From IMG/VR virus record IMGVR_UViG_3300005613_000002, positions 257,625 through 321,624 of that record: a DNA stretch of 64,000 bases. One strand, written 5' to 3'. The position numbers and the translations under genes were made by a program. The notes under the pieces are model-generated. The model was not told where the DNA came from and searched no databases. It saw only the letters and a list, made by a program, of their open reading frames with translations. This document shows positions 1 through 64,000 of the stretch, piece by piece (position 1 is the stretch's first letter; every line of letters starts with the position of its first letter).

Positions 1-52
1 GTAATTCCTTATACCAAATAGCACTACATATGACTTTCTCTATTTCTACCAT
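1..52 (-). CDS. 5' end of a hypothetical protein running off the window start
   Basis: Manual translation MVEIEKVICSAIWYKEL, open to position 1; A-rich leader. Confidence 0.5.
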   Translation of the reverse strand, partial: MVEIEKVICSAIWYKEL

Positions 53-75
53 TATTTATTTTTTGATTCTACACA

Positions 76-231
76 TCAATTAAATGGAATTTCATTTTCA
101 TCTAATTCCACATAACCTTCTTTTGAAAGTTTATCAATTTTATCAGGTGTATCAATAACGAAAACAACAATACTACCAGTGTGTGGGCATCTAAAATGTT
201 TGAACGTATCTGAAAATTCTTCTTTCTTCAT
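76..231 (-). CDS. small hypothetical protein (51 aa), not in ORF track
   Basis: Manual translation MKKEEFSDTFKHFRCPHTGSIVVFVIDTPDK...IPFN-stop; fills the gap in a co-directional gene array. Confidence 0.55.
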   Translation of the reverse strand: MKKEEFSDTFKHFRCPHTGSIVVFVIDTPDKIDKLSKEGYVELDENEIPFN

Positions 232-248
232 ATTACTTGTTTTCAATT

Positions 249-560
249 TTAAATATTTTTCACATAAAAATAATTAAAATCACCATTAATACCATATAAT
301 GTATAGACTCTATTTTTCACAAATTTTTGACGATTTTCATTAATTTCAGGAATTGCAATAAACTTATCTGTATCAGTTTCAAGTAAAACTTCACCAATAA
401 TAACAAATTCTCCATCACGACTATTATATACTGGCGTAATACTTCCAACTAATTTCTCACTAATTGGAAATGTGTTATCATCTTTAGTTCTTATTTTGAA
501 TTCTTCATACCACTTATTTGATACTAAAGTCCCATAAATTATATATTGGTTTTTTTTCAT
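249..560 (-). CDS. hypothetical protein
   Basis: 103 aa ORF, tightly packed in minus-strand array. Confidence 0.65.
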   Translation of the reverse strand: MKKNQYIIYGTLVSNKWYEEFKIRTKDDNTFPISEKLVGSITPVYNSRDGEFVIIGEVLLETDTDKFIAIPEINENRQKFVKNRVYTLYGINGDFNYFYVKNI

Positions 561-955
561 TTAAATAGTTCTTTAAATTCTACCCAAGTTGGTTTAGTGT
601 TTTCTTCAACAAAAAATTCAATCCCTTCTTCATAAATATCATGTTGAGTATCTAAGTAATTTGGGTCTGACTTATCAATATATTTCAATGTTGGGATTTT
701 ATCGATAATATGAAGATATGCAGAATCATAAGATGCACCATCCATAAAGAAATGGTCTACACTTGATGATTGAGTGAAATGTGGTTCAGTTTTAGAAAGT
801 TCTGTAAGCATGAATTTTCTCATATCATACCAATCTTTCACAAAATTACCACTATTAAATATTCTCTCACCTATCTTCCCATAAGAAATCTTAACTGATT
901 CATATCCAAGATTCTCTTTATTCCCTTCATCATAATTTATACGAATTATAGCCAT
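557..955 (-). CDS. hypothetical protein
   Basis: Track ORF 557-1000; start moved to MAIIRINY (955), which has an A-rich leader and avoids overlap with the HD gene. Confidence 0.65.
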   Translation of the reverse strand: MAIIRINYDEGNKENLGYESVKISYGKIGERIFNSGNFVKDWYDMRKFMLTELSKTEPHFTQSSSVDHFFMDGASYDSAYLHIIDKIPTLKYIDKSDPNYLDTQHDIYEEGIEFFVEENTKPTWVEFKELFK

Positions 956-972
956 TTTTATTTTTATTAAAT

Positions 973-1536
973 TTACATTCCAACCATATCCATAAACCAA
1001 TCAAAATCATCGTTGGATTTATTTCCTGTTGCATTATCACAATAATAAAACTTAGTAAATAATTCTAAACAATCTTCAGTTAGTAATATTCCAATTAATT
1101 TAGTTGCTTTTTTATTTGCACCATCCCAATCATTACGTCTATTACCTTTAGACCAAGCATTATAACCATCATCGTGATGTTGAAGAACAGTTAAAATATC
1201 GTTTTGAACTTTAAGATAATTTTCAAATTTTTCAGCAAATCTTCTAGCAATCATTCCATGATGATTTTCACCACTTTTTGATTTGCTTCGATCAACCTTA
1301 TGTTTAAAGGTATCGTGTAATATTGCGATTATTCTGAGTTTAGACCTTTGATAATCATCCTTATAATGTTTATCAATATTTTTTAAGACTTCTCCAATAT
1401 GATAAACTACTTTACCTTCAGGATGTCCATTTCTTTTTTTACCCCAACTAGCTCCCTCAATAAATATGGGGTCATTAACAATTTCTGTTTCCAGATTGTT
1501 TTCGGGTTTTATAATATCTATAATTAATTTGTTCAT
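973..1536 (-). CDS. HD-domain phosphohydrolase
   Basis: HPEGKVVYH...IIAILHDTFK (H...HD), later HGM, HHDD and YCD motifs. Confidence 0.8.
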   Translation of the reverse strand: MNKLIIDIIKPENNLETEIVNDPIFIEGASWGKKRNGHPEGKVVYHIGEVLKNIDKHYKDDYQRSKLRIIAILHDTFKHKVDRSKSKSGENHHGMIARRFAEKFENYLKVQNDILTVLQHHDDGYNAWSKGNRRNDWDGANKKATKLIGILLTEDCLELFTKFYYCDNATGNKSNDDFDWFMDMVGM

Positions 1537-1545
1537 ATTTATTAA

Positions 1546-1571
1546 TACGTAATTTTTGAAATTTTGTTACA
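1546..1571 (-). promoter_or_regulatory. ECF-type (phage middle) promoter TGTAAC-N16-CGTA
   Basis: Exact motif and 16-nt spacer upstream of the HD gene; one of five copies. Confidence 0.8.
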
Positions 1572-1725
1572 AAATATTAGAATTAAAACCAAGTTGTGGT
1601 CTAATTAATATTCTATGATGATTAATTTTTGCACTAACAACAAGAAAATCTGAAAAATCATGTTTTGGTTTATTATTATATCTTTCACAATATTCATCAT
1701 ATAGTTTGGAGTAACTTTTTATCAT
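1567..1725 (-). CDS. small hypothetical protein (52 aa), not in ORF track
   Basis: Manual translation MIKSYSKLYDEYCERYNNKPKHDF...NSNIL-stop; fills gap. Confidence 0.45.
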   Translation of the reverse strand: MIKSYSKLYDEYCERYNNKPKHDFSDFLVVSAKINHHRILIRPQLGFNSNIL

Positions 1726-1727
1726 TA

Positions 1728-1982
1728 TTATTTTTCATTATTTAACAAGACATATTTAACTAAGTCTATTGCTAACTGTCTTTCCTCACCATACAAAGGA
1801 TGTCTTACTCTTGATGGGTGTTCACCTCTAATAATCATTAACTTATCTAATGCTTGTTCTATTATGCTCTCATGAGGTAATGAATATTGAATGCGTAAGT
1901 CAAAAAGTAAATTAGCTGTATCACCAATACAATTTTCTCCAGACTGCATCTTTAACAGTAAATCATTTATTTTCTTTTTCAT
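1728..1982 (-). CDS. hypothetical protein
   Basis: 84 aa ORF in array. Confidence 0.6.
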   Translation of the reverse strand: MKKKINDLLLKMQSGENCIGDTANLLFDLRIQYSLPHESIIEQALDKLMIIRGEHPSRVRHPLYGEERQLAIDLVKYVLLNNEK

Positions 1983-1994
1983 AATATTAACAAT

Positions 1995-2204
1995 TTAAAA
2001 ATCAATTATATTAAAATTTATATTAATATAATTGACAGGTTTTACAGGTTTAAAATAAATATCAAGAACATTATCATTCAATTTTTCATTTATTTCACCA
2101 ATAAATTCGTCTTTATGGAAACATTTATTACCATCAATTTTATAATCCTTCGCATTTTGTAAATCATTACAAAGATATGCTAATGTTATATTATTTGTTA
2201 TCAT
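1995..2204 (-). CDS. hypothetical protein
   Basis: 69 aa ORF in array. Confidence 0.55.
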   Translation of the reverse strand: MITNNITLAYLCNDLQNAKDYKIDGNKCFHKDEFIGEINEKLNDNVLDIYFKPVKPVNYININFNIIDF

Positions 2205-2207
2205 TTA

Positions 2208-3632
2208 TTAGTGATCTATTTTTGTTGTAAGTACTGTAGCATTAATGCTTGGACGAGTAAATGCCACATATTTTATTTGATTTCTTTCTTTAATCACCCA
2301 ATTTTCATTAATATCATTTTCCATAACAAAAACGTGCGAATATGTACTACCCTGACTTTTATGACCAGTAATTGCATAACCATAATCCAAGTCCTTCACA
2401 ATTATATCACCAGAACTTCTATATAACCCATTCTTATGTTTATCTATGGTCACCATTATCATATTGTCACGTCTAAACGCATAATACTTTTTCCAGTTCC
2501 TTTTATTTGATTTACCCATATCACGGAAAAAATCATGCATTTGAGCATATAAATGTAAATTTTCATAATCATTACAATCAACAATAAAAACATCTTGGAA
2601 TTTAAATTGACCTTTAGATAAATTTTCCCTTATTTTTACACGATAACCTAAAATCCCATATTCATTTTCTTCTCTTTTTGACTTATCAGTAATTAGATAA
2701 TCACCAGAATTTTCAATAATGTTTACAGTTTGTCTTTCATTACTAATTGAGCGATAACCCATTAACATATCACCTACTTCAACAATATCAATATCACCAC
2801 TAAATAATTCACTACGAATTACCTTATTAGCATCTTTAACTGTATCGTTTTTCCATGCAATAACTTTTGCAAAGTCAGTATCTTTCTTAAATTCACTTGA
2901 TGAATATTTATCAAGAATTTCAGTCCTAAATTCTTTTTTCTTAACGGTGAAAAGTATACCCTCACCTAAATCGTTCATATTGGTACGTCTATCAAAACCA
3001 CCATCAATCCTATTAAGATTATTCCTAAGTGCATCATATATGAATGCTAGTGGATTTGTATCATTTTGTCTTTCGATTTTAGTTAATTGATGATACAAAT
3101 TTGTCATATTATTAAACACAGCACTTTCCTTTTCACCAACAGGTGGAATTTGAGCAGGGTCACCCATAAAGATAACTTTAGTTCTAATGTCTTTAACCTT
3201 ATCCAGAATCATTTCATATAATTCTAAATTAATCATCGATGCTTCATCAATTATCACAAAATTATAATCACCAATTCTTGGAATTGCTATTGGATTAAAT
3301 TTGGGGTCATTTGGATTGAAATTATCTAAATCAACATCAGGTCTTAAACCTAGTAAACTATGTAATGTTCTACCTTCTTTACCTGTAGTGTTCATCACTA
3401 CCTTTTTTGCTTTATGAGTTGGTGCTGATACTACAACACCATAACGATAATTATCAAGAATCTTTTTTATAATGGTCGATTTACCTGTACCAGCATATCC
3501 AGCTAGGGTAAATAGTGTCTCACCATTTTTTAACCAATTTCTGATTTTATTAACACCATCGAATTGTTCTTTGTTAAACGTAATAAGTTTACCATTAGGT
3601 AGTATTAATTGATTATCTTGAATTTTATTCAT
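2208..3632 (-). CDS. dda: Dda/RecD-like SF1B DNA helicase
   Basis: Walker A GYAGTGKST, SAPTHKA, IIDEASM, GDPAQIPPV, LTKIERQ, YAITGHKSQGSTY, YVAFTRP. Confidence 0.92.
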   Translation of the reverse strand: MNKIQDNQLILPNGKLITFNKEQFDGVNKIRNWLKNGETLFTLAGYAGTGKSTIIKKILDNYRYGVVVSAPTHKAKKVVMNTTGKEGRTLHSLLGLRPDVDLDNFNPNDPKFNPIAIPRIGDYNFVIIDEASMINLELYEMILDKVKDIRTKVIFMGDPAQIPPVGEKESAVFNNMTNLYHQLTKIERQNDTNPLAFIYDALRNNLNRIDGGFDRRTNMNDLGEGILFTVKKKEFRTEILDKYSSSEFKKDTDFAKVIAWKNDTVKDANKVIRSELFSGDIDIVEVGDMLMGYRSISNERQTVNIIENSGDYLITDKSKREENEYGILGYRVKIRENLSKGQFKFQDVFIVDCNDYENLHLYAQMHDFFRDMGKSNKRNWKKYYAFRRDNMIMVTIDKHKNGLYRSSGDIIVKDLDYGYAITGHKSQGSTYSHVFVMENDINENWVIKERNQIKYVAFTRPSINATVLTTKIDH

Positions 3633-3644
3633 AAATTATAATTA

Positions 3645-4133
3645 TTACTTTATTTTAGCTAACCTTTTTTTTAATGTTATTATTCTCATTACACCCAATC
3701 GTGCTAATTTAAATTGTTCTTCTTGTGTCCATTTAAAAAAATCTTTTCGAATAGGGGCATTTATTGTATAATATACTTTATTATTTCTCACATATCCCAA
3801 TCCTGCATTTTTTGGTAGATTGTTTTTTGCAAACTCATGTAATTCATATGGAACAATATAATAAAGTCTTTTAATAAACTTACTATCATGTGAGTGTTTC
3901 TTTTTAAAATCTGCCTTAAAATCACCTTTACTGATTTTAATTTCATATTCGGTAGCATAACCAGCAGGTGTAACTTTTAATATATCACATTCATGTAATT
4001 CATCATATTCTCTATGATTTTTTTTATTAAAATACCGAACAATTCCATAACTAACATTTGGAACTACAATATTTTGTCGAAAATTGCAATCTTTAATTAA
4101 TGCAATTTCAATATCAATTGTTCTTAATTTCAT
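3645..4133 (-). CDS. MmcB-like PD-(D/E)xK nuclease
   Basis: ECDILKV...EYEIKISKGDFKADFKK motif. Confidence 0.7.
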   Translation of the reverse strand: MKLRTIDIEIALIKDCNFRQNIVVPNVSYGIVRYFNKKNHREYDELHECDILKVTPAGYATEYEIKISKGDFKADFKKKHSHDSKFIKRLYYIVPYELHEFAKNNLPKNAGLGYVRNNKVYYTINAPIRKDFFKWTQEEQFKLARLGVMRIITLKKRLAKIK

Positions 4134-4137
4134 TACA

Positions 4138-4168
4138 CAAATATATTAAATTATTCCATCAAAACAAA
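4138..4168 (-). promoter_or_regulatory. Bacteroidota primary-sigma promoter (TTTG-N19-TATATTTG)
   Basis: Matches the Bacteroides -33/-7 consensus, 4 nt upstream of the ATG at 4133. Confidence 0.6.
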
Positions 4169-4209
4169 CATACTAACAATAAATACATCAAACTAATTTT
4201 TAATTGGTA

Positions 4210-4218
4210 ACTATTTAT
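4210..4218 (+). promoter_or_regulatory. late-promoter-like motif ACTATTTAT
   Basis: Variant of AGTATTTAT, 15 nt upstream of the GIY-YIG start. Confidence 0.45.
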
Positions 4219-4233
4219 ATTAAATAAAATATT

Positions 4234-5010
4234 ATGAAAAAAATAATTGGAATATATAAAATAACTAATCAAAAAAATCAAATTTATATTGGACAATCAA
4301 CTAATATTTCTCGAAGAAAATATCAATATTCAAAAAAACAATGTAAAAGACAATATAAAATTTATAATTCAATAAATAAATATGGTTGGGTGAATCATAT
4401 ATTTGAAATAATAAAAGAATGTGAAATAAATGATTTAAATAAATTTGAAGAATTATACATAAATCAATATAATACTTTTAACACACTACATGGTTTAAAT
4501 TTAACAAGTGGTGGTGATTCAAAAAAACACACAAAAGAAACTATTGAAAAGTTATCGAAAAGAATGAAAGGTAATAAAATTTGGTTAGGAAAAACACATA
4601 CCATAACTACAAAGCAAAAAATTTCAGAATCAAATAAAGGGAAAACATTTAGTAATGAAACAAGAAAAAAAATGAGTAATTCAGCAAAAAATAAGAAGGT
4701 ATCTAATGAAACAAGAAAAAAAATGAGTTTAAATAAAATTGGTAAGAAAAAACCACAAAATGAAATTGATAAAATGTTAAAAACTAAATTAAAAAAATAT
4801 GGGTCATGTACTAATAATATGAAACGTAATCCATATACTTATGAAATTTATGATAATAATAATTTATTAAAATATAAATTTACTGATAATTTTTATAAGA
4901 AAACTAAAGAACTAAACTTACCATATGATGGTTTAAAATCAACAATAAAAAATAACAACAAAATGATTAGAGGTAAATATAAAAATTGGTATGCACGAGT
5001 TATTAAATAA
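4234..5010 (+). mobile_element. freestanding GIY-YIG homing endonuclease with NUMOD3 repeats
   Basis: IGIYKIT...IYIGQS, conserved R and E, repeated HT/S-xETxxKMS-xxKG motifs; opposite strand to neighbours. Confidence 0.88.
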
Positions 5011-5028
5011 ATCTTACACACCAATTTT

Positions 5029-5298
5029 TCAATGCATTTGTATTGGTAAGGAATTTAATTGTGCTTCTTTCAAAATAATTTTTGTGTTTGCTTTAATCTT
5101 TTCTGATTTTTCTTTAAAAAATTGTTCTTCTTTATTTCGAAAATGAAAACTATTTTTTAAAGAAAAATCAGGGTGTCCTTTAAATGACAACTGAACATCA
5201 TACCCATTTTCTTTTAATGTTTTTTCTATTTGTAACATTAATGTTGATTTTCCACTATTTACTTCACCTGCAATAATTATACTCAATTCATTTCCCAT
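5029..5298 (-). CDS. small P-loop protein
   Basis: IIIAGEVNSGKST Walker A; only 89 aa, no clear Walker B. Confidence 0.55.
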   Translation of the reverse strand: MGNELSIIIAGEVNSGKSTLMLQIEKTLKENGYDVQLSFKGHPDFSLKNSFHFRNKEEQFFKEKSEKIKANTKIILKEAQLNSLPIQMH

Positions 5299-5303
5299 AT
5301 TAC

Positions 5304-5861
5304 TTATTTAAAAATAGATTTATAATGTTTTTTTAATTTACGAAGTTTTAATGTTTCAGCACTAGTATGTCTACTTAATTTGTATATTGTTTCAGCATGA
5401 CAATCATTAAAAACACCAATAGCTTCCATTTTCCAATCTTTTTCTTTTTCATTTGGATTATTAAGAATTTCAGTGAGATAATTTAATGCTAATTTTAATA
5501 TTTGTGCTTTTGTGACTGGTTTTGATTTAAATTTTTTCCATTCATTACCACATTTATTACAATGGTTAACTTCATGGGTATCAACAGTTGTTAAACTATT
5601 TATTTTTTTAAATCCAAATGCATGTAAATTTGTTACATTAACTTTACCTTGAACATCAGATATTTTATCTACAATATCTTTTTCTTTGGCATGACATTTG
5701 GGACAATTGTGATTGTGGTAATTTTTTGAATCTTTTTGTTCTTTATTTTCTCGTTGTGAAATTAAGAGACAATTATTTGTAATTATATTAATATCATTAA
5801 TAATTAATAATCGCAATTTTTTATTTAATACATATATAATATACAATAATAAATTTATCAT
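5304..5861 (-). CDS. zinc-ribbon hypothetical protein
   Basis: CPKC...CNKCGNEW; start uncertain. Confidence 0.55.
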   Translation of the reverse strand: MINLLLYIIYVLNKKLRLLIINDINIITNNCLLISQRENKEQKDSKNYHNHNCPKCHAKEKDIVDKISDVQGKVNVTNLHAFGFKKINSLTTVDTHEVNHCNKCGNEWKKFKSKPVTKAQILKLALNYLTEILNNPNEKEKDWKMEAIGVFNDCHAETIYKLSRHTSAETLKLRKLKKHYKSIFK

Positions 5862-6452
5862 TTATGCTAACTTTTTTCCACTAATAAGTTCACGAAGAAA
5901 TACATTTTTTAGTCCTCCTAATGACCTAACCCATTCTTTATAATCATTATTATAATATTCACGAATTTCATCATTAGTGCATCCCTCTAAAATTATTCTA
6001 AGTTCATCATTTTTTAATGAATTATTAATATTTTGTCTCTCAATATAAAAATCAATAAAGTCTGGATACTCTTTTTTATTAAATACTCTTTCATCTAAAA
6101 TAAAACAAAGTGCAGTTAATGAATTATTTAAATCTGGTTCACGAAAAAATGAAAAATTAATTTCGTTTTCATTTAATTTATCACCAATTTGATTTAAAGT
6201 TCCCACGGTATTTTCATTAATATCAATTTCATCATTGGTTGTACCACCATTAAGAATAATCCATGTTTTCCAATTCTTAATAAAATCTAAATATTCAGTA
6301 TTATCCCAATATTTAGCAGCATATTCTAATGCAGCATGACCACACTGAATACCTTTCTGAATACCAGTTAATTGATATATTGTAAAGAAATACATTCTAA
6401 GTTCAAGATGTTTTTCTTCTATTACTTCATTCTGTTTGATTTTTTCTTCCAT
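5862..6452 (-). CDS. Pth2-like peptidyl-tRNA hydrolase fold protein
   Basis: RMYFF...GIQKGIQCGHAALEY, WKTWIILNGG, FREPDLNNSLTALCF pattern. Confidence 0.65.
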   Translation of the reverse strand: MEEKIKQNEVIEEKHLELRMYFFTIYQLTGIQKGIQCGHAALEYAAKYWDNTEYLDFIKNWKTWIILNGGTTNDEIDINENTVGTLNQIGDKLNENEINFSFFREPDLNNSLTALCFILDERVFNKKEYPDFIDFYIERQNINNSLKNDELRIILEGCTNDEIREYYNNDYKEWVRSLGGLKNVFLRELISGKKLA

Positions 6453-6465
6453 AATTTATCTTATT

Positions 6466-7248
6466 TTAATTTTTTTTCAATATATCAATAATTTCATCAA
6501 TTGGGGTAGTTTTTGATATTTCTTCACATCTACTCCATTTATTAAATTCATTAAATTTATCCCAAAGAATATTTTCACATCCATTAGAATAACCTTGAAA
6601 ATCATTTTTAAATGAACTAAAACCAATTTTCTTACCATAACCATAAGCAATTGCTATTTCACCATCAATTGTGGAATCAATAAAATTTCCTTTACCAGTT
6701 ATCGCACTTGCAGTATTAACCATATCCATTAAAAATGAACTATTTTTAATAATTCTAACAATAAAACCGTTTTTCCTTAATTCATTTGTTAATTCTTTAG
6801 AATATTCACAATTACTAAAATGAGCAGAATAACTAGGTAAATTGATTTGATATTCAGGATTAAAACTATTTTCTTTTTTTACTTTAAATTTAAATGAATT
6901 ATCAATATTTTTTCCTACATAATACCAACTTTTATTAAAACTAACAGTTGTTCCAATTGGGATGTTTTTACATTTAAGTGTTTTACGAATACATGCTTTT
7001 AATGAAATATCTTTAAATCTTGTCCAATATAATTTTGCACTATGGTAAAAATTTAATCCATCTTGATATCTCCCATCAGTGTAATGACAAGGTAATGCAT
7101 TATATTGTTTTTCTTTTTCAATTTCAGGATTATACACAAAATTATGTGAATCACAATAAGCAAAATCACCATTAATTTCAATAGAATTAAATTTGTTTAT
7201 TCTACATCCTTTAGGTGCTTGATGACCTAATTTATTAATATTCCTCAT
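6466..7248 (-). CDS. hypothetical protein
   Basis: 260 aa ORF. Confidence 0.75.
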   Translation of the reverse strand: MRNINKLGHQAPKGCRINKFNSIEINGDFAYCDSHNFVYNPEIEKEKQYNALPCHYTDGRYQDGLNFYHSAKLYWTRFKDISLKACIRKTLKCKNIPIGTTVSFNKSWYYVGKNIDNSFKFKVKKENSFNPEYQINLPSYSAHFSNCEYSKELTNELRKNGFIVRIIKNSSFLMDMVNTASAITGKGNFIDSTIDGEIAIAYGYGKKIGFSSFKNDFQGYSNGCENILWDKFNEFNKWSRCEEISKTTPIDEIIDILKKN

Positions 7249-7253
7249 TTTTA

Positions 7254-7466
7254 TTATAATTTTTGAACAAATGTATTATTATCTAATGCTTTTTGTGCAA
7301 CATGTGGGTCTCTAAAATAATTACTTTCTCTTGAATATGGTTCTGATTCATAATTTGATGTCAAATATAATCTACCAATATAATATCCTGCTGCTGATTG
7401 TAACACTTTTAACTCACTAATTTTAGGATAAACCACTATTTCATCTTCTTTTAATTCAAGCTCCAT
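7254..7466 (-). CDS. small hypothetical phage protein
   Basis: 70 aa; SAAGYYIG...EPYSRES motif. Confidence 0.65.
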   Translation of the reverse strand: MELELKEDEIVVYPKISELKVLQSAAGYYIGRLYLTSNYESEPYSRESNYFRDPHVAQKALDNNTFVQKL

Positions 7467-7469
7467 ATT

Positions 7470-7664
7470 TTATTTTTTTTCATCGAATCCCAATATTTGT
7501 CTTTCTAAACAATCAATAACTTCATTGGTTTTATTTAATGTTGCTTTTCTAATTCTAACATAGTACCTATGAAACCATAACATATTTTGAACTCTAACAA
7601 TAGTAGCTGTTTCATCAAAAAGTAATTTTACTCTATCACCCTTTTTATATTTAGGTTTATTCAT
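7470..7664 (-). CDS. small hypothetical protein (KOW/SH3-like)
   Basis: KYKKGDRVKL start typical of SH3-barrel/YorP-like proteins. Confidence 0.5.
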   Translation of the reverse strand: MNKPKYKKGDRVKLLFDETATIVRVQNMLWFHRYYVRIRKATLNKTNEVIDCLERQILGFDEKK

Positions 7665-7678
7665 AACGTATCTATATT

Positions 7679-7867
7679 TTATTTTTTTAATTTTTCAAAA
7701 TTTTTACAATATTTAGAACAATTATTTTTATTTCTTGATCTAAAAATTTTGAAAAATTCTGTGAATAAAACAGCAATAAAAACAAGACAGCCATTCAATA
7801 ATATTATAAACCCAATAAAACGCCAGAAACCAGAAAATATGTATTTTAAAAATTCAATTAATTCCAT
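7679..7867 (-). CDS. small membrane protein
   Basis: One hydrophobic segment FIGFIILLNGCLVFIAVLF. Confidence 0.55.
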   Translation of the reverse strand: MELIEFLKYIFSGFWRFIGFIILLNGCLVFIAVLFTEFFKIFRSRNKNNCSKYCKNFEKLKK

Positions 7868-8024
7868 TTCTCATTTTTTTAATTTTTTTATTTCCTTTTT
7901 GTTTGATGTTTTTACCTAGAACAACATCCTTTCCTTCATCTTCCAAACAATCCCAACAAACATCATCGGGTGCGCCATGCATGGTTAGATTAATATTACA
8001 ATCACAATATTTACATTTTTTCAT
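7854..8024 (-). CDS. small zinc-finger protein (56 aa), not in ORF track
   Basis: Manual translation MKKCKYCDCNINLTMHGAPDDVCWDCLEDEG...; CxxC...CxxC. Confidence 0.55.
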   Translation of the reverse strand: MKKCKYCDCNINLTMHGAPDDVCWDCLEDEGKDVVLGKNIKQKGNKKIKKMRNGIN

Positions 8025-8385
8025 TTATTAATGTTTTTTCTTTTTTTGCCAACTCTAGTGCTAATTTACAACTTAATGATTGATATTCCAATATATTTTT
8101 CCTTTTTTCCGTTCTTTTAATAAAATTAATTAATGCTTCTCCTTTTGTGGGATATGCATAACGTTTCTTTGCTGTCTTAGATACCCATCTACCTTCATCA
8201 CGCAATAAACCATCATTTAGATAACCACTACCAATCCAATAACCTTTTGGTGTTTCTTTAAATAAATTATAGCTATGACAAATTAATGAAGGGATTGGGA
8301 ATCTATTCCTCAAACTATTACCATATTCACCATCAGTATCTAATGATGCATATTGAATTATTTCATATCTATAAAATTTCATCAT
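8011..8385 (-). CDS. hypothetical protein
   Basis: 124 aa ORF; ETPKGYWI motif. Confidence 0.65.
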   Translation of the reverse strand: MMKFYRYEIIQYASLDTDGEYGNSLRNRFPIPSLICHSYNLFKETPKGYWIGSGYLNDGLLRDEGRWVSKTAKKRYAYPTKGEALINFIKRTEKRKNILEYQSLSCKLALELAKKEKTLINEKM

Positions 8386-8915
8386 TAATTTTCAATTGAA
8401 TATTTACATTTTAAAACTTTTGTTTTTCCATCATCATCTATAAATGTAATATTATCAGCTTTACAAATATTTTTTCTAGTTAAAGATGTTGCCTTAAAAT
8501 TAAAGCAATTAATTTTATTTAATGGAGTTAATTTATCTTCCTTTCTTAAATCAGAACGCTTTAATAAAATCCTATAAAAATCACCACCAAAACGTTCAAT
8601 ATATTCTTCAAAAGTACCACCTTTAGCATTACCATGTCCATCATTTCTACATGACCAAGATAACCATTTATTATGTGTTTTATTTTTTTCAATATATAAA
8701 TCAAGATCATTTTCATTTATAGGAAAAAAATCATAATTTATTGTGAGATTATCAAAAGTAAAATGTAACATAGCATTTGGTCTTGTACCATCTTGATACG
8801 TTACTTTTTTTGTAGACCAAGAACGATAACAACCATTTGATTCATCTAAATCAAAAATGTGAAAATCACGTGGTCTTACTAAATATTTAGGTTTGCTTTT
8901 CATTATGTTCCTCAA
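8385..8915 (-). CDS. hypothetical protein
   Basis: 176 aa ORF. Confidence 0.65.
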   Translation of the reverse strand: MRNIMKSKPKYLVRPRDFHIFDLDESNGCYRSWSTKKVTYQDGTRPNAMLHFTFDNLTINYDFFPINENDLDLYIEKNKTHNKWLSWSCRNDGHGNAKGGTFEEYIERFGGDFYRILLKRSDLRKEDKLTPLNKINCFNFKATSLTRKNICKADNITFIDDDGKTKVLKCKYSIEN

Positions 8916-9117
8916 TTTCTTTCATTAAATGTTCGGTATGTTTTTCTGAATATTCCATTAACTTAGCTAATAATTCGTCTTCATCAGGAGTCCACATTTT
9001 ATTTTCTCGAAAACCTAATTCACTTAATAATGTAATGAATGCCATTTCATTTAAAACTTTTATCTTAGTTTTAAGTGGGATTCTTTTCAAAAGATTATTT
9101 AAGGTATTACTTTTCAT
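8887..9117 (-). CDS. hypothetical protein
   Basis: 76 aa ORF. Confidence 0.55.
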   Translation of the reverse strand: MKSNTLNNLLKRIPLKTKIKVLNEMAFITLLSELGFRENKMWTPDEDELLAKLMEYSEKHTEHLMKEIEEHNEKQT

Positions 9118-9126
9118 TTAATAAAT

Positions 9127-10020
9127 TTAACCTTTTCTGATTTCACTCAATTTTTTATTACCTGTCAACCATTCACGAATTTCTTCAACACTATACCAAC
9201 CAGAATTATTATCATTATCACTATAATTAACCCAATACATTATATTATATTTAGTATTGTATTTTTTCTTCTCTGCTTCACGGTTTTCATCATCATCATA
9301 ATCAATCCATTTTGGTGAACATGCCATAAAATATTTATCACCTTGATAACCGTTTTTATTTCCATGTTTTTCAATAATTTTCTTCATTCCGATTTTTTTC
9401 TCATAATCGATACGATCAAATAATTCTTTATCAGCATCAAACATTTCTTTTCTTGCTTCTTCTGGAATACGATCACTTATTAATATACTTAAAGAAGCTC
9501 TACTAAATGGATTATTAGGTGTTAAATTAATAAATGCAATTGTGACATTTTTATTTTCTAAAGCAACTTTAAGTTCTTTTAAATATTGAACATCTTTTTC
9601 TCCCATGAGACCAATACCAAAACCATCTTCATCCCATGCTGTTACAATATTTTCCCTATTTTTTTCATTTGGATGGTCTTTTATCCACTTGGAAGTCCAC
9701 TCTAAATCACTAACATAGTTCTCTAAATCACTTGGGGTGTATTTTTCATTTTCCTCAACACTTCTCCAAGACAAACCTGAATATAATAGTGCAAATTTAT
9801 TTTTTTTATGTGTTTCTTCTTTAAAAATAAGTGGTGAGCACTTAGTTATAGTGCGAGATTTAATTCCCATATTTCTCTTTGTTGATTCAGGAATACCAAA
9901 ATTTCTTTTTATCCCTTTAATACCCCACTCATGTTCTGCTGTAAAATCAAAACCTAAAGAAACACCAATGAATTTATCATCAATAATTATTGTACCATTA
10001 TTTTGACCTGCTTTTTTCAT
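9127..10020 (-). CDS. hypothetical protein
   Basis: 297 aa ORF. Confidence 0.75.
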   Translation of the reverse strand: MKKAGQNNGTIIIDDKFIGVSLGFDFTAEHEWGIKGIKRNFGIPESTKRNMGIKSRTITKCSPLIFKEETHKKNKFALLYSGLSWRSVEENEKYTPSDLENYVSDLEWTSKWIKDHPNEKNRENIVTAWDEDGFGIGLMGEKDVQYLKELKVALENKNVTIAFINLTPNNPFSRASLSILISDRIPEEARKEMFDADKELFDRIDYEKKIGMKKIIEKHGNKNGYQGDKYFMACSPKWIDYDDDENREAEKKKYNTKYNIMYWVNYSDNDNNSGWYSVEEIREWLTGNKKLSEIRKG

Positions 10021-10021
10021 T

Positions 10022-10456
10022 TTATTTTAGTTTTAATGTTTTTATTTTATTTTCAACATTATCCAATTTAACTTTAGCATCATTAAAATGTATTCTAGCA
10101 TATTCACTACCATGCCTATCAAGTTCACGTTTAGCTTTATCGTATTTTGTTTGTAATGGGTATAGGATTTTTTCTAATTCTCTAATTTCCTTTTTTCTTA
10201 AAGCATCAGCAACTCTATCATCCTGATTTAATGGTTCACCCATTGTTGTATGTAATGGGATTACATCTGGAATTCCAAATTCAGGATAATTACCTGCCCA
10301 AAATGTGACTTGTCTATTAGCATTACCTAGTTTAGTATATACTTTAGCTTTATTTATGTTATCAACCCAATTATCACCATAACCACTATAGCCTTTAGGA
10401 CGAAAATACTTTCCTTCTTTATTTCTAATTACGTAAAATGTTAAATTTTCCATCAT
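10022..10456 (-). CDS. hypothetical protein with C-terminal coiled coil
   Basis: 144 aa ORF directly downstream of an ECF-type promoter. Confidence 0.7.
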   Translation of the reverse strand: MMENLTFYVIRNKEGKYFRPKGYSGYGDNWVDNINKAKVYTKLGNANRQVTFWAGNYPEFGIPDVIPLHTTMGEPLNQDDRVADALRKKEIRELEKILYPLQTKYDKAKRELDRHGSEYARIHFNDAKVKLDNVENKIKTLKLK

Positions 10457-10466
10457 TTTTATTTTA

Positions 10467-10492
10467 TACGAAAACTGTCCCGAATTGTTACA
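10467..10492 (-). promoter_or_regulatory. ECF-type promoter TGTAAC-N16-CGTA
   Basis: Exact motif; -35 box lies in the loop of the 10476-10504 hairpin. Confidence 0.8.
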
Positions 10493-10504
10493 AAATTCGG
10501 GACA
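10476..10504 (-). terminator. intrinsic terminator / inverted repeat after thg1
   Basis: 11-bp perfect stem TGTCCCGAATT/AATTCGGGACA, 7-nt loop, short T run on minus strand. Confidence 0.6.
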
Positions 10505-10508
10505 AATA

Positions 10509-11309
10509 TTAAATATCTTTAGGTATTCTACTTGTTAGAAAATCTCTATCTTTAGTAAATGTTGGACATTCATCTGCAACCCAAACATTTCTACTATAAG
10601 CAAATTGTGCTTTATCTTTACTAACATATGGTGTTTCCATATCAACTTTTACTTTAGAAATAAATCTACCTCGTTTTTGTGTTGCTGGATAATCATTCCA
10701 ATTTTTACCTTTTTTGTGAATCATTTCCTGCTGAACACTACCATTCTTATTTTTTAATTCTTCGGTACTATACAGACTTTGAGCAACACTTGAAATTGAG
10801 TTACGTACACAATCTTGTTGCCTCCAGATAAAATAGTTCTCAACTTCAACATCCATTGGAATTGTAAAAGTGCGTGCATCAAAATCAGCAAGTTTAATTA
10901 AATCAATAACATCAGGAGTTAAAATATTATTATTATTTATACATCTTCTACTTATCCTCAATTGATTAAATTTACTTGCAGCAAGACTTGATGAAATACT
11001 TACAATTTTCTGAATATTTCCATCAAACCAAGCATCAGTGCCAATTTTTTCGAAATCTGTAACAAGAATTGAAATCTCGTCAGATTGAACATAAGCGAAT
11101 TTAGCACCCTGAATATTTTTACAAAGGTAACATGCAGTTTCATTCATATCTTCGATCAAATCATCATCAAATGGTCTTACACAACCTTTTGTGTATGTAT
11201 GAAATGCTTTCCCATCTATACGAATAATTGTATATGTTCTACGAGGTAAAAGGATTCTTGTCCTATTCTCGTAATTTTTTTTCATTCTATCACCTAATTC
11301 GTCTTTCAT
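10509..11309 (-). CDS. thg1: tRNA(His) guanylyltransferase Thg1 family
   Basis: IIRIDGKAFHTYT, YVQSDEISIL, FDARTF, YFIWRQQDCVRNSIS. Confidence 0.92.
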   Translation of the reverse strand: MKDELGDRMKKNYENRTRILLPRRTYTIIRIDGKAFHTYTKGCVRPFDDDLIEDMNETACYLCKNIQGAKFAYVQSDEISILVTDFEKIGTDAWFDGNIQKIVSISSSLAASKFNQLRISRRCINNNNILTPDVIDLIKLADFDARTFTIPMDVEVENYFIWRQQDCVRNSISSVAQSLYSTEELKNKNGSVQQEMIHKKGKNWNDYPATQKRGRFISKVKVDMETPYVSKDKAQFAYSRNVWVADECPTFTKDRDFLTSRIPKDI

Positions 11310-11311
11310 TT

Positions 11312-11491
11312 TTATTTTAGTAATTTATTTAATATAATACCATTTTCTGCGTAGAAATCTGATAATTCATAACCACGTTTTTTACAACCAACTTCAATTA
11401 GTTTATCTTGAGCAGCTTCACCATCATACCAACCAGTTTTACTTTTGGCTGATCTTACAATACTTCTTCTTTCTTTATGTGTCATTAACAT
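11312..11491 (-). CDS. small hypothetical protein (59 aa), not in ORF track
   Basis: Manual translation MLMTHKERRSIVRSAKSKTGWYDGEAAQ...KLLK-stop, ends 2 nt before thg1 start. Confidence 0.55.
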   Translation of the reverse strand: MLMTHKERRSIVRSAKSKTGWYDGEAAQDKLIEVGCKKRGYELSDFYAENGIILNKLLK

Positions 11492-11537
11492 TTATTCTTT
11501 TTCATTATAATCATTATGGTAACACTCCTAAAAAATA

Positions 11538-12233
11538 TTAATTTTCCACTTTTTCTTTTTTCTTTTTATCGTCCCAAAATTTTTCACTATTTTCGAAAAA
11601 TATTTCAGAGAAAATTATTAAACCATCTTTAATTGTTTTCATTGATTTATTTTTTCTTTCAAAAACTTTGGAAGCATGAGTTAATCTGTTTTGTAGTGAA
11701 ATAAATCTCTTATTCTTAGCTTCAATTTCTTGTTCTAAGTCAACAATTTTTAGTCTTAATTTATTAATTTCTTTTTTTTGTAATTCAACAATTGTTGGAG
11801 AATTATTTTCTTTTCTTAGAACAACAGTATCATTTTCAAATTCAATTGAACTTTGTGTATCAATATTACTTGATTCATTTGCTTTTTTTTGTTTTAGTTT
11901 TTCACATGAAATACGTTTCACATTATAAACATGAGTATGTAATTCATTAGCAACTTTAAGTAATTCATTTTCATTTGATAAATCTGCACCTATCCATTTA
12001 TAATATTTAACACCATCAATTACTTTTTCATGTAGTAATTCTTTTCTTAAAAATAATTTAAGAGAATAATCATCTGCAATTTTATGTTTTTTTGTTAACA
12101 AAATACCATCTGGTTTAAAAATAACATCCCTAAGAACTAAGGATTCATTTTTTGTAACATTAAAAACATCTAATAAGAATAATTCGACTTTTTTTGTCGT
12201 ACTTTTACGTTTACTACTTTTAACTGTTCTCAT
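11538..12233 (-). CDS. hypothetical protein with coiled coil
   Basis: 231 aa; heptad-rich C-terminal half. Confidence 0.7.
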   Translation of the reverse strand: MRTVKSSKRKSTTKKVELFLLDVFNVTKNESLVLRDVIFKPDGILLTKKHKIADDYSLKLFLRKELLHEKVIDGVKYYKWIGADLSNENELLKVANELHTHVYNVKRISCEKLKQKKANESSNIDTQSSIEFENDTVVLRKENNSPTIVELQKKEINKLRLKIVDLEQEIEAKNKRFISLQNRLTHASKVFERKNKSMKTIKDGLIIFSEIFFENSEKFWDDKKKKEKVEN

Positions 12234-12249
12234 TTTATTTTGTTTTATG

Positions 12250-12636
12250 TTAATCTTTCCAAGTTGTTTTTGGTAAATATTTATCGTATGATTCTTTCTT
12301 ACCTATCGCACTGTTAACTGCATTCCAATCATCATCACTTAAACCTTTTTTCCAACCATCCCAGAACCGATACCATTTCCAATAATCACCATTTTCTGAA
12401 TCTTTAGCGGATTCTGGGTCAACACCAAATCGCATTAAGTTATCAACAGCAAATTGTTGAAGTTCCCTAACATTTGTAACATCAGCAGAAATTGCTTCAT
12501 GTGATTCTACTGGGATTCTACCATTAGCCATATCATGAGTCATTCTCCAAATAAATGCACCACATTCATCAATTAAAAAATACGTATCAATTTCATTCGA
12601 TTCAAGTATTTTAGTTTTTTCTTTTTCTTCAATCAT
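12250..12636 (-). CDS. hypothetical protein
   Basis: 128 aa ORF. Confidence 0.7.
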   Translation of the reverse strand: MIEEKEKTKILESNEIDTYFLIDECGAFIWRMTHDMANGRIPVESHEAISADVTNVRELQQFAVDNLMRFGVDPESAKDSENGDYWKWYRFWDGWKKGLSDDDWNAVNSAIGKKESYDKYLPKTTWKD

Positions 12637-12647
12637 TTTAATTTATT

Positions 12648-13670
12648 TTAAAGATTATACACGTTATCATCTAAATATTTAAACCAGAATACTCTAGCTT
12701 TTGCTGAAATAGCTGAACCAATTTTCTTAGGGTCAATACCACTTTCAACCATAGTATCACTTTCCTCTTTAATTACATCATGATAAACCCATCTAAGATA
12801 ATCACCAGTAGTTGTTTCATCAATTGGTTTACCTAATTCTTTCATTTTATCAACACCCTGTGACATTCTGTTCTCAGTTACAGCGTATTCAATAAATTCC
12901 TGAATATTTTTTATTGCTTCAACATCAACAGTTACTAATTTTTTTATTTTACTACTTTGATGTTTTTCACCTTTAACCTTAAAAACATATTTAACATCAT
13001 TATTGATATATTCCCAAACAATTCCTTCTCCCCTTCCTTCAATTCCAAAATATTTTGCAACTGGACATTCATTTTCAACTTGAAGCATTAATTCAATTAA
13101 ATCATTTTGAATAAGTTGTGGGTTATTAAAATCAATAACCATTTCAAATGTTCCAAATTGAAGTATGTTGAAAATTCTTTCATCTTCACTAATTAATTGC
13201 GGGAATTCATCAATATTATGATAAACATCATCAATTCTAATAGCAAAAATAACAAGCATTTTAGGTAGATGTGTAATTCCTACTTTTTTCTGAATACTAC
13301 TTCCACACCATTCACCATAAATTCCACATGATTCATTAAATTCAATACCATCAAATAGCTTTTTATAATCTTTTGCTAACATTTCTTTAGCAAAATCATA
13401 ATTATCATCATCAGGTAAATCATTAATATCAATAACTCTTTCCCTTGTTTGGAAATCATAACGTTCAATATTACCATCAGAATCTTTCCAAGCTACAATC
13501 CCTGAATTAGTACCATGTAACTTTACTGTTCCTCTAAACCTAAGTGTTGGGTATGGCGTATCATGTTTAAATCTTGCCTTATTATTTTCATCCCTACCAC
13601 AATAATCATGACGTTCTCTAACTGATTTAATGGTATTTCTAAATTGACCTATATCTGTATAACTTTTCAT
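12648..13670 (-). CDS. RNA ligase, Rnl2-like
   Basis: Nucleotidyltransferase motifs TVKLHGTN, IYGEW, EGIVW, FKVKGEKH, plus a helical C-terminal domain. Confidence 0.85.
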   Translation of the reverse strand: MKSYTDIGQFRNTIKSVRERHDYCGRDENNKARFKHDTPYPTLRFRGTVKLHGTNSGIVAWKDSDGNIERYDFQTRERVIDINDLPDDDNYDFAKEMLAKDYKKLFDGIEFNESCGIYGEWCGSSIQKKVGITHLPKMLVIFAIRIDDVYHNIDEFPQLISEDERIFNILQFGTFEMVIDFNNPQLIQNDLIELMLQVENECPVAKYFGIEGRGEGIVWEYINNDVKYVFKVKGEKHQSSKIKKLVTVDVEAIKNIQEFIEYAVTENRMSQGVDKMKELGKPIDETTTGDYLRWVYHDVIKEESDTMVESGIDPKKIGSAISAKARVFWFKYLDDNVYNL

Positions 13671-13946
13671 TTATAATTTTTCAAATAAATTTAATTCTTT
13701 TTTTACTGAATTTGGGTAATTCACAAATTCCTTTTCACCCATATCGTTAATTATTCTACTATAAGTTTCATCATCACAAAAAACTAATTTTGGAGTATCA
13801 TACCTCCAATAACATTCTGATGAACCACCACTAGATTTTTCAATTGGTTCTTTCATTCCTTCAACTGTTTTACCTATCATAAAACCATCAGGTCTTTGAC
13901 CAAACTCATACTCAGTGCAATAACTAATGTAAATTGGATTATTCAT
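13671..13946 (-). CDS. hypothetical protein
   Basis: 91 aa ORF downstream of ECF promoter. Confidence 0.7.
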   Translation of the reverse strand: MNNPIYISYCTEYEFGQRPDGFMIGKTVEGMKEPIEKSSGGSSECYWRYDTPKLVFCDDETYSRIINDMGEKEFVNYPNSVKKELNLFEKL

Positions 13947-13962
13947 AACTTTTTATTTATTA

Positions 13963-13988
13963 TACGTAATTAATAATATTTTGTTACA
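13963..13988 (-). promoter_or_regulatory. ECF-type promoter TGTAAC-N16-CGTA
   Basis: Exact motif; would drive 13671 ORF and RNA ligase. Confidence 0.8.
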
Positions 13989-13991
13989 ATA

Positions 13992-14231
13992 TTAATTATT
14001 TAATTGTTTTTTATGCTTTTGTCTTTCCTTATCTTTCAATATTTTTCCGTTCCTTCCTAAATGATATTTATAACATTTTTTACATTTATATGGAACAACT
14101 TTATGAATTACATGGTCTTTAGAATTAATGATTTTAGCAACTTCAATTGCTTCATCTTGTGTATCATAACTCTTTTTTTGTCGATATATAGGTTTCCCAT
14201 CTTCATATCTCTCAACTCTACTACAATCCAT
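13992..14231 (-). CDS. small zinc-binding hypothetical protein
   Basis: KKSYDTQDEA...YKCKKCYKYHLG. Confidence 0.6.
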   Translation of the reverse strand: MDCSRVERYEDGKPIYRQKKSYDTQDEAIEVAKIINSKDHVIHKVVPYKCKKCYKYHLGRNGKILKDKERQKHKKQLNN

Positions 14232-14235
14232 TGGT

Positions 14236-14517
14236 TTATTTCTTTTTTAATCTAAAACTTTTATTTTGTTTCTTAGCTCTTAACTTCCAAGCTAATATAA
14301 TTTCTTTACCAATTTTTTCTGCCATATGTTGAGCATTTACACAATATGGTAAACATTTATGTTCAATATCCTTCCCATTAGCAGTTGCAGTGGCATAATA
14401 AACATTTTGACCAGCATCAATTAAACCTTCATTTTTATGGAGTTTAGCTTCTACAATCAATTCTTTAGCTTCTCTATCGATTGTATACTTCTGTTTATAT
14501 GCACCTTTAAATACCAT
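14236..14517 (-). CDS. hypothetical protein
   Basis: 93 aa ORF coupled to ligase stop. Confidence 0.6.
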   Translation of the reverse strand: MVFKGAYKQKYTIDREAKELIVEAKLHKNEGLIDAGQNVYYATATANGKDIEHKCLPYCVNAQHMAEKIGKEIILAWKLRAKKQNKSFRLKKK

Positions 14518-15917
14518 TATGTTAATAACTTTGATGCGTTTTCAATTAGTTTAATCTGTTCAAATGTATCTGCAACAGTCTTATCATCTCTAAGCACTTT
14601 AAATACTGGATGAAACATTGAGAACTCACCTTTTGAATTATGTGATATCCCACATGATTTAACTTCTACAATGGTATTTAATAATGAATCTTGATTTTCT
14701 TCAATCAACTTCATAGTGTATTCATCAATTCCTGTTGGTTTTGATTTAAGTTTACCACATTCGGAAATACATGTTAATGATGAAACCACCTCTGAGTTTT
14801 TACCAGTGCCATAATTAAAACCAATAATTTTTAAATCAACATTGATTTCAAGTTTCATTTTAATTTGCCATTTATCTTTCCCATCTTTCCATACTCCTTC
14901 AATATCTTTAAGAATTGTACCTTCAAGACCACTACTTAATGCTTCTTGGAAATGTTCAACAGCTTCACCATATGAATAAACTAATTTACTTTCAACAATA
15001 CGTATATTTTTACAACCACTATCATTGATAATTTTAATCAATAAATCACGCCTATCATCATACTTTACTGTGCTTTTAATTTTACTACCTTTTAAGAAAT
15101 ATTCTTCAATTTCTATCCTATCCCACACAGTATAAGCGATTCTTTTAACAAAAGATTGATAATCACCATGTTTCTTAGTAAAGTTTGCTATTTTTTTATT
15201 TGTTTCAGCTTCGGTACGTTTTTTCCTTTTTCCTTCAATATCAACAATTGAAGCTATAATGCCATTTGCTACTAAACGACTTGGTTCACCATCAATAGTT
15301 AATTCACCATTGAATACACCATCAGATAATTGTGCTAATTCTTTAAGGAATGTAGCATCACCTACAGGTGTTTCTTCTCCTTGTCTTGTAACCAATTGAA
15401 CTTGACCATTTTGTATAATTGCGTTTTGATAACGACCATCCATTTTAATATCTGAACGAACTGCTCTACCATTTTTAAATAAATTCCTAGCTAATTCTTC
15501 GGTAAATGGTTTAGCACCCATATATGGTGTCTTTTCAATTAGTTCAGGGAAAATTTTATTAATATTACTAGTACCCATTCCAATTTTACAATCTTTTTCA
15601 ATAATGCGTTCAATAATATATGCATCATCAGACTCACAACACATTAGAATCTCTCTAAGATGCTTAATTGCTTCATGACCAGTAACTGATCTTTTAGTTA
15701 ATAGTTCTAAACCATTTAACGCACCTGCTAATGGATGGGAATGTGTTTCCAATCTACTATATTCAGGAATTTGTTTTATGTAGAATTTAACTCTAGGTGA
15801 GTTGGCTAAATATAGAACACGTTTTAAAAGTTCATTATCCTTATACTTTGAAAGTATATTCATTTTTTCATTAGTGCTTGATTCAGTAGCAATTTCATCA
15901 AAAATTTGTTTTATCAT
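14517..15917 (-). CDS. lig: ATP-dependent DNA ligase (T4 gp30-like)
   Basis: DIKMDGRY motif I, FNGEL, EGTILK, KMK, OB-fold FHPVFKVLRDDK. Confidence 0.92.
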   Translation of the reverse strand: MIKQIFDEIATESSTNEKMNILSKYKDNELLKRVLYLANSPRVKFYIKQIPEYSRLETHSHPLAGALNGLELLTKRSVTGHEAIKHLREILMCCESDDAYIIERIIEKDCKIGMGTSNINKIFPELIEKTPYMGAKPFTEELARNLFKNGRAVRSDIKMDGRYQNAIIQNGQVQLVTRQGEETPVGDATFLKELAQLSDGVFNGELTIDGEPSRLVANGIIASIVDIEGKRKKRTEAETNKKIANFTKKHGDYQSFVKRIAYTVWDRIEIEEYFLKGSKIKSTVKYDDRRDLLIKIINDSGCKNIRIVESKLVYSYGEAVEHFQEALSSGLEGTILKDIEGVWKDGKDKWQIKMKLEINVDLKIIGFNYGTGKNSEVVSSLTCISECGKLKSKPTGIDEYTMKLIEENQDSLLNTIVEVKSCGISHNSKGEFSMFHPVFKVLRDDKTVADTFEQIKLIENASKLLT

Positions 15918-15937
15918 TATAGTTGTTTTATTTATTA

Positions 15938-15963
15938 TACGAAATTATTAAAAAAATGTTACA
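15938..15963 (-). promoter_or_regulatory. ECF-type promoter TGTAAC-N16-CGTA
   Basis: Exact motif upstream of DNA ligase. Confidence 0.8.
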
Positions 15964-16713
15964 TTAAATGTTTTTAATATATGATTTAAACCAACGATAA
16001 AACATGAATGGTAAGATTCTATGGTCAGCAAAACCATAAAGACCACATGAAAAGAAGTCATGACATTCGATAACAAAATTTCTATCGTCATGAATTCCAA
16101 TATCCAATGTATATGCAACTGGTGCTGATTTATATGCTTTAATCATGTTTTCAATATCTTCAACACATGGAAACATTTTAAAATCTCCACTATAATATTG
16201 CATACCGACCAATTCACCCATATAAACGAAACAACGCCACTCGCTTTCAATGTCGATTAATTCTGATAGTTGATAGTTTCCAGCAGGTATTTTAGGTATA
16301 TCACCAATAACTTTTAAATGAATTTCTTCGGTAAGTCCTTTAATTTTATCATTACTTTTAAGAAAAAATTTACCAATTTCATTTTCCAAATCCATGTGGT
16401 TAATATTTTTTATGTCACGACAAGCATAGCTGAATAATTCTTCTGGAATATTAATGGGTTTTGGTTTAACACAATGAAATTGATTAAGAAATGCTAAAAC
16501 AAATTCAACACTACCAATCGGCACATAGTTAATATGAAATTCTTTAAATTCGAAATCACCATTATAATGACAATTCAAATATTTAACACTACATTTGGAA
16601 TCATTATTAACGTTTACCCAATTAAAATATTCGATTGACTTTAATAAAGTAAAACTAAAATCATGTTGGACTTTTCCATCAATTTTTTGTATTAAAAATT
16701 TCATAGTTTTCAA
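15964..16713 (-). CDS. ATP-grasp protein (DUF4343/R2K-like)
   Basis: VPIGSVEFV, FFLKS, SEWRCFVY, YTLDIG, VIECHDFFSCGLY. Confidence 0.75.
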   Translation of the reverse strand: MKTMKFLIQKIDGKVQHDFSFTLLKSIEYFNWVNVNNDSKCSVKYLNCHYNGDFEFKEFHINYVPIGSVEFVLAFLNQFHCVKPKPINIPEELFSYACRDIKNINHMDLENEIGKFFLKSNDKIKGLTEEIHLKVIGDIPKIPAGNYQLSELIDIESEWRCFVYMGELVGMQYYSGDFKMFPCVEDIENMIKAYKSAPVAYTLDIGIHDDRNFVIECHDFFSCGLYGFADHRILPFMFYRWFKSYIKNI

Positions 16714-16785
16714 TATATTAACATTAATTTATTACAAAACTAATTAAAATATTTAAAAGGTCAAATATTTCTCAAAAACAATTAC

Positions 16786-16816
16786 TTGTATTTATGAATC
16801 ATTAATCATATCTTTG
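16786..16816 (+). promoter_or_regulatory. Bacteroidota primary-sigma promoter (TTG-N20-TATCTTTG)
   Basis: Matches consensus; heads the plus-strand block. Confidence 0.65.
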
Positions 16817-16839
16817 TTTCAAATTTTAAATAAAAACAA

Positions 16840-17391
16840 ATGGAAAATAGAAATTTAGGTCATCTTATGCTAGACCTTGAAACAATGGGAAATAAGAGTA
16901 ATGCTGCTATTGTTTCAATCGGTGCTGTTGAATTTGATATTAACACTGGAGAAATAGGTAAAAAGTTTTACGAAAGAGTTGATTTACAATCAGCACTCGA
17001 TGTTGGTCTTAAAATTGATGCAAGCACTCTTTTATGGTGGTTACAACAAAATGAGAAAGCACGTAATGAACTCTGTAAAAGTGGTTTAAATATTTCAATA
17101 GCACTATTACGTTTAGAGAAATTCATGAAATCTCTTGGGAATTTCTTTATTTGGGGTAGAGGTGTGAGATTTGATATTGGGTTAATTGAAAATGCTTATG
17201 TTGCCGTTGGTTCTCATGAAATGCCTTGGAATTTCAGAAATGAAAGAGATGTTCGTACTCTTGAAGCACTAGCACCTGAAATCAAAAAGAATTGTATTTT
17301 TACTGGTGTTGAACACAATCCGATTGATGATAGTGTTTATCAAATTAAATACTGTACAGCAATATGGAAAAAATTATACAACATAAAATAG
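16840..17391 (+). CDS. DEDDh 3'-5' exonuclease (Rv2179c/ExoVIII N-terminal-like)
   Basis: LMLDLETMG, FDIG, RDVRT, HNPIDD; catalytic set intact. Confidence 0.85.
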   Translation: MENRNLGHLMLDLETMGNKSNAAIVSIGAVEFDINTGEIGKKFYERVDLQSALDVGLKIDASTLLWWLQQNEKARNELCKSGLNISIALLRLEKFMKSLGNFFIWGRGVRFDIGLIENAYVAVGSHEMPWNFRNERDVRTLEALAPEIKKNCIFTGVEHNPIDDSVYQIKYCTAIWKKLYNIK

Positions 17392-17392
17392 T

Positions 17393-17770
17393 ATGGTAAA
17401 CTGGCAAGAAGAATTAAAAAAATACACAGCAAAAAACATTAAAGCCAAATTAGGTGTAGATGTTTCAACTGAACAGATTGAAAATATTACCATTAGTATT
17501 GATGATTTAGATTTACCTAATCTTGAAAACAAAGATTTATCAATGATATATGCTTTTGCTATCATGGATGAAAATTTCGAACAAGCAAACATAATATTAA
17601 ATGAGTTAAAAAATAGAAATTGTTCAGTAAGAATTGACACTAATGATGTCGAAAAGTCAGCAATTATTGCCTTATTTAAAATTTCCGAACCAAATATTGT
17701 TTTATATGACATAAAAATGAAGATTTTACTTGATGGAATGATAATTGATTTCGAAAAACAAAATTTTTAA
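17393..17770 (+). CDS. hypothetical protein
   Basis: 125 aa, abuts upstream gene on the same strand. Confidence 0.65.
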   Translation: MVNWQEELKKYTAKNIKAKLGVDVSTEQIENITISIDDLDLPNLENKDLSMIYAFAIMDENFEQANIILNELKNRNCSVRIDTNDVEKSAIIALFKISEPNIVLYDIKMKILLDGMIIDFEKQNF

Positions 17771-17798
17771 AAATAAACAATAAAATAAAAAGATAAAA

Positions 17799-18158
17799 AT
17801 GGAAAATTTAACAATAGAAAGTTTTAAAGAAAAAGTATTTGATTATAGTGATAATAAAGAGTGGAAATTTATCGGTAACAAACCAACTGTTATTGATTTT
17901 TATGCAGATTGGTGTGCGCCGTGTAAAACAATTACGCCTATTCTTGAAGAATTAGATGTGGAATTAGAAAATGTTGATTTTTTTAAAGTCGATATTGAAG
18001 CACAAAGTGAACTAGCTCAAGTATTTCAAATTAGAAGTATTCCTTCAATACTATTTATCCCAATAGATGATAAACCACAAATGGCAATGGGTAGTCAAAC
18101 AAAAGAAACATATATTAATATAATGAAAGACACATTTAAATTGGAATTAATCGGGTAA
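17799..18158 (+). CDS. trxA: thioredoxin
   Basis: IDFYADWCAPCK, KVDIE, IRSIP. Confidence 0.92.
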   Translation: MENLTIESFKEKVFDYSDNKEWKFIGNKPTVIDFYADWCAPCKTITPILEELDVELENVDFFKVDIEAQSELAQVFQIRSIPSILFIPIDDKPQMAMGSQTKETYINIMKDTFKLELIG

Positions 18159-18162
18159 ATTT

Positions 18163-18188
18163 TGTAACAATTAATTCTGGGATTCGTA
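18163..18188 (+). promoter_or_regulatory. ECF-type promoter TGTAAC-N16-CGTA
   Basis: Exact motif, on the plus strand in front of a plus-strand gene. Confidence 0.82.
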
Positions 18189-18203
18189 TAATGAAATAAA
18201 AAG

Positions 18204-19010
18204 ATGGCTAAGAAAAATAAAATAACACCAGAAGAACAAGCGAATTTCCTGCTAAAAAGTAGTATTAAAGACATCGAAGAAAGAATCTCATTTGGTCAAA
18301 TTTCAGACCCAACGAGATTCTTTTCTATTGGTGACCGTGTGCATTATGGTGCTCACAAAGAAGTCTATGTAGAAGAAATTCATCGTAATGGAATGTATTA
18401 TACGCTACGTTGTAAAAATGTTCAACGTACTAGAGAAGTTAAACGACAGGATGAATTACAGATTGTTGCATGGCATGACACATTTTTATATAATGCACAT
18501 AAACAAACTTCCTTTAAAAAAGAAGAATTATATAGAATAACACAATCTAATTCTAGTATTGATTCTTTATTATGTATGGTATATAATTCTGGTGTTGATT
18601 TTGATGTAGAATACCAAAGAGATCATGTTTGGGAAATTTCTGATAAAGAAAATCTTATTGATAGTATTTTTAATAATATTGATATTGGTAAATTTGTATT
18701 TGTTCAACGTAGTTTTAGTGTAAATGAAAAACAATATGAAATTATTGATGGAAAACAAAGATTAACAGCTATTTGTGAATTCTATGAAGATAGATTCCAA
18801 TATAAAGGTTATTATTTTTCAGAATTATCATTTGCTGATAAAAATAAATTTGAAGGTCATAGTATTTCTTATGGTTATTTAACTGAACCAACCAAAACAA
18901 TGATTTATGATGCATTTATTAAATTAAACACATGTGGGAAACCAATGGATATTAAACACATCAAAAAAGTAAATAAGTTATTAATGATAGAATTAAATAA
19001 AAATAAATAA
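18204..19010 (+). CDS. DUF262 (GmrS-like ParB/Srx fold) protein with N-terminal extension
   Basis: YQRDHVW, LIDSIF, IIDGKQRLTAI, FIKLNTCG. Confidence 0.85.
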   Translation: MAKKNKITPEEQANFLLKSSIKDIEERISFGQISDPTRFFSIGDRVHYGAHKEVYVEEIHRNGMYYTLRCKNVQRTREVKRQDELQIVAWHDTFLYNAHKQTSFKKEELYRITQSNSSIDSLLCMVYNSGVDFDVEYQRDHVWEISDKENLIDSIFNNIDIGKFVFVQRSFSVNEKQYEIIDGKQRLTAICEFYEDRFQYKGYYFSELSFADKNKFEGHSISYGYLTEPTKTMIYDAFIKLNTCGKPMDIKHIKKVNKLLMIELNKNK

Positions 19011-19238
19011 ATGGGAAGATACGTAAAAGAAAATTCAAGAATCAATGTACAGTTTATTGATTCTGACACCGAAGAAGTGTTATTAGAAATAAATAATAGG
19101 AATCATTTAGATGTTGGTGAAATTTTTCCATCTAGTACTGTTAATGGAATTCTACAAAGAGAATTAGAAAAGAAAGGAAAAGAATTACCAGAAAATATTA
19201 TGGTAATAGCAGTAAGTGAATATAAATTAAATGATTAA
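19011..19238 (+). CDS. hypothetical protein
   Basis: 75 aa ORF. Confidence 0.6.
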   Translation: MGRYVKENSRINVQFIDSDTEEVLLEINNRNHLDVGEIFPSSTVNGILQRELEKKGKELPENIMVIAVSEYKLND

Positions 19239-19656
19239 GGCTGTACCATTTATTGAAACAATAGGTTGTGATAGATTCAAGAAATTTATTTCACAACCAT
19301 TTAAATTATCTATGTTATGTCAATTAGATGATACTGATAAACCAGTATTTTCACAATGGCGACATAAAAATATGGGTTCTTGGGATAAATTTACTAATGA
19401 TGATAATATTGTTCTTGAATTTTATTCAAATCAATATGATATAATACTACCTAAATGTAAAATGAGTATTATGTCTATTCCACAAACATTAGATGAATTT
19501 GTTTGTGATATGAAAAGGTACAATGTGCAACTATTTTGGGACGATATAATCGATTTAAAGTTTGAACCTAAAGAATACCTTCATAAGGACGAGATAAGTG
19601 CTTATTTCATTAATTTATTGGGTCAAATGGATAAATCTAAAGAATTACGATTATGA
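19231..19656 (+). CDS. hypothetical protein
   Basis: 141 aa ORF, overlapping start/stop coupling. Confidence 0.65.
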   Translation: MIKAVPFIETIGCDRFKKFISQPFKLSMLCQLDDTDKPVFSQWRHKNMGSWDKFTNDDNIVLEFYSNQYDIILPKCKMSIMSIPQTLDEFVCDMKRYNVQLFWDDIIDLKFEPKEYLHKDEISAYFINLLGQMDKSKELRL

Positions 19657-20393
19657 ATACAGAGGATATAAAATTTTGGGATAAGATTTCAACTAAAACT
19701 ACATTATATCATAAAAATTTTGATATGGTAGTTCCTAGTGATAATATTGTGAGTGAATATGATGGGAATATTTCTAAATTAAGAATAGAAGAACATAAGC
19801 GACCATTAATAATGGGAGAATTCACATTTTCGGTTTGGAATATCAATATGTCTAAGATACAAAACACTGATGTTTATGATATGATTAAGAAATATTCAAA
19901 TGAAGACACATATTTTGAATTTAATAAAATTCTTAATAATACAAATTTTGATTATACTAAATACAAAAAAATCATATTCATTCATTCGTTAATTATTAAA
20001 CCAGAATTTAGAAAATCTGGTGTTACCGAAGAATTTGTTGAATTTATATATAGAAACTTCTATGATAAAGATAACATTATTTTCGCATTGGTTAAACCTA
20101 TACAAGACAATAAACTCAACTGTGTATTTTATTCAAATGAGAAAATGATTAGATATGTTACATATGATGAAAATGGTAGAATCCAACACAAAAAAACATC
20201 TGCGTTTAAATTCTATTCATTAGATAAAGAATATGAAAAAACAGATTCTGAGATGAATGAATATAAGTTATTTTCAGTTGCAAGTAAATGTGGGTTTACT
20301 AGAATCGATGATACATTTTTATTCAAATTTGAACCAGAAAAAACAATAAAAAGACTATTTAATAAAACAAAGATAAATAATTTAGTAATTTAA
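19653..20393 (+). CDS. putative GNAT-fold acetyltransferase
   Basis: IFIHSLIIKPEFRKSGV (motif A-like) and LFSVASKCGF (motif B-like). Confidence 0.55.
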   Translation: MNTEDIKFWDKISTKTTLYHKNFDMVVPSDNIVSEYDGNISKLRIEEHKRPLIMGEFTFSVWNINMSKIQNTDVYDMIKKYSNEDTYFEFNKILNNTNFDYTKYKKIIFIHSLIIKPEFRKSGVTEEFVEFIYRNFYDKDNIIFALVKPIQDNKLNCVFYSNEKMIRYVTYDENGRIQHKKTSAFKFYSLDKEYEKTDSEMNEYKLFSVASKCGFTRIDDTFLFKFEPEKTIKRLFNKTKINNLVI

Positions 20394-20402
20394 ATAATAA
20401 AT

Positions 20403-20996
20403 ATGAAAAGAATAATAACAATATTATTAATATTATTAACATCATTAAATGTTACTAGTAATAATTATGAAAACATTATATCTAAAATTGAAGAAGAATC
20501 TGATGTTAAAATCCCTAAACACAGTAATATTGATGACATCATTTACATGTATAATACAGCAAATGAGCTTGAAATACCTATAAGAATTGCATTTAGATTA
20601 GTCTTTCGAGAATCATCATTTATTGCTGAACATGAAAATGAACAAGGTTATATGCAAGTAATCCCAACTACATTTAATTCTTATTATGAAAAACTTAATT
20701 TAACTAATTTAGATAGTTTAAATAGTGAACAAATTAATATATTAATTGGGATGACCTATTTAAAAGAAATGCATAATTATTGGGAAGATAAACAATTTTA
20801 TTGGAAAAATAAATATGATAAAGAAAATTTATGGGTTAGTTGGGATTCATGGAAGTTTGCTGTTGCTTCTTATAATGGTGGAAAAAATAGGGTAATTGAT
20901 TGTATAAAATTTGGTTATTTACCCGAATCAAAATTAAGAATTTATTACATTAATTTTATTATAAAAAAGAAAGAAAAAAATGCAGACAAAAATTAG
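20403..20996 (+). CDS. lytic transglycosylase (SLT) with N-terminal signal/anchor
   Basis: FRESSF (catalytic E), GYMQVIP, NILIGMTYL, ASYNGG; N-terminus MKRIITILLILLTSLNV. Confidence 0.82.
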   Translation: MKRIITILLILLTSLNVTSNNYENIISKIEEESDVKIPKHSNIDDIIYMYNTANELEIPIRIAFRLVFRESSFIAEHENEQGYMQVIPTTFNSYYEKLNLTNLDSLNSEQINILIGMTYLKEMHNYWEDKQFYWKNKYDKENLWVSWDSWKFAVASYNGGKNRVIDCIKFGYLPESKLRIYYINFIIKKKEKNADKN

Positions 20997-21285
20997 AACA
21001 GCACATGAAGAAGATTATAGACAAAGCGATAATAAGACTAAAACTATTGGTGTTTTAGAAAATTATTCAGTAGGTAGTGATAAATTCTGGAAAGAGAGTT
21101 TTGTTTATGTCTATAATGATGGAATGTATATCTTTTTTGATAGTATTATCAACATGTTTGATTACTTATTATATGGAAGTGATAAAATGAATAGAGCATA
21201 CATGGAAGAAGTTGAATTCGATAAATATTATGATGCTGAAACAATTGATGATATTTTCAAAGAAAAGTTAGAATGGGTTAACTAA
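20980..21285 (+). CDS. hypothetical protein
   Basis: 101 aa, last gene of plus-strand block. Confidence 0.6.
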   Translation: MQTKIRTAHEEDYRQSDNKTKTIGVLENYSVGSDKFWKESFVYVYNDGMYIFFDSIINMFDYLLYGSDKMNRAYMEEVEFDKYYDAETIDDIFKEKLEWVN

Positions 21286-21286
21286 T

Positions 21287-21320
21287 AAAAAAAGGTGTGA
21301 AAAATTTCACACCTTTTTTT
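21287..21320. terminator. bidirectional intrinsic terminator
   Basis: AAAAAAAGGTGTGAAA-A-TTTCACACCTTTTTTT perfect inverted repeat between convergent genes. Confidence 0.85.
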
Positions 21321-21651
21321 ATTTATCTTTTTCTTTTAATTCTTTAAAATATTCTTCCCATGTTATTCCACATAAACGTTGATATTCTTTAGTTGAATCA
21401 ATCAATTCATTAATTGAATAACCCGAAGCAACACAAGATTCTTGCACATAATCAAAATCAAATCTTTCACCATCATTATTAATCCATTCACCCTCGTCTT
21501 GTTTAGTGTTTCGATTAAACCCAATTATGAGAAACATTTTCCCCTCTTTTAATGGTTTACTTATTCTAGCAGTATCACATTTCACATAATTCATACATTC
21601 TTTAGCTAAATCACTTAAAGAATTATCTATATTTATTCTTGATATAGTCAT
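21319..21651 (-). CDS. hypothetical protein
   Basis: 110 aa ORF. Confidence 0.65.
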   Translation of the reverse strand: MTISRINIDNSLSDLAKECMNYVKCDTARISKPLKEGKMFLIIGFNRNTKQDEGEWINNDGERFDFDYVQESCVASGYSINELIDSTKEYQRLCGITWEEYFKELKEKDK

Positions 21652-21655
21652 AATA

Positions 21656-22447
21656 TTAATAATGTCTTAATTCATTCATTAACTGAATCACAAAGTTAGT
21701 TTGTGTTGCTGATTGTAATGAAATATAATCTAATGTTTCTTTTTCTTTTTTATTAATATTATTCCAATAATATTGAGATAATTCATCATTAGGCAACAAT
21801 TCCACAGTTCTTTTAAGTCCTAGATAATCTGATATTAACATCAATGAGGTATTATCAAAACCATTAAATTTCCAAACATTAACGATATCAATTAAACCAG
21901 ATTCCCAAGGTTTAATATCTAAACCTCTTTTTAAAATTAAAGGTAATTTATCTATTAATACAAAATTACTTCGTAATGCTGCAAATCTTTTAATTAATAA
22001 TGGAATATCATAGCTAATAATATTATGACCACATAAAGGTGGGAAGAAATGTGGTGTTGATTTAACTGCTGAACTTGATAAATAAGTTAATTCAGTCATA
22101 AATGTTTCAATAACTAATGCTTCATTCATATTAACAATCTTCTTAAATTCCCTTTTAAGTTGACCATCTTCGGTATATAATGTTGCATATGTTATTGCTA
22201 TAATTTTACAAAATTCATGATGTTTAACAGCTTTTGTTAAATAAGTAAATTCCATTTCATCTTCACTATTTAATGTGTCCGAAGAAACATTAAATTTTCT
22301 TTTTGATATTTCCAACCATTGTTTATACATTGGTTCATCATTTGCTTTAAGGTCAGCAAGTGTTGGATGTTGTAATACTGCTTTCACATTAAAGAACATC
22401 ATTTCATAAATGCTACCCTTATTAAAAACTTCTTCGAATAATGCCAT
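21656..22447 (-). CDS. PolB-exonuclease-like (DnaQ fold) protein with degenerate active site
   Basis: GHNIISYDIPLL (ExoII), IKPWE...IDIVNVWKF, LISDYLGL; ExoI reads FFNVKAV instead of DxE. Confidence 0.7.
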   Translation of the reverse strand: MALFEEVFNKGSIYEMMFFNVKAVLQHPTLADLKANDEPMYKQWLEISKRKFNVSSDTLNSEDEMEFTYLTKAVKHHEFCKIIAITYATLYTEDGQLKREFKKIVNMNEALVIETFMTELTYLSSSAVKSTPHFFPPLCGHNIISYDIPLLIKRFAALRSNFVLIDKLPLILKRGLDIKPWESGLIDIVNVWKFNGFDNTSLMLISDYLGLKRTVELLPNDELSQYYWNNINKKEKETLDYISLQSATQTNFVIQLMNELRHY

Positions 22448-22497
22448 TATTTTTTTATTTAAATTATTAGTGTATAAATTAAAGAATTATTTTTTAT

Positions 22498-22854
22498 TTA
22501 AACAAATAATTGATAGAGAAAGTTGAAGAATCTTCCAATTAGTGATAATTTCTCAGCTTTTAATTCTTCATAGATATTTTTTACATCCTCAAAACTATAT
22601 GATTTAAGTTTATTTTCTGTATATTGTCTTGATGAATTTTTTAAAATATATTCAATATATTCGTTTTTGATTGGTTCTTTTAATCGCTTCTTTTCATCAA
22701 TTTCCAATAAATATGTTTCACCCATTTCCTCAATGTCTAAATGAGTTTTATTTTTTCTTCTTTCAACATCATCATTTAAATGTTTCAAAAATTCGTCATA
22801 ATTATTGTTATCATCATCACTATCAATTGATAATATGTTTTTCTTGTCTACCAA
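22498..22854 (-). CDS. hypothetical protein
   Basis: 118 aa ORF. Confidence 0.65.
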   Translation of the reverse strand: MVDKKNILSIDSDDDNNNYDEFLKHLNDDVERRKNKTHLDIEEMGETYLLEIDEKKRLKEPIKNEYIEYILKNSSRQYTENKLKSYSFEDVKNIYEELKAEKLSLIGRFFNFLYQLFV

Positions 22855-23355
22855 TTATTTGTCTTTTGTTGTAGTTTTTTCTTCGTTTGTTATTGTAATA
22901 GTTTCTTTTGGTGGTAGATTATCTTGTTTTTTTGGTGGTCTACCCCTTCTTTTCTTTTCTTTATTTTCACCTAAATCTTTGAATGAATTTTCTTTTAGTT
23001 TATCAAGTTCTTCATAAAAACTCTTTGCTTCATTTTCTAAAACATTTTTCATTTCATTCATTTTATCAGTAAACTCTTTTTCTTTTATTGCTATTTTTTC
23101 ATTTGTCATAATAATTAATTCAACAAAATGAAATAATTCATCAACAATTATTTTATCGTTTTTCGGTGATATTTTAATTATTTTTCCAGCATCGAATTCA
23201 TTAAGTATTTCACACTTAATATCATCATTCTCACTAAATACCCAATTATTAGGAATTCCTACTTCAAGATCATATCTTCCATTAACTGTGTCCCTAGTCA
23301 TTCTCATTACATACCCACTTGTAGGTTTTAATGCATTATCGATTATATTACTCAT
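22855..23355 (-). CDS. hypothetical protein with coiled coil and AT-hook-like RRGRPPK
   Basis: 166 aa ORF. Confidence 0.65.
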   Translation of the reverse strand: MSNIIDNALKPTSGYVMRMTRDTVNGRYDLEVGIPNNWVFSENDDIKCEILNEFDAGKIIKISPKNDKIIVDELFHFVELIIMTNEKIAIKEKEFTDKMNEMKNVLENEAKSFYEELDKLKENSFKDLGENKEKKRRGRPPKKQDNLPPKETITITNEEKTTTKDK

Positions 23356-23549
23356 TTTATTATATATGTTAAAAATATTGATAAAGAAATTATTGTTATT
23401 ATTTTTTCAATATTGGTTTGTTTAAAACGATCATCAGTTTTTAATCTAATTCTACCATAAAGCTTCATTAATAAATCACCAAATACCAACAATAAATATA
23501 TTATTGATGCTATGAATAAGAATTGATATATTTCATCTATTATTACCAT
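23352..23549 (-). CDS. small two-TM membrane protein (possible holin)
   Basis: Two hydrophobic segments; within about 700 bp downstream of the amidase; holin role is a guess. Confidence 0.45.
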   Translation of the reverse strand: MVIIDEIYQFLFIASIIYLLLVFGDLLMKLYGRIRLKTDDRFKQTNIEKIITIISLSIFLTYIIK

Positions 23550-23550
23550 A

Positions 23551-23775
23551 TTATTTTTCCTCTTTTTCTTGTTTAGGTTTTGGTTCTCTGAAATATTGTT
23601 CCAGAAGACCTAATTTAATGTTTATTAACGCAATATTAGTTAATACTACATCCATTAAATCAATTTTCTTTTTATATTCAATGTGTGGTTCTTCCGAAAG
23701 ACGAACTAGTTCAAGTTCTTCGAAATATTTATCATTGGTTAGTTTATTTACAATATCGATTTTAAGACTTCCCAT
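23551..23775 (-). CDS. hypothetical protein
   Basis: 74 aa ORF. Confidence 0.6.
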   Translation of the reverse strand: MGSLKIDIVNKLTNDKYFEELELVRLSEEPHIEYKKKIDLMDVVLTNIALINIKLGLLEQYFREPKPKQEKEEK

Positions 23776-23827
23776 ATTTTTTTATTTAAGTAAAAATAGT
23801 TAAATCTATCAATAGTTGCAAGGTTTT

Positions 23828-24259
23828 TTACGCAATTTCTAATATATTTTTTTTCGTATTAATTGTTTTATCAAAAATTAAATATATTTCAACCAATATT
23901 GATATAATATTCTTATTTTTCTGATTATCAACATTAAATATATTTCTCCAGAATTTTTCATGGAATTCTAGTGATGTCCCATATTTATTATTATATGATT
24001 TATAATATTGATGATAGTAATATTTATGATAATATTCTTTAAGTTCTTTATTATTTTTAAAATCAATACCTTCCTTTAAAAATTCATCACATACTTTATT
24101 ATAACAAAAACTGAAATGATTATATATATCGTCATCAGTATTAATAGATTCATAATCAAGATAATAATGATCTATATAATAAAGTAAATTAATTGAAAAA
24201 TCTTTAAATGTTTCAACTCTACCCATTAATAATACATATTGTTGAGTATTACTATTCAT
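23828..24259 (-). CDS. hypothetical protein
   Basis: 143 aa, coupled to amidase stop. Confidence 0.65.
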   Translation of the reverse strand: MNSNTQQYVLLMGRVETFKDFSINLLYYIDHYYLDYESINTDDDIYNHFSFCYNKVCDEFLKEGIDFKNNKELKEYYHKYYYHQYYKSYNNKYGTSLEFHEKFWRNIFNVDNQKNKNIISILVEIYLIFDKTINTKKNILEIA

Positions 24260-25011
24260 TAGGTTAATGATTTTAACATTTCAACTAATTCTTTTTGTGG
24301 GTGTATGTCACTTTTATCTTTTCTAAATGATGTATGTGACCACACACCAGCTTTTCCAGATAATGCATCTTGTGATAATCTAAACATATCATGATTATAT
24401 TTTAATGGTATTTTATATTTTTCACCCCAAAATACTAATAATTGACGAACTGATTCAATTTGAGCATCAGTATATTTTTCATATCCATAAAAACCTCTAA
24501 ATTTATTTGGGTATTCTACAACATTTTTAATTGGTTTTACTTTTGTGTTGGCTACCATCTTCCTTAAACTAGTATCCCACTTTGCTGGATACCATTTACC
24601 TTTTAACTCAACTAAACCACCCCAAGCATCAATTTCAATACCAATACTACCTTCATTTAATGCTTTACTATTTGATGTTTTAGTTCCTAAATGATATGCC
24701 CAATATTTACTTGAAAAGCATTGGTATATTTTACCATCCCAACCAATAATAATTGCTGTTCCAACTCTTGCTTTTGTTTTTCTCCACCACGAAATATCAC
24801 CATTAACACCTAGTCCACTAACTGTATGATGTAATACAATTTGTTTTTTATTTGTTTGTCGTCTAATATATTGATTTATTGGAAAATCGACAACTTTAAT
24901 TTCTTTAAGATTTAATTTCTTTAAGATTACTCTCTCTTTTGTTTTTATATTATCAGCATATTTAACACTATCATTAAACAAACCCATTGAACATTTATTA
25001 GTACTAATCAT
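24259..25011 (-). CDS. N-acetylmuramoyl-L-alanine amidase (Amidase_2), probable endolysin
   Basis: IVLHHT, SIGIEID, YTDAQ, WSHTSFRKDKSDIHP (Zn ligands H/H/D and catalytic E present); late motif upstream; start may be MGLF at 24987. Confidence 0.85.
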   Translation of the reverse strand: MISTNKCSMGLFNDSVKYADNIKTKERVILKKLNLKEIKVVDFPINQYIRRQTNKKQIVLHHTVSGLGVNGDISWWRKTKARVGTAIIIGWDGKIYQCFSSKYWAYHLGTKTSNSKALNEGSIGIEIDAWGGLVELKGKWYPAKWDTSLRKMVANTKVKPIKNVVEYPNKFRGFYGYEKYTDAQIESVRQLLVFWGEKYKIPLKYNHDMFRLSQDALSGKAGVWSHTSFRKDKSDIHPQKELVEMLKSLT

Positions 25012-25025
25012 AACTCATTTTTTTT

Positions 25026-25034
25026 ATAAATACT
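25026..25034 (-). promoter_or_regulatory. late promoter motif AGTATTTAT
   Basis: Recurrent motif upstream of late genes. Confidence 0.65.
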
Positions 25035-25043
25035 TAGTATACA

Positions 25044-25076
25044 AAAAATGGAATGTTATAATAACATTCCATTTTT
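25044..25076. terminator. intrinsic terminator
   Basis: 15-bp stem AAAAATGGAATGTTA/TAACATTCCATTTTT, 3-nt loop. Confidence 0.8.
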
Positions 25077-25093
25077 AATATGTCTTTAATGAT

Positions 25094-25456
25094 TTATGAT
25101 GCGTATAAAATAACTAAATTATCATATTCATCTTTATCAATATCTAATTCTCCACAAATCTTTTTTATTCTTAGATAATTTAATATTATTATACTTAACA
25201 CATATGATGATAACCCAAACAATGTTACATTATATATAATACATGGAATTACCAATATTGAATTAATTATATTAATTAAACTACCCAACATTAATATAGC
25301 AAGAATTGCGTAAATGATATTATTCTTTATTTTCTCACTATCCGATAATATTGTTTTTGATAAACATTTAAAACCAAATTTAACCCACTTTGATTGTGGA
25401 TATTTATTACTTGCATCAATAAATTGAATTTTTGTAATTCCAGTAATTTCACTCAT
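25094..25456 (-). CDS. membrane protein
   Basis: Two hydrophobic segments. Confidence 0.65.
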   Translation of the reverse strand: MSEITGITKIQFIDASNKYPQSKWVKFGFKCLSKTILSDSEKIKNNIIYAILAILMLGSLINIINSILVIPCIIYNVTLFGLSSYVLSIIILNYLRIKKICGELDIDKDEYDNLVILYAS

Positions 25457-25458
25457 AA

Positions 25459-28400
25459 TTAAAACCCTCTATTTTTTTTAATGTTATTAGTATCCACAAA
25501 ATTATCTGGTTTATAACCAAGTAAATGTTTCATTTTATTAACTTCTTCATTAATAATTGGTTTTGATGTTTCTTCATTTTCATTTAAACTTACAGTTGGA
25601 TTCTTTGTTGCAAAAATAGCTTTTCCATCTGTGTAGAATTTATGTGAACCAATTGCTGCTGAAACTGTTTCATTTACTTTAACTTTATTGTTTTCAGTTT
25701 TTCTATTATATGTATTACCTAAACCAGTAAAATCTAACTCAAACAAATCATCAGTTTTATCAATGTCAACCATTTTTACCTCATTCAATGTAAATTCAAT
25801 AAGTTTTCTTTTATTTAGAATATTATGGAATCTACCAGTAATCATTGATTCACCTAATCCTTCTCTTTCATTCCATTTTGATTCTTCTTTATTAAACTGT
25901 ACTTTTTTATCACCAGTTTCCATTGGTTGTGTATCTTTATTATACATAGGTGCTTTACCCCTAAATTTTAATTTTTCTTGTCTTTGTTTATATAGTTCGT
26001 CACCCATATCAGCTTTCATTCGTTCTTCAAAACGTTCATCTGGTTTATTATCATAAACCAAATCACCTTGACCTAAACGATACATATCAACTTCATCTTG
26101 TTCATCAGTAGTTAAATTACGTTTTGGAACTTCATCACCCTTTTCATTAGTTGAATTACCAACATTCTTTAAAGCAGTCTCTTTATTAATCTTAACAGCT
26201 TTTTTCTCAATGTCTTGACCTAATTTTTGTGGGTCTTCACCAACATCTGTTTGTTGATCTTTCCACATCAATTCTTTTTCAGTATCAATAATTTCTTTAG
26301 TACCACTATGTTTCAAATCACCTTTAAAATTGGTTTTATTTTCAGCACCTAAACGATCTTTCAATACTAAAGCTGAAGGTTTTCTATCTTCTGACATTTT
26401 TTCTAATTTTGCTTGATGAATTGAATATGCATTCAATTCGTTATTTAGTTCTTCTAACATATTTATATTTTCATTCATATCATTTAAACCAGTTTCAACA
26501 TTACCAGCACTTACTGTTCCAACTGGTGCTGCTGAATTAGACATACTTGTTGGATTATCATCAATCATTGATGATTCGGTTTCATTTATATTCATAGCTT
26601 CTCTCCATTTTTCATAATTATATACAATATCTTGTCCAAATCTATAAACACCAATATCAGTTTTTCCATCTGGATATTTAGCATTCACAAATTGCCATTT
26701 ATTACCACCTAATTCAAAAGGGTCTTCACCATTTCTATCAGATACATATTCAACAGCATCATGCACACTTAATTCATTTAAGACTTTACCTTCTGATGAA
26801 TTTTCATTCAATTCTTTTCCGTTTTCAAAACTAATGATTGTAGTATCTTCATCATACCAATCTGAAACATTAAAATTATTATCGGAAACTTGATTAACAT
26901 GTTGAGCCACACCTTCTTCCTTACTAATGCGTTGTGCTTCAAATTTTGCTTGTTCTAAACTACTTTCATTAACCTTTTCTGGTTTTCCTTTATGTTTTGT
27001 TGATGCAAAATCTTTAACATCACTTTGTGACATAGAATCAGCAGCATTAGAAACGCTATCACCAACTTCATCTGGACTTAAATCACCTTTTTGAACAGCA
27101 TGAACCATACCCATAAAACGTTGTTGTGATTTTGATTTAGCTTTTTCATTTAAATCATTAGGTAATTTACCATGTTGAACAAATAGTTCATATGCAATAC
27201 TTTCAGGAACTACATAATTGTCAAATCTTTTTTTAATTAACGATTCCTGTGAAGATAAAAGATTTGTTACTTCCTCATTACTCATTTTATAAGTGTCTTC
27301 CAATATATTCCAAATATTCGCAACAAAATCATCAAATTTAGAAAAATGATTATTTAAATTTGGATTAATTGTTCCTTCTTCAACATGCTGTCCATTAATT
27401 GTTCCTGCTTGTATGTCGTTTTTTATGATTTTCTGATTTGTTGGATTCATATTATCAACATTTCCATAGGCATCACTATTATTCAACACAAAATCAGCAT
27501 CGGTTTGTTCATTTAATTCATCAACGTATTTTTCAAATCCAGTTGATTCAGTTAAATAATCAGTTTCTTGAATTATTTTACCACCATCCCATATAGGTTT
27601 ACTCATTACTGGTGCTTTTTTTCCTTTCATTATATCACCATCTCCCCAAGCAGCAGGACCAACATACGCACCACTTGATGCTGATGTTGTTGTTTCATCA
27701 ACTTGTTTATTATAACCTAATGCAGGTGCAAATGCTCCAGCACCACCACCTCCAGCACTAGTTGTTTCATTGGTATTATTTAACACCTCTAAGTTATATC
27801 CTAGACCTTCAAGTTCGTTTTTTAAATTTTGATATTCTTCAGGTAATGCATTTCTACATTCAGCAGCATAATTTGGGTCAATAGCAGAATGTTGTCCAAT
27901 ATGTGCATATCCAGTTTTATATTTACCACTAATATCATGATTTTCTTCTGGAAAATAAGCAAACACATCATCATCATTTGGATGAATTAAAAACATTACT
28001 TTAGTTATTTGCTCACTATTTTCATCGACATTTGATTTTGGTTGATTTGCCATTTTTTTAATTCCAGTTTTTTTCAATTGATTTATACCGCTTTTATCCC
28101 TTCTTTTCTTTTCTTTCGGTATTGCCATTTTATATTTTTGTAGATACTTTGGACTATTTAAAACATAATCATTAAATATCATATTTTGAATAGTCTCATT
28201 ATAATGGTAACCATATTTTTCTTCACCATTTTCAGCCATTTCTTCATAAACAGATGATAATTTTGGGTCAGAGAATACTAATGACTCCATTTTAGCTAAA
28301 CTAAAAATTTTCTTTTTTAATGATTGTTCTTTTTCATTTAACATACCAGCTTCATTTAAATTAAGACCATTAATATTCATAGTTTTATTAAAGTCTTTAT

Positions 28401-28467
28401 CAAACTTTTTAGCTTGGTCGCTAACTGGTTTTCTAAACGTTGGTTTCATTGTTGTATCTTCGTTCAT
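25459..28467 (-). CDS. large acidic multi-module protein, putative internal head/core protein
   Basis: 1002 aa; about 13 [LIVM]-N-E sites delimiting small modules, including a DUF3008-like KAKSKSQQRFMG...FAST module; downstream of a late promoter. Confidence 0.55.
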   Translation of the reverse strand: MNEDTTMKPTFRKPVSDQAKKFDKDFNKTMNINGLNLNEAGMLNEKEQSLKKKIFSLAKMESLVFSDPKLSSVYEEMAENGEEKYGYHYNETIQNMIFNDYVLNSPKYLQKYKMAIPKEKKRRDKSGINQLKKTGIKKMANQPKSNVDENSEQITKVMFLIHPNDDDVFAYFPEENHDISGKYKTGYAHIGQHSAIDPNYAAECRNALPEEYQNLKNELEGLGYNLEVLNNTNETTSAGGGGAGAFAPALGYNKQVDETTTSASSGAYVGPAAWGDGDIMKGKKAPVMSKPIWDGGKIIQETDYLTESTGFEKYVDELNEQTDADFVLNNSDAYGNVDNMNPTNQKIIKNDIQAGTINGQHVEEGTINPNLNNHFSKFDDFVANIWNILEDTYKMSNEEVTNLLSSQESLIKKRFDNYVVPESIAYELFVQHGKLPNDLNEKAKSKSQQRFMGMVHAVQKGDLSPDEVGDSVSNAADSMSQSDVKDFASTKHKGKPEKVNESSLEQAKFEAQRISKEEGVAQHVNQVSDNNFNVSDWYDEDTTIISFENGKELNENSSEGKVLNELSVHDAVEYVSDRNGEDPFELGGNKWQFVNAKYPDGKTDIGVYRFGQDIVYNYEKWREAMNINETESSMIDDNPTSMSNSAAPVGTVSAGNVETGLNDMNENINMLEELNNELNAYSIHQAKLEKMSEDRKPSALVLKDRLGAENKTNFKGDLKHSGTKEIIDTEKELMWKDQQTDVGEDPQKLGQDIEKKAVKINKETALKNVGNSTNEKGDEVPKRNLTTDEQDEVDMYRLGQGDLVYDNKPDERFEERMKADMGDELYKQRQEKLKFRGKAPMYNKDTQPMETGDKKVQFNKEESKWNEREGLGESMITGRFHNILNKRKLIEFTLNEVKMVDIDKTDDLFELDFTGLGNTYNRKTENNKVKVNETVSAAIGSHKFYTDGKAIFATKNPTVSLNENEETSKPIINEEVNKMKHLLGYKPDNFVDTNNIKKNRGF

Positions 28468-28468
28468 T

Positions 28469-28675
28469 TTATTTAATATCAGCTTTCCAGAATTCTTTCT
28501 TCATCCACAATAATTTATATACAGAATCTAAAGCATTTTTCATTGTACTAATTAGCTCACCTCTTGACTGGCTATTAGAATTATGTAAAATTTTCTTCAT
28601 TTCTTTATCCAAGGAATCGTTAACTAATTTTTTTATTTCACTATTAACAATTGCTTTAACTTCGTTTTTATCCAT
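28469..28675 (-). CDS. small hypothetical late protein
   Basis: Start moved to MDKNEVK (28675) because the late motif at 28697-28705 lies inside the longer ORF. Confidence 0.6.
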   Translation of the reverse strand: MDKNEVKAIVNSEIKKLVNDSLDKEMKKILHNSNSQSRGELISTMKNALDSVYKLLWMKKEFWKADIK

Positions 28676-28696
28676 GTTAAGTACATTCTGTTGGTA

Positions 28697-28705
28697 ATAA
28701 ATACT
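28697..28705 (-). promoter_or_regulatory. late promoter motif AGTATTTAT
   Basis: TACTAAGTATTTAT context shared with the 25026 copy. Confidence 0.65.
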
Positions 28706-28758
28706 TAGTACACTCAAAAAAATAAAAAACTATCATTATAATTTAACAACTGTTTTAT

Positions 28759-29586
28759 TTATTGTGTTAAAATGATATAACTTCCAATACCTAATGCACC
28801 ACCAACACCAATGTAGACCAATTTTTGACTATTTCTATCAAAAAAACTTGTAAATTTTTGCCAACCAGTTGGATTCACTAATTCCTTCTTTAAATTAGGG
28901 ATTGCATAACTATCAATATTGGTTGTCTTATAAAAACCATTTGAATTAGAAACACTAAAAGAGATTGGATAACCTTTTTTCTTCTCATTATTCCAATGAA
29001 AATCAACGAATTGTTCATTTGGAAAATAAAGAGAATCAACAAATAAAGTTGGTTTGACTAATGGATTTACAGGTAATACATTCCCTATTGTTAAACTATA
29101 ATTCACATTATAATTAATATCATTAATGGTGTTTTCATATTTATCTGAAAAGACAATTAATTTAGATGTGGTATCAACAACTGTTTCACCAACATGTGAT
29201 AATGAATCAACAACTATTTTTGTTTGAAGTAATGCTGCTGCTATTACTTCTTTTTCTTTTTTTATTTTCTCCTTTTCTTTTTCAACATTAAGAACTCTTG
29301 CCATCAATTCTTTTTGTGATTTAGTAAGTTGTACCTTATCTTTTTCCAACTCACTAATTGATGTCTGTATAGTTAGTTTCTCCGAGACCCATTCATTTTT
29401 TTCGTTTTTATAGCTTGAAACACTATCGACTAATGCGTTTTTTAAATTTTCCTCACTAACTAATTTATCCTCTAATTTATTGATTTTATTTTTTTGCAAC
29501 CCAAATCCACCACCTAATACGATGAAAACAACTACACCTATTAATATAATTGTCCCTAGATTAATATTTAATTTTATGTTTCCCAT
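28759..29586 (-). CDS. membrane-anchored coiled-coil protein (possible spanin-like lysis protein)
   Basis: N-terminal TM, long coiled coil, C-terminal hydrophobic tail; late motif at 29602. Confidence 0.5.
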   Translation of the reverse strand: MGNIKLNINLGTIILIGVVVFIVLGGGFGLQKNKINKLEDKLVSEENLKNALVDSVSSYKNEKNEWVSEKLTIQTSISELEKDKVQLTKSQKELMARVLNVEKEKEKIKKEKEVIAAALLQTKIVVDSLSHVGETVVDTTSKLIVFSDKYENTINDINYNVNYSLTIGNVLPVNPLVKPTLFVDSLYFPNEQFVDFHWNNEKKKGYPISFSVSNSNGFYKTTNIDSYAIPNLKKELVNPTGWQKFTSFFDRNSQKLVYIGVGGALGIGSYIILTQ

Positions 29587-29601
29587 TTTTTGTATTTTTT
29601 T

Positions 29602-29610
29602 ATAAATACT
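29602..29610 (-). promoter_or_regulatory. late promoter motif AGTATTTAT
   Basis: 15 nt upstream of ATG 29586. Confidence 0.65.
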
Positions 29611-29651
29611 TATAAAAAAGGAAACGGTTACAATTGATATTCAATTGATTA

Positions 29652-30140
29652 TTATTGTTGAACCATATTATTTCTCCAGAACTTATAGAAAATATCGTAA
29701 TATTCTTCAAGTTTTTTTATAATTAAATCATTTTCTGGATTATCAGGTGAAAAATCTTCAGAATAATCAAAAACTACATTACTAGTATCTTCATTTGGTG
29801 TAACAGTATATACAAATTTAATAATTCCATCAACAGTCCCACCCCAAAATACTAAATTATCGTAAACTTCTAATTCAACGAATTTTAAATTCACATTCAT
29901 TTCCTTAAAAAAGTTTAACATTTTTTGTTCTTCTTCTGTTTGGTCAAACACCGTTTTTTTATTTTCACCAGTGTCTTCATTTAAATTACGTGTGATTTTC
30001 ATCATATCACGCATATTTAAATCATTTTTTGGTGTATCAGGTGTATTAAATTCAGTAGTATCGTATGTACCTTCACGCATTCTTTTAAGAAAAACCCTCA
30101 TTTGGTTTGGTGCGTTTTTTTTATTTAAATTGTTGTTCAT
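29652..30140 (-). CDS. hypothetical late protein
   Basis: 162 aa; LNE site after an N-terminal segment; ACTATTTAT at 30155-30163. Confidence 0.65.
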   Translation of the reverse strand: MNNNLNKKNAPNQMRVFLKRMREGTYDTTEFNTPDTPKNDLNMRDMMKITRNLNEDTGENKKTVFDQTEEEQKMLNFFKEMNVNLKFVELEVYDNLVFWGGTVDGIIKFVYTVTPNEDTSNVVFDYSEDFSPDNPENDLIIKKLEEYYDIFYKFWRNNMVQQ

Positions 30141-30180
30141 GTTTTAGTTTAATTATAAATAGTATTATTCACTAGAATCA

Positions 30181-30801
30181 TTAATCTAGCATTTCATGTC
30201 GGTCTTCAACTAATTTTTCAAGTAAATCTTTAAGCCATACCCAACAATTCTTTTCATCAGCATCTGTTATTTCTGCTAGTTTTTTATCTTCCTTAGTCAT
30301 ATCATTATCTTGATATGCAAACCAGTCATAATCTTTTCCAGTGTAATCATCATTTTTTTTGATGATTTTATTACCAACTTCTGCTGGTGGAATAATAACA
30401 AAATCATCATTTAATTTTGATTTTGGTTTTTTATCTAAGTCCCAAATAAATTCAGGATTATCTCTAAATCTTTTATTACCATAAAAATAATCATGAGTAA
30501 ATTCTAATCTAAAATACATTACAGGATATTCCCAATCACCTCCAGCTTTCATTAACTCAGCATTAAATTCATATTTGATTGGTTGATCTTTTCTTAGATT
30601 TTCTTTGACATAAAAAGTTTTCTTTTGACCAGAACTATCGTTATTTTCTAAATCAAAATTAATTCTTTGAAATTTTTGTGCTTCAAACACTTTGTCACGC
30701 CAAACATCATTAATTATGGTATTATAATTAAATATTTCCACATCTTTATCTTTTTTTATTGCAGAAATTTCTTCATTAATAATTTCTATTATTCTAGTCA
30801 T
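30181..30801 (-). CDS. hypothetical late protein with N-terminal IINEE motif
   Basis: MTRIIEIINEEISAIKK; AGTATTTAT at 30806-30814. Confidence 0.7.
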   Translation of the reverse strand: MTRIIEIINEEISAIKKDKDVEIFNYNTIINDVWRDKVFEAQKFQRINFDLENNDSSGQKKTFYVKENLRKDQPIKYEFNAELMKAGGDWEYPVMYFRLEFTHDYFYGNKRFRDNPEFIWDLDKKPKSKLNDDFVIIPPAEVGNKIIKKNDDYTGKDYDWFAYQDNDMTKEDKKLAEITDADEKNCWVWLKDLLEKLVEDRHEMLD

Positions 30802-30839
30802 GTTAATAAATACTAAATAATTTCATAATTAACTAACAA

Positions 30840-31025
30840 TTAAAAGGTAACTGTCTTACACTCTGTTGAACTACTGAACCTACCTATAGTCCCATTTCTA
30901 TATTTAACTGTGATTAGAATACCTTTATCTATAATTTGAACTGAATCATCATCCCATTTATTTATCCCAATACACCATAGAACAACAAAATCATTAACAT
31001 CACAATCTTCCAATTTTTTATACAT
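30840..31025 (-). CDS. small hypothetical protein
   Basis: 61 aa ORF. Confidence 0.5.
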   Translation of the reverse strand: MYKKLEDCDVNDFVVLWCIGINKWDDDSVQIIDKGILITVKYRNGTIGRFSSSTECKTVTF

Positions 31026-31035
31026 AAAATTTATT

Positions 31036-31638
31036 TTATAAATTTAACATTTCATTAAATTCTGTTATACTAATATTTGGGTTAACATCGCCTGATTCCT
31101 CAAAATAATTACTTCTAAAAACAATACCTTTAAATTTTATTGTGTCCTTATGATAATTTCTAAACTCAATTAAATTTTCAGCAATCCCAAATTCTTTACA
31201 AAGTTTTTTACATAATTCAATTGTACTAGCTATTTGTTCATCAGTATATTTCTCCCAATAATTATAACCCATCCATTTTCGTTTAAGAACATTAGCTTCA
31301 TCACAACTTTCGTTAATCCAATTAGTATATTTCCCATTCGAACTTTCAATTAGATATCCCATGTTTTCCAAAACAATTGATATGGATTGTTTATCTGATT
31401 GTTTGATACTTATAAAATCAGTATAATTTTTTGGGTCATAATGCTGGTAAACCAAACCATTTCTTGTTATAGTAAACGTATTCCATTGTTTAGATTTACC
31501 AAAATCTTTATGTTTTAATCTTACTAAATGATTACTATCTTTTCTCAAACTAGACGCTAATATGATTTGTGTTTTATTATGTTTAGTTTTATAATAATTC
31601 TTTGATTCAATTTGATGTGTTTTAGTATCTATCTTCAT
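31036..31638 (-). CDS. Amidase_2-fold protein lacking Zn ligands (pseudo-amidase)
   Basis: Collinear with the 24259 amidase (QIIL, ITRNGLVYQ, SISIVLE, YTDEQI, DVNP) but HH to AS, E to V, H to R. Confidence 0.7.
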   Translation of the reverse strand: MKIDTKTHQIESKNYYKTKHNKTQIILASSLRKDSNHLVRLKHKDFGKSKQWNTFTITRNGLVYQHYDPKNYTDFISIKQSDKQSISIVLENMGYLIESSNGKYTNWINESCDEANVLKRKWMGYNYWEKYTDEQIASTIELCKKLCKEFGIAENLIEFRNYHKDTIKFKGIVFRSNYFEESGDVNPNISITEFNEMLNL

Positions 31639-31646
31639 TTTTATTC

Positions 31647-32135
31647 TTATCGATTTGCTTTAAAATTCATATATATAATTTTGACCATACCCTCAATTAA
31701 TTTTTTCTTTGCAATTATATGGTCAGCAGTCCAAGCATTATCTACAGTCCAATCTGGTTCTTTGTCACAAAATATACGTTTAATTCCAGCATTAACTATC
31801 TGACCTGCACAACGACTACATGGAAACCAATTAACATACATATCACCACCAAATGTTTTTTGTCCTTGTCTTGCTGCATTAACAATTGCGTTTTCTTCAG
31901 CATGTAAAACCCATGAATATTTTGCTGGTCTTTCATGTCTTTCTTCTAAATCATCATCACAACCCCTTGGAAATCCATTATACCCCATTGATATTGGGTT
32001 TTTATCTGATACGATAACAGCACCAACTTTACTAGAACGATCTTTACTCCATTGTGCAACATGGTCTGCAAGTTGCATAAATCTTAAATCCCATTTATTA
32101 GGTTCAAGTTTAAAATTTTTTACTTCTTTAGCCAT
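31647..32135 (-). CDS. dCMP deaminase
   Basis: GYNGFPRG, HAEENAI, PCSRC. Confidence 0.9.
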   Translation of the reverse strand: MAKEVKNFKLEPNKWDLRFMQLADHVAQWSKDRSSKVGAVIVSDKNPISMGYNGFPRGCDDDLEERHERPAKYSWVLHAEENAIVNAARQGQKTFGGDMYVNWFPCSRCAGQIVNAGIKRIFCDKEPDWTVDNAWTADHIIAKKKLIEGMVKIIYMNFKANR

Positions 32136-32142
32136 AATTTTT

Positions 32143-32298
32143 TTATTTTAGTCTCCATAATGAATTTCTTTTTAATTTATTAGCATTTTCAATCAGTTCC
32201 TCAATATCATCTTTATCAACATCAATATCCAAATCTGCCAATTTATCTACTAATAATAAACCTTCTTTAATTAACCTTGCTTTTTCTAATTCATACAT
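32143..32298 (-). CDS. small hypothetical protein (51 aa), not in ORF track
   Basis: Manual translation MYELEKARLIKEGLLLVDKLADLD...WRLK-stop; AGTATTTAT at 32303-32311 directly upstream. Confidence 0.6.
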   Translation of the reverse strand: MYELEKARLIKEGLLLVDKLADLDIDVDKDDIEELIENANKLKRNSLWRLK

Positions 32299-32314
32299 AA
32301 CAATAAATACTTAA

Positions 32315-35300
32315 TTACTCAATAGCAACAGATGAAATTCCATCATCACTCAATTGTACATCTAAAATATAATCAGGTTCAATATTAACTCTATGTTCAA
32401 TAATTAAAACCTTTTTCATGTTTGATTTAATCAACTGTAGAATTTCAATAAATTCTTCAATACTATCTTCACTTAATTTACCCATTACTTCATCTAATAA
32501 GAATATTGATGGTTTTGACTTAACATTAATCTGATTTAATGCAAACTTTAATACAACACTTGAAAATGTTCTTTCTTTACCTGATGCACTAATACAATCA
32601 ATAATTGCTGTTGGTCTATCGTGATATGCTAATTTAGGTCTTAAATCATCAACATCAAGCCAAATTTTAAATGGTGCAACACTTAATATGTTTTCAAGAG
32701 TAACATTTATTTTTGGTAGAATATAATTACTTAACATTTGTCTTGGAATACCATCTCTATGAACACATTTCTTATAAAGGTTCATTACGTTATCACGATA
32801 TTCTTGTAATTTAAACTCAGCCAATAATAACTCATTATTTTTTATTTTAAGTTGTTTTTCACCTATATTAGTCTTTAAAATAAAAATATTTTCTCTTTCA
32901 TCAGCTTCATTTCCTTCAAGTATTTCTAATTTCTTTTTAGCTGCCTCAATACCCTTATTAATGTTATTATTTTCTTCAATTTGTTTTAAACTATTATCAT
33001 AGTTATCAATTTTTTGTTGTAATATGTCAATTTTTAATTCCTCATTCTGTATTTTAGTTGGGATTAAATTTGATTCATCAACATATGTTTTTCTTTTCTC
33101 TACATCATTTTTATCATTATTTAATTCACCAATTTCTTTTAAAACTTCTACCATTCCTAGTGAATCCTTTTCAATATTCTCATTAATAATATCAATTTCA
33201 GTATTTTTATTATTAATATCTTCAACTAATTTTATTTTCTCAATATTATTGATATTTTTTATAGAGTCTGCAACACCAAACATGTTAGTTTCAATTTCAC
33301 TAATTTCTTCATTTATACCAGAAATTTCTTCATCAATATGAGTTTGATGTTCTTTTGTTAATTCTTGTCCACATGTTGGACAAGTTTTACTAGTTTTTAA
33401 ATCATTTATTTTAGTCTTTAATTTAACTATAGAGTCTTTATAATCAGAACCACTCTTTTTGAGAGTAAAAACTTTCCCATTTAAAATCTCAATATTATGT
33501 TCAATATCACGAATTTCTTGTTCAATTGATTTTATTTTAAGTTTTAATTCGTGTTCATTTGTCTTGTGAGTATCTTTTTTCTTTGTTAAATCGATTAATC
33601 TTTGTTCATCATACGTTTCCTTCAAATTCTCAATACTCACTGTTAAAACGCCTCTACGTGCTTCTAGTTTAAGTATTTCATCATTATGTGATTTAATTGT
33701 TTCTTTAGTTTCTTTAATATCTAAATTATATATTTCTGGGTCTATTGTATATAATTTTTTTGTTAAATCTTCAACATATTTTCGACCAATTGTAATTTTT
33801 TTCTGAACACCAACTAAAGTAACTGTTTCAATTTCATCCATTTCAGTTTTGGTGATACCAATTTCTTCTTTAAGTGTTTTGTTTTGTTCAGTAACCAATT
33901 CAACATTACAAGTTACTCTTGTTTTTTCACTAATTCTTTTTTGATATTTTTTAAATACATCAAGTTTAACATCAAAAATATCTAAGCCACTATCAAATAA
34001 TAATGAATCAATAAATTCAGCCATATCATTAGACAAAATTTTATTCAATGTATCTGATGTGGTCATAACAATACGCATGAAGTTATTATATGTACCAATA
34101 ATCCTATTAAGTTTTTCTTGTGTTTTAGCTCGTTTATCACCATCTAATGTTTCAAATGAAGTAGTATCATCCATCACTTCATCAGGACTAGACAATAAAT
34201 AATAACTTAAAGTTGTTGGTGCACCATTAATTTCACCATCTTTAGAATATTTAATTATTGTTTTCTTTTTAATACCATAATACTCACCATTGGCTTCAAT
34301 TACTAAATATCCTTCACAAGATTTAGCACCATTTCTATTATTAACAAAACGTTTATCACCAAATTTAGTTCTACTCTCAGTTTCAATAGTTTTTCCGAAT
34401 AATAAATATGATATTAATTTAATTATTGTTGTTTTTCCTGCTGTATTTATTCCAGTAATTTGAAATAAACCATCCATATCAATCCAATTAATATCAACAT
34501 CACCATAAGACATAAAATTCTTTCCACCAAACTTAACAATATTCCATTCAATATTGCTGCTTTCATCTAATTCGATTTCATTAAAGATTTCTTCATCAAG
34601 AGCAATAACATCCTTAATAACTTCTTCATCAGTACCAATTTTACTCAAATACTCATTAAATATTTCATGTTGTACTGTTTTTTCGGTAATATTTTCTAAT
34701 GTTACACTTTCATTTATATCAACATCCTCAGTTGCAAGGAATTGATTTTTATGGGAAATAACACAATTTGGATATAATTTTTTAATGTAAGTAGATAAAG
34801 ACCTTTCACTATCTTTGTTTCTTGATTGTGGTAAAGTATTCCATACAAATCTTACCTTCATATGTTTACTTGGATTATCAATTTCAAAATCCAAATCATC
34901 AAAATCTATAAATGGAGTAATGTTCACATTTTTAAATGACCAATCATTTTTTATTGAAACTTCTTCAACTGCTTTTGTTTTGATATTCCATAATAAATAT
35001 CCATGAAAATTATCATCACCTTCAGCAAAATCTTGAGCGATTAATGAACCACAATATGCTTTAGTTTTATCAGCGAAATATTGTTTTTTATGAATATCAC
35101 CCAAAAAAGAAAAATCACCAATATAATCAGAAATTTTATAATATGATTTACTTTTCATATCAAACCCAGTTACTGATTTACAACCATTAATTGGGTCATG
35201 AAACAAATCTATTAACGTACAATCATTTTCATTTCTATATGCATTTATTTTTTTTCCTTCTTTTGTTTTCCAAGGATTATTTTTCGTATCACCGTGATGC

Positions 35301-35683
35301 CATACTACCCAAATAATATTATCATCAGTATAAAATCCTGTTTTATCGTAATACACAATATTTGAATTCTTAATCGTATTAACCATTGCTTTAATAGAAT
35401 CAGTCCTTTTGATATTCTTTTTACGCATATCATGATTACCCCTTGTTATCCTAACTGGAGCAATATCAGCTAATTCATTTAACAACATTGAAATTAATTC
35501 AATTTGTTCTGGTTGTAAATCCAGATAATCATTAACTAAATCACCAACAATAACAATCCTATCTGGTTTTTTTTGTTTTAATGATGTTATTAATTTTTTT
35601 AACACTTTGGTATATTCCTCGTTTCGAGTAGGTGTCTTACGAACATGTATATCAGCAAGATGTGCTATTTTTATTATACTCAT
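32315..35683 (-). CDS. SbcD/Mre11 nuclease fused to SbcC/Rad50 ATPase (gp47-gp46 fusion)
   Basis: HLADIH, GDLVND, GNHD, GDIH; Walker A GINTAGKTT, zinc hook CPTCG, SASGKE, LLDE; start moved to MSIIKI (35683). Confidence 0.9.
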   Translation of the reverse strand: MSIIKIAHLADIHVRKTPTRNEEYTKVLKKLITSLKQKKPDRIVIVGDLVNDYLDLQPEQIELISMLLNELADIAPVRITRGNHDMRKKNIKRTDSIKAMVNTIKNSNIVYYDKTGFYTDDNIIWVVWHHGDTKNNPWKTKEGKKINAYRNENDCTLIDLFHDPINGCKSVTGFDMKSKSYYKISDYIGDFSFLGDIHKKQYFADKTKAYCGSLIAQDFAEGDDNFHGYLLWNIKTKAVEEVSIKNDWSFKNVNITPFIDFDDLDFEIDNPSKHMKVRFVWNTLPQSRNKDSERSLSTYIKKLYPNCVISHKNQFLATEDVDINESVTLENITEKTVQHEIFNEYLSKIGTDEEVIKDVIALDEEIFNEIELDESSNIEWNIVKFGGKNFMSYGDVDINWIDMDGLFQITGINTAGKTTIIKLISYLLFGKTIETESRTKFGDKRFVNNRNGAKSCEGYLVIEANGEYYGIKKKTIIKYSKDGEINGAPTTLSYYLLSSPDEVMDDTTSFETLDGDKRAKTQEKLNRIIGTYNNFMRIVMTTSDTLNKILSNDMAEFIDSLLFDSGLDIFDVKLDVFKKYQKRISEKTRVTCNVELVTEQNKTLKEEIGITKTEMDEIETVTLVGVQKKITIGRKYVEDLTKKLYTIDPEIYNLDIKETKETIKSHNDEILKLEARRGVLTVSIENLKETYDEQRLIDLTKKKDTHKTNEHELKLKIKSIEQEIRDIEHNIEILNGKVFTLKKSGSDYKDSIVKLKTKINDLKTSKTCPTCGQELTKEHQTHIDEEISGINEEISEIETNMFGVADSIKNINNIEKIKLVEDINNKNTEIDIINENIEKDSLGMVEVLKEIGELNNDKNDVEKRKTYVDESNLIPTKIQNEELKIDILQQKIDNYDNSLKQIEENNNINKGIEAAKKKLEILEGNEADERENIFILKTNIGEKQLKIKNNELLLAEFKLQEYRDNVMNLYKKCVHRDGIPRQMLSNYILPKINVTLENILSVAPFKIWLDVDDLRPKLAYHDRPTAIIDCISASGKERTFSSVVLKFALNQINVKSKPSIFLLDEVMGKLSEDSIEEFIEILQLIKSNMKKVLIIEHRVNIEPDYILDVQLSDDGISSVAIE

Positions 35684-35697
35684 ATATGATTTTTTTA

Positions 35698-35728
35698 CAA
35701 ATATATTAAATTTGAAACAATATATCAA
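35698..35728 (-). promoter_or_regulatory. Bacteroidota primary-sigma promoter (TTG-N20-TATATTTG)
   Basis: Consensus match 14 nt upstream of ATG 35683. Confidence 0.65.
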
Positions 35729-35878
35729 TCATTTTTATTTTTTAAATGACTATTAAACTATAATGTCATAATTACAGTTAATTATTTATGTATCTGACGA
35801 AATTACATGATTTAATTAATTGGCACGAATATCGTAATATTTTAAATCTAAAAATTATAATAATAAAATTTAAAAATT

Positions 35879-36298
35879 ATGTACAAAAATTCTAAAATTA
35901 ATTTATTTGATGCCATTATGGGTGATTTAGTTACTGATGATTTTTTCACATTCACAACATTTGACATGCCTAAAACAACTAAACCAGTTCATGACGTAAT
36001 TGAAAATGATAGTGAATATATTATTGATTTCCATTTGACTGGTATAAAAAAAGATGATGTATCAATTACTGTTGAAAATAATGTTTTATCAATTAAAGCT
36101 GAACGTCATATTGATGATGAAATAAAATATACACACAAAGAATCATTTTCTGGTGTTTATGAAAAATCATTTGAACTCCCAGATACAGTTAAAACTGATA
36201 AAATTAATGCTACGTTTATTGATGGTATTGTTAGTGTGAAAATCCCAAAAAAATCTGAAAAAAATAAGTCAGGCATTAAAAAGATAAAAATAAATTAA
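35879..36298 (+). CDS. hsp20: small heat-shock protein Hsp20
   Basis: GIKKDDVSITVENNVLSIKAER, YEKSFELP, DKINATFIDGIVSVKIPK, C-terminal IKI motif. Confidence 0.9.
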   Translation: MYKNSKINLFDAIMGDLVTDDFFTFTTFDMPKTTKPVHDVIENDSEYIIDFHLTGIKKDDVSITVENNVLSIKAERHIDDEIKYTHKESFSGVYEKSFELPDTVKTDKINATFIDGIVSVKIPKKSEKNKSGIKKIKIN

Positions 36299-36322
36299 AA
36301 AAAGGGGTATTACCCCTTTTTT
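36298..36322. terminator. bidirectional intrinsic terminator
   Basis: AAAAAAGGGG-TATTA-CCCCTTTTTT between convergent genes. Confidence 0.8.
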
Positions 36323-36540
36323 CTTTTATCTCTTTTATTCTTACAACAATAATTTTTACATACTTCAGGTTTTATTTCATGAATATCACACAAACCATCC
36401 ACTAAATGTCCACAATCATAATTATAAATGTATCTACCATGTATTATTTTTTCTTTATCAAATAAAGCAATTTCTCTAGCATCTTTTAATTTAAGTAACA
36501 TCCCATTAGTACAACAATCACTACATTTTTCACATTCCAT
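36310..36540 (-). CDS. YkgJ/CxxCxxCC cysteine-cluster protein
   Basis: CEKCSDCC...C...C.IHEIKPEVC. Confidence 0.75.
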   Translation of the reverse strand: MECEKCSDCCTNGMLLKLKDAREIALFDKEKIIHGRYIYNYDCGHLVDGLCDIHEIKPEVCKNYCCKNKRDKRKKG

Positions 36541-36551
36541 ATTTCTTTTTA

Positions 36552-37118
36552 TTAATCTTCAATTAATTCAGTATAATTTCTTTTAAGTTTGGTTTTTATA
36601 TAGTTAACCTTATTACTAACAGTACTGCTAGTTAGATTAAACTCTTGTCCAATCTCATTATAATCATACCCTTGTAAATACTTCATGTCTAATAATATGA
36701 ATTCAGAAGGAGTTAATTTTGTTGATATAAAATTAATTGACTTATCATTTTCGAAATCTGTATTATTCGATGTATAATAATCACTATTAATTGTTTGAGT
36801 ATCAGACACTAATTCTTCATTAGAATATGATGTAAAGGAAACTTCATCACATCTCCATTTATCAATCATATAATTTTTAGTTATTGATAATACCCATGTT
36901 TTAAATTTAGATTTTGTTTCATCAAATTTTTTCAAATTTAAAAACACTTTAATCATTATTTCAGAAATATAATCATCAATATCACCACAATGTGTATACT
37001 TACTCCTAATAAAATCACTTACCGTTTTTTTATATTTATTATAAATGATTTTTTGTGCTGCCTGATTTCCATTCAAAATACTTTGAATTAGAATCATATC
37101 TTTCGTTTCTTCTTTCAT
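36552..37118 (-). CDS. ECF-type RNA polymerase sigma factor
   Basis: Region 2 DDYISEIMIKVF...FKTWVLSITKNYMIDKWR; region 4 LTPSE...GYDYNEIG...STVSNKV. Confidence 0.88.
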   Translation of the reverse strand: MKEETKDMILIQSILNGNQAAQKIIYNKYKKTVSDFIRSKYTHCGDIDDYISEIMIKVFLNLKKFDETKSKFKTWVLSITKNYMIDKWRCDEVSFTSYSNEELVSDTQTINSDYYTSNNTDFENDKSINFISTKLTPSEFILLDMKYLQGYDYNEIGQEFNLTSSTVSNKVNYIKTKLKRNYTELIED

Positions 37119-38127
37119 AATATGGTTTCTGTACCTTACTCACAAAATAATCGTCAACAACTAAACCTCTTGCACTATATAAAGACTTAATAACAACATC
37201 AATACCTTGCTTCTTTCTTAATTCATCTAAATCATCACTGGTTGGTAATTTAACTATTTTGATTTTTTCTTCATGACCTGCATATATTTTTTCTAAAATA
37301 TAAAACAATTCAATACTATTTTTATATGCATCTGGGTCTAATAAAACAACAACATCTGGTTTTAATTCTTTTAATTTCATAAATAGTGTTGTTGAAATTG
37401 TTTTCCCTAACATTGGAATTATATTAACTGGAAATGATAACATCTCAAAAACTCCTTCAACTAAATAAACTGTAGAATCCCAATTTATTAAACCCTCATT
37501 ATAAATAATTTTATCTTTATCAGCATCAGGATTAAGATATGGTAATTTTTTCTTTATTTTTTTATCACTTCCATAGTATCTCCCAACAAAATAATTCACA
37601 TCGCCATCATCATTGAATGATGGAATAATAATTCTTTTAGAATATTTTCCAGTAATACAAAAACCAAGCCGATATTTTAAAATTATTTCTCTTGATATTT
37701 TACGGTCATTTACTAAATAATTATATGCTTCAAAATGGTCAGGATTTCCAACTTCCATTTGTGAAAATAATATCATTTCATCTGGAAGTTTGACTTCAAG
37801 TTCCTCAATTTCTTCATCTTCATTATTATACACATAATCATCTATTGAACCAACAAACGATTTATATAAAACATAATCACTATATGAACCATATAATCTA
37901 ATTAATTTCTTTAATGAACCAGAAAATCTAGGTTCATCACATTTCCAACATCTAAAAACTCTTTTTGCTGTATTAATCTCAAGATTATATTTTCCATCAG
38001 GGTATGATAATCCATCACGTTCCATACACCTTGGACAATTAACTTGTAATTGTGAACCAGTATTTAAACCGTTAACATCTTCAAAAATGTTTTGAATTAT
38101 ACTATGGTATTCCTGACCTTTAATCAT
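37039..38127 (-). CDS. dnaG: DNA primase (zinc finger + Toprim)
   Basis: CPRC...CWKC, RIIIPSF, YLVEGVFE, DPD, DDLDE; start moved to MIKGQEY (38127). Confidence 0.85.
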   Translation of the reverse strand: MIKGQEYHSIIQNIFEDVNGLNTGSQLQVNCPRCMERDGLSYPDGKYNLEINTAKRVFRCWKCDEPRFSGSLKKLIRLYGSYSDYVLYKSFVGSIDDYVYNNEDEEIEELEVKLPDEMILFSQMEVGNPDHFEAYNYLVNDRKISREIILKYRLGFCITGKYSKRIIIPSFNDDGDVNYFVGRYYGSDKKIKKKLPYLNPDADKDKIIYNEGLINWDSTVYLVEGVFEMLSFPVNIIPMLGKTISTTLFMKLKELKPDVVVLLDPDAYKNSIELFYILEKIYAGHEEKIKIVKLPTSDDLDELRKKQGIDVVIKSLYSARGLVVDDYFVSKVQKPYYERRNERYDSNSKYFEWKSGSTKNHL

Positions 38128-38133
38128 ATATGA

Positions 38134-38164
38134 CAAATATAAAAAAAAATAGCTTCAAAAGCAA
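38134..38164 (-). promoter_or_regulatory. Bacteroidota primary-sigma promoter (TTG-N20-TATATTTG)
   Basis: Consensus match; -33 TTG lies in the loop of the overlapping hairpin. Confidence 0.6.
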
Positions 38165-38183
38165 TGTGTTTTGAAGCTATTTT
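38146..38183. terminator. intrinsic terminator
   Basis: 15-bp stem AAAATAGCTTCAAAA/TTTTGAAGCTATTTT, 8-nt loop, T run on minus strand. Confidence 0.8.
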
Positions 38184-38199
38184 AAAAAGTGTTGAAATT

Positions 38200-38760
38200 T
38201 TAAAACTTTTTATATTGTTCTGTAAATGGAAAGAACAATATCATCTGTTTTAACAGATAGTCAATCTTCACAATATCATGTGGTGTTCTTTCAGGATTTC
38301 TACCAGTCATGTTATTTTGTAGTTCATTAAACATTGCTAAAACATTCTCAATTAACGTTTCATTTAATAAATCATTTGGTTTACTATTTTTATTTTGTAA
38401 CTCTTGATAAATTTTAGTGTAGTCTTCTTTAGATTGACCCAATTCACTTCTGAGTAGTTCAACCTGTTCAGATAATAATCCTACTTGTTCTTCAAGCCAT
38501 TCTTTACCTTCTGTTTTTCCAGTTACAACATCAGTTTCTGTTTTTCCAGTTATCCCATCTTTATTTGGGATTAAAGAAACTCCTTCTAATAACTTTTCAA
38601 CAGTTTTTTTAGCTTTAATATCTCTTTTTTCTTCAGGACTTTTAACTTTTTCTATTACCTTTTCAGGTTTTTTTCTTGTTGTGGTTTGTCTTTTGACTTT
38701 AGCTTTAGTATTACTACCTTTTCCACCCTTTGCTATATTTGCTAAATTTTTCTTTGCCAT
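38200..38760 (-). CDS. hypothetical protein, basic N-terminus plus coiled coil
   Basis: 186 aa ORF. Confidence 0.7.
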   Translation of the reverse strand: MAKKNLANIAKGGKGSNTKAKVKRQTTTRKKPEKVIEKVKSPEEKRDIKAKKTVEKLLEGVSLIPNKDGITGKTETDVVTGKTEGKEWLEEQVGLLSEQVELLRSELGQSKEDYTKIYQELQNKNSKPNDLLNETLIENVLAMFNELQNNMTGRNPERTPHDIVKIDYLLKQMILFFPFTEQYKKF

Positions 38761-38762
38761 AA

Positions 38763-40256
38763 TTATTTATCTATTATTAAATTTGAATTTAAATGCGCAA
38801 TCAATCCAGTTTCATCATTCCAAATAAATGCTTCACCTGCTTTTGTTGCACCAATAAAACCTTTTTTATGATGCCATTCTTCAGTGCCTGTAAGACTTGA
38901 TAAATACCTTACTGTAACACCTAAATCTTCATCAGTCATCCTATTTTTATCTAGTGTAACATATTTCATATTTCTTTTACGATGAATATGTCCTAAATGC
39001 CATTCATGAAATAATGTTTCACTCCACAATGGTTTTGATTCAATATCGCTTGCCATTAATAATGGTAAACTACTTTCTTTTTCCTCTGAACCATGTGTTA
39101 TCCCTAGTAATACTTTTCCAAATCGATAATATTTTCTTGGTGATGCACCATTATTTATATTTACCATTTGGTCATTATTAAACCATGCACCTAAAAATTC
39201 ACCCAAATAATAACTTCGTTCGAAATCATGATTCCCGGGAACTACCATAACATCAACAGGCACACCTGTTTCTTTTAACATATTAATTGCATCAACTAAT
39301 AAACTACAACCAACCTGAAAAGTTTTTTGCCAACGCAAATCTTCATCTTGTGGAGTTCCTTTTGTTGTTGTGTTTAACATAGTATCACTATTAAAGAAAT
39401 CACTACCAATTGGAAAGAATATCTTTGAAAATTCAAAACCACTTGCCCTTTCAATCAATTTCTTAATTGTTTTTAAATATCGAGTACGAGCAATTTTCGT
39501 ATCATAATTTTCACCAGTTTCACCACCCCATGCAAGTTTACCAATATGTAAATCGAATAATGTGACTTCGAAAAGATTATTTTCCTTATTATCTTTTGTT
39601 TGTTTAGGTGTATAATATGTGACAGGTGGTTTATAATTCTGAGTCATTTCTTGAAATATCTCACCAATTCCTCTTTCCCTAACTGTCTTAATATCTCGTT
39701 CTAATCTTGCTTTAACTTGCCAATTTTGGTATGTTCTAGGTATTAACTCACCACCTTCATTGACTTTCATTGTCACATCCCATTTATTTACCACATGAGA
39801 CACTGGTTTCCATACTTCGGTATCTACATTAGTTGCTGCTAATAATTGCTCTAAAGTCCTTACATGGTCTTTAGGATAGTTACTACCACCAACCCACTCA
39901 TACTCTGCTTCATTACCATTTTTTTGATTAAAAGTCTCACGATTACCAACTTTAGGAATATCTCTTGGTTTATTCTTTTCGCCTACCATATTTGAATTAG
40001 ATGTAGTTGTTGAGACTTTTTTTGTTTTTTTATGTAGATATTCTTCATATGGGATTTGAAACTTATTATAAAGATTCACATCAAGTTCACCTACGTCAAA
40101 TCGCTGATGAACCATTGCTTTTATATTTTTTACATAAGTGTCGGAAAATCCAGCTTTCACAGAAGCTACTTTTACCGACACATCATTTTCTATAGCAAAT
40201 CCAATAATTTTAACAGCATTATCAATTCTCTCAAAAATTGTTGTTCTTTTTGTCAT
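38763..40256 (-). CDS. calcineurin-like metallophosphoesterase with N-terminal extension
   Basis: DLHIG, GSDFFN, GNHD, THG, GHIH. Confidence 0.85.
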   Translation of the reverse strand: MTKRTTIFERIDNAVKIIGFAIENDVSVKVASVKAGFSDTYVKNIKAMVHQRFDVGELDVNLYNKFQIPYEEYLHKKTKKVSTTTSNSNMVGEKNKPRDIPKVGNRETFNQKNGNEAEYEWVGGSNYPKDHVRTLEQLLAATNVDTEVWKPVSHVVNKWDVTMKVNEGGELIPRTYQNWQVKARLERDIKTVRERGIGEIFQEMTQNYKPPVTYYTPKQTKDNKENNLFEVTLFDLHIGKLAWGGETGENYDTKIARTRYLKTIKKLIERASGFEFSKIFFPIGSDFFNSDTMLNTTTKGTPQDEDLRWQKTFQVGCSLLVDAINMLKETGVPVDVMVVPGNHDFERSYYLGEFLGAWFNNDQMVNINNGASPRKYYRFGKVLLGITHGSEEKESSLPLLMASDIESKPLWSETLFHEWHLGHIHRKRNMKYVTLDKNRMTDEDLGVTVRYLSSLTGTEEWHHKKGFIGATKAGEAFIWNDETGLIAHLNSNLIIDK

Positions 40257-40331
40257 TTTATATTGATTAGATTAAATTATTTAATTCTTATTTCATCAAA
40301 AATACTACGAAATAATCAAAACCACAAGGTT

Positions 40332-40640
40332 TTATATAAATACATTACCACTTTTTTTCAATAATACTAAGTTTTCTTCAATTTTTTTACACATTTCGAT
40401 AAAATTAACTTCAACATCAACAGACAAATCAAACCATTCACCCTCTTTTTTATAATGAGCAAATCTTCTTTTTAATGTTCCCTCAATTTTATAAGCTAAA
40501 TCAGTACTATACACCTCAATTAATTTTAATGGTGATGGATTACCCGTCTGATGTTCAGATAATCGTTTTTGTGGATGTTTAGATACACCAATTTTATAAT
40601 AACTGTCTTCTAATGATTGAATTAAATATACACAATTCAT
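40332..40640 (-). CDS. T5orf172/GIY-YIG-like domain protein
   Basis: VYLIQ...YKIGVSKHPQKRLSEHQTGNP...E...GEWF. Confidence 0.85.
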   Translation of the reverse strand: MNCVYLIQSLEDSYYKIGVSKHPQKRLSEHQTGNPSPLKLIEVYSTDLAYKIEGTLKRRFAHYKKEGEWFDLSVDVEVNFIEMCKKIEENLVLLKKSGNVFI

Positions 40641-40644
40641 AAAT

Positions 40645-41313
40645 TTATATCGATAAATATTTATTTTCCCAATATTCCTTGGATATTATCCCTAATTTAA
40701 TTAAACCTGCAATACCAACAACAAAACTATCACTCATATCAAAATTCATATCTTTAGGTGTTCCGTTTCTTTTATAAAACCATTCAATTTGTGGTTCTAA
40801 TTTACAAACTTTTTCCCAAATAAACAACTTCTTTTTCTTTCTATATTCAACAGGGAATGATAATGTTTCAACTTTCTCACCTTTTCTATATGATGTTTTA
40901 ATTAAATCAACACAAAATTCTTTTCTGGAATCATGTACACTAATCTTCATCGAATAATAATTAAATATTTGGTATATTATATATGAACAAATACCATTAA
41001 AACCAAATAATAAAGATGCTGTTGTTGGATTAACACTTCCACCTAATGGTTCTTCGATGATAACATGTTCAATTTCTCCATTTAATTCTTTTAATACTCG
41101 TTCTTTAAACTCTAACACATATTCCTTAAAAATTTCAGCCTTATGAATAATTCTATCTTTAATTGGTACGTCTTTACTTAATTTCAACTCAAGATGTTTT
41201 AATTCAATTAATTTCCCATTAGAATCCCACAATGCGCTACCAATGTTTGTAGTACTTATATCAAGTGACCATATATATTTTTCCATATTATGAATTGTCT
41301 TTATATTCATCAA
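40645..41313 (-). CDS. ruvC: RuvC-like Holliday junction resolvase
   Basis: SLDISTTNIG, IIEEP, DMSDS catalytic acidic set. Confidence 0.78.
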   Translation of the reverse strand: MMNIKTIHNMEKYIWSLDISTTNIGSALWDSNGKLIELKHLELKLSKDVPIKDRIIHKAEIFKEYVLEFKERVLKELNGEIEHVIIEEPLGGSVNPTTASLLFGFNGICSYIIYQIFNYYSMKISVHDSRKEFCVDLIKTSYRKGEKVETLSFPVEYRKKKKLFIWEKVCKLEPQIEWFYKRNGTPKDMNFDMSDSFVVGIAGLIKLGIISKEYWENKYLSI

Positions 41314-41485
41314 TCATTTTCTGCAATTTTTTTGGACTATCTAAATATAATCCAATTAAATCTTCTATTACTCCACCAATTTTCATACTTTTACCTTTAC
41401 ATAAGGTTTTAAAATCTTTATGTAGGTCACCATTAATTATAACAGATTTTGGTTTAGTTACATTAATTATCATTGAGTCTTTCAT
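41288..41485 (-). CDS. small ribbon-helix-helix-like DNA-binding protein
   Basis: KSVIINGDLHKDFKTLCKGKSMKIGGVIEDLI pattern; AGTATTTAT at 41518-41526. Confidence 0.55.
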   Translation of the reverse strand: MKDSMIINVTKPKSVIINGDLHKDFKTLCKGKSMKIGGVIEDLIGLYLDSPKKLQKMIDEYKDNS

Positions 41486-41563
41486 TTATTATATTTTTTT
41501 AGTTAAAATAATTTATAATAAATACTAAGAAATTATAAAAAAATATAAAAATTTAGATTTTAA

Positions 41564-42310
41564 TTAAAAATCAACTGCGAAGACTATTGTTCTTGAAATT
41601 GATGAATCTTTATCTATTGGATTATTTAGTTTACCAATTGCAACTAAATTTTTATTTTCATCATAAATACCGATTTCACTTATAACTACTTTATCACCAT
41701 CCCAAGTCTCATTAGTGGATGAATTAAATTCATTTAATGGTAGTACTACTGATATATTTGTCGTATATGCAATTGCTTTAATTTCAGTAGATACATTTCC
41801 TAAGAAAAATTCTTCATCACCAAAAGCCATTTCATCTTCATCATTAAATGTTGGATAATCAATATAATCATGTAAGACATACGTAGTAAATGAATCGTAA
41901 TTCAATAATGGGATTTTAAATGTTTGTTGTGTTAATTCAGCAGCAGTTAATGCATTACCTTCAAATGGTTCACCAGAACCATGACCATGTATTTGTGTAG
42001 TTAAATCGTATTCTTTCCATAAAGCAGGGTCAGATTTAACTTCATCTAATGTTGTAAAACCAGAATTATTAACAATTTGTACTAAAGCATAAATATTATG
42101 TATTGTATATCCACCAGTATTATTGTTAATGTCATCATTTAAAAATTTAAAATCATTAATATCATCAAAAGCTATTGATACCTCTTGTAAGTACGGGTCA
42201 CCAGTTTCTAAATATAATGATTTAATATAATTGCAATGTATTGACTTACTTTGCCCATTATTTGGGACTAATATGTATGTTGTATATACTGTATAACCGC
42301 TTGCTGCCAT
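41564..42310 (-). CDS. virion structural protein (tail-collar/baseplate-type C-terminal motif)
   Basis: C-terminal ISEIGIYDENKNLVAIGKL resembles DUF3751-type collar motif; AGTATTTAT at 42326-42334. Confidence 0.55.
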   Translation of the reverse strand: MAASGYTVYTTYILVPNNGQSKSIHCNYIKSLYLETGDPYLQEVSIAFDDINDFKFLNDDINNNTGGYTIHNIYALVQIVNNSGFTTLDEVKSDPALWKEYDLTTQIHGHGSGEPFEGNALTAAELTQQTFKIPLLNYDSFTTYVLHDYIDYPTFNDEDEMAFGDEEFFLGNVSTEIKAIAYTTNISVVLPLNEFNSSTNETWDGDKVVISEIGIYDENKNLVAIGKLNNPIDKDSSISRTIVFAVDF

Positions 42311-42350
42311 TGTTTAATATTTTCTATAAATACTATCAAAATAATATTTT

Positions 42351-43151
42351 TTAATTATGCACAAATAGTATCTTTTTTATCTTCACAATTTTTTCATCAG
42401 GGAAATTTTTTATGAACTTCTTAACATATTTTGAATCAGCACTATATGATTTAGTTAAATCAATTTGTTGTGATAAATCCCTTCTTGTTGCAAATGCTCC
42501 CATATCTATATAACCATCATTAATGCGAGTATTAAAATGTTTATAGTTATATCCATTATGAATCATATCCCAATATATTAGACCAACTTTTTCATTACTA
42601 ATTATTTGATTTAACTCACTAATAAATGTTGGGACATAATAATTATCATCACCTGTTAAAATTATATAATCACTACTACTTGCTTGTTTTCCAATATTTC
42701 TTGGTGTATGACCCCAATCATTATATCTTTTTCCTAAAAACATATAATGAATATTTTTCGAATCAAATTTAGAAACAATATCTTTAACTCTATTATTTTC
42801 CACATCATCTACAACAATTGTTGCTTTCCAATTATCATCAATTTGTGCTACTAATGATGATAATATTACATATAATTGTTTTACCCTATTATAGGTTGGA
42901 ATAATAAATTCAATAGTCGATGGTTTGGTTGTGACAGTATTAGAATCAAACACTAAACCTCTTTCCTTAACAACAATATGTTTCGTAACATTATCTTCAA
43001 TATAATCAACAATTAAAACCTTGCGAATATTTTTATTAGTATCACCAAATGTATCGTTGTTTGCATGAATTTTTTTATTAGAATTAACTAAAGTTTGTAA
43101 TTTTTTACTCACATCAACACCACCATATTTTGCTTTAATAATTTTAATCAT
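42351..43151 (-). CDS. GT2 glycosyltransferase with N-terminal SUEL/Gal-lectin-like domain
   Basis: N-term IKAKYG...ANNDTFGD...KVLIVDY; then IIPTYNR, VVDD, RNIG, TGDDNYY. Confidence 0.85.
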   Translation of the reverse strand: MIKIIKAKYGGVDVSKKLQTLVNSNKKIHANNDTFGDTNKNIRKVLIVDYIEDNVTKHIVVKERGLVFDSNTVTTKPSTIEFIIPTYNRVKQLYVILSSLVAQIDDNWKATIVVDDVENNRVKDIVSKFDSKNIHYMFLGKRYNDWGHTPRNIGKQASSSDYIILTGDDNYYVPTFISELNQIISNEKVGLIYWDMIHNGYNYKHFNTRINDGYIDMGAFATRRDLSQQIDLTKSYSADSKYVKKFIKNFPDEKIVKIKKILFVHN

Positions 43152-43160
43152 TCTTAAATA

Positions 43161-44033
43161 TTATTTAAACAAATACATATAATCAGCATGATTTCCCCAA
43201 TATGAATGATTTTTATAAGTATTGGTTTGTTTATATATTGAATTATGTGATGTAAAATGGACACCATGATTAATATGAATTGCTTCATTTTTACAATTCC
43301 ATTGATTTCTTTTTAATGTTTGAGTTTCAATCATACCACTATTTGTTCTTAATGCATTAGGCAATATACGTTCACAATGTTTAATCGCATCATTAAACCT
43401 CATAGTCATTTGATGAAACGGTTCATCATTTTGTCCTCTACGTTGCCATCCATTAGTGTTTATACCACCATAATTCATGTTAGTTAATACTTGACCATCT
43501 TCAAACTCTGGATAATCAAAATAACCTTCTGGATACATTACATCATGTTCTAAAAAAGAAACATATTCATAATTATTCATTTCTTCTGCATTATATAAAC
43601 ATTGCATAATCTGAAGCAACTGATTTAAATGAGATTGTGATGTATACCAACTCTTAATTTCATGGAAAGGATTATTAGGAATATGATTCCAAACACATGA
43701 TATAATATCTACTTTTTGTTCACTGGCTTTTTTTATTGTATCTAATGATTTATCAATTGCTGTATAAATTTTTGGTTTATTATTATTCGAATAAAATATA
43801 CCCAAACGGTTAGTGTTTAATTTTGGAATAGTTAATAAACTACCTTCTCTAACTTTTTCATTAAATTCAACACCATTAATTTCACCACTTATTTCAAGAA
43901 ATTTAACTTGATTAACTTTAGGGTCGCCAATAATTCTATTATCTGCACGTATTACTAATCTATTATTTATTATTCTTGACCGTATGGCAGATAAACAATC
44001 CTTATTACCGTATGTTGCTTTTGTTATTTTCAT
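43161..44033 (-). CDS. GT-A glycosyltransferase with N-terminal SUEL/Gal-lectin-like domain
   Basis: N-term ITKATYG...ADNRIIGDP...KFLEI; YVSFLEHDVMYP (DxD-like), HINHG. Confidence 0.7.
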   Translation of the reverse strand: MKITKATYGNKDCLSAIRSRIINNRLVIRADNRIIGDPKVNQVKFLEISGEINGVEFNEKVREGSLLTIPKLNTNRLGIFYSNNNKPKIYTAIDKSLDTIKKASEQKVDIISCVWNHIPNNPFHEIKSWYTSQSHLNQLLQIMQCLYNAEEMNNYEYVSFLEHDVMYPEGYFDYPEFEDGQVLTNMNYGGINTNGWQRRGQNDEPFHQMTMRFNDAIKHCERILPNALRTNSGMIETQTLKRNQWNCKNEAIHINHGVHFTSHNSIYKQTNTYKNHSYWGNHADYMYLFK

Positions 44034-44042
44034 ATTTTAAAA

Positions 44043-45014
44043 TTATAAAAGTACTGATTTTTTCCCAACTTTTTGAACATATTGATAATAATGCCAACTT
44101 GCTGTATTGGGTTTAATTTTCAAATTTTCATTATATGGCAATTTGTTCATATATGCAGATTTATAAAATAAACCACTTTTTGCATTAACAACACCAGCAT
44201 TATGGAATATGTTATATTTATACCATAAATTTTCACCTGATGAACCCCAACTAAATTGTAAATCATCATGACATACAGTTTCTTTACCCATTTTCCAAGC
44301 ATTCCACAAAACTGCCCACATATCTGAACACCAAATTTGTATAGTGTGATATGGTGGTTTTTTTTCTTCAGGATGTGCTTTCCTATATTCTTCGTCAGCA
44401 GCTACTTTTATTTTATTTAATTGTGTTATTTCTTTAAATAATTTTTCACTATCTTTTTCAACAGTATCCCAGAATTTCCAATCAATATCTTTTAAAATAT
44501 ATTGAGCACCAATAGCATTTAGTTCATTATCTTTAACTACTTGTTTATCAATATCAATAATTTCACACATTTTATCTAAAACATCAACACCTTTACCTAA
44601 AATATAGTCATGCGCAATATACCAACGAGTATCAGAACCATACCATTTATCATCATTTAAAAACTGTTCCCAATTAATTTTATTTTTAAATATTATATCA
44701 TTATCATGATAAAAAATTGCATCATTTTTTAATTCGGGTCTAGCTAACCAGTGTTGTTTTAATATATTTGGTCTGATAGATGAAGTATAATGTTTAGTTT
44801 CTCTAGTATCATTATAGAAAAACCAACGAACATATTTATAATGATTAGCGAGTTTTCGCCATTCTGGTGGAGTAACACCATCTTTAATTTGACATACAAT
44901 ATCAATATTATTTGGAAATATTCCCATTTCCAAAAAATTATTAATCATTACTTCAACCTGCCATGTATAATATGGTGTAGCAGGTTGAGCACAAACAAAT
45001 CTTAAATTTCTCAT
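44043..45014 (-). CDS. peptidyl O-glycosyltransferase-like protein (plant HPAT GT95 / SGT1 GT96-like)
   Basis: Collinear motifs YYTWQVEVM, Y...RP...Q, IFYHDNDIIF, IG, WCSDMWA, IFHNAG, FYKSAY. Confidence 0.68.
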   Translation of the reverse strand: MRNLRFVCAQPATPYYTWQVEVMINNFLEMGIFPNNIDIVCQIKDGVTPPEWRKLANHYKYVRWFFYNDTRETKHYTSSIRPNILKQHWLARPELKNDAIFYHDNDIIFKNKINWEQFLNDDKWYGSDTRWYIAHDYILGKGVDVLDKMCEIIDIDKQVVKDNELNAIGAQYILKDIDWKFWDTVEKDSEKLFKEITQLNKIKVAADEEYRKAHPEEKKPPYHTIQIWCSDMWAVLWNAWKMGKETVCHDDLQFSWGSSGENLWYKYNIFHNAGVVNAKSGLFYKSAYMNKLPYNENLKIKPNTASWHYYQYVQKVGKKSVLL

Positions 45015-45064
45015 ACTAATAAAATTATACTTTTTTTTTGACTGTTCAAAGTGTTTTATAAAAT

Positions 45065-46771
45065 TTAATTCACAAAAACAGTACCTGTTGAATGTACTTC
45101 ACCATCTATTTCTAATACCCATAAACGTGTAGTTGATATTATTACACCATTAACTTTTCCATCCCAAGGATTTTCAACATAATCATTTGTTCTTTGATAT
45201 AATAAACTACCATCTCTAGTAAATATTGACATTCTATGAACTGGATAACAATCTAAATTCCAAACCTCAAAATAATCATGAATTCCATCATTTAATGTTG
45301 GTGAAAAACCTTCAGGTACAAATATAACACAATCGGATGGTTCAGGAGGTCCTTCAGTAGTTGTTGGTGTAACACAATAACTCACATTAAATGTAATTGT
45401 TGCTGTATTACTCCAATTTGGATTATTATCTGTTCTAACTTGAAATTCAACAGTATCCACATATGAACCCGTCATTAATCCAGATGTTCTATAAAAAATA
45501 CGACTATCAAATTCAAATGGATATGGTATTATTTCATTTTCAACAATTGGCACTATCGCACCTTTGCTAAATTCACCATATTGTGGTAAAGTAGTTATTT
45601 TTATTGCATTAATTGAGTCACCATCATAATCGCTATATGGAAACCAACTAAGGTCTGGATATGATGATACTGATGATGAACATACCGTAATCCATCTAGT
45701 AATAGTAACTGTGTTATCATATGCAACTGGTGGTTGATTAACCCCACAATCAATAATATCATTGCAACAGGTAGTACAAATATCATCAATCCATTCTACA
45801 TCAAAAAATTCAAAACCTGAAGTCCCATATTTGTATGATGGTTCAATCGTACTACAAATTTTTATTCTAATACCATCAACATATCCACCATCATCTTCAA
45901 ATTCTACCCAACTTAATGAATTAGAACCACCACCAACTAAATAATACGTAATATATAATTCATCAAACGCTTCGTCTTCTAAATCATCATATGGAATATC
46001 TAATGTGTAACAATTAGCTAAATATATTGGTGGTTCAGTTGTTGTTGGTTCTATTGTTGTAGTTGTTGTAGGTTCTAATGTAGTTGGCTCAACAGTTGTT
46101 GTTGGCTCTGCTGTAGTTGTTGGTTCAACCGTTGTAGTTGATGAACAAATAACCTCAATCATTTTAGCAACAATATTTGTTGGATTATTAACATCTCTTA
46201 CAACTGCCCAATAAATACCATCTGATATAGCTAAATATGAATATGGATTAAGACCAACATCAAATGATGTTGTGTTTAATGCTTGAGATTCTGTTAAGCT
46301 TAAATAACTTCCAACTTCATAAACACCAGAACCACCATAATAATTTTCTAATATTACCTCAGATAAAAATGGTGTACATTCAAATCTTATATCATAGTCT
46401 ATTGGTGTTTGTGGTTCTACTGTCGTTGTTGGCTCAATTGTAGTTGTAGTTGGTGGTGTTACATTTGGGTCACACTCAATTGGGTCATATTCAATATTAT
46501 CATTAACTTGACTTTCATCAATTGAAATTTCTTCTATTTCATTAACATATAATATAAAAATACTCACTAAATTATTATATGTTGTAGCTGACATATATGA
46601 TAATTCATTATCATTAGGAATTGTATACTGAACACCATGATACGTAAAATATCCGTTAGCAATATCAGTTGCTGTTGGATATGTTTTAGGATATCCATCA
46701 TCAATAATTCCATCAGTTCTTTTTGTTACTGAAACATATAATGACCTTTTATATCCTGAATATTCTGACAT
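45065..46771 (-). CDS. virion fibre-like protein: shared N-terminal anchor, Thr-rich linkers, Ig/cadherin-like domain, T9SS type-B CTD
   Basis: MSEYSGYKRSL anchor; TTTVEP repeats; NQPPVAYD...ATITFNV; VPEGFSP..NDGIHDYF...IFTRDG...WDG. Confidence 0.7.
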   Translation of the reverse strand: MSEYSGYKRSLYVSVTKRTDGIIDDGYPKTYPTATDIANGYFTYHGVQYTIPNDNELSYMSATTYNNLVSIFILYVNEIEEISIDESQVNDNIEYDPIECDPNVTPPTTTTIEPTTTVEPQTPIDYDIRFECTPFLSEVILENYYGGSGVYEVGSYLSLTESQALNTTSFDVGLNPYSYLAISDGIYWAVVRDVNNPTNIVAKMIEVICSSTTTVEPTTTAEPTTTVEPTTLEPTTTTTIEPTTTEPPIYLANCYTLDIPYDDLEDEAFDELYITYYLVGGGSNSLSWVEFEDDGGYVDGIRIKICSTIEPSYKYGTSGFEFFDVEWIDDICTTCCNDIIDCGVNQPPVAYDNTVTITRWITVCSSSVSSYPDLSWFPYSDYDGDSINAIKITTLPQYGEFSKGAIVPIVENEIIPYPFEFDSRIFYRTSGLMTGSYVDTVEFQVRTDNNPNWSNTATITFNVSYCVTPTTTEGPPEPSDCVIFVPEGFSPTLNDGIHDYFEVWNLDCYPVHRMSIFTRDGSLLYQRTNDYVENPWDGKVNGVIISTTRLWVLEIDGEVHSTGTVFVN

Positions 46772-46786
46772 CTAATTCTTTTTATT

Positions 46787-46795
46787 TTAAATACT
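46787..46795 (-). promoter_or_regulatory. late promoter variant AGTATTTAA
   Basis: Within a ~30-nt leader identical to that at 51156-51185. Confidence 0.55.
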
Positions 46796-46817
46796 TTATT
46801 TATTATTATTAAAACAA

Positions 46818-48863
46818 TTATCCACAATTTACATATGATTCATTATTATCATAAGCACAATAACCCTCAGTTGTTAGGTTCTTCCACGCAGTATTATCAG
46901 TTACTTTTGTAATTGAATCACTATTAGCATACTGAGTTTCTGCTAAATTTTCAGACATCCAAACTTGTGTACCAATTTTAACTGTTGGATATACCCTACC
47001 ATTATTTCCAGTCATTGTACCAGTATCTGTTGAATCGTCTTTAATTAACCTTAATGACAGACCATACGCATATAACCATAATGATATATTTGATGTTCCA
47101 CTAAAATTTACTAATTGTAATGCTCTCGTGAACATTCCAAATTCAGTAGTTGATGAACCAAATATTCCAAACTCATTAAATTTTGTGAAATTTCCATTTA
47201 CTGTTTCTCTATGACCACCACCAAATGCTGTGAATCCATATTCATCAGTAGCACCAGCATTAGGTGTTAACCAATGAGTTAAACCAACTTCTTTAAGTTT
47301 ACCACCAGCAACGGTACTACCACTAGCATATGTTTCTAATGTTTGAAATTCTGCTTGTGTAGGTACATGCCATCCAGAAGGTGCGATATTTCTTACATCA
47401 TTAATTGCATATTGATTATATAAATAACCATAACATTTTACACTACTTGGCTCAACAGTTGTAGTTGGTTCTAATGTTGTAGTTGGTTCTAATGTTGTAG
47501 TTGGTTCTAATGTTGTAGTTGGTTCTAATGTCGTGGTAGGCTCAACCGTAGTAGTTGGCTCTAATGTAGTTGTTGTAATTCCAGTTTCACCACAACCAAC
47601 ATTATTATAATCATTATTAAACGCACACATAGCACCAGTCGTTAAACCTGACCAAGTTTCATCATTTTCAATAATTGATATTAAATCATTATTAGCATAC
47701 TGAGTTTCCGCTAAATTTTCAGATAAATATTCTTGTGTCCCAATACAAATTGTACCATAAACTTTCCCATCATTACCAGTATATGTGCTAGTTTCACCAC
47801 TACTTAATGTTGTTGAATCTTTAATTAATCTTATACCTAAACCATGATTTCTATCTACTCCAGCATACACATTTGATTGAGTATTAGATGCATAAGAAGT
47901 AATTGTCCAATTTTGTAATGGATATCCACTTCTAACAGTTGATGTCCATAATGACCCATTTTCAAGTAAATTCACAAAATCACCAGTTGAACCATCACGT
48001 CTACCACTACCAACTAATGTCATTCCATATTCATCAGTAGCACCAGCATTAGGTGTTAACCAATGGTCTAAACCAACTTCTTTAAGTTTACCACCAGCAA
48101 CACTACCACCACCAGCAAGTGCAACTAACACTAAATATTCAGCTTGTGTAGGTACATGCCATCCAGTATTAGCTAAATCTCTACTATCATTAATGGTATG
48201 ACCATTATACAAATAACCATATTCAACACAACCAACAAATGGTTCAACTGTTGTTGTAGGTTCTAATGTAGTTGGCTCAACCGTTGTAGTTGGTTCTAAT
48301 GTAGTTGGTTCAACCGTTGTAGTTGGCTCAACCGTTGTAGTTGGTTCAACCGTTGTAGTTGGTTCTAATGTAGTACTAGGTTCAACCGTAGTGGTTGGCT
48401 CTAATGTAGTACTAGGTTCAACCGTTGTAGTTGGCTCTAATGTAGTACTAGGTTCTACTGTTGTAGTTGGCTCTAATGTAGTAGTTACTGTGCCTGATTT
48501 TTCAATAACACAATTAAATAAATCCCATTCAGATTCAACACTAAATGTTGGTACAACACCCGAACAATTTTCAGGGTCATATTCAACATTATCATTACTG
48601 AATTCAGTACCAAATGATATATCTTCATAACTATTCACATAAGAAATAAAAACATCAACAAGATTATTATATTCGGTTTCTGACATATTTGCAAGTGTAT
48701 CATCATCAGGTATTGAATATTGGATACCATTAACAATAAAGTATCCATTATACACATCAGTTGGTAGTGGGTATATTTTAGGATACCCAACAGCAATATC
48801 ATCTCCAATCATTTTAGTGATTGAAACTTTTAGCGACCTTTTATATTCTGTGTATTGACTCAT
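46818..48863 (-). CDS. virion fibre-like protein with two circularly permuted FISUMP (Fib_succ_major) domains and Thr-rich linkers
   Basis: YGYLYN...GWHVPT...GGKLKE...RLIKD followed by GNDGKVY.T..IGTQ...ENL. Confidence 0.75.
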   Translation of the reverse strand: MSQYTEYKRSLKVSITKMIGDDIAVGYPKIYPLPTDVYNGYFIVNGIQYSIPDDDTLANMSETEYNNLVDVFISYVNSYEDISFGTEFSNDNVEYDPENCSGVVPTFSVESEWDLFNCVIEKSGTVTTTLEPTTTVEPSTTLEPTTTVEPSTTLEPTTTVEPSTTLEPTTTVEPTTTVEPTTTVEPTTLEPTTTVEPTTLEPTTTVEPFVGCVEYGYLYNGHTINDSRDLANTGWHVPTQAEYLVLVALAGGGSVAGGKLKEVGLDHWLTPNAGATDEYGMTLVGSGRRDGSTGDFVNLLENGSLWTSTVRSGYPLQNWTITSYASNTQSNVYAGVDRNHGLGIRLIKDSTTLSSGETSTYTGNDGKVYGTICIGTQEYLSENLAETQYANNDLISIIENDETWSGLTTGAMCAFNNDYNNVGCGETGITTTTLEPTTTVEPTTTLEPTTTLEPTTTLEPTTTLEPTTTVEPSSVKCYGYLYNQYAINDVRNIAPSGWHVPTQAEFQTLETYASGSTVAGGKLKEVGLTHWLTPNAGATDEYGFTAFGGGHRETVNGNFTKFNEFGIFGSSTTEFGMFTRALQLVNFSGTSNISLWLYAYGLSLRLIKDDSTDTGTMTGNNGRVYPTVKIGTQVWMSENLAETQYANSDSITKVTDNTAWKNLTTEGYCAYDNNESYVNCG
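47450..47578 (-). repeat. 18-bp coding tandem repeat (TTTLEP units)
   Basis: GTAGTTGGTTCTAATGTT repeated in tandem from 47461. Confidence 0.9.
48241..48487 (-). repeat. 15/18-bp coding tandem repeat (TTT[VL]EP/STTLEP)
   Basis: In-frame repeat tract within the 46818-48863 ORF. Confidence 0.9.
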
Positions 48864-48884
48864 TTATTTTATATCTTATTAATT

Positions 48885-51155
48885 TTATGCATTATTTTCA
48901 ACATCATCATAAGCACATAAAGCACTTGTTGTTAATGCATCCCAAGTACTATCACCTATTGGTGTATAAACACCACCATCATAACCATCTATCCATGAGT
49001 TATTTCTCCATTGAGTTTCTTTTAAATTATCAGCAAGCCATTCTTGTGTTCCAATACAAATAGTTCTATATAATTTACCATCATTTCCTTGATAAGTACC
49101 TGATTCACCATGTGATAATGTCGTAGAATCTTTAACTAATCTTATACAATTACCTATTTTTTTAAATTGTGTTATAAATGATGAAACACCTAACCATACT
49201 CTAAAAACTATGGTATTATGGTATAATTCGCCAAAAAATGCTTGTGTTGTATCATATGGGTTTTCTGTTGTTGTCCATAAATTTGAAAATTCATACTTCC
49301 CATTATATGCACCACCACTAAATCTTTGTCCACTACCCCTTGCATTAAAACCATAAGTGTTTGTAGCACCAATATTTGGGTTTTCCCAATGTGTTAACCC
49401 TGTTTCTTTTAAATGTCCACTTGCATCATTAACATCTCTAGTACCATCAGGGTCAATATATAACAATAATGTACCTAATTCATCATTAGTTGGGACATGC
49501 CATCCAGTATTTGCTATATTTCTAGCATCATCAACTGTTAACCAATTATATAGAAAACCTAAATTAACTGTTTCAATTGGTTGGACTGTTGTTGTACCAG
49601 TAATTGGCTCTAATGTAGTTGTTGTACCAGTAATTGGCTCAATCGTTGTGGTAGTTGGCTCTAATGTAGTTGTTGGCTCAATCGTTGTGGTAGTGACACC
49701 ACTATCAATAATACAAACATAATCTAACCAACTACCAAAATATGTTGTTTCACCAGTAAAACATGGCTCAACTGTGGCTTTAACACAGGTGAATGGTTCA
49801 TCACATGTGTTTAATGCATAATCAATTGGACAAACATATCCATGATATCCATTAGTTGCTGAATATTCATAATGTAATGCTGTACCAACTAAATCAATAG
49901 AATCAAATATTTTCTTATCGCCTAAATCTTCATCACTAGTTGCATTTATTAAATCATATGGAGTTGCATCATATATATGAATACCAACACCAGCAACATT
50001 AGTTTCATTATGACCAATAACTTCAATAAAATTTTCACCTGCTGGTAATTCAATTGGATAAATAAACCAATATCTAAAAGGTATTCTTCCAGTATCTCCA
50101 CCACCAGTTGGGTCACCATTTGCTGCAAACATAGTTGCTAGTGCTGAAATATCTTGTTCAAGAATTAAACTACCATTTAGTTTGACTTTACCTAAATTAT
50201 CACAACCAAAACCTACATAATATGTTTTAGGTACTGCAATATTAAAACAAAAAGAAAAACCAATATCTTGATTATCACGAGTCACATTACCCCAAACACA
50301 TGAACGATTTAAAGGTCCTTCTAATGAAGGATATGGTGTATTTATCCAATATTGATTACTTGTTGGTATCCTCTCATAATCACCAGTACCATCATAATTC
50401 CAATCATCGAAAATTACTGCGCCATAGAGACCATAAGAAGAATGTTCTGCTTTTCTAACTACAGTATATGTTGAAGAATAATATGTTGGGTCAATTGTCT
50501 CATAAAGCACACAATCATCACCAATTGGTGTATAACCTTCTTCACATGTTTCACACCATGATAAATTTTCAAATCTACTACAATCAGGAATACCTAAATC
50601 AGTAAATACAATTTGATATTCATCACCTATTGGTACATCAGTAAAATAATTAGTTATAGGTGTTGTGTGTTCAAGATTAGTCCCAATAACACCACCAGAA
50701 CTACCAATTAATTCAACCATAATTGAACCAGTTCCACTTGTTAGCGTGTATGAAACAGTAACAGTACTCCCACTAAATTCATGCGGTAATATCGTATAAT
50801 TAATATTACATACTGGTGCTAATGTTGTGCTTGTAGTTGTTGGTGTTTCACCACTACAATTTATTGGGTCATATTCTACATTTACATTAATTTCATCATC
50901 AATAAATGACACATTTTCAATATCTTCAACATATGATTCAAATGCTGACACTAATTCATTATAATCAGTATCTGACATATATGATAATTCATTATCATCA
51001 GGAATTGGATATTCTTCATAATTATATATGAAATACCCACGAGCAATATCAGTTGCAGTTGGGTATGTTTTAGGATATCCAACTATAACCTCACCACCTA
51101 TAGCTTTCGTAACCGAAACATATAACGACCTTTTATATCCTGAATATTCTGACAT
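48885..51155 (-). CDS. virion fibre-like protein: shared anchor, Cys-flanked beta-sandwich (PA14-like) domain, permuted FISUMP domain
   Basis: MSEYSGYKRSL anchor; VGFGCDNLGKVKLNG; LGFLYN...RLVKD...GNDGKLYRTICIGTQEW. Confidence 0.72.
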   Translation of the reverse strand: MSEYSGYKRSLYVSVTKAIGGEVIVGYPKTYPTATDIARGYFIYNYEEYPIPDDNELSYMSDTDYNELVSAFESYVEDIENVSFIDDEINVNVEYDPINCSGETPTTTSTTLAPVCNINYTILPHEFSGSTVTVSYTLTSGTGSIMVELIGSSGGVIGTNLEHTTPITNYFTDVPIGDEYQIVFTDLGIPDCSRFENLSWCETCEEGYTPIGDDCVLYETIDPTYYSSTYTVVRKAEHSSYGLYGAVIFDDWNYDGTGDYERIPTSNQYWINTPYPSLEGPLNRSCVWGNVTRDNQDIGFSFCFNIAVPKTYYVGFGCDNLGKVKLNGSLILEQDISALATMFAANGDPTGGGDTGRIPFRYWFIYPIELPAGENFIEVIGHNETNVAGVGIHIYDATPYDLINATSDEDLGDKKIFDSIDLVGTALHYEYSATNGYHGYVCPIDYALNTCDEPFTCVKATVEPCFTGETTYFGSWLDYVCIIDSGVTTTTIEPTTTLEPTTTTIEPITGTTTTLEPITGTTTVQPIETVNLGFLYNWLTVDDARNIANTGWHVPTNDELGTLLLYIDPDGTRDVNDASGHLKETGLTHWENPNIGATNTYGFNARGSGQRFSGGAYNGKYEFSNLWTTTENPYDTTQAFFGELYHNTIVFRVWLGVSSFITQFKKIGNCIRLVKDSTTLSHGESGTYQGNDGKLYRTICIGTQEWLADNLKETQWRNNSWIDGYDGGVYTPIGDSTWDALTTSALCAYDDVENNA

Positions 51156-51170
51156 CTAATTCTTTTTATT

Positions 51171-51179
51171 TTAAATACT
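51171..51179 (-). promoter_or_regulatory. late promoter variant AGTATTTAA
   Basis: Duplicated leader, see 46787. Confidence 0.55.
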
Positions 51180-51189
51180 TTATTATTTA

Positions 51190-54100
51190 TTATATTTCTA
51201 ATGTTGTTGTAGGTTCTAATGTTGTCGTAGGCTCAACAGTGGTTGTTGGCTCTACTGTTGTTGTTACCGCATCAACAATTATACAATTATATAAATCCCA
51301 TTCAATTTGCGCTTCTGTTGGAAGTGTTGTTGTAGGTTCTACTGTTGTAGTAGTTCCAGTAATTGGTTCTAATGTCGTTGTTGTCGTAGGTTCAACTGTT
51401 GTAGTTGGAACAGGACAATCCATTTTAAAATACCAACCAACACCAGTTAAATATAATTCAACCATTGCTATAGTTGTTGATGTTGATTTATAAAATTCAT
51501 TAATACCAGAACTATCTGTAATTACCACAGGATAACCATCTGGTTCTAATTCTGGGTCACCAATATTCGGATAAATGAATGTTGATGTTGGGTCTAATTT
51601 ACCTGTTAATGCATTAGTAAATATATTTCTTGCTGATTCACCATAACCATACGCTGCATCACCAACAAAACCACTATCAATTTCGGTATTATTATCATAT
51701 TTCACAATAAATCTATCAGGATAACCACTCACATCATAATTAAAGACAATATTTCCAGTATCTGAACCTAAATCAATTTCATAAATATTTTTATATCCAA
51801 CTTCACCACCATCATATTCTACTAAATCACCACATAATGCATCATATATTGGTTGAACTGTAGTTGTTGGTTCAACCGTTGTGGTAGGTTCTAATGTAGT
51901 ACTAGTAATAGCACTAACAACAATACAACTATAATCAATCCATTCATAAGTCACAGTATCACCAATTGTGGTTGTAGTTGGCTCTAATGTTGTTGGCTCA
52001 ATTGTAGTTGTAGGTTCAACTGTTGTAGTTGGCTCACAAGGAATTAAATCTGCTTTAACACAGGTAAATGGTTCGTCACATGTATTTAACGAATATCCAC
52101 TTGGACAAACATATCCATGATATCCAAAATCATCAGAATTCTCATAATGTATAGGTGTTGTTGGGTTAGTAACTAATTGGTCTGATGTAAATAATATTTT
52201 TTCACCCAAATCTTCATCACTAGTTGCATTTTCTAAATCATAAGGTGTTGCATCATATATCTGAATACCAACTGCTGCAACACTATATTCGTTATGACCA
52301 TAAATTTCGATCACATTCTTACCAGCAGGTAGATGCATTGGATAAATAAACCAATATCTATAAGGTATTCTATCAGGGAAACCACCACCAGTTGGGTCAC
52401 CATTTGCCGTAAACATAGCAGTTAATGATGGAATATCTTGCTCAAGAACCATCTCACCATTAAGTTTTATTTTTCCCCAATTATCACAACCAAAACCTAC
52501 ATAATATGTTTTGGCAACAGCAATATCAATACAATATGAAAAACCAATATCTTGTTTATTTCGTGTTACATTACCCCAAATAGATGTACGATTTAAAGGT
52601 CCTTGGTCACTATATGGGTTTACCCAATATGGATTACTTAAATCAAATCTACTATAATTTCCAGTACCATCATAATTCCAACTATCAAATAATACAGCAC
52701 CATAAACACCATATGATGTATCATCAGTTTTTTTAACAACATAATATGATGAAGCATAATATGTTGGGTCAATTACATCATAAAGAACACATTCATCATC
52801 ACCAACTGGGTCATATCCTTCTTCACATGTTTTACACCATGATATAATCTCAAGAGCATTACAACTTGGGTCATTTAATTCTGTGAAAGACATCAAATAA
52901 TCATCATTAAATGGTACATTAAGAAATGAATAAACACCAGTACTATATGCTATGTTAGAATAATAACTAGTACCAGTTTCACCAGATAGTTGAACAACCA
53001 TTGGGAATGTACCACTAGTTATTTCATAAAATATATTAACACTATTTCCACTAAACTCATATGGTAATATTGAATAATTTATATTACATACTGGTTCAAT
53101 AGTCGTTGTTGTATCAACAACAATACAACTATAATCAATCCATTCATAGGTTACACTATCACCAACCGTTGTAGTAGGTGCTACCGTAGTTGTAGGTTCA
53201 ACTGTTGTAGTTGGCTCAATTGTAGTTGTTGGCTCTAATGTAGTACTAGTAATAGCACTAACAACAATACAACTATAATCAATCCATTCATAGGTTACAC
53301 TATCACCAACTGTAGTCGTTGGCTCAACTGTTGTAGTTGGCTCTAATGTAGTACTAGGTTCAACCGTTGTAGTTGGTTCTACTGTAGTCGTTGGCTCAAC
53401 TGTTGTAGTTGGCTCTAATGTAGTACTAGGTTCAACCGTTGTAGTTGGTTCAATCGTAGTACTAGGTTCAACCGTTGTAGTTGGTTCTACTGTAGTCGTT
53501 GGCTCTAATGTCGTTGGTTCAATCGTAGTACTAGGTTCAACCGTTGTCGTTGGTTCTACCGTAGTACTAGGTTCAACCGTTGTAGTAGTAGGTTCTACCG
53601 TAGTACTAGGTTCAACCGTTGTAGTAGTAGGTTCTACCGTAGTACTAGGTTCTAATGTCGTAGTAGTAGGTTCTACCGTAGTAGTAGGTTCTAATGTCGT
53701 AGTAGTAGGTTCTACCGTAGTAGTAGGTTCTAATGTCGTTGTTGTACTAGTAGTTGTTGGCTCTAGTGTAGTTGTTGTACTAGTAGTTGTTGGCTCTAGT
53801 GTAGTTGTTGTGGTTGTATCTCCCGGACATGGAGGACAGCATGGACATGGAATTAAACTACCAAACATAGTCATTTCATAATCAGGAATAGTCCAAGACC
53901 TATTTGACTTATATGACATAGCAAACAATAATTCTTGGTCTTCGATAATAAACATTTTTAGTGTATTAAACACTTTTCCAACAATGTTACCATCTAAATC
54001 AGCTAAATCATAATATCTAACATCTAATGATTTTACTGTGCCTGTTAATATTTTACTACTTCCTGTTGGTATTAAAGTAATACCTAATGTTCTAGTGCTT

Positions 54101-55128
54101 GATTTATGCCACATAATTGTTGGCATTTCAAGTTTAGGTGTTTTTAAATAAAATTCCTCACCATAAACATTTTTATCCGAATCATTACTATAATGAATTA
54201 CACCTAATTTTTTATAAACAGGTGCTTGATTTTGAATATATGAAACAAAACCACCATATGTTCTAGTTTCAAAATTACCATATTTTATATCAGTAGCTTG
54301 AACACCTGCAACTTCTTCTGTATATATCACAGATAAATCCCAAAATGGAAATATTGTATTATTGGTATTATAATTAGCAAAATAACTAATAATACTATCA
54401 GCACTATAATCACCAGTAAAACTATAATTTGATGATACACCGCTATAATATATTAGTGCACCAGCAATTGCAGTTGGTGTGTATAATGAAAAATCTGGCA
54501 ATTCTCTATCAACATTAACAACAATATTATCATTCAATAAATTACCAGTTTTACTAATAATTTTATATGTTAAATATGGTGTAGGTAAATCCCTATTAAT
54601 TGTATGTCCAGTAGTATTAGTATCATGAGCATATTTAATAAACAACAAATCCCCAACTAAAGGTTCTTCAGTATTTGAACCATATGTTGGTGCTTTTCTT
54701 AAAGATATTGAATTCCCACCTGTAACACCACTCATATACACCATTAAATCAGGCTGTCTAGTGTGTAATTCATCAGTAATAAATGTTGTTCCACTATCAC
54801 TAAAAAAACCTAAAGAATGTGCATCATTAACTATATCATATGGTTCAGATATTGGTTTAATTTCATTATATTCATCACCTTCATATGTTTTTGGAATAAA
54901 TGAAATTATTTTAGGGTTTTTATCTCTAGGTCTTAAAATACTAATGTCTGAAGAATTGAAATCTGGTTCAACACTAGTATTAATTTCATTAATAAAGTTA
55001 TAATCAATCTCACTATCGCCAACAGCAAAGTATTTAAACGTTAAATCACCCTTAGATAGTTGTTCTCTACCTTTGGATGTCAACATTATATTTAATACTA
55101 CAGGGTCTGTCTTTTCAATGAGTGCCAT
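51190..55128 (-). CDS. large baseplate/fibre-associated protein with long mucin-like Thr-rich region
   Basis: N-term LNIMLTSKGREQLSKG...YFAVGDSEIDY (collar-like); about 170 aa TT[VLI]EP tract; PA14-like and PDRFIV modules; AGTATTTAT at 55143-55151. Confidence 0.7.
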   Translation of the reverse strand: MALIEKTDPVVLNIMLTSKGREQLSKGDLTFKYFAVGDSEIDYNFINEINTSVEPDFNSSDISILRPRDKNPKIISFIPKTYEGDEYNEIKPISEPYDIVNDAHSLGFFSDSGTTFITDELHTRQPDLMVYMSGVTGGNSISLRKAPTYGSNTEEPLVGDLLFIKYAHDTNTTGHTINRDLPTPYLTYKIISKTGNLLNDNIVVNVDRELPDFSLYTPTAIAGALIYYSGVSSNYSFTGDYSADSIISYFANYNTNNTIFPFWDLSVIYTEEVAGVQATDIKYGNFETRTYGGFVSYIQNQAPVYKKLGVIHYSNDSDKNVYGEEFYLKTPKLEMPTIMWHKSSTRTLGITLIPTGSSKILTGTVKSLDVRYYDLADLDGNIVGKVFNTLKMFIIEDQELLFAMSYKSNRSWTIPDYEMTMFGSLIPCPCCPPCPGDTTTTTTLEPTTTSTTTTLEPTTTSTTTTLEPTTTVEPTTTTLEPTTTVEPTTTTLEPSTTVEPTTTTVEPSTTVEPTTTTVEPSTTVEPTTTVEPSTTIEPTTLEPTTTVEPTTTVEPSTTIEPTTTVEPSTTLEPTTTVEPTTTVEPTTTVEPSTTLEPTTTVEPTTTVGDSVTYEWIDYSCIVVSAITSTTLEPTTTIEPTTTVEPTTTVAPTTTVGDSVTYEWIDYSCIVVDTTTTIEPVCNINYSILPYEFSGNSVNIFYEITSGTFPMVVQLSGETGTSYYSNIAYSTGVYSFLNVPFNDDYLMSFTELNDPSCNALEIISWCKTCEEGYDPVGDDECVLYDVIDPTYYASSYYVVKKTDDTSYGVYGAVLFDSWNYDGTGNYSRFDLSNPYWVNPYSDQGPLNRTSIWGNVTRNKQDIGFSYCIDIAVAKTYYVGFGCDNWGKIKLNGEMVLEQDIPSLTAMFTANGDPTGGGFPDRIPYRYWFIYPMHLPAGKNVIEIYGHNEYSVAAVGIQIYDATPYDLENATSDEDLGEKILFTSDQLVTNPTTPIHYENSDDFGYHGYVCPSGYSLNTCDEPFTCVKADLIPCEPTTTVEPTTTIEPTTLEPTTTTIGDTVTYEWIDYSCIVVSAITSTTLEPTTTVEPTTTVQPIYDALCGDLVEYDGGEVGYKNIYEIDLGSDTGNIVFNYDVSGYPDRFIVKYDNNTEIDSGFVGDAAYGYGESARNIFTNALTGKLDPTSTFIYPNIGDPELEPDGYPVVITDSSGINEFYKSTSTTIAMVELYLTGVGWYFKMDCPVPTTTVEPTTTTTLEPITGTTTTVEPTTTLPTEAQIEWDLYNCIIVDAVTTTVEPTTTVEPTTTLEPTTTLEI
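53310..53817 (-). repeat. longest coding Thr-rich tandem tract
   Basis: Continuous (T/S)TT[VLI]EP units, 15-21 bp period. Confidence 0.92.
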
Positions 55129-55175
55129 TATTATTTTTTTATATAAATACTTATTTTCATAAAGTTTTATATCAG

Positions 55176-58100
55176 TTAATTGATATTACCCTGTTTAATT
55201 AAAAACACACTACTATCATCTCCCAAATACTTCACCATTTCACGTCCTCTAATATCAACATTTGTTGAATCTTCAGAATATAAATTAACACCAATACGAT
55301 ACATAAATTTTTGTTTAGTGAACACCGTGTTTCTAATTTCAGACACACCTTCACCATTACCCATTATAATTATAGTAGCTGGTAATAATTGTAAAATAAA
55401 TTTTTGGAAAAATGAATTATATTTTCCTAAAAATAAATACAAATTATGAAATGAATAACCATTCGATTTTAATGGGTCATCATCAGGTAATTTACTTCTT
55501 TTTAAATATTCAATATATATTTTTAATAATGTTGGATACCAACCACCTTTAAAATCAGATATTGTTTTTCTATTTCTAACATTAATTAATCTTTTTTGCA
55601 TGAATACTATAAATTCAAGAAATGTCATATTTTCAATGTCTTCATCAGGTAAAATATCATCAGCCATTGATGTAAAATAAGCATTATTTGCAACTAAATA
55701 ATATACACTAATTACACTACCATATTTTAACCCTTTAGGTAAAAATATCTCATATTTATTTTGAGCATTAACAGTATAATCCATATTAGGTTCTAAAGCA
55801 ATTCCATCAATAAGAATTTTAACATTTGAAGCATCAACTACTTTATAGTTTAATTTATAAACATATTTATTAAATGATGTGTTATAATATATTTTACTAC
55901 TATTAAAACTGTCAATTCTAATTACCTCATTTCTTGCTGAAATATCATCACTACCAATAACATCAACATAAGCTATTTGTATTTCTGGATTAACCTGTAA
56001 AAAAGAAATAACATCAGTATTTTGTATTATTATTTGACTCGAACCTGTTGTATTATTTGGGTCTAAAATATAATCACCATTAAATTGTGATGTTCCTTTA
56101 GTAAGTGCAACACCATTTATTGTTACTTGTATATCACCACGTGGATATGATGGCAATGGTACTATTGTACCATTTGGATTTGCTCTAACTCTTGTCACAA
56201 CATATTGAACAGTAATACCACTTACTGGACTAGTAGCACCACTATACACAAATGTTGCTTGTACAACATCCCTTCTCGATGAATTATTCTTTGCATATGC
56301 TCCGCTTGTTAATGTAAATGTTTTTGTAACACTATCAATAGTGTAATCAGCTTCATATGAAGTAATAGTTGTACCAGTTGTATTGCCAGTGCTTGGTGGA
56401 TTTAATAAAGTCCCATTAAAACGAACTTCTAGGTCACCCTGAACTTTGGGTGAATCGTATGATGATGGTAAAGGGAATGTATTTTCACTACCAGTAAAAC
56501 TCATTGAAATATTAACATAAGAATAAGGAAGTGTATATCCAGCAGAATTAATTGCATAATCTTTTTTCACATATTCATAAATATCATATTCAACACCACG
56601 TGATGCATCAAGAGAAATTCCAACTTCTTTAGTGTTAATAACTAATTTACTGTCTTCCTGATAATATTGTGGTGTTGTATCATCAATTCTTATTGTTTCA
56701 CCACTTTGTGACCAAGATTTTTTATTATCAACAGTTTTAGTTAAATTAAATCCAGCCATTCTAAACGCATCTAAATATGCTTGACCACTATCTGTATTAC
56801 CTGACATTTGAAAATAAAAATCATTTGTTTCCAAAGGTGCAGAAGGATAACCATCAGAATCATATGGTAATGAATTCGATGGGAATTCATCTATTGTTAA
56901 TGGTACAGTATTTGGATTAATTTTTCCTTCAACAGTATAAACATGTTCCGTTATATTAATAAATGGTTCTGGAATACCAATTAATAAAAACATTGCTTTA
57001 ATTGCTTCTCTAGTACCTTTAGTTTTCCAAAAATAACTAGTGTTCATTAAAATTCTACGCCAAAGTTCAATATCAATCTCACTTGGCATTAAATCAGAAT
57101 TAAGATTTCTTTCATCTTCATCAATACTAAAAAAACTACTAACTAATTCTTGCTCATTCACTAATGAGAAATAATCCCAACCAAATGTTCTTGATAAGTT
57201 TTTTATTAATTGGTCTGGTATATTATCTTTCTTATCATAAGTAACTTTATTAATATTTGCTAACGAATCAATAAACATTCTCAATTGGTCAAATTCTCTA
57301 CCATATATTCTTAATAATTTAGTCATTTTACCATCTTCGGTAAGATCATAAGCTTTTAATGAGGCAGGTGTTAAAAATCTAGCAATTAAATCGGTTTTAA
57401 TTTTATCATATTTTGAACCAATCGTTAATAATATTTCTAAAAATTTATTATAATCAGGAGTATTAATATCAATATTATAACCATCACTTGTCTTCCAGAG
57501 TAAAGAAGTATCTGAATATATAATATTACCATCATCAAGTAATGTCGGGTCTTTAATTTCAAAATTAAAACCATCAATACCATCTCTTTCAGAAATAATA
57601 TATCTTTCATATTGAGTTAAAGACATTCTAAATTCCTCAAAAACGACACTATTTGGTTTTAAATGAAAATCTAACGATGATGAATCTGTTGTTATCATTG
57701 AAAATGGATTTCCATTAACTTTAAATCTAACATTTTTATCAACACTAGTATTTCCAGTATATCCAATTACATTCGAAGTACTATTATCAGGATTTGATGG
57801 AATCCAAATAATATATTTATCATATGATAAATTAATGTTTTTTAAGTCTTCATCATCAGGACTACTTGTGTTACCATAATTATAAACTAAACCAAACGTA
57901 TTTACAATACAATTAGTTGGCACTGTAAATGTTGACGTGTCAGAAATTGAATCATAAACATAATCATAATATGTAATGTTATTATTTCTTGAAATTTGGG
58001 AACTCATGAAAAGACTTGCCTTATAACTAGTAATTATATTTTCAATACTAACCCTTAAATATTCATATCCTGAACCAAATCTAATAAATGTATTTAAATC

Positions 58101-58367
58101 TGATTTATCGAGATTTAACACAGCATTTGTTGTATAATCGTATATTATTTCTGATTCAGTTTCTGAAACATCCATTGTTTCTAATGTTACAGTTTTAACA
58201 AAAGAAGTTAAAGTATCACTATAATCAATAGGAATTCTTTTATCAAAATTTGATGTGACTGTAAATCCACCAAATGAAAATATTGTTTGAGAAGTAGTAT
58301 TATTAAAATTACTACCATTTAGATTCGAATCAAGATAATTATTATTTACAACTTTAACTTTTCCCAC
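55176..58367 (-). CDS. baseplate wedge-like protein (P2 gpI-like segment plus beta-rich domains)
   Basis: IPDQLIKNLSRTFGWD...WRRILMN...KTKGTREAIKAMFLLIG; GTG start; late motif at 58383-58390. Confidence 0.6.
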   Translation of the reverse strand: MGKVKVVNNNYLDSNLNGSNFNNTTSQTIFSFGGFTVTSNFDKRIPIDYSDTLTSFVKTVTLETMDVSETESEIIYDYTTNAVLNLDKSDLNTFIRFGSGYEYLRVSIENIITSYKASLFMSSQISRNNNITYYDYVYDSISDTSTFTVPTNCIVNTFGLVYNYGNTSSPDDEDLKNINLSYDKYIIWIPSNPDNSTSNVIGYTGNTSVDKNVRFKVNGNPFSMITTDSSSLDFHLKPNSVVFEEFRMSLTQYERYIISERDGIDGFNFEIKDPTLLDDGNIIYSDTSLLWKTSDGYNIDINTPDYNKFLEILLTIGSKYDKIKTDLIARFLTPASLKAYDLTEDGKMTKLLRIYGREFDQLRMFIDSLANINKVTYDKKDNIPDQLIKNLSRTFGWDYFSLVNEQELVSSFFSIDEDERNLNSDLMPSEIDIELWRRILMNTSYFWKTKGTREAIKAMFLLIGIPEPFINITEHVYTVEGKINPNTVPLTIDEFPSNSLPYDSDGYPSAPLETNDFYFQMSGNTDSGQAYLDAFRMAGFNLTKTVDNKKSWSQSGETIRIDDTTPQYYQEDSKLVINTKEVGISLDASRGVEYDIYEYVKKDYAINSAGYTLPYSYVNISMSFTGSENTFPLPSSYDSPKVQGDLEVRFNGTLLNPPSTGNTTGTTITSYEADYTIDSVTKTFTLTSGAYAKNNSSRRDVVQATFVYSGATSPVSGITVQYVVTRVRANPNGTIVPLPSYPRGDIQVTINGVALTKGTSQFNGDYILDPNNTTGSSQIIIQNTDVISFLQVNPEIQIAYVDVIGSDDISARNEVIRIDSFNSSKIYYNTSFNKYVYKLNYKVVDASNVKILIDGIALEPNMDYTVNAQNKYEIFLPKGLKYGSVISVYYLVANNAYFTSMADDILPDEDIENMTFLEFIVFMQKRLINVRNRKTISDFKGGWYPTLLKIYIEYLKRSKLPDDDPLKSNGYSFHNLYLFLGKYNSFFQKFILQLLPATIIIMGNGEGVSEIRNTVFTKQKFMYRIGVNLYSEDSTNVDIRGREMVKYLGDDSSVFLIKQGNIN

Positions 58368-58391
58368 TGTTTTTGTTTTAATATAAATACG

Positions 58392-58438
58392 TTAAAACAA
58401 AAAATCCCAATTAATAACATCGGGATTTTTTGTTTTAA
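58392..58438. terminator. intrinsic terminator
   Basis: 17-bp stem TTAAAACAAAAAATCCC/GGGATTTTTTGTTTTAA, 13-nt loop. Confidence 0.8.
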
Positions 58439-58450
58439 TTAAATTGTATC

Positions 58451-59356
58451 TTATATATCAGAAATAATTTCTTCAAAATCTTGTGATTCATCAATATTTG
58501 TCCTTTTTTGTCTTACTTCATATAGTGAAACATCAGTAACATCATCTTTAATTTCAAATAAATCAACTTGCCTTGTAATTACTCTATTTTTATCGTAATA
58601 TGTTAATATTCCATTTTGAACATCTTTTGTTTGTTCACCAACTACAATATCTGATAATGTATCAATTGTGTTTTCAACTAAATCAACCTCAACAACTAAT
58701 GGTGAAAAATATGTGTTACTCAATAATATTGTCTGACCAATATTCCCAATAAATGGTGTTGCATTTGGTTTAACATCTGATGAACTACTTGGTGTTAATT
58801 GTAAAAATAATTGTGTTCCAGAATCATCAAAACGATATCTTTGTGTTTTTTGACTCGTATCACCAACATTGTCTGAAGATATCGATACTCTATTAGAGGT
58901 AACAACATATCTAACAACATTTCTTAATTTAGTCCCATCAGCATTAACATATTCAATACGATAACCCTGTAACGCATTGTTTGTTTTCATTGCTTCTGGT
59001 AATGTGTTAATGTCTAAAACAATTCCTTTTACTGTTGGTAATGCGGATAATACACTACAATCATTAATTACTGTTGCAGTTGTTTTAGGTTTAATATAAA
59101 TGGTATAAATTCCTAATTGATTGAATGTTGTTGCTGGTAATTTCAAATTATATAAACCCTCTAACAAATTTTCAACACCAACAGCGTTTTCATCATCATC
59201 AGGTAAATAACAATATTCAAGCATATCGCTAGTATTTGATATTTTAAAAATATCAATATTTTCTGTATATCTATCTGGTGTGTAGTTGTAATAGATTTCA
59301 ATATCATCTATACTTACATCAGCAGGTCTTGTTATTCCTATTGTTCCAATTGCCAT
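58451..59356 (-). CDS. putative virion structural protein
   Basis: 301 aa beta-rich protein inside the baseplate cluster. Confidence 0.55.
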   Translation of the reverse strand: MAIGTIGITRPADVSIDDIEIYYNYTPDRYTENIDIFKISNTSDMLEYCYLPDDDENAVGVENLLEGLYNLKLPATTFNQLGIYTIYIKPKTTATVINDCSVLSALPTVKGIVLDINTLPEAMKTNNALQGYRIEYVNADGTKLRNVVRYVVTSNRVSISSDNVGDTSQKTQRYRFDDSGTQLFLQLTPSSSSDVKPNATPFIGNIGQTILLSNTYFSPLVVEVDLVENTIDTLSDIVVGEQTKDVQNGILTYYDKNRVITRQVDLFEIKDDVTDVSLYEVRQKRTNIDESQDFEEIISDI

Positions 59357-59383
59357 TTTATATTAAAGATATATTTTTTTCAT

Positions 59384-59833
59384 TTATGTATTTTTTACAA
59401 TATTAAAATAATTTCCACCTGCATACGTATTCAAATCATTTAAATTTTTCACATATTCAAGTCTATAATTATTTTCAAAGGCAGATAATTCTTGTCTTAT
59501 AATAAATACATCATCATTAATTTTTGGCTCACTAATTATATTTTCCTTATTTGGGTCTTTATAATATGGAACATTAATGAAATTTAATGTATTTCCAGTT
59601 CCCAATGGTGTGTATACAGTATATGTCATTCCAGAAGATTCACCAGAAATTTCATCAACATATTTAATACCACCAATATAATAAATTATACGAGTTGTTT
59701 CAATTGAATTTCCATAATCAACACCATCATTATTAATATCACCATTAGCTACATATTTATTTAAAAAAACATTAGTTATAGTGTATTTACGTAATTCACT
59801 TAGTCTACTTATTGATGTGCCAGTAATTTCCAT
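59384..59833 (-). CDS. putative virion structural protein
   Basis: 149 aa inside the baseplate cluster. Confidence 0.5.
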   Translation of the reverse strand: MEITGTSISRLSELRKYTITNVFLNKYVANGDINNDGVDYGNSIETTRIIYYIGGIKYVDEISGESSGMTYTVYTPLGTGNTLNFINVPYYKDPNKENIISEPKINDDVFIIRQELSAFENNYRLEYVKNLNDLNTYAGGNYFNIVKNT

Positions 59834-59842
59834 TTCAAATTA

Positions 59843-61105
59843 TTAAGTTATTGATGAATTTGTTAATCCTACTTGATAATATTTTTTTCCACCATTAATA
59901 ATATATTCTCTGCTATCCAAACCACTTACTACTAATTCTTCAACTGTCGAACTTGAATATTCTGGTGTTGTTCCATCCCATGCACGTATATTTAATTCAT
60001 CAGCAACATTATCAATTCTACATGCAATTCCATAAAGAGTTTGACCTAATCCATTTTCACTACCAGCAAAGACTAAACCAACTATTTTTTCAACACCACC
60101 AATATCAGCAATTAATGCAGACCCAGAATCACCACCAGATATTGGGTCAAAACAAGCTGAACCACTTGGTGTTGTAGAAGCACTAGCAATAAATTTAATA
60201 CAATCAGTAAATGAAACAGTTTGACTACCACCTTGTTTATAATATGAAATGTTAAGTGATTGAGTTACACTTGTTGATAATAATTTCATTCTACCCTCAC
60301 CTTTTGCACCAGTTGTTCTACCAGCACTATATAATCTATTATACATTAATAATGCATCAATTTCTGCTGTTGTAGCAAATGGAAGTGCCGTTGTTATACC
60401 AGTTAACCCATAATACTTATAACTTTCACTGGTTGATACAACACCACTATCAATTGTTGTTAAAGCACCATCAACTTTATTCGAAGCAGAAGATGTTAAT
60501 GGAACATATCTTTTAACTTTACCAATATAATTAATTCCATATCCATAATTATAACCACTCCCCGGTTCACTTGGATGTGGTTGCACATCACCATCACCAG
60601 AAACACTAGTAATTATGCTTGGGTTTGTCCTTTCTGTTGCAATAAAAGCATCATCAACTAACACGTGATTATTAGAAACACCAACTAATGTATCATCATC
60701 ATTATCAATAGCTAAAAACCCTAGTGTCCCAACTGTAGATGGTGCTGATTGATAATTAGTTGTAGAAACTCCCCCTTTTAATGGTCTAATCATTCTTCTA
60801 TTATCTGGAGGTGTTGCTGGATTCTGCCATGTATAGAATTCAATTGGACAATCTTCTAATAATACAAAATTTCCCTGTACTACATCAGTATTAAACTTTT
60901 CACCATAATAAGTAATTTCTTCAGGTATTACTTGATTTGATTTTAATTTATCTATTGGTAATTTTTCCTTCACAGTAAAAGAAAGAACCATTTCATCAGT
61001 AATTTTACCCCCAACAATATTATGAGTATAAGAAACCCCAACAATATTATCATCGGTTTCTTTTAAATATTTCTCAGTTAATTTTGATAATGTTTTATTT
61101 TTCAT
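59843..61105 (-). CDS. trypsin-like (S1, Nal1-like) serine protease with N-terminal prodomain
   Basis: GTLG...SNNHVL (H), VDGAL (D), GGDSGS (S), VGLVFAG. Confidence 0.85.
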   Translation of the reverse strand: MKNKTLSKLTEKYLKETDDNIVGVSYTHNIVGGKITDEMVLSFTVKEKLPIDKLKSNQVIPEEITYYGEKFNTDVVQGNFVLLEDCPIEFYTWQNPATPPDNRRMIRPLKGGVSTTNYQSAPSTVGTLGFLAIDNDDDTLVGVSNNHVLVDDAFIATERTNPSIITSVSGDGDVQPHPSEPGSGYNYGYGINYIGKVKRYVPLTSSASNKVDGALTTIDSGVVSTSESYKYYGLTGITTALPFATTAEIDALLMYNRLYSAGRTTGAKGEGRMKLLSTSVTQSLNISYYKQGGSQTVSFTDCIKFIASASTTPSGSACFDPISGGDSGSALIADIGGVEKIVGLVFAGSENGLGQTLYGIACRIDNVADELNIRAWDGTTPEYSSSTVEELVVSGLDSREYIINGGKKYYQVGLTNSSIT

Positions 61106-61109
61106 TTTA

Positions 61110-63098
61110 TTATATTGTTGGTATATGTATAAATAATGTGTTAACTGTTGGACTTGGTGCTAATGTTGTCGTTGTTGTAGTCCCTGTTGGTGCTAATGTT
61201 GTCGTTGTTGTGGTCACAATTGGTGTGTCAGGGCAAGACATAATATAATTCCATGCTGTACCATTCATTGGTGCATAAACTTCAATTCTGGCAGTTTGTG
61301 TTATTGTATTTTTATTAAAACTATCATTACCTGATGGACTTCCATCAATCCAAGGATAACCATCTGGAGCATAATTTAAATTACCAACATCTGGATATGT
61401 CACACCTAATATTGGGTCAACTTTACCAGTTAATGAATCCGTAAATCTTACTCTATTTAACCCACCATAATTAAAATAAGAATCACCTCTATAACCAGTA
61501 TCAATTACTGTATTATTATCAAAGAAGACAATAAACCTATCTGGAATTCCAATAGCATTGTATTCTAATATTACATTACCACCATATTGACCCAAGAATA
61601 CGTTTTGTGTTGTAGGATAACTAATTCCACCACTAAATGAAGTTGAATCATCACACTGAATTAACCCAGATGTTGTTGGTGGTACTGGTTCTAATGTTGT
61701 GGTAGTTGTTGTTGGTTCTAATGTCGTTGTTGGACAAGGTGGGCAAGGAGGACATTCTTTTAAACCACCAAAACCTCCAACACCATAATCAGGAAGCGTC
61801 CAAGACCTATTTGATTTATATGATATGGCATTTAATATTTCTTGGTCTTCTATAACAAAGACCTTTAAACCAATAAACACTTTTCCAATAATATTTAAAT
61901 TATCATCAGCTAAATCATAATATTCAATATCTAATGATTTTGTTTCACCAGTTAATATTTTAACATCACCAGTAGCCTTAAACATCGCACCTAATGTCCT
62001 TGTGCTTGATTTATGCCACATAATTGTTGGTAAGTTTAGTGTTGGTGTGTCTGAATGAAATTCTTCACCATAGACATTAGCTGGTGAACTATTTGTATAA
62101 TGGATTAAACCTAATTTTTTATAAACAGGTGCTTGATTTTGAATATATGAGACAAAACCACCAACTGTTCTACTTTTAAATTGCCCAAAAACTTTATCTC
62201 CTGCTTGAATACCTGCAACTTCTTCAGTAAAAATTACATGCATGTTCCAATAAGGGAACACATCAATTGGATATTGATAATTAGCTATAAATTGTAATAC
62301 TTCATCACTTAAATAATCAGTTGAATATTCATGTTGATATGTTAATCCACTATAATATACTAGTGCACCAGCAATTGCAGTTGGTGAATATAAAGTAAAG
62401 TCTGGTAATTCTCTATCTACTTGAACCAATAAATCATCATTATTAGTATCACCACTCACACCAGCAATACGGTACATTAAATGTGCTGTTGGTAGTGTTT
62501 TATTTATTATATGTCCAGTAGTATCAGTATCTTGAGTATACTTAATAAACAATAAATCATTAATTGCTGGCTCATATCCGCTTGTTCCAAAAGTCGGTGC
62601 TTTTCTTAGTGATATTAAATCACCACCTGTGACTCCACTCATATATACCATTAAATCAGGTTGTTTAACATGTAAACCATCAGTAAGATATGTTGTTATT
62701 GTTTCATCGAAAAACCCTAAAGAAACAGCAGATGTTGTCGCAGTATATCCAGTTCCAAGTAAAATTGCTGTAGTTGCACTTGTACCAGTAGTTGCTGTTG
62801 TTCCAGTAATAATCTCAATATAACCATCAGTATTTCCTGTAGTACCAGTATCACCAGTAATTGGAATTATCGATAAAATCTTAGGATTCTTGTCTTTTGG
62901 CTTTAAAATACTTGAATCAACAGAATTATAATCTGGGTCAATTTCATCATTAATCTCATTAATAAATTCATAATCGATTTCACTATCACCAAGTGCTAAA
63001 TATTTAAACGTTAATTCACCCTTAGATATTTGCTCCCTACCTTTAGATGTTAACATTATATTTAATAAAACCGTTTCTTTCCTATCAATGAATGCCAT
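61110..63098 (-). CDS. shorter paralog of the 51190-55128 baseplate/fibre-associated protein
   Basis: Same N-terminal ~450 aa, CPPCP hinge, Thr-rich linker, PDRFIV module; AGTATTTAT at 63114-63122. Confidence 0.7.
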   Translation of the reverse strand: MAFIDRKETVLLNIMLTSKGREQISKGELTFKYLALGDSEIDYEFINEINDEIDPDYNSVDSSILKPKDKNPKILSIIPITGDTGTTGNTDGYIEIITGTTATTGTSATTAILLGTGYTATTSAVSLGFFDETITTYLTDGLHVKQPDLMVYMSGVTGGDLISLRKAPTFGTSGYEPAINDLLFIKYTQDTDTTGHIINKTLPTAHLMYRIAGVSGDTNNDDLLVQVDRELPDFTLYSPTAIAGALVYYSGLTYQHEYSTDYLSDEVLQFIANYQYPIDVFPYWNMHVIFTEEVAGIQAGDKVFGQFKSRTVGGFVSYIQNQAPVYKKLGLIHYTNSSPANVYGEEFHSDTPTLNLPTIMWHKSSTRTLGAMFKATGDVKILTGETKSLDIEYYDLADDNLNIIGKVFIGLKVFVIEDQEILNAISYKSNRSWTLPDYGVGGFGGLKECPPCPPCPTTTLEPTTTTTTLEPVPPTTSGLIQCDDSTSFSGGISYPTTQNVFLGQYGGNVILEYNAIGIPDRFIVFFDNNTVIDTGYRGDSYFNYGGLNRVRFTDSLTGKVDPILGVTYPDVGNLNYAPDGYPWIDGSPSGNDSFNKNTITQTARIEVYAPMNGTAWNYIMSCPDTPIVTTTTTTLAPTGTTTTTTLAPSPTVNTLFIHIPTI

Positions 63099-63133
63099 TG
63101 TTTATTTTTTTATATAAATACTTAATTAATTAT

Positions 63134-64000
63134 TTATATAGGCAAGACTTGTATTATCATACTTTGTAAATCACTATTTTTGACTGATGAAAAACTATAT
63201 GTTGGTGTAACACCATCAGATGGTTGTTTAATTACTTCCACACTATAACGATTTCTATTACCAGAATTTAGACCTTGAATTCTTATCCAACCTAATTTTG
63301 ATTCATTAATACCTGTACCTGAAAATTCTGTAGGGTCAAGAATATTAGTCTTAAACACTACTTCTAATGAGTTAGTTATTCCACTAGCCAATGATGCTTC
63401 TAATGTTGAAGTAGTGTGTGCACTATATGAATAATTTTCAGATGTAACAGTTGAGAAATATGGTGCTGATGTCTTTCCTAATATTGTAACTTTTGTACCC
63501 CAACAAGCACTTGCTGTCCCAAAGTTCATAGTTGATGTTGGACTTGATAAATCACTAGCTTCAACAATTTTCCACCATAAAGATAAACTAGGTAAATCAC
63601 TATCGCTTTCAACTTTTTTAATTAATGTCCAACTACCAGATGGGTCTGAAATTGTTGTGTTATTAACGCAACCAACAAATAAAAACATAATTTCACCAAC
63701 TGTTGCACCCGATGGTGTTACAACATCAATTGAACTAACTGGTGTAACTATATCAGTATCTGATGATGTCATTACTGCTGGTGTTCTACTTAGAAAATCT
63801 AATTCAAGTATTTCCTGTTGAATATCACACTCTAATGTTGTAGGTGCTACCGTTGTAGTAGGTTCTAATGTAGTTGGCTCAACCGTTGTAGTTGGTTCAA
63901 CTGTTGTAGTTGGTTCTAATGTAGTTGGTTCAACTGTTGTAGTTGGTTCTACCGTTGTAGTAGGTTCTAATGTAGTTGGCTCAACCGTTGTAGTTGGTTC
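63134..64000 (-). CDS. 3' part of another Thr-rich virion protein (start beyond window end)
   Basis: Frame of track ORF 63134-63772 stays open to 64000 through ...TTVAPTTLECDIQQ...; C-terminal beta-sandwich with PSG..GE...SWTL...LWWK pattern. Confidence 0.75.
   Translation of the reverse strand, partial: EPTTTVEPTTLEPTTTVEPTTTVEPTTLEPTTTVEPTTTVEPTTLEPTTTVAPTTLECDIQQEILELDFLSRTPAVMTSSDTDIVTPVSSIDVVTPSGATVGEIMFLFVGCVNNTTISDPSGSWTLIKKVESDSDLPSLSLWWKIVEASDLSSPTSTMNFGTASACWGTKVTILGKTSAPYFSTVTSENYSYSAHTTSTLEASLASGITNSLEVVFKTNILDPTEFSGTGINESKLGWIRIQGLNSGNRNRYSVEVIKQPSDGVTPTYSFSSVKNSDLQSMIIQVLPI
63830..64000 (-). repeat. coding Thr-rich tandem repeat, truncated by window end
   Basis: TTTVEP/TTLEP units. 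Confidence 0.88.

Follow-up and report, generated by a model that had tools for sequence, protein, structure and literature searches.

A polyprotein-like protein with predicted prohead-protease sites in an uncultured T4-like jumbo phage

Genes and signals at the locus

The sequence analysed, called the window here, is a stretch of 64,000 nucleotides from the IMG/VR virus record IMGVR_UViG_3300005613_000002 (positions 257,625 to 321,624). Its source is an uncultured T4-like jumbo phage with a genome of 321,624 bp (~322 kb), 464 ORFs and a G+C content of ~26%; the relatives are uncultured as well. The gene under study encodes a protein of 1002 aa (P0001) and is located 180 kb away from the head-gene cluster, in surroundings of DNA-metabolism and amidase genes. 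Two Amidase_2 genes and a gene for a membrane-anchored coiled-coil protein are found in its vicinity. The immediate neighbourhood is as follows (window coordinates).

25044..25076: 15-pair hairpin, then a T-run on the coding strand
25094..25456, minus strand: 120-aa ORF abutting the polyprotein stop; conserved, downstream in all relatives
25459..28467, minus strand: polyprotein-like ORF P0001, 1002 aa, conserved ends and hypervariable middle
28469..28675, minus strand: 68-aa ORF with its stop one base ahead of the polyprotein ATG; 68 aa in 5/5 relatives examined
28697..28704, minus strand: promoter-like motif GTATTTAT, 29 nt upstream of the 68-aa ORF
28759..29586, minus strand: 275-aa ORF, hydrophobic segments at both ends, coiled-coil-like middle; syntenic in relatives
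29602-29609: promoter-like motif of the 275-aa ORF
29652..30140, minus strand: 162-aa ORF in which KITRNLNE ends at residue 55 (site 29976-29984)
30155-30162: promoter-like motif of the 162-aa ORF
30181..30801, minus strand: 206-aa ORF with a 10-residue leader ending in IINE (site 30772-30780)
30806-30813: promoter-like motif of the 206-aa ORF

Judging from sequence features, GTATTTAT is likely the start of a transcription unit comprising the 68-aa ORF, the polyprotein gene and the 120-aa ORF, and the hairpin is likely its terminator. The motif that recurs upstream of genes is [GC]TATTTAT on the coding strand. It is placed 22-29 nt upstream and also precedes genes of the head cluster, including the scaffold-position and protease genes; it is also found at 32303-32310, upstream of a run of ORFs with dCMP deaminase. 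The late-promoter motifs of the original prediction are only partly right: TATAAATA is not enriched (19 vs 24.6 expected), and the recurring motif is a candidate promoter that may or may not be late.

Two neighbours had been said to share the site [LIVM]NE with P0001. This is indeed the case, with RNLNE reaching to residue 55 in the 162-aa ORF and IINE to residue 10 in the 206-aa ORF. KITRx[LI]NE is kept in 6/6 orthologues of the former, and [LIVM]xE stands ahead of the conserved domain in 6/6 orthologues of the latter. In length and form, the leader of the 206-aa ORF resembles MKTYQEFIAE, the capsid targeting sequence of T4 IPII/IPIII. Moreover, a leader of 25-28 residues ending in [VL]NE is common to three other proteins of the genome. 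The 275-aa ORF contains no [LIVM]NE site and is part of the P0001 gene cluster.

Excess, conservation and placement of the sites

About 13 [LIVM]NE tripeptides, plus VDE and LTE variants, had been claimed for P0001. The count is 14, and the variants are present. The set consists of an N-terminal MNE and 13 internal tripeptides, with their Glu at residues 39, 45, 320, 441, 501, 555, 565, 629, 666, 896, 933, 963 and 974. The sites and the two modules that end in one are listed below from the N-terminus.

28351..28359, minus strand: site LNE39, end of a 39-residue N-terminal leader ([LIVM]NE in 92/121 homologues, P1 Glu in 118/121)
28333..28341, minus strand: site LNE45 (L43 and E45 invariant, 121 homologues)
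27508..27516, minus strand: site LNE320, junction of the conserved N-terminal part and the variable middle ([LIVM]NE in 103/117)
27145..27153, minus strand: site LNE441, immediately ahead of the DUF3008 module
26965..27144, minus strand: DUF3008 module, residues 442-501, ending in site VNE501; in 167/227 family members
26803..26811, minus strand: site LNE555, in a low-confidence linker
26773..26781, minus strand: site LNE565, immediately ahead of the small beta module
26581..26772, minus strand: beta module, residues 566-629, pLDDT 83-88, ending in INE629; in 84/227 family members
26470..26478, minus strand: site MNE666, in a Gly/Ser/Thr-rich linker (hydrophobic P3 and P1 Glu in 120/121)
25780..25788, minus strand: site LNE896, inside a predicted beta-rich module ([LIVM]NE in ~91/121)
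25669..25677, minus strand: site VNE933 ([LIVM]NE in 118/121, Glu in 121/121)
25579..25587, minus strand: site LNE963, in a linker (L/I in 121/121, Glu in 120/121)
25546..25554, minus strand: site INE974 ([LIVM]NE in 113/121, Glu in 121/121)

The composition of P0001 predicts 1.9 such tripeptides (Poisson p ~2e-8), and 14 were reached in 0/5000 shuffles. In an unbiased scan, LNE was the most over-represented tripeptide of the protein (8 vs 0.6 expected). Only Asn at P2 gives the excess, as [LIVM][^N]E occurs 18 times vs 17 expected. A comparison with the rest of the proteome had been proposed, and in it P0001 is the strongest outlier among the 464 ORFs; proteome-wide, [LIVM]NE is mildly over-represented (1.5-1.6x expectation). 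At P2, the P0001 family prefers N (6.5x), S (2.4x) and Q (1.9x), compared to only 1.5x for N in the rest of the proteome.

The sites are also retained among homologues. [LIVM]NE is enriched in all ~120 homologues examined (121 family members), with 1115 observed and 171 expected, although these homologues are mutually related and counts across them are therefore not independent. The sites of P0001 occupy fixed alignment columns with Glu at P1 in 118-121/121 sequences and a hydrophobic residue at P3, and within the disordered linkers few positions are as conserved as these two columns. P2 is mostly Asn and free to vary; in the MNE666 column, for instance, N, S, Q and K are found. A family-wide 'site' near residue 162 maps to a beta-strand, and P0001 itself lacks it.

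The motif count might be accidental, the result of AT bias and a composition rich in Asn and Glu, of duplications within the protein or of a DNA-level signal. The low G+C content and the mild proteome-wide excess point in this direction, but its probability is practically nil. The excess over composition and the shuffles contradict it, P0001 is without internal repeats (self-BLAST returned the self-hit alone), AATGAA is found 16 times in the coding frame, compared to 0 and 4 times in the alternative frames, the P3 codons are varied, and P2 substitutions in the conserved columns keep P3 and P1. This origin of the motif is refuted by the shuffles, repeat search, frame counts and column conservation taken together.

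The conserved N-terminal (~1-330) and C-terminal (~625-1002) parts of P0001 enclose the hypervariable middle. In the AlphaFold model, the chain resembles beads on a string (pTM 0.23) in which several small modules are confidently predicted, and long helices are predicted in the C-terminal part (667-760 and 784-841). Nine of the 14 sites fall within the 34% of residues having a pLDDT below 50, a modest enrichment (p = 0.02). Another 4-5 lie within predicted folds or off the low-confidence linkers (320, 896, 933, 974 and, at an edge, 565), and on this model they may be inaccessible. At module borders, [LIVM]xE is found in 85-100% of homologues vs 23-24% at random positions. Most of the sites are in linkers that separate small predicted folds.

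The DUF3008-like module of the original prediction is real, with a match to PF11450 at residues 443-499 (37.5 bits, cut-off 24). LNE441 and VNE501 enclose it, and [LIVM]xE flanks it on either side in nearly all carriers. In the beta module's terminal site, E629 is invariant. Modules such as DUF3008 are variably present, gained and lost between homologues. The homology search per module gave a divided result: standalone DUF3008 proteins exist in cyanophage, but the beta module was not found as a protein of its own. DUF3008 and DUF6926 were the only Pfam domains detected in the family's variable region, plus a weak GemA match below the cut-off. None of the family members scanned gave a match to an enzymatic or toxin-like domain. 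Searches for sequence and fold similarity of P0001 to T4 IPs, Alt, gp22, gp67 and gp68, and to solved structures, found none.

Prohead protease and capsid protein

The prohead protease gene, which was to be located, was found at genome positions 103107-103811 and is of the T4 gp21 type (Peptidase_S77, E 9e-19). His90 and Ser157 of the protease align with His85 and Ser140 of T4, and the gene order around it is 68-like, 21, 22-like, 23, as in T4. The major capsid protein is of the gp23 type and has a predicted maturation junction INE/S at residue 60, aligned with the T4 gp23 cut site LTE65/A. This junction is [LIVM]NE in 69/72 relatives. Conserved sites are also found in the scaffold-position protein and at the protease's own N-terminus. 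A second, trypsin-like protease is encoded in the window at 59843-61105.

A probable substrate of the prohead protease and its possible fate

Since P0001 carries about a dozen copies of the capsid protein's predicted trimming motif, it is most likely chopped into many small modules by the head-maturation protease, inside the capsid. In the proposed sequence of events, P0001 would be made from a phage promoter that head genes also have and would enter the assembling prohead core. The protease would cut after Glu at ~10-13 [LIVM]-N/x-E sites. The products would be the short N-terminal leader (1-39), the conserved domains of both termini and a varying assortment of small modules (4-14 kDa) from the centre, DUF3008 among them. 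At least some of the modules would remain inside the DNA-filled head. Here, we infer prohead incorporation, the cleavage itself and the retention of fragments. Cleavage by the prohead protease, whatever the fate of the fragments, is considered quite probable. The full reading, i.e., a gp21-type protease substrate and polyprotein-like prohead-core or internal head protein of which some modules are retained, is given a probability of about 0.55. The original prediction is partly supported. All computational tests run on prohead-protease sites in a modular precursor were passed. Packaging, co-ejection and an effector role of the modules are hypothetical, and the parallel to phiKZ gp175 does not hold.

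The same cleavage could serve another purpose. P0001 may assist the scaffolding core of a very large capsid and then be discarded, with pieces leaving the shell to make room for DNA, as do most T4 gp22 fragments, and nothing delivered to the host. This seems rather unlikely, although several observations agree with it. In T4, core proteins yield many fragments, most of which exit the head, and the extra propeptide sites of giant phages are thought to aid clearance (PMC9026906, PMC5694885). Long C-terminal helices are predicted as in scaffolds, most predicted fragments are acidic (pI 4.1-5.4), and no enzymatic or toxin-like domain was detected in the family members scanned. Against this stand the strong conservation of the small folded modules (~60 invariant positions in an alignment of 60 family sequences), the recurrence of DUF3008 in distant T4-like phages, with one standalone copy carrying a virion-protein annotation, and the gain and loss of central modules like cassettes, unexpected for simple filler. 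Furthermore, a gene in scaffold position, between those for the protease and the capsid protein, is already present in the genome.

More improbable still is a short linear motif for a reader outside the prohead, such as the trypsin-like protease, a host enzyme or a binding partner, with P0001 not a head component. The position of the gene outside the head cluster, beside the amidase and membrane-anchored coiled-coil genes, and the presence of the trypsin-like protease gene in the window would fit. However, the same tripeptide and P2 preference are found at the capsid propeptide junction homologous to the T4 gp23 cut, and the motif marks the protease's N-terminus and the scaffold-position protein as well. 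A hydrophobic P3 with Glu at P1 is the known gp21 logo, and [LIV]xE flanks DUF3008 in cyanophages sharing only the T4-type head machinery.

As a putative internal head protein processed by the prohead protease, P0001 is closest to the T4 prohead core and internal proteins (gp22, gp67, gp68, IPI-III, Alt). The protease belongs to the same family with the same surrounding gene order, and the cleavage logic is that of gp21: after Glu, with a hydrophobic P3 and the capsid propeptide junction at the homologous position. T4 internal proteins likewise have short N-terminal leaders ending in the motif. The T4 genes ipII and ipIII adjoin the lysozyme gene, away from the head cluster, and the P0001 gene is similarly near cell-wall hydrolase genes. 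In contrast, T4 IPs and Alt lose terminal propeptides only and T4 gp22 is a single coiled-coil scaffold, whereas the ~1000-aa chain of P0001 is a row of many small folds, unrelated to each other and each flanked by sites, and its variable centre is organised like cassettes. Asn strongly predominates at P2 in this phage; T4 accepts many residues. A polyprotein-like form of internal head protein, as P0001 most likely is, has not been described in phages before.

The inner-body and ejection proteins of phiKZ, 201phi2-1 and SPN3US are internal head proteins of giant phages that gp175/gp245 cut after Glu, often with several sites each, a redundancy thought to help clearance. The comparison with phiKZ gp175 made in the original prediction is nevertheless inapplicable because the protease is T4-type and S/A/G-x-E is not enriched in P0001 (15 vs 17.6 expected). 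The phiKZ-type motif is S/A/G-x-E or A-x-E, and homology is absent. Their proteases are diverged gp21 relatives, whereas that of this phage matches the T4 family model directly, and their proteins typically give 2-3 pieces compared to the dozen or so predicted for P0001.

DUF3008 of T4-like cyanophages is 54-66% identical to the P0001 copy over the domain. There it is standalone (69-156 aa) or within unrelated longer proteins, while in P0001 it forms a single bead of the 1002-aa string. Several cyanophage copies are preceded or followed by [LIV]xE. One standalone protein, ORF93 of the T4-like cyanophage S-SCSM1, is annotated as a 'virion protein'; according to the S-SCSM1 paper, MS identified 45 virion proteins in this phage. 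A literature search on DUF3008 returned no paper mentioning it. The concept also resembles the engineered T4 CTS 'expression-packaging-processing' system, in which a capsid-targeting part brings cargo into the prohead and gp21 releases it. That system is man-made with a single cargo per fusion, whereas P0001 would be natural and multi-cargo.

Locus and promoter-like motif

The IMG/VR record (321,624 bp, about 26% G+C) carries direct terminal repeats, and the window is its final 64 kb (257,625-321,624). The gene under study lies within a run of minus-strand genes comprising, in order, a fused SbcD-SbcC nuclease, a dCMP deaminase, a 200-aa Amidase_2 protein, ORFs of 206 and 162 aa, a 275-aa ORF with hydrophobic ends, ORFs of 68, 1002 and 120 aa, and a 250-aa Amidase_2 protein. 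The 68-aa, 1002-aa and 120-aa ORFs adjoin one another. The gene order of the cluster is retained in five relatives (contigs of 80-366 kb), and a megablast search of phage records with the locus gave no match. In T4, ipII and ipIII adjoin the lysozyme gene; here, amidase genes likewise bracket the cluster. The features of the locus are as follows (window positions).

25459-28467, minus: ORF of the 1002-aa protein, the main ORF of the finding
28697-28704, minus: promoter-like motif, 5' of the unit of 68-aa, 1002-aa and 120-aa ORFs
25044-25076: 15-pair hairpin with T-run, 3' of the same unit
24259-25011 and 31036-31638, minus: two Amidase_2 (N-acetylmuramoyl-L-alanine amidase) genes bracketing the cluster

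At residue 110-111, the 200-aa Amidase_2 protein contains [WF]LNE, a tetrapeptide retained in all six orthologues and probably structural.

Late-promoter motifs had been predicted for neighbours of the 1002-aa gene. The T4 late promoter word TATAAATA is not enriched (19 copies vs 24.6 expected) and was replaced by [GC]TATTTAT (often AAGTATTTATA), which on the coding strand is the reverse complement of the T4 word. There are 120 genomic copies, overall no more than base composition predicts, of which 65 are correctly oriented and stand 8-80 nt ahead of a start codon, most often at 22-28 nt. They precede the scaffold-position gene, the prohead protease gene, many large unannotated ORFs and five genes of the cluster, and are absent ahead of the ligase, helicase and SbcCD genes; one copy lies upstream of an ORF run that includes the dCMP deaminase. 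What stands of the claim is a promoter-like motif, which may or may not act late, ahead of five cluster genes. Copies in the window include the following.

25026-25033, 28697-28704, 29602-29609 and 30155-30162, minus: [GC]TATTTAT
30806-30813, 42326-42333, 55143-55150 and 63114-63121, minus: [GC]TATTTAT

Motif excess and the prohead protease

The original hand count of about 13 [LIVM]NE tripeptides was confirmed: the 1002-aa protein contains 14, of which 13 are internal. Composition alone would give 1.9, and none of 5000 shuffles of the protein reached 14. In an unbiased scan, LNE was its most over-represented tripeptide (8 vs 0.6 expected). The excess is limited to Asn at P2, as [LIVM][^N]E occurs at expectation. 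ORFs were called on the whole genome by a simple longest-ATG script; of the 464 obtained, that of the 1002-aa protein stands out most for [LIVM]NE, by about five orders of magnitude. A search for internal repeats found none in the 1002-aa protein, which rules them out as the source of the motif; a signal at the DNA level is ruled out by the frame specificity of the coding DNA and the use of several different P3 codons. An explanation of the motif count by N/E composition, repeats or a DNA signal is excluded.

The prohead protease gene, which the prediction had left to be located, was found elsewhere in the genome. The relevant features are given here.

Genome 103107-103811, outside the window: prohead protease (T4 gp21 family)
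Window 59843-61105, minus: 420-aa protein of a PHROG 'protease' family, with 27% identity to a putative serine protease of Aeropyrum coil-shaped virus

The first of these matches PF03420 (Peptidase S77) at genome 103215-103682, scoring 65.1 bits (cut-off 27; E 9e-19). Its H90 (in DHP) and S157 (in SSRG) align with H85 (NHP) and S140 (SSRG) of T4 gp21, which we take to be the catalytic residues. The protease gene comes after a 142-aa ORF and is followed by a 512-aa ORF, which occupies the scaffold position, and then by a capsid gene of gp23 type (PF07068, E 6e-65), the same order as T4 68-21-22-23. The 420-aa protein was rejected as the processing enzyme, as it resembles the archaeal virus protein and not a prohead protease.

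In the alignment, INE|S at residue 60 of the capsid protein sits opposite the T4 gp23 maturation cut, LTE65|A. This junction is [LIVM]NE in 69 of 72 distinct capsid sequences, which came from 80 related IMG/VR loci. A conserved site is also found at the N-terminus of the protease, and several are clustered at the C-terminus of the scaffold-position protein. The bona fide head proteins of the clade thus show the same tripeptide and the same unusual Asn preference as the 1002-aa protein, and no other argument for recognition of its sites by the prohead protease is as strong as this match in specificity. The closest capsid protein in phage records is 33.5% identical and comes from an unannotated 484-kb metagenomic phage.

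The proteases of T4, phiKZ-like phages and SPN3US all cleave C-terminal to Glu, and T4 core proteins are cleaved into many fragments (PMC5694885, PMC9026906). From mature T4 head components, propeptides of 7-65 residues are removed, and the capsid targeting of T4 internal proteins resides in their 10-residue leaders (PMC5694885, PMC9026906). The gp21-processed core and internal proteins of T4 resemble the working proposed here without homology to the 1002-aa protein. The inner-body proteins of phiKZ-like phages, also without homology, are multiply cut, as is predicted for the 1002-aa protein. The parallel with phiKZ gp175 that had been drawn did not extend to the motif: S/A/G-x-E, the motif of the gp175 substrates, is not enriched in the 1002-aa protein ([SAG]xE, 15 seen vs 17.6 expected), and the protease directly matches the T4 family model.

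Other proteins of the genome carry such sites as well. The second most [LIVM]NE-enriched ORF (5 vs 0.9 expected) encodes a 683-aa protein in the head-gene region (genome 115142-117193, minus). The adjoining 82-aa ORF (117271-117519) has two sites and a nearby 258-aa ORF (109473-110249) has three; the prohead protease probably cuts all three of these proteins as well.

Family, modules and leaders

A word-indexed search recovered at least 468 related clusters at 90% identity, and an exhaustive search 151 clusters at 50% identity (E below 1e-30), with lengths of 600-1746 aa, all of them metagenomic. Roughly residues 1-330 and 625-1002 are conserved, and the middle is hypervariable: aligning 121 family proteins of about 1000 aa takes 3809 columns, and the length varies from about 600 to 1746 aa through enlargement of the central region. 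[LIVM]NE is enriched in all 121 proteins (1115 vs 171 expected), although such family-wide counts overstate independence because the homologues are phylogenetically related. At P2, the family prefers N 6.5-fold, S 2.4-fold and Q 1.9-fold; in the rest of the proteome of this phage, the value for N is 1.5-fold. Fixed alignment columns hold sites at reference residues 39, 320, 441, 666, 896, 933, 963 and 974. Across the site columns, P1 is Glu in 118-121 of the 121 homologues, P3 is always hydrophobic, and P2 is N, T, S, Q or K. The P3 and P1 columns rank among the best-conserved positions within predicted disordered linkers (among them 37, 43/45, 299/301, 629, 664/666 and 961). Such a pattern marks a short linear motif and not a fold.

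An AlphaFold model built on a 60-sequence alignment (mean pLDDT 61, pTM 0.23) has no global fold. It contains several confident small units, listed here by residue, with low-confidence linkers between them.

55-140: helical
153-231: alpha/beta
442-490: DUF3008
565-627: beta
667-841: long helices
874-959: beta-rich

Nine of the 14 sites fall within the 34% of residues at pLDDT below 50, which is of modest significance (p = 0.02). Among 227 family members, DUF3008 is present in 167, the beta module in 84 and the 321-441 module in 64. An [LIVM]xE lies within an 11-residue window at 85-100% of the borders of these modules; at random positions, the rate is 23-24%. Several sites lie inside predicted folds, where they may be structural and not cleaved.

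Homology searches led to a single domain. Pfam, PHROGs and NCBIfam gave DUF3008-type matches only, with no homology to T4 IPI-III, Alt, gp22, gp67 or gp68; NCBIfam had no match for the 1002-aa ORF or its neighbours. Searching the 1002-aa protein by tblastn against 50,697 phage records retrieved the DUF3008 stretch only. A PDB profile search gave one match at E 0.1, and by Foldseek the whole model had no counterpart in the PDB (best E 0.95, weak Tudor-like matches to a small beta-barrel stretch). No standalone beta module was found in a low-sensitivity search. In the Atlas feature search, residues 566-629 had no usable match and module 150-232 weak leads only (scores 0.81-0.82). A weak GemA-like match was seen in one 1746-aa family member.

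The module described beforehand as DUF3008-like is indeed DUF3008 (PF11450): residues 443-499 cover the whole profile (positions 1-57 of 57) at 37.5 bits, above the gathering cut-off of 24, and four PHROG families match the same residues. The domain is bracketed exactly by LNE441 and VNE501. Standalone DUF3008 occurs elsewhere in cyanophage ORFs of 69-156 aa. One of them, the 69-aa ORF93 of the T4-like cyanophage S-SCSM1, is annotated as 'virion protein', a status known from the annotation; the S-SCSM1 paper reported 45 virion proteins by MS. Through this annotated copy, DUF3008 gives the 1002-aa protein an indirect link to virions. The following cyanophage loci were compared.

L095 (Synechococcus phage S-IOM18), 382-1371: DUF3008 locus
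L096 (Sf-FS3), 415-993: DUF3008 locus
L010 (S-PM2), 2938-3213: DUF3008 locus

L/V-x-E directly precedes DUF3008 in all three, and V-E-E follows in S-IOM18 and Sf-FS3. In S-IOM18, the domain forms part of a long basic protein, at least 330 aa in length. The conserved C-terminal G-L-P-E of DUF3008 itself also fits the gp21 motif, and some homologues of the 1002-aa protein (among P0008, P0016, P0034 and P0220) have a DUF6926 stretch just after DUF3008. No paper on DUF3008 was found in the literature. The domain gains here its first testable role, as a candidate protease-released capsid-internal peptide of T4-like phages.

The 1002-aa protein begins with a conserved 39-residue leader ending in LNE, which resembles neither the targeting sequences of T4 nor the K[EK]RLF leader described below. 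As had been proposed, the 206-aa and 162-aa neighbours share the site. The 10-residue leader of the former ends in I-N-E, comparable to the I-A-E that ends the 10-residue leader of T4 IPII and IPIII, and [LIVM]xE stands ahead of its conserved domain in six of six orthologues, even where the leader is much longer. In the latter, KITRx[LI]NE is retained in six of six orthologues. Three otherwise unrelated proteins (649, 148 and 146 aa) have in common an N-terminal leader of 25-28 residues, K[EK]RLF[EQ]xM..[VL][ND]K..[VL]NE, which in its sequence fits a removable capsid-targeting peptide. Their genes lie outside the window.

Genome 51934-53883, minus: K[EK]RLF-leader gene
Genome 53885-54331, minus: K[EK]RLF-leader gene
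Genome 118324-118764, minus: K[EK]RLF-leader gene

An HMM of this leader recovered its three source proteins only and missed the 1002-aa protein, and the idea of a shared targeting leader was dropped. The 148-aa protein also has a metalloprotease-like HEFIH (HExxH) motif.

Readings of the 1002-aa protein and other genes of the window

In the mechanism we propose, a phage promoter would drive the unit of the 68-aa ORF, the polyprotein and the 120-aa ORF, and the conserved ends would bring the 1002-aa protein into the prohead core. There, a gp21-type protease, active only inside the prohead, would cleave after Glu at about 10-13 sites. The predicted products are the 39-residue leader, a 275-aa N-terminal piece, perhaps cut again at the conserved IQE301, central pieces of 121, 60 (DUF3008), 54, 10, 64 and 37 aa, a helical piece of 230 aa and four small ones from the C-terminus. 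Some pieces would remain with the DNA, and others may exit. A bolder reading, with a probability of roughly 35%, makes the protein a natural multi-cargo delivery chassis of a large uncultured 320-365-kb T4-like clade. A single chain of about 1000 aa would enter the prohead core by its conserved end domains, and the small domains of its hypervariable, cassette-like centre (DUF3008, DUF6926, the beta module and others), each bounded by protease sites, would be freed in the head and injected with the DNA. One packaging event would thus load a fixed-ratio set of small proteins.

The same cleavage could also serve a protein that is merely disposable core filler and whose fragments are expelled. This alternative is doubtful, though not negligible: it would suit the long predicted helices, a set of fragments that are mostly acidic, and a protein in which no enzymatic domain was detected. 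Against it stand the small folds, which are strongly conserved, the modules, which turn over like cassettes, and DUF3008, which recurs where phage virions are concerned. That the motif has another reader, be it a different protease or a binding partner, is unlikely because it is identical to the motif of the capsid junction.

Internal head proteins are, to our knowledge, the least understood cargo of large phages. Those of T4 include an anti-restriction protein and an enzyme modifying the host RNA polymerase, and such proteins are hard to predict from sequence. The analysis suggests a purely sequence-based route to them in uncultured phages, in which the protease specificity is taken from the capsid maturation junction and the proteome is scanned for motif-overloaded proteins. 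No paper describing such a head polyprotein was found. The predicted architecture of this large uncultured clade of 320-365 kb, T4-like phages, a long chain of unrelated small folds with a variable centre of cassettes and with a dozen conserved protease sites as fences, is new; it indicates many small modules on one precursor, exchanged like cassettes. If true, the delivery-chassis reading would mean that the engineered T4 CTS packaging system has a counterpart in nature and that phages have a new route to diversify their injected proteins. Because the family is large, a result in any one member would annotate many genomes.

Several other genes of the window deserve mention. A minus-strand ORF of about 1120-1137 aa (32315-35728) encodes an SbcD/gp47-like phosphoesterase fused to an SbcC/gp46-like Rad50 zinc-hook ATPase; in two relatives (sequence records L011 and L013), a LAGLIDADG homing-endonuclease gene lies just 3' of the fusion. 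The 1312-aa and 662-aa proteins (51190-55128 and 61110-63098, minus) have near-identical N-terminal stretches of about 50 residues ending in DY[NE]FINE, and are probably structural paralogues that share an attachment domain. Of three large minus-strand ORFs at 45065-51155, two contain Fib_succ_major domains and one a CHU_C type IX secretion sorting domain, which suggests that the host belongs to the Bacteroidota and that these are host-like proteins of the surface or for receptor binding.

Follow-up and report, generated by a model that had tools for sequence, protein, structure and literature searches.

The analysed stretch of DNA, referred to here as the window, comprises 64,000 nucleotides of the IMG/VR virus record IMGVR_UViG_3300005613_000002 (positions 257,625 to 321,624), and all of its genes from 38.7 to 64 kb lie on the minus strand. 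Six ORFs in this region carry threonine-rich tandem tracts, and three genes predicted to encode GT-A-fold glycosyltransferases follow directly, after gaps of 50, 9 and 9 bp. Features are listed in the table and named by their first coordinate, while L-numbers denote individual viral loci or contigs in our comparisons.

Features of the Thr-tract and glycosyltransferase region (window coordinates)
Coordinates	Strand	Length (aa)	Description
41564..42310	-	248	Conserved gene of unknown function directly after the transferase cassette; also follows the cassette in the jumbo relative L002 (58% identity)
42351..43151	-	266	GT2-family enzyme with the same type of N-terminal domain as 43161; lineage-specific extra transferase
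43161..44033	-	290	N-terminal beta domain of roughly 75 aa plus predicted GT-A catalytic domain (residues ~76-290); frequent partner of 44043 and proposed extending enzyme
44043..45014	-	323	Predicted soluble GT-A glycosyltransferase of phrog_4417; proposed initiating polypeptide Thr-O-glycosyltransferase
45065..46771	-	568	Thr-tract modular protein; tracts at residues 100-122 and 208-249; C-terminal CHU_C / T9SS type-B domain
46818..48863	-	681	Thr-tract modular protein with TTT[VL]EP units and two FISUMP modules
48885..51155	-	756	Thr-tract modular protein; one FISUMP module; central module paralogous to 51190
51190..55128	-	1312	Thr-tract modular protein; six tracts, the longest at residues 431-610; N-terminal roughly 440 aa shared with 61110 and with the ORF that precedes the 44043 homologue in L002
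55176..61105	-	1063, 301, 149 and 420	Four genes without Thr tracts between the Thr-tract genes, the last protease-like (phrog_20754); three conserved and syntenic in L002; presumed virion or baseplate block
61110..63098	-	662	Thr-tract protein, paralogue of 51190
63137..64000	-		3' part of a further Thr-tract ORF that runs off the window end; tract encoded at 63831-64000

The first-pass annotation of this region had described six late virion-type ORFs with (T/S)TT[VLI]EP tracts between globular domains, followed by three glycosyltransferase genes, and this observation is confirmed with regard to the tracts and the three genes. We counted 5 [TS]TT[VLI]EP units in 45065, 19 in 46818, 4 in 48885, 38 in 51190, 2 in 61110 and 5 in the frame open from 63137 to the window end, giving 73 in total. 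Automated ORF calling starts the last of these at an internal ATG at 63772. However, the frame is open to base 64000 and its tract lies at 63843-64000, so that its earlier description as a partial ORF was right. Tandem Repeats Finder detected arrays with periods of 18 and 36 bp at 46038-46140, 47458-47575, 48241-48483, 51197-51264, 53324-53811 and 63831-64000, with 63-91% matches. The repeats are therefore diverged and maintained at the protein level. In contrast, none of 135 ORFs of at least 60 aa in window positions 1-42000 has 7 or more Thr in any 12 residues, and given this background we reject chance as an explanation for the tracts.

The tracts sit at the junctions of shuffled globular modules. 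A 100-aa N-terminal domain is shared by 45065, 46818 and 48885 at 56-66% identity, the N-terminal domains of 51190 and 61110 are 59% identical, and a module of roughly 400 aa is shared by 48885 and 51190 at 58%. However, searches against PHROG, Pfam and PDB with the globular parts of the Thr-tract ORFs and with 55176, 58451 and 59384 found no structural family, and a tblastn search of 55176 against cultured phages gave a single weak hit to an unannotated 484-kb uncultured phage. Thus, that the six ORFs are virion proteins is inferred from their size, modularity and synteny and from what the equivalent proteins are in other phages. No signal peptides were found, as the first-pass annotation had stated for the fibre-like proteins, and no membrane segments either; all three transferases lack membrane segments as well. 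No terminator-like site was found on the minus strand between 40 and 56 kb, while a sigma-70 promoter scan performed no better than shuffled sequence (102 sites against 119.5 expected).

Of the three transferases, only 42351 was identified by sequence. It matches PF00535 at 45.1 bits against a cutoff of 23.3 (E 1.4e-11, residues 82-209), with PDB hits to chondroitin synthase and PglI-type enzymes. Sequence searches of 44043 and 43161 against Pfam, NCBIfam and PDB returned nothing useful, and both were recognised only through AlphaFold models and Foldseek. The model of 44043 has a pLDDT of 95.9 and gave 139 PDB matches at E<=1e-3, of which the 50 listed are all glycosyltransferases of GT-A-fold families with probability 1.0. 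Top hits are WbbM, the UGGT catalytic domain, Skp1 alpha-galactosyltransferase, XXYLT1 and glycogenin, at E 4e-6 to 1e-4. Across 32 homologues D104 and D106 (DxD) are invariant and H103 is nearly invariant. However, TM-scores are modest (0.45-0.52), so that neither donor nor acceptor can be read from the fold. Sequence-level membership in GT8 or a related retaining clan is not supported, since no Pfam family was hit even at E 10 and no PDB sequence at E 1; there is only fold resemblance to the retaining GT8, GT24 and GT77-type structures. The label "HPAT/SGT1-like" proposed in the first-pass annotation could not be confirmed, as no family-level hit was obtained in Pfam, NCBIfam or PDB, libraries that may contain no HPAT/SGT1 model or structure, so that the absence of a hit does not exclude a remote relation.

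The model of 43161 has a pLDDT of 91.0 and matches BoGT6a, SpsA, B4GALNT1 and GnT-I at E 8e-7 to 3e-5. Residues E162, H163 and D164 are invariant among its homologues and may occupy the DxD position, although this is inferred without superposition. The N-terminal domains of 43161 and 42351 are related to each other (E 0.002; 35% identity over the N-terminal 46 aa of 42351), and the model of 43161 shows a small beta domain. The first-pass annotation had called both enzymes lectin-GT fusions. This rests on phmmer E-values of 0.27 and 0.05 over 27 residues to a single rhamnose-binding lectin (5h4s), without a Pfam hit even at E 10, and the label could likewise not be confirmed.

The decisive evidence is comparative. 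The protein encoded by 44043 matches phrog_4417, a family listed as "unknown function" with 972 clusters at 50% identity, at E 1.5e-58 over profile positions 2-291 of 293, while phiFL1A gp51 and the homologue of Chryseobacterium phage MA9V-3 match at 4e-156 and 2e-78. The co-occurrence of Thr tracts with the transferase trio had been set as a test beforehand, and it supports the central idea in a different form. Of 44 dereplicated viral loci with a 44043 homologue, 33 have a Thr-tract ORF immediately upstream on the same strand. Thr-tract ORFs make up 46 of 71 ORFs in the 3 kb upstream against 1 of 251 in the 10 kb downstream (Fisher p 3e-36, not corrected for relatedness; the loci are related to each other, so that counts overstate the number of independent events). 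Members of about half of the exception clusters (L005, L018, L021, L022, and L048, L052 and L058 of the L034 cluster) have a small protein with a T5-9 [EA]AP tail 3-10 kb upstream, and L056 has a Thr-tract ORF downstream on the other strand. The pairing also holds in 2 of 2 informative genome loci and in all 11 cultured phages sampled from the 77 phage records with a homologue; these 11 infect Enterococcus, Lactococcus, Lactobacillus, Staphylococcus, Clostridium and Chryseobacterium and carry poly-Thr tails or tracts on capsid, tail-tube or decoration proteins near this gene. Together these phages have all genome sizes and infect at least two host phyla.

The carriers are not homologous to each other, and only the tract is common. 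They comprise fibre-like modular proteins, major tail proteins (phrog_1407 in L024; phiFL1A gp50; VPE25; bIL285 orf50; phiCTP1 ORF18), major head proteins (phiFL1A gp45; the capsid/protease ORF10 of 1706) and Ig or decoration proteins. In Lactococcus lactis phage 1706 and Lacticaseibacillus phage R9.1 the same T7-10 tag ends two different structural proteins (in 1706, ORF10 and ORF13 both end in T9-10-HHD). The Lactobacillus plantarum phages Bacchae and LP65 also carry phrog_4417, and the annotation of LP65 records its tract-bearing ORF51 as a structural protein found by 2-D gel and MS.

In contrast to 44043 alone, the trio is not a conserved unit. A 43161 homologue follows the 44043 homologue in 46 of 80 loci at 52-69% identity, and fusions of the two exist (proteins P0122 and P0168). 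A 42351-type GT2 catalytic domain was found outside the source contig in only one of these loci (L022, 46% identity over 191 aa, without the N-terminal domain), while the closest jumbo relative uses GT32-like, methyltransferase-like and GT2 genes instead. Between or after the homologues of 44043 and 43161, other phages carry SAM-methyltransferase-like genes, further GT2 genes and a GT32-like gene, as expected for glycan elaboration.

The reverse association is weak. Of 60 arbitrary viral stretches with a T4xxPT4 ORF and at least 3 kb downstream, only 7 carry a 44043 homologue. Thr linkers are thus far more common in phages than this enzyme, and they therefore do not need it or use others. Pfam scans of ten genes downstream of Thr-tract ORFs in contigs without the enzyme gave two peptidoglycan-binding, endolysin-like proteins and one PF11397 transferase, and BLAST clustering extended the endolysin-like group to eight of the 39 neighbours compared.

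These numbers leave room for the view that the tracts are plain, unmodified flexible linkers, while the transferases act on host envelope glycans or their lipid-linked precursors (superinfection exclusion or receptor masking) or on phage DNA bases. Phage transferases are classically DNA or O-antigen modifiers (reviewed in PMC12619734), 42351 resembles polysaccharide GT2 enzymes, and phage VPE25 does glucosylate its DNA (PMC4999554). However, the glucosylation of VPE25 is attributed to a separate T4 beta-glucosyltransferase-like gene, although the same work discussed a second sugar-enzyme-like ORF, which may or may not be the phrog_4417 gene, as a possible DNA modifier (PMC4999554). Furthermore, this view does not explain why the enzyme sits beside a Thr tract so often, whatever protein carries the tract. 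In small temperate siphophages such as phiFL1A, bIL285 and R9.1 the gene lies inside the head-tail morphogenesis operon, and no base-hypermodification genes were seen in the stretches read there, albeit without a dedicated search. Because of this position we reject DNA glycosylation as the main role, and we consider this alternative as a whole unlikely.

One might also argue that the linkage is one of mobility, with Thr-linker fibre genes and the cassette travelling together as an exchangeable accessory block whose transferases decorate other sites or other virion proteins. The cassette lies at the boundary between the structural and DNA-metabolism modules in the window, its content is variable, and homing endonucleases are inserted nearby (HNH in L052, a GIY-YIG-like gene upstream in PT1-4). 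In addition, the 44043 protein is unusually conserved (58-72% identity) across contigs of very different size, which suggests horizontal spread. However, the carriers include core, non-exchangeable proteins (major capsid, tail tube) that merely gained a poly-Thr tail. In Firmicutes phages the enzyme is only 25-31% identical to that of the window (35% in the Chryseobacterium phage), which argues for long co-residence rather than a recent shared cassette, and we regard this scenario as improbable. Even less likely appears a third possibility, in which the host's own machinery modifies the tracts and the phage enzymes only trim or extend host-made glycans. Bacteroidota possess a general O-glycosylation system, and the FISUMP and CHU_C domains, together with Chitinophagaceae and Flavobacteriaceae MAG hits, point to a Bacteroidota host. 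However, that pathway is periplasmic while the Thr-tract proteins have no signal peptide, and the same pairing occurs in Firmicutes phages.

Taken together, we consider it probable, though far from certain, that the locus encodes a cytoplasmic O-glycosylation module for threonine tracts of virion proteins. In this model the fibre-like genes and the three transferase genes would be read leftward as one late unit. 44043 would transfer a first sugar from a host nucleotide-sugar to Thr hydroxyls in the TTT[VL]EP repeats of the newly made proteins. 43161 and 42351 would extend that sugar, with the small shared beta domain possibly holding the primed glycopeptide, and the product would be a set of mucin-like, extended, protease-resistant linkers between the binding modules (FISUMP and others). 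Several of the nearest structures of 44043 act on proteins or protein-linked glycans (glycogenin, UGGT, Skp1 AgtA and XXYLT1). What our analysis establishes are the tracts, the three enzymes with a GT-A-type assignment and without membrane segments, their tight spacing, and the cross-phylum genomic linkage of 44043 homologues with poly-Thr proteins. In contrast, transferase activity, glycosylation itself, the acceptor, the order of action, the sugar and the physical role are inferred, and no glycan, mass shift or activity has been observed for any member of the family. The interpretation given in the first-pass annotation is thus partly supported: 44043 as initiating enzyme fits the data, while the conserved partner of the tracts is this single enzyme rather than the trio, and the stiff-stalk role remains inference.

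A broader reading, which we hold to be slightly more likely than not, is that phrog_4417 represents a previously unrecognised, widespread family of phage polypeptide threonine-O-glycosyltransferases, occurring in phages of Bacteroidota and Firmicutes from 36-kb temperate siphophages to 320-kb jumbo phages. A poly-Thr tail or linker would then act as a portable glycosylation tag that can be appended to any virion protein, be it capsid, tail tube, decoration or fibre, while variable partner transferases and methyltransferases diversify the glycan, and bacterial viruses would have their own mucin-type glycosylation. Virion glycosylation in phages is known experimentally only from a few mycobacteriophages, where it shields particles from antibodies, and our literature searches found no paper linking poly-Thr tracts or phrog_4417 to phage glycosylation, which does not prove that none exists. 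If the pairing is one of enzyme and substrate, glycosylated virions are common and would occur in dairy and gut Firmicutes phages and in abundant freshwater and Bacteroidota phages. This would give a function to a large family now listed as unknown and explain why poly-Thr tails recur on unrelated structural proteins. It would also bear on phage stability, adsorption, mucus adherence and immune recognition, which is relevant to phage therapy, and offer a compact cytoplasmic tag-and-transferase pair for glyco-engineering.

Among known systems, the virion glycosylation of mycobacteriophages Che8, Corndog and Myrna (Freeman et al. 2023, as cited in PMC12363180 and PMC12619734) likewise involves phage-encoded cytoplasmic transferases thought to decorate capsid and tail-tube subunits. 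In the Firmicutes phages with a 44043 homologue the putative targets are also the C-termini of major capsid and major tail proteins, and a GT2 with a sugar methyltransferase appears in both systems. However, the enzymes belong to different families. By Pfam, Che8 gp108-110 are GT2+methyltransferase, GT2 and GT25-like, only 42351 shares the broad GT2 family, and gp110, the one compared, shows no relation to the profile of 44043 (hhalign probability 0.1). The Che8 genes lie at the far end of the genome and not beside the targets, the Che8 capsid and tail C-termini are not poly-Thr, and no mycobacteriophage appears among the 77 phage records with a 44043 homologue.

Eukaryotic mucin-type O-glycosylation by polypeptide GalNAc-transferases resembles the proposed module in its dense Thr/Pro tandem-repeat acceptors, in a GT-A initiating enzyme followed by extending enzymes, in an accessory non-catalytic domain fused to a GT-A domain, and in the expected extended bottle-brush linker. 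This is a functional analogy, as there is no sequence or family relation and none of the three enzymes has a GT27 catalytic or ricin-type lectin domain by Pfam. Here the accessory domain is N-terminal and not a ricin-type lectin, and the site would be the bacterial cytoplasm instead of the Golgi. In the glycosylation of serine-rich-repeat adhesins of Gram-positive bacteria (GtfA/GtfB, then GT8- and GT2-type extenders), long Ser/Thr repeats of a surface fibre are O-glycosylated in the cytoplasm before export or assembly, the transferase genes are clustered with the substrate gene, and the set of extending enzymes varies. There, however, the initiator is a GT-B (GT4) pair, whereas the proposed initiator here is a GT-A enzyme and the substrate is phage-encoded without an export signal. 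Finally, PF11397, named "Glycosyltransferase (GlcNAc)" in Pfam, corresponds to GT60-type polypeptide GlcNAc-transferases (the Skp1 GlcNAc-transferase family). It is a different family from phrog_4417 and absent from the window. Yet it was found directly after poly-Thr ORFs in other phage contigs (L134, L188, L201, L106), where it looks like a parallel, independently evolved solution to the same task.

The window belongs to a 321.6-kb viral contig, IMGVR_UViG_3300005613_000002, with about 27% GC, and its left 40 kb encode replication and repair functions, namely an SF1 helicase, a Thg1-like enzyme, RNA and DNA ligases, an Mre11/Rad50-like fusion, an exonuclease and a RuvC-like resolvase. The Thg1-like tRNA-His guanylyltransferase and the two ligases lie close together and may form an RNA or tRNA repair set, although no tRNA genes occur in the window. 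The fusion is a single 1137-aa ORF which combines a calcineurin-like phosphoesterase domain with a weak Rad50 zinc-hook match (E 1e-4, below the Pfam cutoff), as in an SbcCD or Mre11-Rad50 fusion, while a second exonuclease is encoded 3 kb away. From 38.7 kb to the end of the window every gene is on the minus strand.

Within this part, six ORFs carry (T/S)TT[VLI]EP tracts: 45065, 46818, 48885, 51190, 61110 and the frame open from 63137 to the window end. Together they hold 73 strict units, 38 of them in the 1312-aa product of 51190, and the tracts are encoded by diverged tandem repeats of 18 and 36 bp. None of 135 ORFs in the first 42 kb of the window has anything comparable. The observation made in the first-pass annotation, threonine-rich tracts in six ORFs followed by three glycosyltransferase genes, holds. 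The tracts lie at the joints between globular modules that are shuffled among the paralogues. A 100-aa N-terminal domain is common to 45065, 46818 and 48885, a roughly 440-aa N-terminal domain is common to 51190 and 61110, and a roughly 400-aa module is common to 48885 and 51190, while FISUMP modules occur in 46818 and 48885 and a CHU_C / T9SS type-B sorting domain ends the product of 45065. None of these proteins has a signal peptide or a membrane segment. A host-type (Bacteroidota) secretion domain seems to have been co-opted as a distal module in 45065, and together with the FISUMP modules and hits to metagenome-assembled genomes (MAGs) of Chitinophagaceae and Flavobacteriaceae this points to a Bacteroidota host. 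A virion role of the six proteins is plausible, yet searches for homology revealed no structural family that would demonstrate it. The presumed structural block also contains a protease-like protein of 420 aa, for which no homolog was found in any of the 80 viral loci compared below, including the jumbo relative L002.

The three enzymes encoded next to these ORFs differ in how they can be recognized. 42351 is a clear GT2 (PF00535), whereas 44043 and 43161 have no sequence-level family apart from phrog_4417, listed as 'unknown function', for 44043. However, with alignments of homologs, AlphaFold gave confident models for both (pLDDT 95.9 and 91.0). Based on its model, 44043 is a predicted GT-A enzyme with an invariant DxD motif, and its nearest structures are WbbM, the UGGT catalytic domain, Skp1 alpha-galactosyltransferase, XXYLT1 and glycogenin. 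The C-terminal 215 residues of 43161 are likewise predicted to be GT-A, nearest BoGT6a, SpsA and GnT-I. In addition, 43161 and 42351 share a small N-terminal beta domain. The first-pass annotation had described both as lectin fusions, but this label rests only on E-values of 0.05-0.27 to one rhamnose-binding lectin and is unproven. The three genes follow the last Thr-tract gene after gaps of 50, 9 and 9 bp, and no terminator-like site was found on their strand.

To examine whether Thr-tract proteins and these enzymes co-occur, as the first-pass annotation had proposed, we compared further loci that encode homologs of 44043 (hereafter GT1). More than 2500 close homologs were found in metagenomes, typically 62-72% identical, and the family comprises 972 clusters at 50% identity. 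Eighty viral loci were retrieved, and after dereplication at 90% identity 44 clusters had upstream sequence. In 33 of these, the ORF immediately upstream on the same strand is a Thr-tract protein. Thr-tract ORFs are 46 of 71 ORFs in the 3 kb upstream, 6 of 78 and 8 of 138 further upstream, and only 1 of 251 downstream. The tract-bearing proteins are neither homologous to those of the window nor to each other, and one of them is a major tail protein (phrog_1407). Several exceptions, from a group of phages with contigs of about 58-69 kb, have a small protein with a T5-9 [EA]AP tail some kilobases upstream, and one of these, in locus L048, carries a DUF7936 domain. In the roughly 57-69-kb contigs of this group, a DUF6165 protein of about 125 aa takes the place directly upstream of GT1 instead of a Thr-tract protein (locus L005, with homologs in L006, L018, L020, L021 and L023). 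Two bacterial MAG contigs (Chitinophagaceae, Flavobacteriaceae) repeat the pattern of a Thr-tract protein next to GT1.

This pairing is consistent with what is found in cultured phages. Distant homologs of GT1 (25-35% identity) occur in 77 cultured-phage records, and all 11 that we examined have poly-Thr tails or tracts on structural proteins within 6 kb. In phiFL1A these are the major head protein gp45 and the major tail protein gp50, with the transferase gp51 directly after gp50. In VPE25 and bIL285 it is the major tail protein, and in phiCTP1 a head protein and the tail tube. The others are Lactococcus phage 1706, with ORF10 (capsid/protease) and ORF13 (major structural protein), R9.1 with two such proteins, the Lactobacillus phages Bacchae, 521B and LP65, where ORF51 is annotated as a structural protein found by 2-D gel and MS, Staphylococcus phage PT1-4 with T7VEP repeats, and Chryseobacterium phage MA9V-3. 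Two different structural proteins of the same phage end in the same tag, T9-10-HHD in 1706 and T7-9-SHV in R9.1, while bIL285 has T9-RHD on its major tail protein; this looks like a portable C-terminal tag. In PT1-4 the T7VEP repeats are in an ORF that overlaps the 3' end of the preceding ORF, which itself ends in poly-Thr. This may be a programmed frameshift that adds a longer tract to a fraction of subunits.

While GT1 is constant, its partners are not. A homolog of 43161 follows GT1 in 46 of 80 loci, whereas a 42351-type enzyme was found in one other locus only. Single proteins that fuse the 44043-type and 43161-type domains exist as well (P0122, 687 aa; P0168, 622 aa; P0232, 574 aa), and 69 of the 150 listed representatives of the 44043 family are 480-620 aa, with an uncharacterized C-terminal extension. 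Between the two conserved genes, other phages insert methyltransferase-like genes, further GT2-like genes or a homing endonuclease. The nearest jumbo relative (L002, a 246-kb contig, syntenic over the whole block) has GT1 followed by GT32-like, methyltransferase-like and GT2 genes in place of 43161 and 42351, and it lacks the 45065, 46818 and 48885 paralogues. Thus GT1 is the constant and the rest is variable, which is what one expects of an initiating enzyme plus a diversifying glycan-extension set.

Coordinates of features in the window and in the loci compared (E, E-value of the family match; the strand is given for features of the window from 38.7 kb onward)
Sequence	Position	Strand	Feature
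Window	10509-11309, 12648-13670, 14517-15917		Thg1-like tRNA-His guanylyltransferase (E 1e-26), RNA ligase and ATP-dependent DNA ligase
Window	32315-35728		Calcineurin-like phosphoesterase domain with weak Rad50 zinc-hook match
Window	38763-40256	-	Second exonuclease (phrog_704)
Window	40332-40640	-	GIY-YIG homing-endonuclease-like gene
Window	45065-46771	-	Thr-tract ORF; CHU_C / T9SS type-B domain at residues 484-558 of the product
Window	59843-61105	-	Protease-like protein (phrog_20754, E 3e-21)
Window	63137 to window end	-	Open frame with Thr tract
L002 (nearest jumbo relative)	11004-13065		GT32-like gene (PF04488), methyltransferase-like gene and GT2 gene after GT1
L005	9620-9991		DUF6165 protein directly upstream of GT1
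L085 (Staphylococcus phage PT1-4)	4469-5017 and 4956-5207		Overlapping ORFs with poly-Thr end and T7VEP repeats
L086 (Lactococcus phage 1706)	2468-4525 and 5235-5972		Two structural proteins ending in T9-10-HHD
L134	3461-4372		PF11397 gene directly after poly-Thr ORF (E about 1e-36)
L188	8152-9063		PF11397 gene directly after poly-Thr ORF (E about 1e-36)
L201			PF11397 gene directly after poly-Thr ORF
L106			PF11397 gene directly after poly-Thr ORF
L215 (R9.1)	4882-5931 and 8282-8938		Two structural proteins ending in T7-9-SHV

In the reverse direction the association is far weaker. An arbitrary sample of 120 viral stretches matching a T4-x-x-P-T4 coding pattern shows that Thr linkers are much commoner than GT1, which is present in 16 of 116 stretches overall and in 7 of 60 where at least 3 kb downstream is available. 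However, four of the stretches (L134, L188, L201 and L106) carry a different transferase, PF11397 'Glycosyltransferase (GlcNAc)', right after the poly-Thr ORF, in contigs where no GT1 was found in the stretch examined; the match has E about 1e-36 in L134 and L188, the two that were scanned. Consequently, Thr tracts do not imply GT1, but GT1 very strongly implies a neighboring Thr tract, and a second, independent transferase family shows the same habit.

Taken together, the most likely reading, which we hold with moderate confidence, is a phage-encoded cytoplasmic system that O-glycosylates threonine tracts of virion proteins, in which 44043 would be the initiator and 43161 and 42351 would act as extenders. 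The interpretation given in the first-pass annotation is partly supported. While the tracts, their arrangement and the genomic linkage with GT1 were observed directly, the transfer activity itself, the acceptor, the sugar and the physical role are inferred. We found no paper describing this link in the collection of literature that was searched. In this view, the system works like mucin-type or serine-rich-repeat glycosylation without belonging to those families.

An alternative role for such enzymes would be the modification of phage DNA. For VPE25, however, DNA glucosylation is attributed to a T4 beta-glucosyltransferase-like gene (PMC4999554), which leaves the phrog_4417 gene in its structural module unexplained by that role. 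With respect to virion glycosylation, the known system is that of mycobacteriophage Che8, which citing papers describe as experimentally shown (PMC12363180). There, the transferases are GT2+methyltransferase, GT2 and GT25-like, and gp110, the one we compared, is unrelated to GT1. Furthermore, the Che8 genes lie 50 kb from the capsid gene, and the capsid and tail C-termini are not poly-Thr. The present module is therefore a different enzyme family with a different kind of inferred acceptor.

What the first reader, a model, noticed from the sequence alone, without database searches (positions are those of the whole stretch)
42351..44033. Two tandem lectin-glycosyltransferase fusions (Cys-free SUEL-like domain + GT-A)
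Both ORFs begin with a ~70 aa module (IxxAxYG...I.A.N..FGD/IGDP...K.L.[VI]) matching the SUEL/rhamnose-binding (Gal_lectin) signature without its cysteines, followed by different GT-A catalytic domains (classic GT2 IIPTYNR/GDD, and EHD type). A lectin joined to a GT parallels eukaryotic polypeptide GalNAc-transferases, whose lectin domain docks on already glycosylated mucin to densify glycosylation. Inference: these are elongating enzymes that recognise the first sugar.
Basis: partly seen in the sequence, partly recalled or inferred. Interest (0 to 1): 0.7.

Follow-up and report, generated by a model that had tools for sequence, protein, structure and literature searches.

The report
Phage glycosyltransferases with lectin-like heads
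Two neighbouring genes of an uncultured 322-kb aquatic phage each join a small, disulfide-free domain resembling rhamnose/galactose-binding lectins to a sugar-transferring enzyme, in a cassette next to threonine-rich fibre genes, so the phage may sugar-coat its own fibres.

Summary
ORF1 (42351-43151, minus) and ORF2 (43161-44033, minus) begin with homologous ~70-aa modules; cross-family HMMs find each other at E 4.5e-9 and 6e-14, with no third copy in the genome. ORF1 continues as a Pfam GT2 domain. ORF2 continues as a GT-A fold with an invariant E-H-D motif.

The module is a trimmed, cysteine-poor relative of SUEL/rhamnose-binding lectins. Its profile hits SUL-I and CSL3 in the PDB, and the five best structural matches among 48,161 chains are all SUEL domains. 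Five of six CSL3 sugar-site positions match the module consensus; four of them hold in this window's two ORFs. No module sequence matches Pfam's SUEL model. The whole 67 residues fit the DnaJC11 C-terminal domain (PF11875) better.

- A third GT-A gene without the module (44043-45014) accompanies ORF2 in 77 of 80 related viral loci.
- Other glycosyltransferase genes and a weakly methyltransferase-like gene are inserted between them in some relatives.
- A poly-threonine protein gene lies directly upstream in 37 of 60 informative loci.

The "lectin docks on a primed glycan" mechanism is plausible but untested. Most GT2 homologues lack the module, so it is an accessory part.

The parts
42942..43151 (-). 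ORF1 residues 1-70: SUEL/DnaJC11_C-like module (strand 2-9, helix 15-23, short helix 32-35, strands 45-52, 55-62 and 66-68). Key residues are Y9, N32, G36, D37, K44, L46 and E63. It has no cysteine.
   Evidence: The AlphaFold2 model has mean pLDDT 86.6. VIA-align's top 5 of 48,161 chains are all SUEL lectin domains. DNAJC11 C-terminal domains match at TM 0.70-0.74.
42354..42914 (-). ORF1 residues 80-266: compact GT2-family GT-A catalytic domain, with IIPTYNR at 83-89 and the DxD-type motif T-G-D-D-N at 166-170.
   Evidence: PF00535 scores 45.1 bits against a cut-off of 23.3. Weak NCBIfam matches are to polysaccharide and protein-glycan GT2 enzymes. Invariant columns are listed.
43818..44033 (-). 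ORF2 residues 1-72: the same module (strands 2-8 and 25-29, helix 14-18, strands 45-52, 55-62 and 66-69). Key residues are Y8, N32, G36, D37, K44, L46 and E63. It has one cysteine (C13).
   Evidence: The full-length model has pLDDT 87.9 and pTM 0.85, with pLDDT 90-96 over the module. Conservation is shown.
43164..43817 (-). ORF2 residues 73-290: divergent GT-A-fold glycosyltransferase domain with no Pfam family. The invariant E162-H163-D164 sits after the strand at 157-162, in the DxD position.
   Evidence: Foldseek against the PDB finds BoGT6a (4cj8, E 1.9e-7), SpsA, GTA/GTB and B4GALNT1, all at probability 1.00. ESM Atlas structural neighbours are GT2 clusters at TM 0.66-0.84.
44043..45014 (-). 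Third glycosyltransferase-like gene (323 aa, phrog_4417, no module), directly upstream of ORF2. It is the constant partner of ORF2 in related phages.
   Evidence: Atlas structure matches to HPAT clusters (TM by query 0.71-0.74), a Glyco_transf_7C cluster (0.92) and a GT8 cluster (0.60). It is 63% identical to the gene upstream of the ORF2 homologue in L003. It is present beside ORF2 in 77 of 80 IMG/VR loci.
45065..55128 (-). Four consecutive genes (45065-46771, 46818-48863, 48885-51155, 51190-55128) for fibre-like proteins with TTT(V/L)EPTTT poly-Thr linkers. These are the candidate acceptors. Three of them share a ~100-aa N-terminal domain, and their distal domains are Fib_succ_major or CHU_C.
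   Evidence: Translations are, Pfam matches and the N-terminal alignment. The poly-Thr scan of the whole genome found 7 of 201 ORFs of at least 150 aa, all in the block adjoining the cassette.
61110..63098 (-). A further poly-Thr-bearing protein (662 aa) in the same structural block.

Best explanation
The finding is the downstream two-thirds of a three-gene, cytoplasmic glycan-building cassette of an uncultured 322-kb phage. The phage probably infects Bacteroidota.

Shown:
- GT3 (44043-45014), ORF2 and ORF1 are all GT-A-type glycosyltransferases. None has an evident signal peptide or membrane segment: ORF1 and ORF2 begin directly with the module, and no predictor was run.
- ORF2 and ORF1 each carry an N-terminal ~70-aa module of the disulfide-poor DnaJC11_C/DUF3395 kind.
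- That module shares its fold core with SUEL/rhamnose-binding lectins. It also keeps their Tyr/Asn/Asp/Lys sugar-site residues.

Inferred:
- The cassette decorates the phage's own poly-threonine linkers in fibre-like virion proteins, which are encoded immediately upstream. It would use host nucleotide sugars.
- The module-less GT3 is the likeliest initiating enzyme.
- The modules of ORF2 and ORF1 bind a sugar already attached (or a neighbouring glycan). This would hold the enzyme on the repetitive acceptor so that glycosylation is extended or made denser.
- This would be functionally analogous to the lectin domain of ppGalNAc-transferases, but built from an unrelated fold.
For: Domains:
- ORF1 is Pfam GT2. 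ORF2 is a GT-A fold. GT3 is HPAT/GT8/GT7C-like by predicted structure.

Module:
- The two copies are homologous.
- The profile hits PDB rhamnose-binding lectins at E 2.9e-20 and 9.4e-11.
- All five best matches among 48,161 chains are SUEL domains (Z 4.1-5.0, rmsd 2.1-4.0 A over 54-58 residues, 26-28% identity).
- The CSL3 ligand residues Tyr27, Asn74, Asp79 and Lys86 (PMC3269628) align with the invariant or near-invariant Y8, N32, D37 and K44.
- Of the 112 best profile hits scanned, 103 carry PF11875 and 51 carry PF02140. Some are fused to GH106 alpha-L-rhamnosidase, GH2 or CBM domains.
- A Formosa agariphila protein annotated as a putative beta-glucuronidase shares the fold.

Cassette:
- GT3 and ORF2 occur together in 77 of 80 IMG/VR loci.
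- Extra GT2 genes and a ~170-aa gene are inserted between them in relatives. That gene has the VLDLGCG motif and only a sub-threshold Pfam methyltransferase match.

Acceptor:
- All 7 poly-Thr ORFs of the genome lie in the block next to the cassette.
- A poly-Thr ORF lies directly upstream in 37 of 60 informative loci, and within 5 kb downstream in 0 of 52.
- The window's poly-Thr proteins show no direct similarity to those of the 80 loci.
- All 5 tested 58-70-kb genomes lacking an adjacent poly-Thr gene have runs of six or more ACN triplets elsewhere.

Precedent: phage-encoded glycosylation of mycobacteriophage capsid and tail-tube proteins (Freeman 2023), as cited in PMC12619734.
Against: - No biochemical data exist. 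The acceptor, the donor sugar and the lectin activity are all inferred.
- Foldseek found no PDB match for the module. The VIA Z-scores (about 5 or less) are low in absolute terms.
- Pfam's SUEL model does not match.
- CSL3's Glu7 has no aligned equivalent.
- The Gly83 position is Asn in both window proteins (in CSL3 it contacts the sugar through its main chain).
- Most homologues of ORF1's catalytic domain lack the module. On the quick tree, the module's distribution needs at least 2-3 gains or losses. It is therefore not needed for catalysis.
- In 23 of 60 informative loci no poly-Thr gene is adjacent.
- The loci are related by descent, so the adjacency counts are not independent.
- The ACN runs were not checked for reading frame, and no cassette-free control genomes were scanned.
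- SUEL-type domains also mediate protein contacts (latrophilin-teneurin structures).
Confidence: 0.5

Rival explanations
1. The cassette glycosylates something, but the N-terminal module is not a lectin. It would instead be a protein-binding, acceptor-peptide-binding or oligomerisation domain. For example, it could dock on the Thr-rich linker itself, on GT3 or on an assembly chaperone.
For: - The best full-length structural matches are DNAJC11 C-terminal domains, for which no sugar binding is known.
- The latrophilin Lec domain, a SUEL-type domain among the top matches, is seen in complex with the protein teneurin (6ska, 6vhh).
- CSL3's Glu7 is not aligned.
- Pfam's SUEL model does not match.
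Against: - The residues that contact sugar in CSL3 (Tyr, Asn, Asp, Lys) are exactly the invariant or near-invariant positions across 80 diverse module sequences.
- Relatives of the module are fused to rhamnosidase, GH2 and CBM domains in bacteria.
Confidence: 0.25
2. The three enzymes remodel host envelope glycans (LPS, capsule or another surface polysaccharide) during infection, for example to block superinfection. The module would then recognise the host glycan being extended.
For: - ORF1's weak NCBIfam matches are to exopolysaccharide, teichuronic-acid and lipid-linked oligosaccharide GT2 enzymes.
- Viral GT-A neighbours of ORF2 in the Atlas include a WavE LPS-synthesis family.
- In L007/L008 the GT3-ORF2 pair lies among small early-type genes, near a GT1/GT9 gene, and not beside structural genes.
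Against: - The NCBIfam matches are far below their cut-offs.
- The proteins show no evident membrane segments.
- The cassette is tightly linked to poly-Thr fibre genes in most loci.
- From general knowledge, serotype conversion is typical of temperate phages. No integrase was seen in the parts of the window scanned, and no specific search was made.
Confidence: 0.15
3. The enzymes build a glycan on hypermodified phage DNA bases, and the lectin-like module recognises the first sugar on the DNA.
For: - Virus-encoded glycosyltransferase sets that hypermodify DNA are known (Pyle 2024, as cited in PMC12619734).
- The cassette borders a DNA-metabolism block: RuvC-like, GIY-YIG, SbcCD-like and primase genes.
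- The genome has one thymidylate-synthase-family gene.
Against: - That gene scores above the cut-off of the thymidylate synthase equivalog TIGR03284 and lies next to a dUTPase gene.
- It keeps the Asn of the P-Y-N-M-A-S-Y motif. From my own knowledge of thymidylate synthases, this residue is uracil-specific, which argues against a dCMP hydroxymethylase.
- It lies about 200 kb from the cassette.
- Nothing else points to a hydroxymethyl-pyrimidine pathway.
Confidence: 0.07

Closest known systems
SUEL / L-rhamnose-binding lectin domain (Pfam PF02140; e.g. CSL3 2zx0, SUL-I 5h4s, latrophilin Lec domain)
   Same: - It shares the A-x-Y-G start and the N-x-x-F/I-G-D-P-x-x-G-x-x-K-Y-L-E-V-x-Y core.
- The core superposes at rmsd 2.1-2.2 A over 54 residues with 26% identity.
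- The sugar-site residues Tyr, Asn, Asp and Lys are conserved.
   Different: - It has about 70 residues, not about 95.
- It has 0-1 cysteines in place of eight, so it is compatible with the cytoplasm.
- The N-terminal strand carrying Glu7 and the long disulfide-stapled loop are missing.
- An extra C-terminal beta-hairpin (residues 55-69) carries an invariant Glu63.
- No module sequence matches Pfam's PF02140 model.
DnaJ-like protein C11 C-terminal domain (Pfam PF11875, formerly DUF3395)
   Same: - It is the best whole-module structural match: TM 0.70-0.74 over residues 2-67.
- 11 of 31 module sequences hit the Pfam model, with a best E of 6.8e-5.
- 103 of the 112 best profile hits scanned carry it.
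- It is likewise free of disulfides.
   Different: - The window's ORF2 module does not reach the Pfam model. ORF1's own result was not reported separately.
- In eukaryotes the domain follows a J-domain protein of mitochondria. In bacteria it mostly forms tandem arrays.
- A fusion to glycosyltransferases did not turn up in my two literature searches on lectins and DUF3395, which did not combine these terms with glycosyltransferases.
Polypeptide GalNAc-transferases (CAZy GT27 catalytic domain plus C-terminal ricin-type lectin, CBM13). This comparison rests on established knowledge and was not tested here.
   Same: Both join a GT-A enzyme to a lectin-type domain. Both are proposed to act on Thr-rich, mucin-like acceptors. 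Docking on previously added sugar is the proposed logic in both.
   Different: - The lectin fold here is SUEL/DUF3395-like, not a beta-trefoil.
- The lectin is N-terminal, not C-terminal.
- The catalytic domains are GT2-like, not GT27.
- The enzymes are cytoplasmic phage proteins, not Golgi membrane proteins.
- The resemblance is analogy, not membership.
Serine-rich-repeat adhesin glycosylation loci of Gram-positive bacteria (GtfA/B plus follow-on GT-A enzymes), and phage or giant-virus self-glycosylation (mycobacteriophage capsid and tail, Freeman 2023; chlorovirus capsid). This comparison rests on established knowledge plus the citation.
   Same: - Several soluble glycosyltransferases are encoded beside a gene for a Ser/Thr-rich repetitive protein.
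- They would act sequentially in the cytoplasm before export or assembly.
- Accessory methyltransferases or extra GTs vary between relatives.
   Different: - No GT-B initiating pair (GtfA/B) is in the cassette.
- The acceptors would be poly-Thr linkers between globular domains of fibre-like proteins.
- Lectin-like modules on the transferases are not a feature of those systems.

Membership tests
SUEL_Lectin (PF02140) / rhamnose-binding lectin CRD | Match to the curated Pfam model | tested here: not met
   No PF02140 hit at E up to 10 for any of 31 module sequences, nor for the full ORFs at E up to 1. However, a profile of the module does hit solved RBLs (E 2.9e-20, 9.4e-11, 5.7e-6).
SUEL_Lectin (PF02140) / rhamnose-binding lectin CRD | Eight cysteines forming four conserved disulfides (PMC3269628) | tested here: not met
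   ORF1's module has no Cys and ORF2's module has one (C13). The disulfide pattern is described.
SUEL_Lectin (PF02140) / rhamnose-binding lectin CRD | YGR and DPC-x-G-T-x-KYL motifs | tested here: inconclusive
   A-x-Y-G and G-D-(P/T)-x-x-(G/N)-x-x-K-x-L are present and conserved. The Arg of YGR and the Cys of DPC are absent.
SUEL_Lectin (PF02140) / rhamnose-binding lectin CRD | The alpha/beta SUEL fold | tested here: inconclusive
   The core (model residues 1-54) superposes on CSL3, latrophilin, SUL-I and ADGRL3 lectin domains, which take ranks 1-5 of 48,161 chains (Z 4.1-5.0). Against this, Foldseek found nothing, the absolute Z is low, and residues 55-70 are extra.
SUEL_Lectin (PF02140) / rhamnose-binding lectin CRD | Primary sugar-site residues (CSL3 Glu7, Tyr27, Asn74, Asp79, Gly83 main chain, Lys86) | tested here: inconclusive
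   Tyr, Asn, Asp and Lys align with invariant or near-invariant module positions. The Gly position is Gly in most of the family but Asn in both window ORFs. Glu7 lies outside the aligned region.
SUEL_Lectin (PF02140) / rhamnose-binding lectin CRD | Binding of L-rhamnose or D-galactosides | not testable with these tools
   This needs glycan arrays or calorimetry on the recombinant module.
DnaJ-like_C11_C (PF11875, DUF3395) | Match to the curated Pfam model | tested here: inconclusive
   11 of 31 module sequences match, with a best E of 6.8e-5. The window's ORF2 module gives no hit, and ORF1's own result was not reported separately. 103 of the 112 best profile hits carry the family.
DnaJ-like_C11_C (PF11875, DUF3395) | The same fold over the whole domain | tested here: met
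   The predicted module matches AlphaFold models of DNAJC11 C-termini (human, mouse, Dictyostelium, Arabidopsis, S. pombe) at TM by query 0.70-0.74, over residues 2-67, with probability 0.99-1.00. Both sides of the comparison are predictions.
Glycosyltransferase family 2 (PF00535), for ORF1 | Pfam match above the gathering score, with GT-A nucleotide-binding and DxD motifs | tested here: met
   45.1 bits against a cut-off of 23.3, over residues 82-209. I-I-P-T-x-x-R and T-G-D-D-N-Y-Y are invariant in 16 homologues.
GT-A fold glycosyltransferases, for ORF2 | GT-A Rossmann-like fold with an acidic metal-binding motif after strand 4 | tested here: met
   Foldseek gives probability 1.00 to GT6, GT2, GT12 and chondroitin-synthase structures, with 284 matches at E of 0.001 or below. 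GT2 clusters in the Atlas match at TM 0.66-0.84. E162-H163-D164 is invariant in 25 homologues. No Pfam or NCBIfam family matches.
Polypeptide GalNAc-transferase (GT27 + CBM13) | C-terminal ricin-type beta-trefoil lectin domain | tested here: not met
   The lectin-like module is N-terminal and SUEL/DUF3395-like. No ricin-type Pfam hit was found.
Hydroxyproline O-arabinosyltransferase-like (PF23452 HPAT), for the neighbour GT3 | Pfam match or a close structural match | tested here: inconclusive
   There is no Pfam hit at E up to 1. Atlas structural neighbours include HPAT clusters (TM by query 0.71-0.74), a Glyco_transf_7C cluster (0.92) and a GT8 cluster (0.60).

The most novel reading that the evidence does not exclude
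The DUF3395/DnaJC11 C-terminal domain family is a disulfide-free form of the SUEL lectin that can work in the cytoplasm. A widespread group of uncultured aquatic phages fuses it to glycosyltransferases, and these carry out processive, mucin-type O-glycosylation of poly-threonine linkers in their own fibres. The result would be virions with mucin-like, glycan-coated appendages. This would also suggest a sugar-binding role for the unexplained C-terminal domain of human DNAJC11.
Probability: 0.3. Interest if true: 0.75.

Novelty: new variant of a known kind. Interest (0 to 1): 0.55.

Why it matters
Phage self-glycosylation has been shown experimentally in only a few systems. Here a conserved cassette found in hundreds of metagenomic clusters sits next to mucin-like poly-Thr fibre genes. 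If these fibres are glycosylated, that would affect how aquatic Bacteroidota phages adsorb to hosts, stick to particles or mucus, and resist proteases.

The work also links a domain of unknown function (DUF3395, present in human DNAJC11) to the SUEL lectin fold and its sugar-site residues. That gives a testable function for the domain.

Finally, it offers a small, disulfide-free lectin-plus-GT-A design that could be tested in E. coli. The value is moderate until binding and transfer are actually measured.

Tried and rejected
- GenBank phage collection: blastn of the cassette found nothing and tblastn of ORF2 found nothing. ORF1 gave only two distant, unannotated hits. No cultured relative could be used.
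- Foldseek of the 75-residue module model against the PDB gave no significant match. The exhaustive VIA-align search was needed to see the SUEL domains.
- A word-index search restricted to ORF2 residues 1-72 returned only the query and two near relatives. It gave no new architectures.
- A search of viral contigs with the shared N-terminal domain of the three fibre paralogues found no relative. The reciprocal test (does every such fibre gene come with a cassette?) could not be done.
- ENA and JGI loci could not be extended through the genome search.
- DNA-glycosylation idea: the only thymidylate-synthase-family gene looks like an ordinary uracil-specific enzyme beside a dUTPase gene. This was kept only as a low-probability rival.
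- A search of the phage genome for the NAD-dependent epimerase/dehydratase family (PF01370), used as a marker of nucleotide-sugar synthesis, found none. The donor sugar could not be guessed.
- Complex prediction was not used, because I do not claim that GT3 and ORF2 bind each other. The careful tree search did not finish, so the quick tree was used.
- The 248-aa gene downstream (41564-42310) stayed unassigned.
Full report
**What is there**

The window is the last 64 kb of a 321,624-bp IMG/VR virus record with direct terminal repeats, judged complete by CheckV. G+C is about 27%. On the minus strand, two ORFs separated by 9 nt occupy exactly the stated interval: ORF1 at 42351-43151 (266 aa) and ORF2 at 43161-44033 (290 aa). 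The surroundings are phage-like. They include SbcCD-like nucleases, a primase, a RuvC-like resolvase, a GIY-YIG/T5orf172 protein, a sigma factor, a protease-like protein and very large structural proteins. No cultured phage in GenBank carries an ORF2 homologue.

**The shared N-terminal module is real**

The first ~70 residues of the two ORFs align at 35% identity over 46 residues (BLASTP E 0.002). An HMM built only from ORF2-family N-termini finds ORF1 as the sole other hit among the 1466 stop-to-stop ORFs of the genome (E 4.5e-9). The reciprocal HMM finds ORF2 at E 6.1e-14. A joint profile finds only these two copies in the genome. Across 31 sequences of both families, A6, Y8, N32, G36, K44 and E63 are invariant, and G9, D12, D37 and L46 nearly so. 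The same positions stay conserved when 49 distant module sequences are added.

**What the module is**

- A profile of the module hits solved L-rhamnose-binding lectins: SUL-I 5h4s (E 2.9e-20, all three repeats), CSL3 2zx0 (9.4e-11) and CSL2 (5.7e-6). It hits latrophilin lectin domains only weakly. The matches run through the A-N-N-x-x-F-G-D-P-C-x-G-T-x-K-Y-L-E-V-x-Y core.
- Pfam's own SUEL model matches none of the 31 sequences. Instead, 11 of them reach PF11875, the DnaJ-like C11 C-terminal domain (best E 6.8e-5).
- A profile search of 1.84 billion representative proteins gives 3806 hits at E of 0.001 or below, mostly proteins with 3-16 tandem copies. Of the 112 best hits scanned, 103 carry PF11875 and 51 carry PF02140. 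A few add alpha-L-rhamnosidase GH106, GH2 or CBM domains.
- An AlphaFold2 model of ORF1 residues 1-75, built with 80 aligned sequences, has mean pLDDT 86.6. It shows a strand, a helix, a short helix and three further strands.
- Foldseek finds nothing significant for it in the PDB. An exhaustive VIA-align search of 48,161 chains puts SUEL-type domains at ranks 1-5: CSL3 (Z 5.0, rmsd 2.2 A, 54 residues, 26% identity), latrophilin (Z 4.5), SUL-I, and the ADGRL3 and latrophilin-3 lectin domains. All align to model residues 1-54 or 1-55 except SUL-I (1-74). The rows below them have 18% identity or less.
- Against AlphaFold models of Swiss-Prot proteins, the whole module (residues 2-67) matches the C-terminal domain of DNAJC11 from animals, Dictyostelium, plants and yeast at TM 0.70-0.74. 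It also matches a region of a Formosa agariphila protein annotated as a putative beta-glucuronidase.

I conclude that the module belongs to the disulfide-free DUF3395/DnaJC11_C kind of domain. That domain shares its core and its signature motif with SUEL lectins. It lacks their N-terminal strand and disulfide-stapled loop, and it adds a C-terminal hairpin.

**Sugar-site residues**

According to a review of these lectins (PMC3269628), CSL3 binds rhamnose and galactose through Glu7, Tyr27, Asn74, Asp79, the main chain of Gly83, and Lys86. In the HMMER alignment:

| CSL3 residue | Module position | Status |
|---|---|---|
| Tyr27 | Y8 | invariant |
| Asn74 | N32 | invariant |
| Asp79 | D37 | nearly invariant |
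| Gly83 (main chain) | position 41 | Gly in most members, Asn in both window ORFs |
| Lys86 | K44 | invariant |
| Glu7 | none | outside the aligned core |

The ligand-binding positions are therefore the most conserved positions of the module. By inference only, from the strand register of the models (strands 45-52 and 55-62 with a two-residue turn), the invariant Glu63 should lie across the hairpin from Lys44. It might then replace Glu7. I could not check this without coordinates.

**The catalytic halves**

ORF1 residues 82-209 match Pfam GT2 above the cut-off, with I-I-P-T-Y-N-R and T-G-D-D-N-Y-Y invariant. ORF2 has no Pfam, PHROG or NCBIfam match. Its full-length model (pLDDT 87.9, pTM 0.85) shows a GT-A fold. 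Foldseek gives probability 1.00 to BoGT6a, SpsA, the blood-group transferases GTA/GTB, B4GALNT1 and chondroitin synthase. GT2 clusters are its structural neighbours in the ESM Atlas (TM 0.66-0.84). F-L-E-H-D-V (160-165) is invariant in 25 homologues and follows the strand at 157-162, where GT-A enzymes carry the DxD motif.

**How the module is distributed**

ORF2 homologues are numerous and strongly conserved: 742 at E of 0.001 or below, with the listed 120 at 62-100% identity. Nearly all of the listed ones begin with the module. For ORF1 it is the opposite. Only 12 of the 120 best homologues have the module, and the rest are ~188-aa catalytic domains alone. On a quick maximum-likelihood tree of the catalytic domain, ten module-bearing sequences form one clade nested among module-less ones. 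Two others sit elsewhere, so at least two to three gains or losses are needed (the careful search did not finish). The module is therefore an accessory part that has been attached or lost repeatedly. It is not required for catalysis.

- *A third enzyme.* The gene just upstream (44043-45014, 323 aa, phrog_4417) has no module. Its predicted structure resembles HPAT clusters (TM 0.71-0.74), a Glyco_transf_7C cluster (0.92) and a GT8 cluster (0.60). It is most likely a third GT-A enzyme.
- *A constant pair.* In 80 IMG/VR loci fetched with the ORF2 family, this gene accompanies ORF2 in 77, nearly always directly upstream on the same strand.
- *Variable inserts.* In many loci other genes are inserted between the two. 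These are a 191-aa module-less GT2 like ORF1's catalytic domain, a 218-225-aa protein whose N-terminus has GT2-like motifs but which gave no Pfam match, and a ~170-aa protein with the V-L-D-L-G-C-G methyltransferase motif. The last reaches only a sub-threshold Pfam hit.
- *Same synteny in a close relative.* A close relative of the window phage (L005/L006) has the same order: giant protein, GT3, ORF2, then a module-bearing GT2.

This is the pattern of a modular glycan-assembly cassette.

**Likely acceptor**

The four genes immediately upstream (45065-55128), and one more at 61110-63098, encode fibre-like proteins with TTT(V/L)EPTTT linkers. Three of them share a ~100-aa N-terminal domain and end in Fib_succ_major or CHU_C domains.

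- In the whole genome, 7 of 201 ORFs of at least 150 aa have such poly-Thr stretches. All lie in the one block that adjoins the cassette across the genome ends.
- A poly-Thr ORF lies directly upstream (within 200 nt, same strand) in 37 of 60 loci with enough upstream sequence. None lies within 5 kb downstream in 52 loci. The same holds for L003 and L005.
- With linkers masked, the window's poly-Thr proteins resemble none of those in the 80 loci. The property that travels with the cassette is the linker, not one protein family.
- Five 58-70-kb genomes (four rated 100% complete, one 88%) lack an adjacent poly-Thr gene. All five still contain runs of six or more ACN triplets elsewhere: 13-27 matches against 0-6 for the reversed pattern. 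The reading frame of these runs was not checked.

These counts are not independent, because the loci are related by descent, and no cassette-free control genomes were scanned. The association is suggestive but is not proof.

**Most likely mechanism**

ORF1 and ORF2 begin directly with the module, and none of the three proteins shows an evident signal peptide or membrane segment (by eye; no predictor was run). They are therefore probably cytoplasmic. The phage lacks an epimerase/dehydratase-family gene, so it probably uses host nucleotide sugars.

I think the cassette O-glycosylates the poly-Thr linkers of the phage's fibre-like proteins before assembly. GT3 is the likeliest initiator. ORF2 and ORF1 would be follow-on enzymes whose lectin-like heads hold them on an already glycosylated, repetitive acceptor.

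- The domain assignments are shown (confidence about 0.9).
- The lectin function is inferred from conserved site residues and from the enzymes to which the module's relatives are fused.
- The acceptor is inferred from gene neighbourhood.
- The order of action is a guess.
- Overall confidence in the full story is about 0.5.

**Rivals**

- The module may bind protein and not sugar. DNAJC11 has no known lectin activity, and the latrophilin lectin domain contacts teneurin.
- The enzymes may act on host envelope glycans. ORF1 has weak NCBIfam similarity to polysaccharide GT2s, and in L007/L008 the pair sits among early-type genes.
- The enzymes may act on modified DNA. This is unlikely, because the single thymidylate-synthase-family gene looks like an ordinary uracil-specific enzyme next to a dUTPase gene.

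**Comparison with what is known**

A GT-A enzyme with an appended lectin is the design of animal ppGalNAc-transferases. There, however, the lectin is a C-terminal ricin-type trefoil and the catalytic family is GT27, so the resemblance is analogy and not membership.

Cytoplasmic, sequential glycosylation of Ser/Thr-rich repeats by enzymes encoded beside the substrate gene is known from bacterial serine-rich-repeat adhesins. Phage-encoded glycosylation of virion proteins is known from mycobacteriophages (cited in PMC12619734).

That paper also describes "moraphages": aquatic jumbo phages of up to 307 kb, with predicted Bacteroidota hosts and four putative glycosyltransferase orthogroups among the core groups the authors examined. 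The window phage may be related, but I did not test this.

A SUEL/DUF3395-type module on glycosyltransferases did not turn up in my two searches on lectins and DUF3395. Neither search combined these terms with glycosyltransferases or phages.

I rate the finding a new variant of a known kind, of moderate interest until binding and transfer are measured.

Noticed in passing
window 45065-51155 (minus strand): Three paralogous fibre-like proteins (568, 681 and 756 aa) share a ~100-aa N-terminal domain (57-63% identity). After poly-Thr linkers they diverge into different distal domains: two Fib_succ_major copies, one Fib_succ_major copy, or a CHU_C type-IX-secretion-type C-terminal domain. A CHU_C domain in a phage protein is unusual. 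It points to a Bacteroidota host or to gene exchange with one.
   Followed up: partly
window 51190-55128 (minus strand): A 1312-aa protein has 39 TTT tripeptides (up to 20 Thr in 30 residues) and weak hexapeptide/left-handed beta-helix hits. Its first 427 residues are 61% identical to the start of the 2461-aa giant protein of L005.
   Followed up: partly
loci L017-L039, L051, L052, L073, L074 and others, between the GT3 and ORF2 homologues: A ~170-aa gene with the SAM-methyltransferase motif V-L-D-L-G-C-G is inserted inside the cassette in many related phages. Its only Pfam hit is Methyltransf_25 at E 0.0068, below the cut-off. It could be a sugar O-methyltransferase. Other loci carry a 218-225-aa protein with GT2-like N-terminal motifs but no Pfam match, or a 207-aa unknown, at the same place.
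   Followed up: partly
G000:C1:92550-93674 (locus L009 1480-2604): A thymidylate-synthase-family gene of 374 aa has an insertion of roughly 40 residues splitting the Pfam/NCBIfam match. It lies directly after a dUTPase gene. The catalytic Cys (P-S-C-H) and the uracil-specific Asn (P-Y-N-M-A-S-Y) are kept.
   Followed up: partly
window 36552-37118 (minus strand): The phage encodes a sigma-70/ECF-type sigma factor (Sigma70_r2 at E 2.7e-12, plus region 4) next to the primase gene.
   Followed up: no
window 32315-35728 and 38763-40256 (minus strand): One large protein (1137 aa) combines an N-terminal Metallophos nuclease domain with an SbcC/Rad50-like part that has a zinc-hook match, apparently an SbcD-SbcC fusion. 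A second Metallophos-type DNA-repair exonuclease (497 aa, phrog_704) lies nearby.
   Followed up: no
Swiss-Prot T2KNA8 residues 868-928 (Formosa agariphila): A protein annotated as a putative beta-glucuronidase carries a region with the same fold as the module (TM by query 0.64). From memory, this protein belongs to the ulvan-utilisation locus, and ulvan is rich in rhamnose. If so, it would fit a rhamnose-type specificity for the disulfide-free domain family.
   Followed up: no
whole genome G000 (321,624 bp, direct terminal repeats): Size, aquatic metagenome origin, Bacteroidota-type domains and several glycosyltransferases resemble the recently named 'moraphages' (PMC12619734). Membership was not tested.
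   Followed up: no
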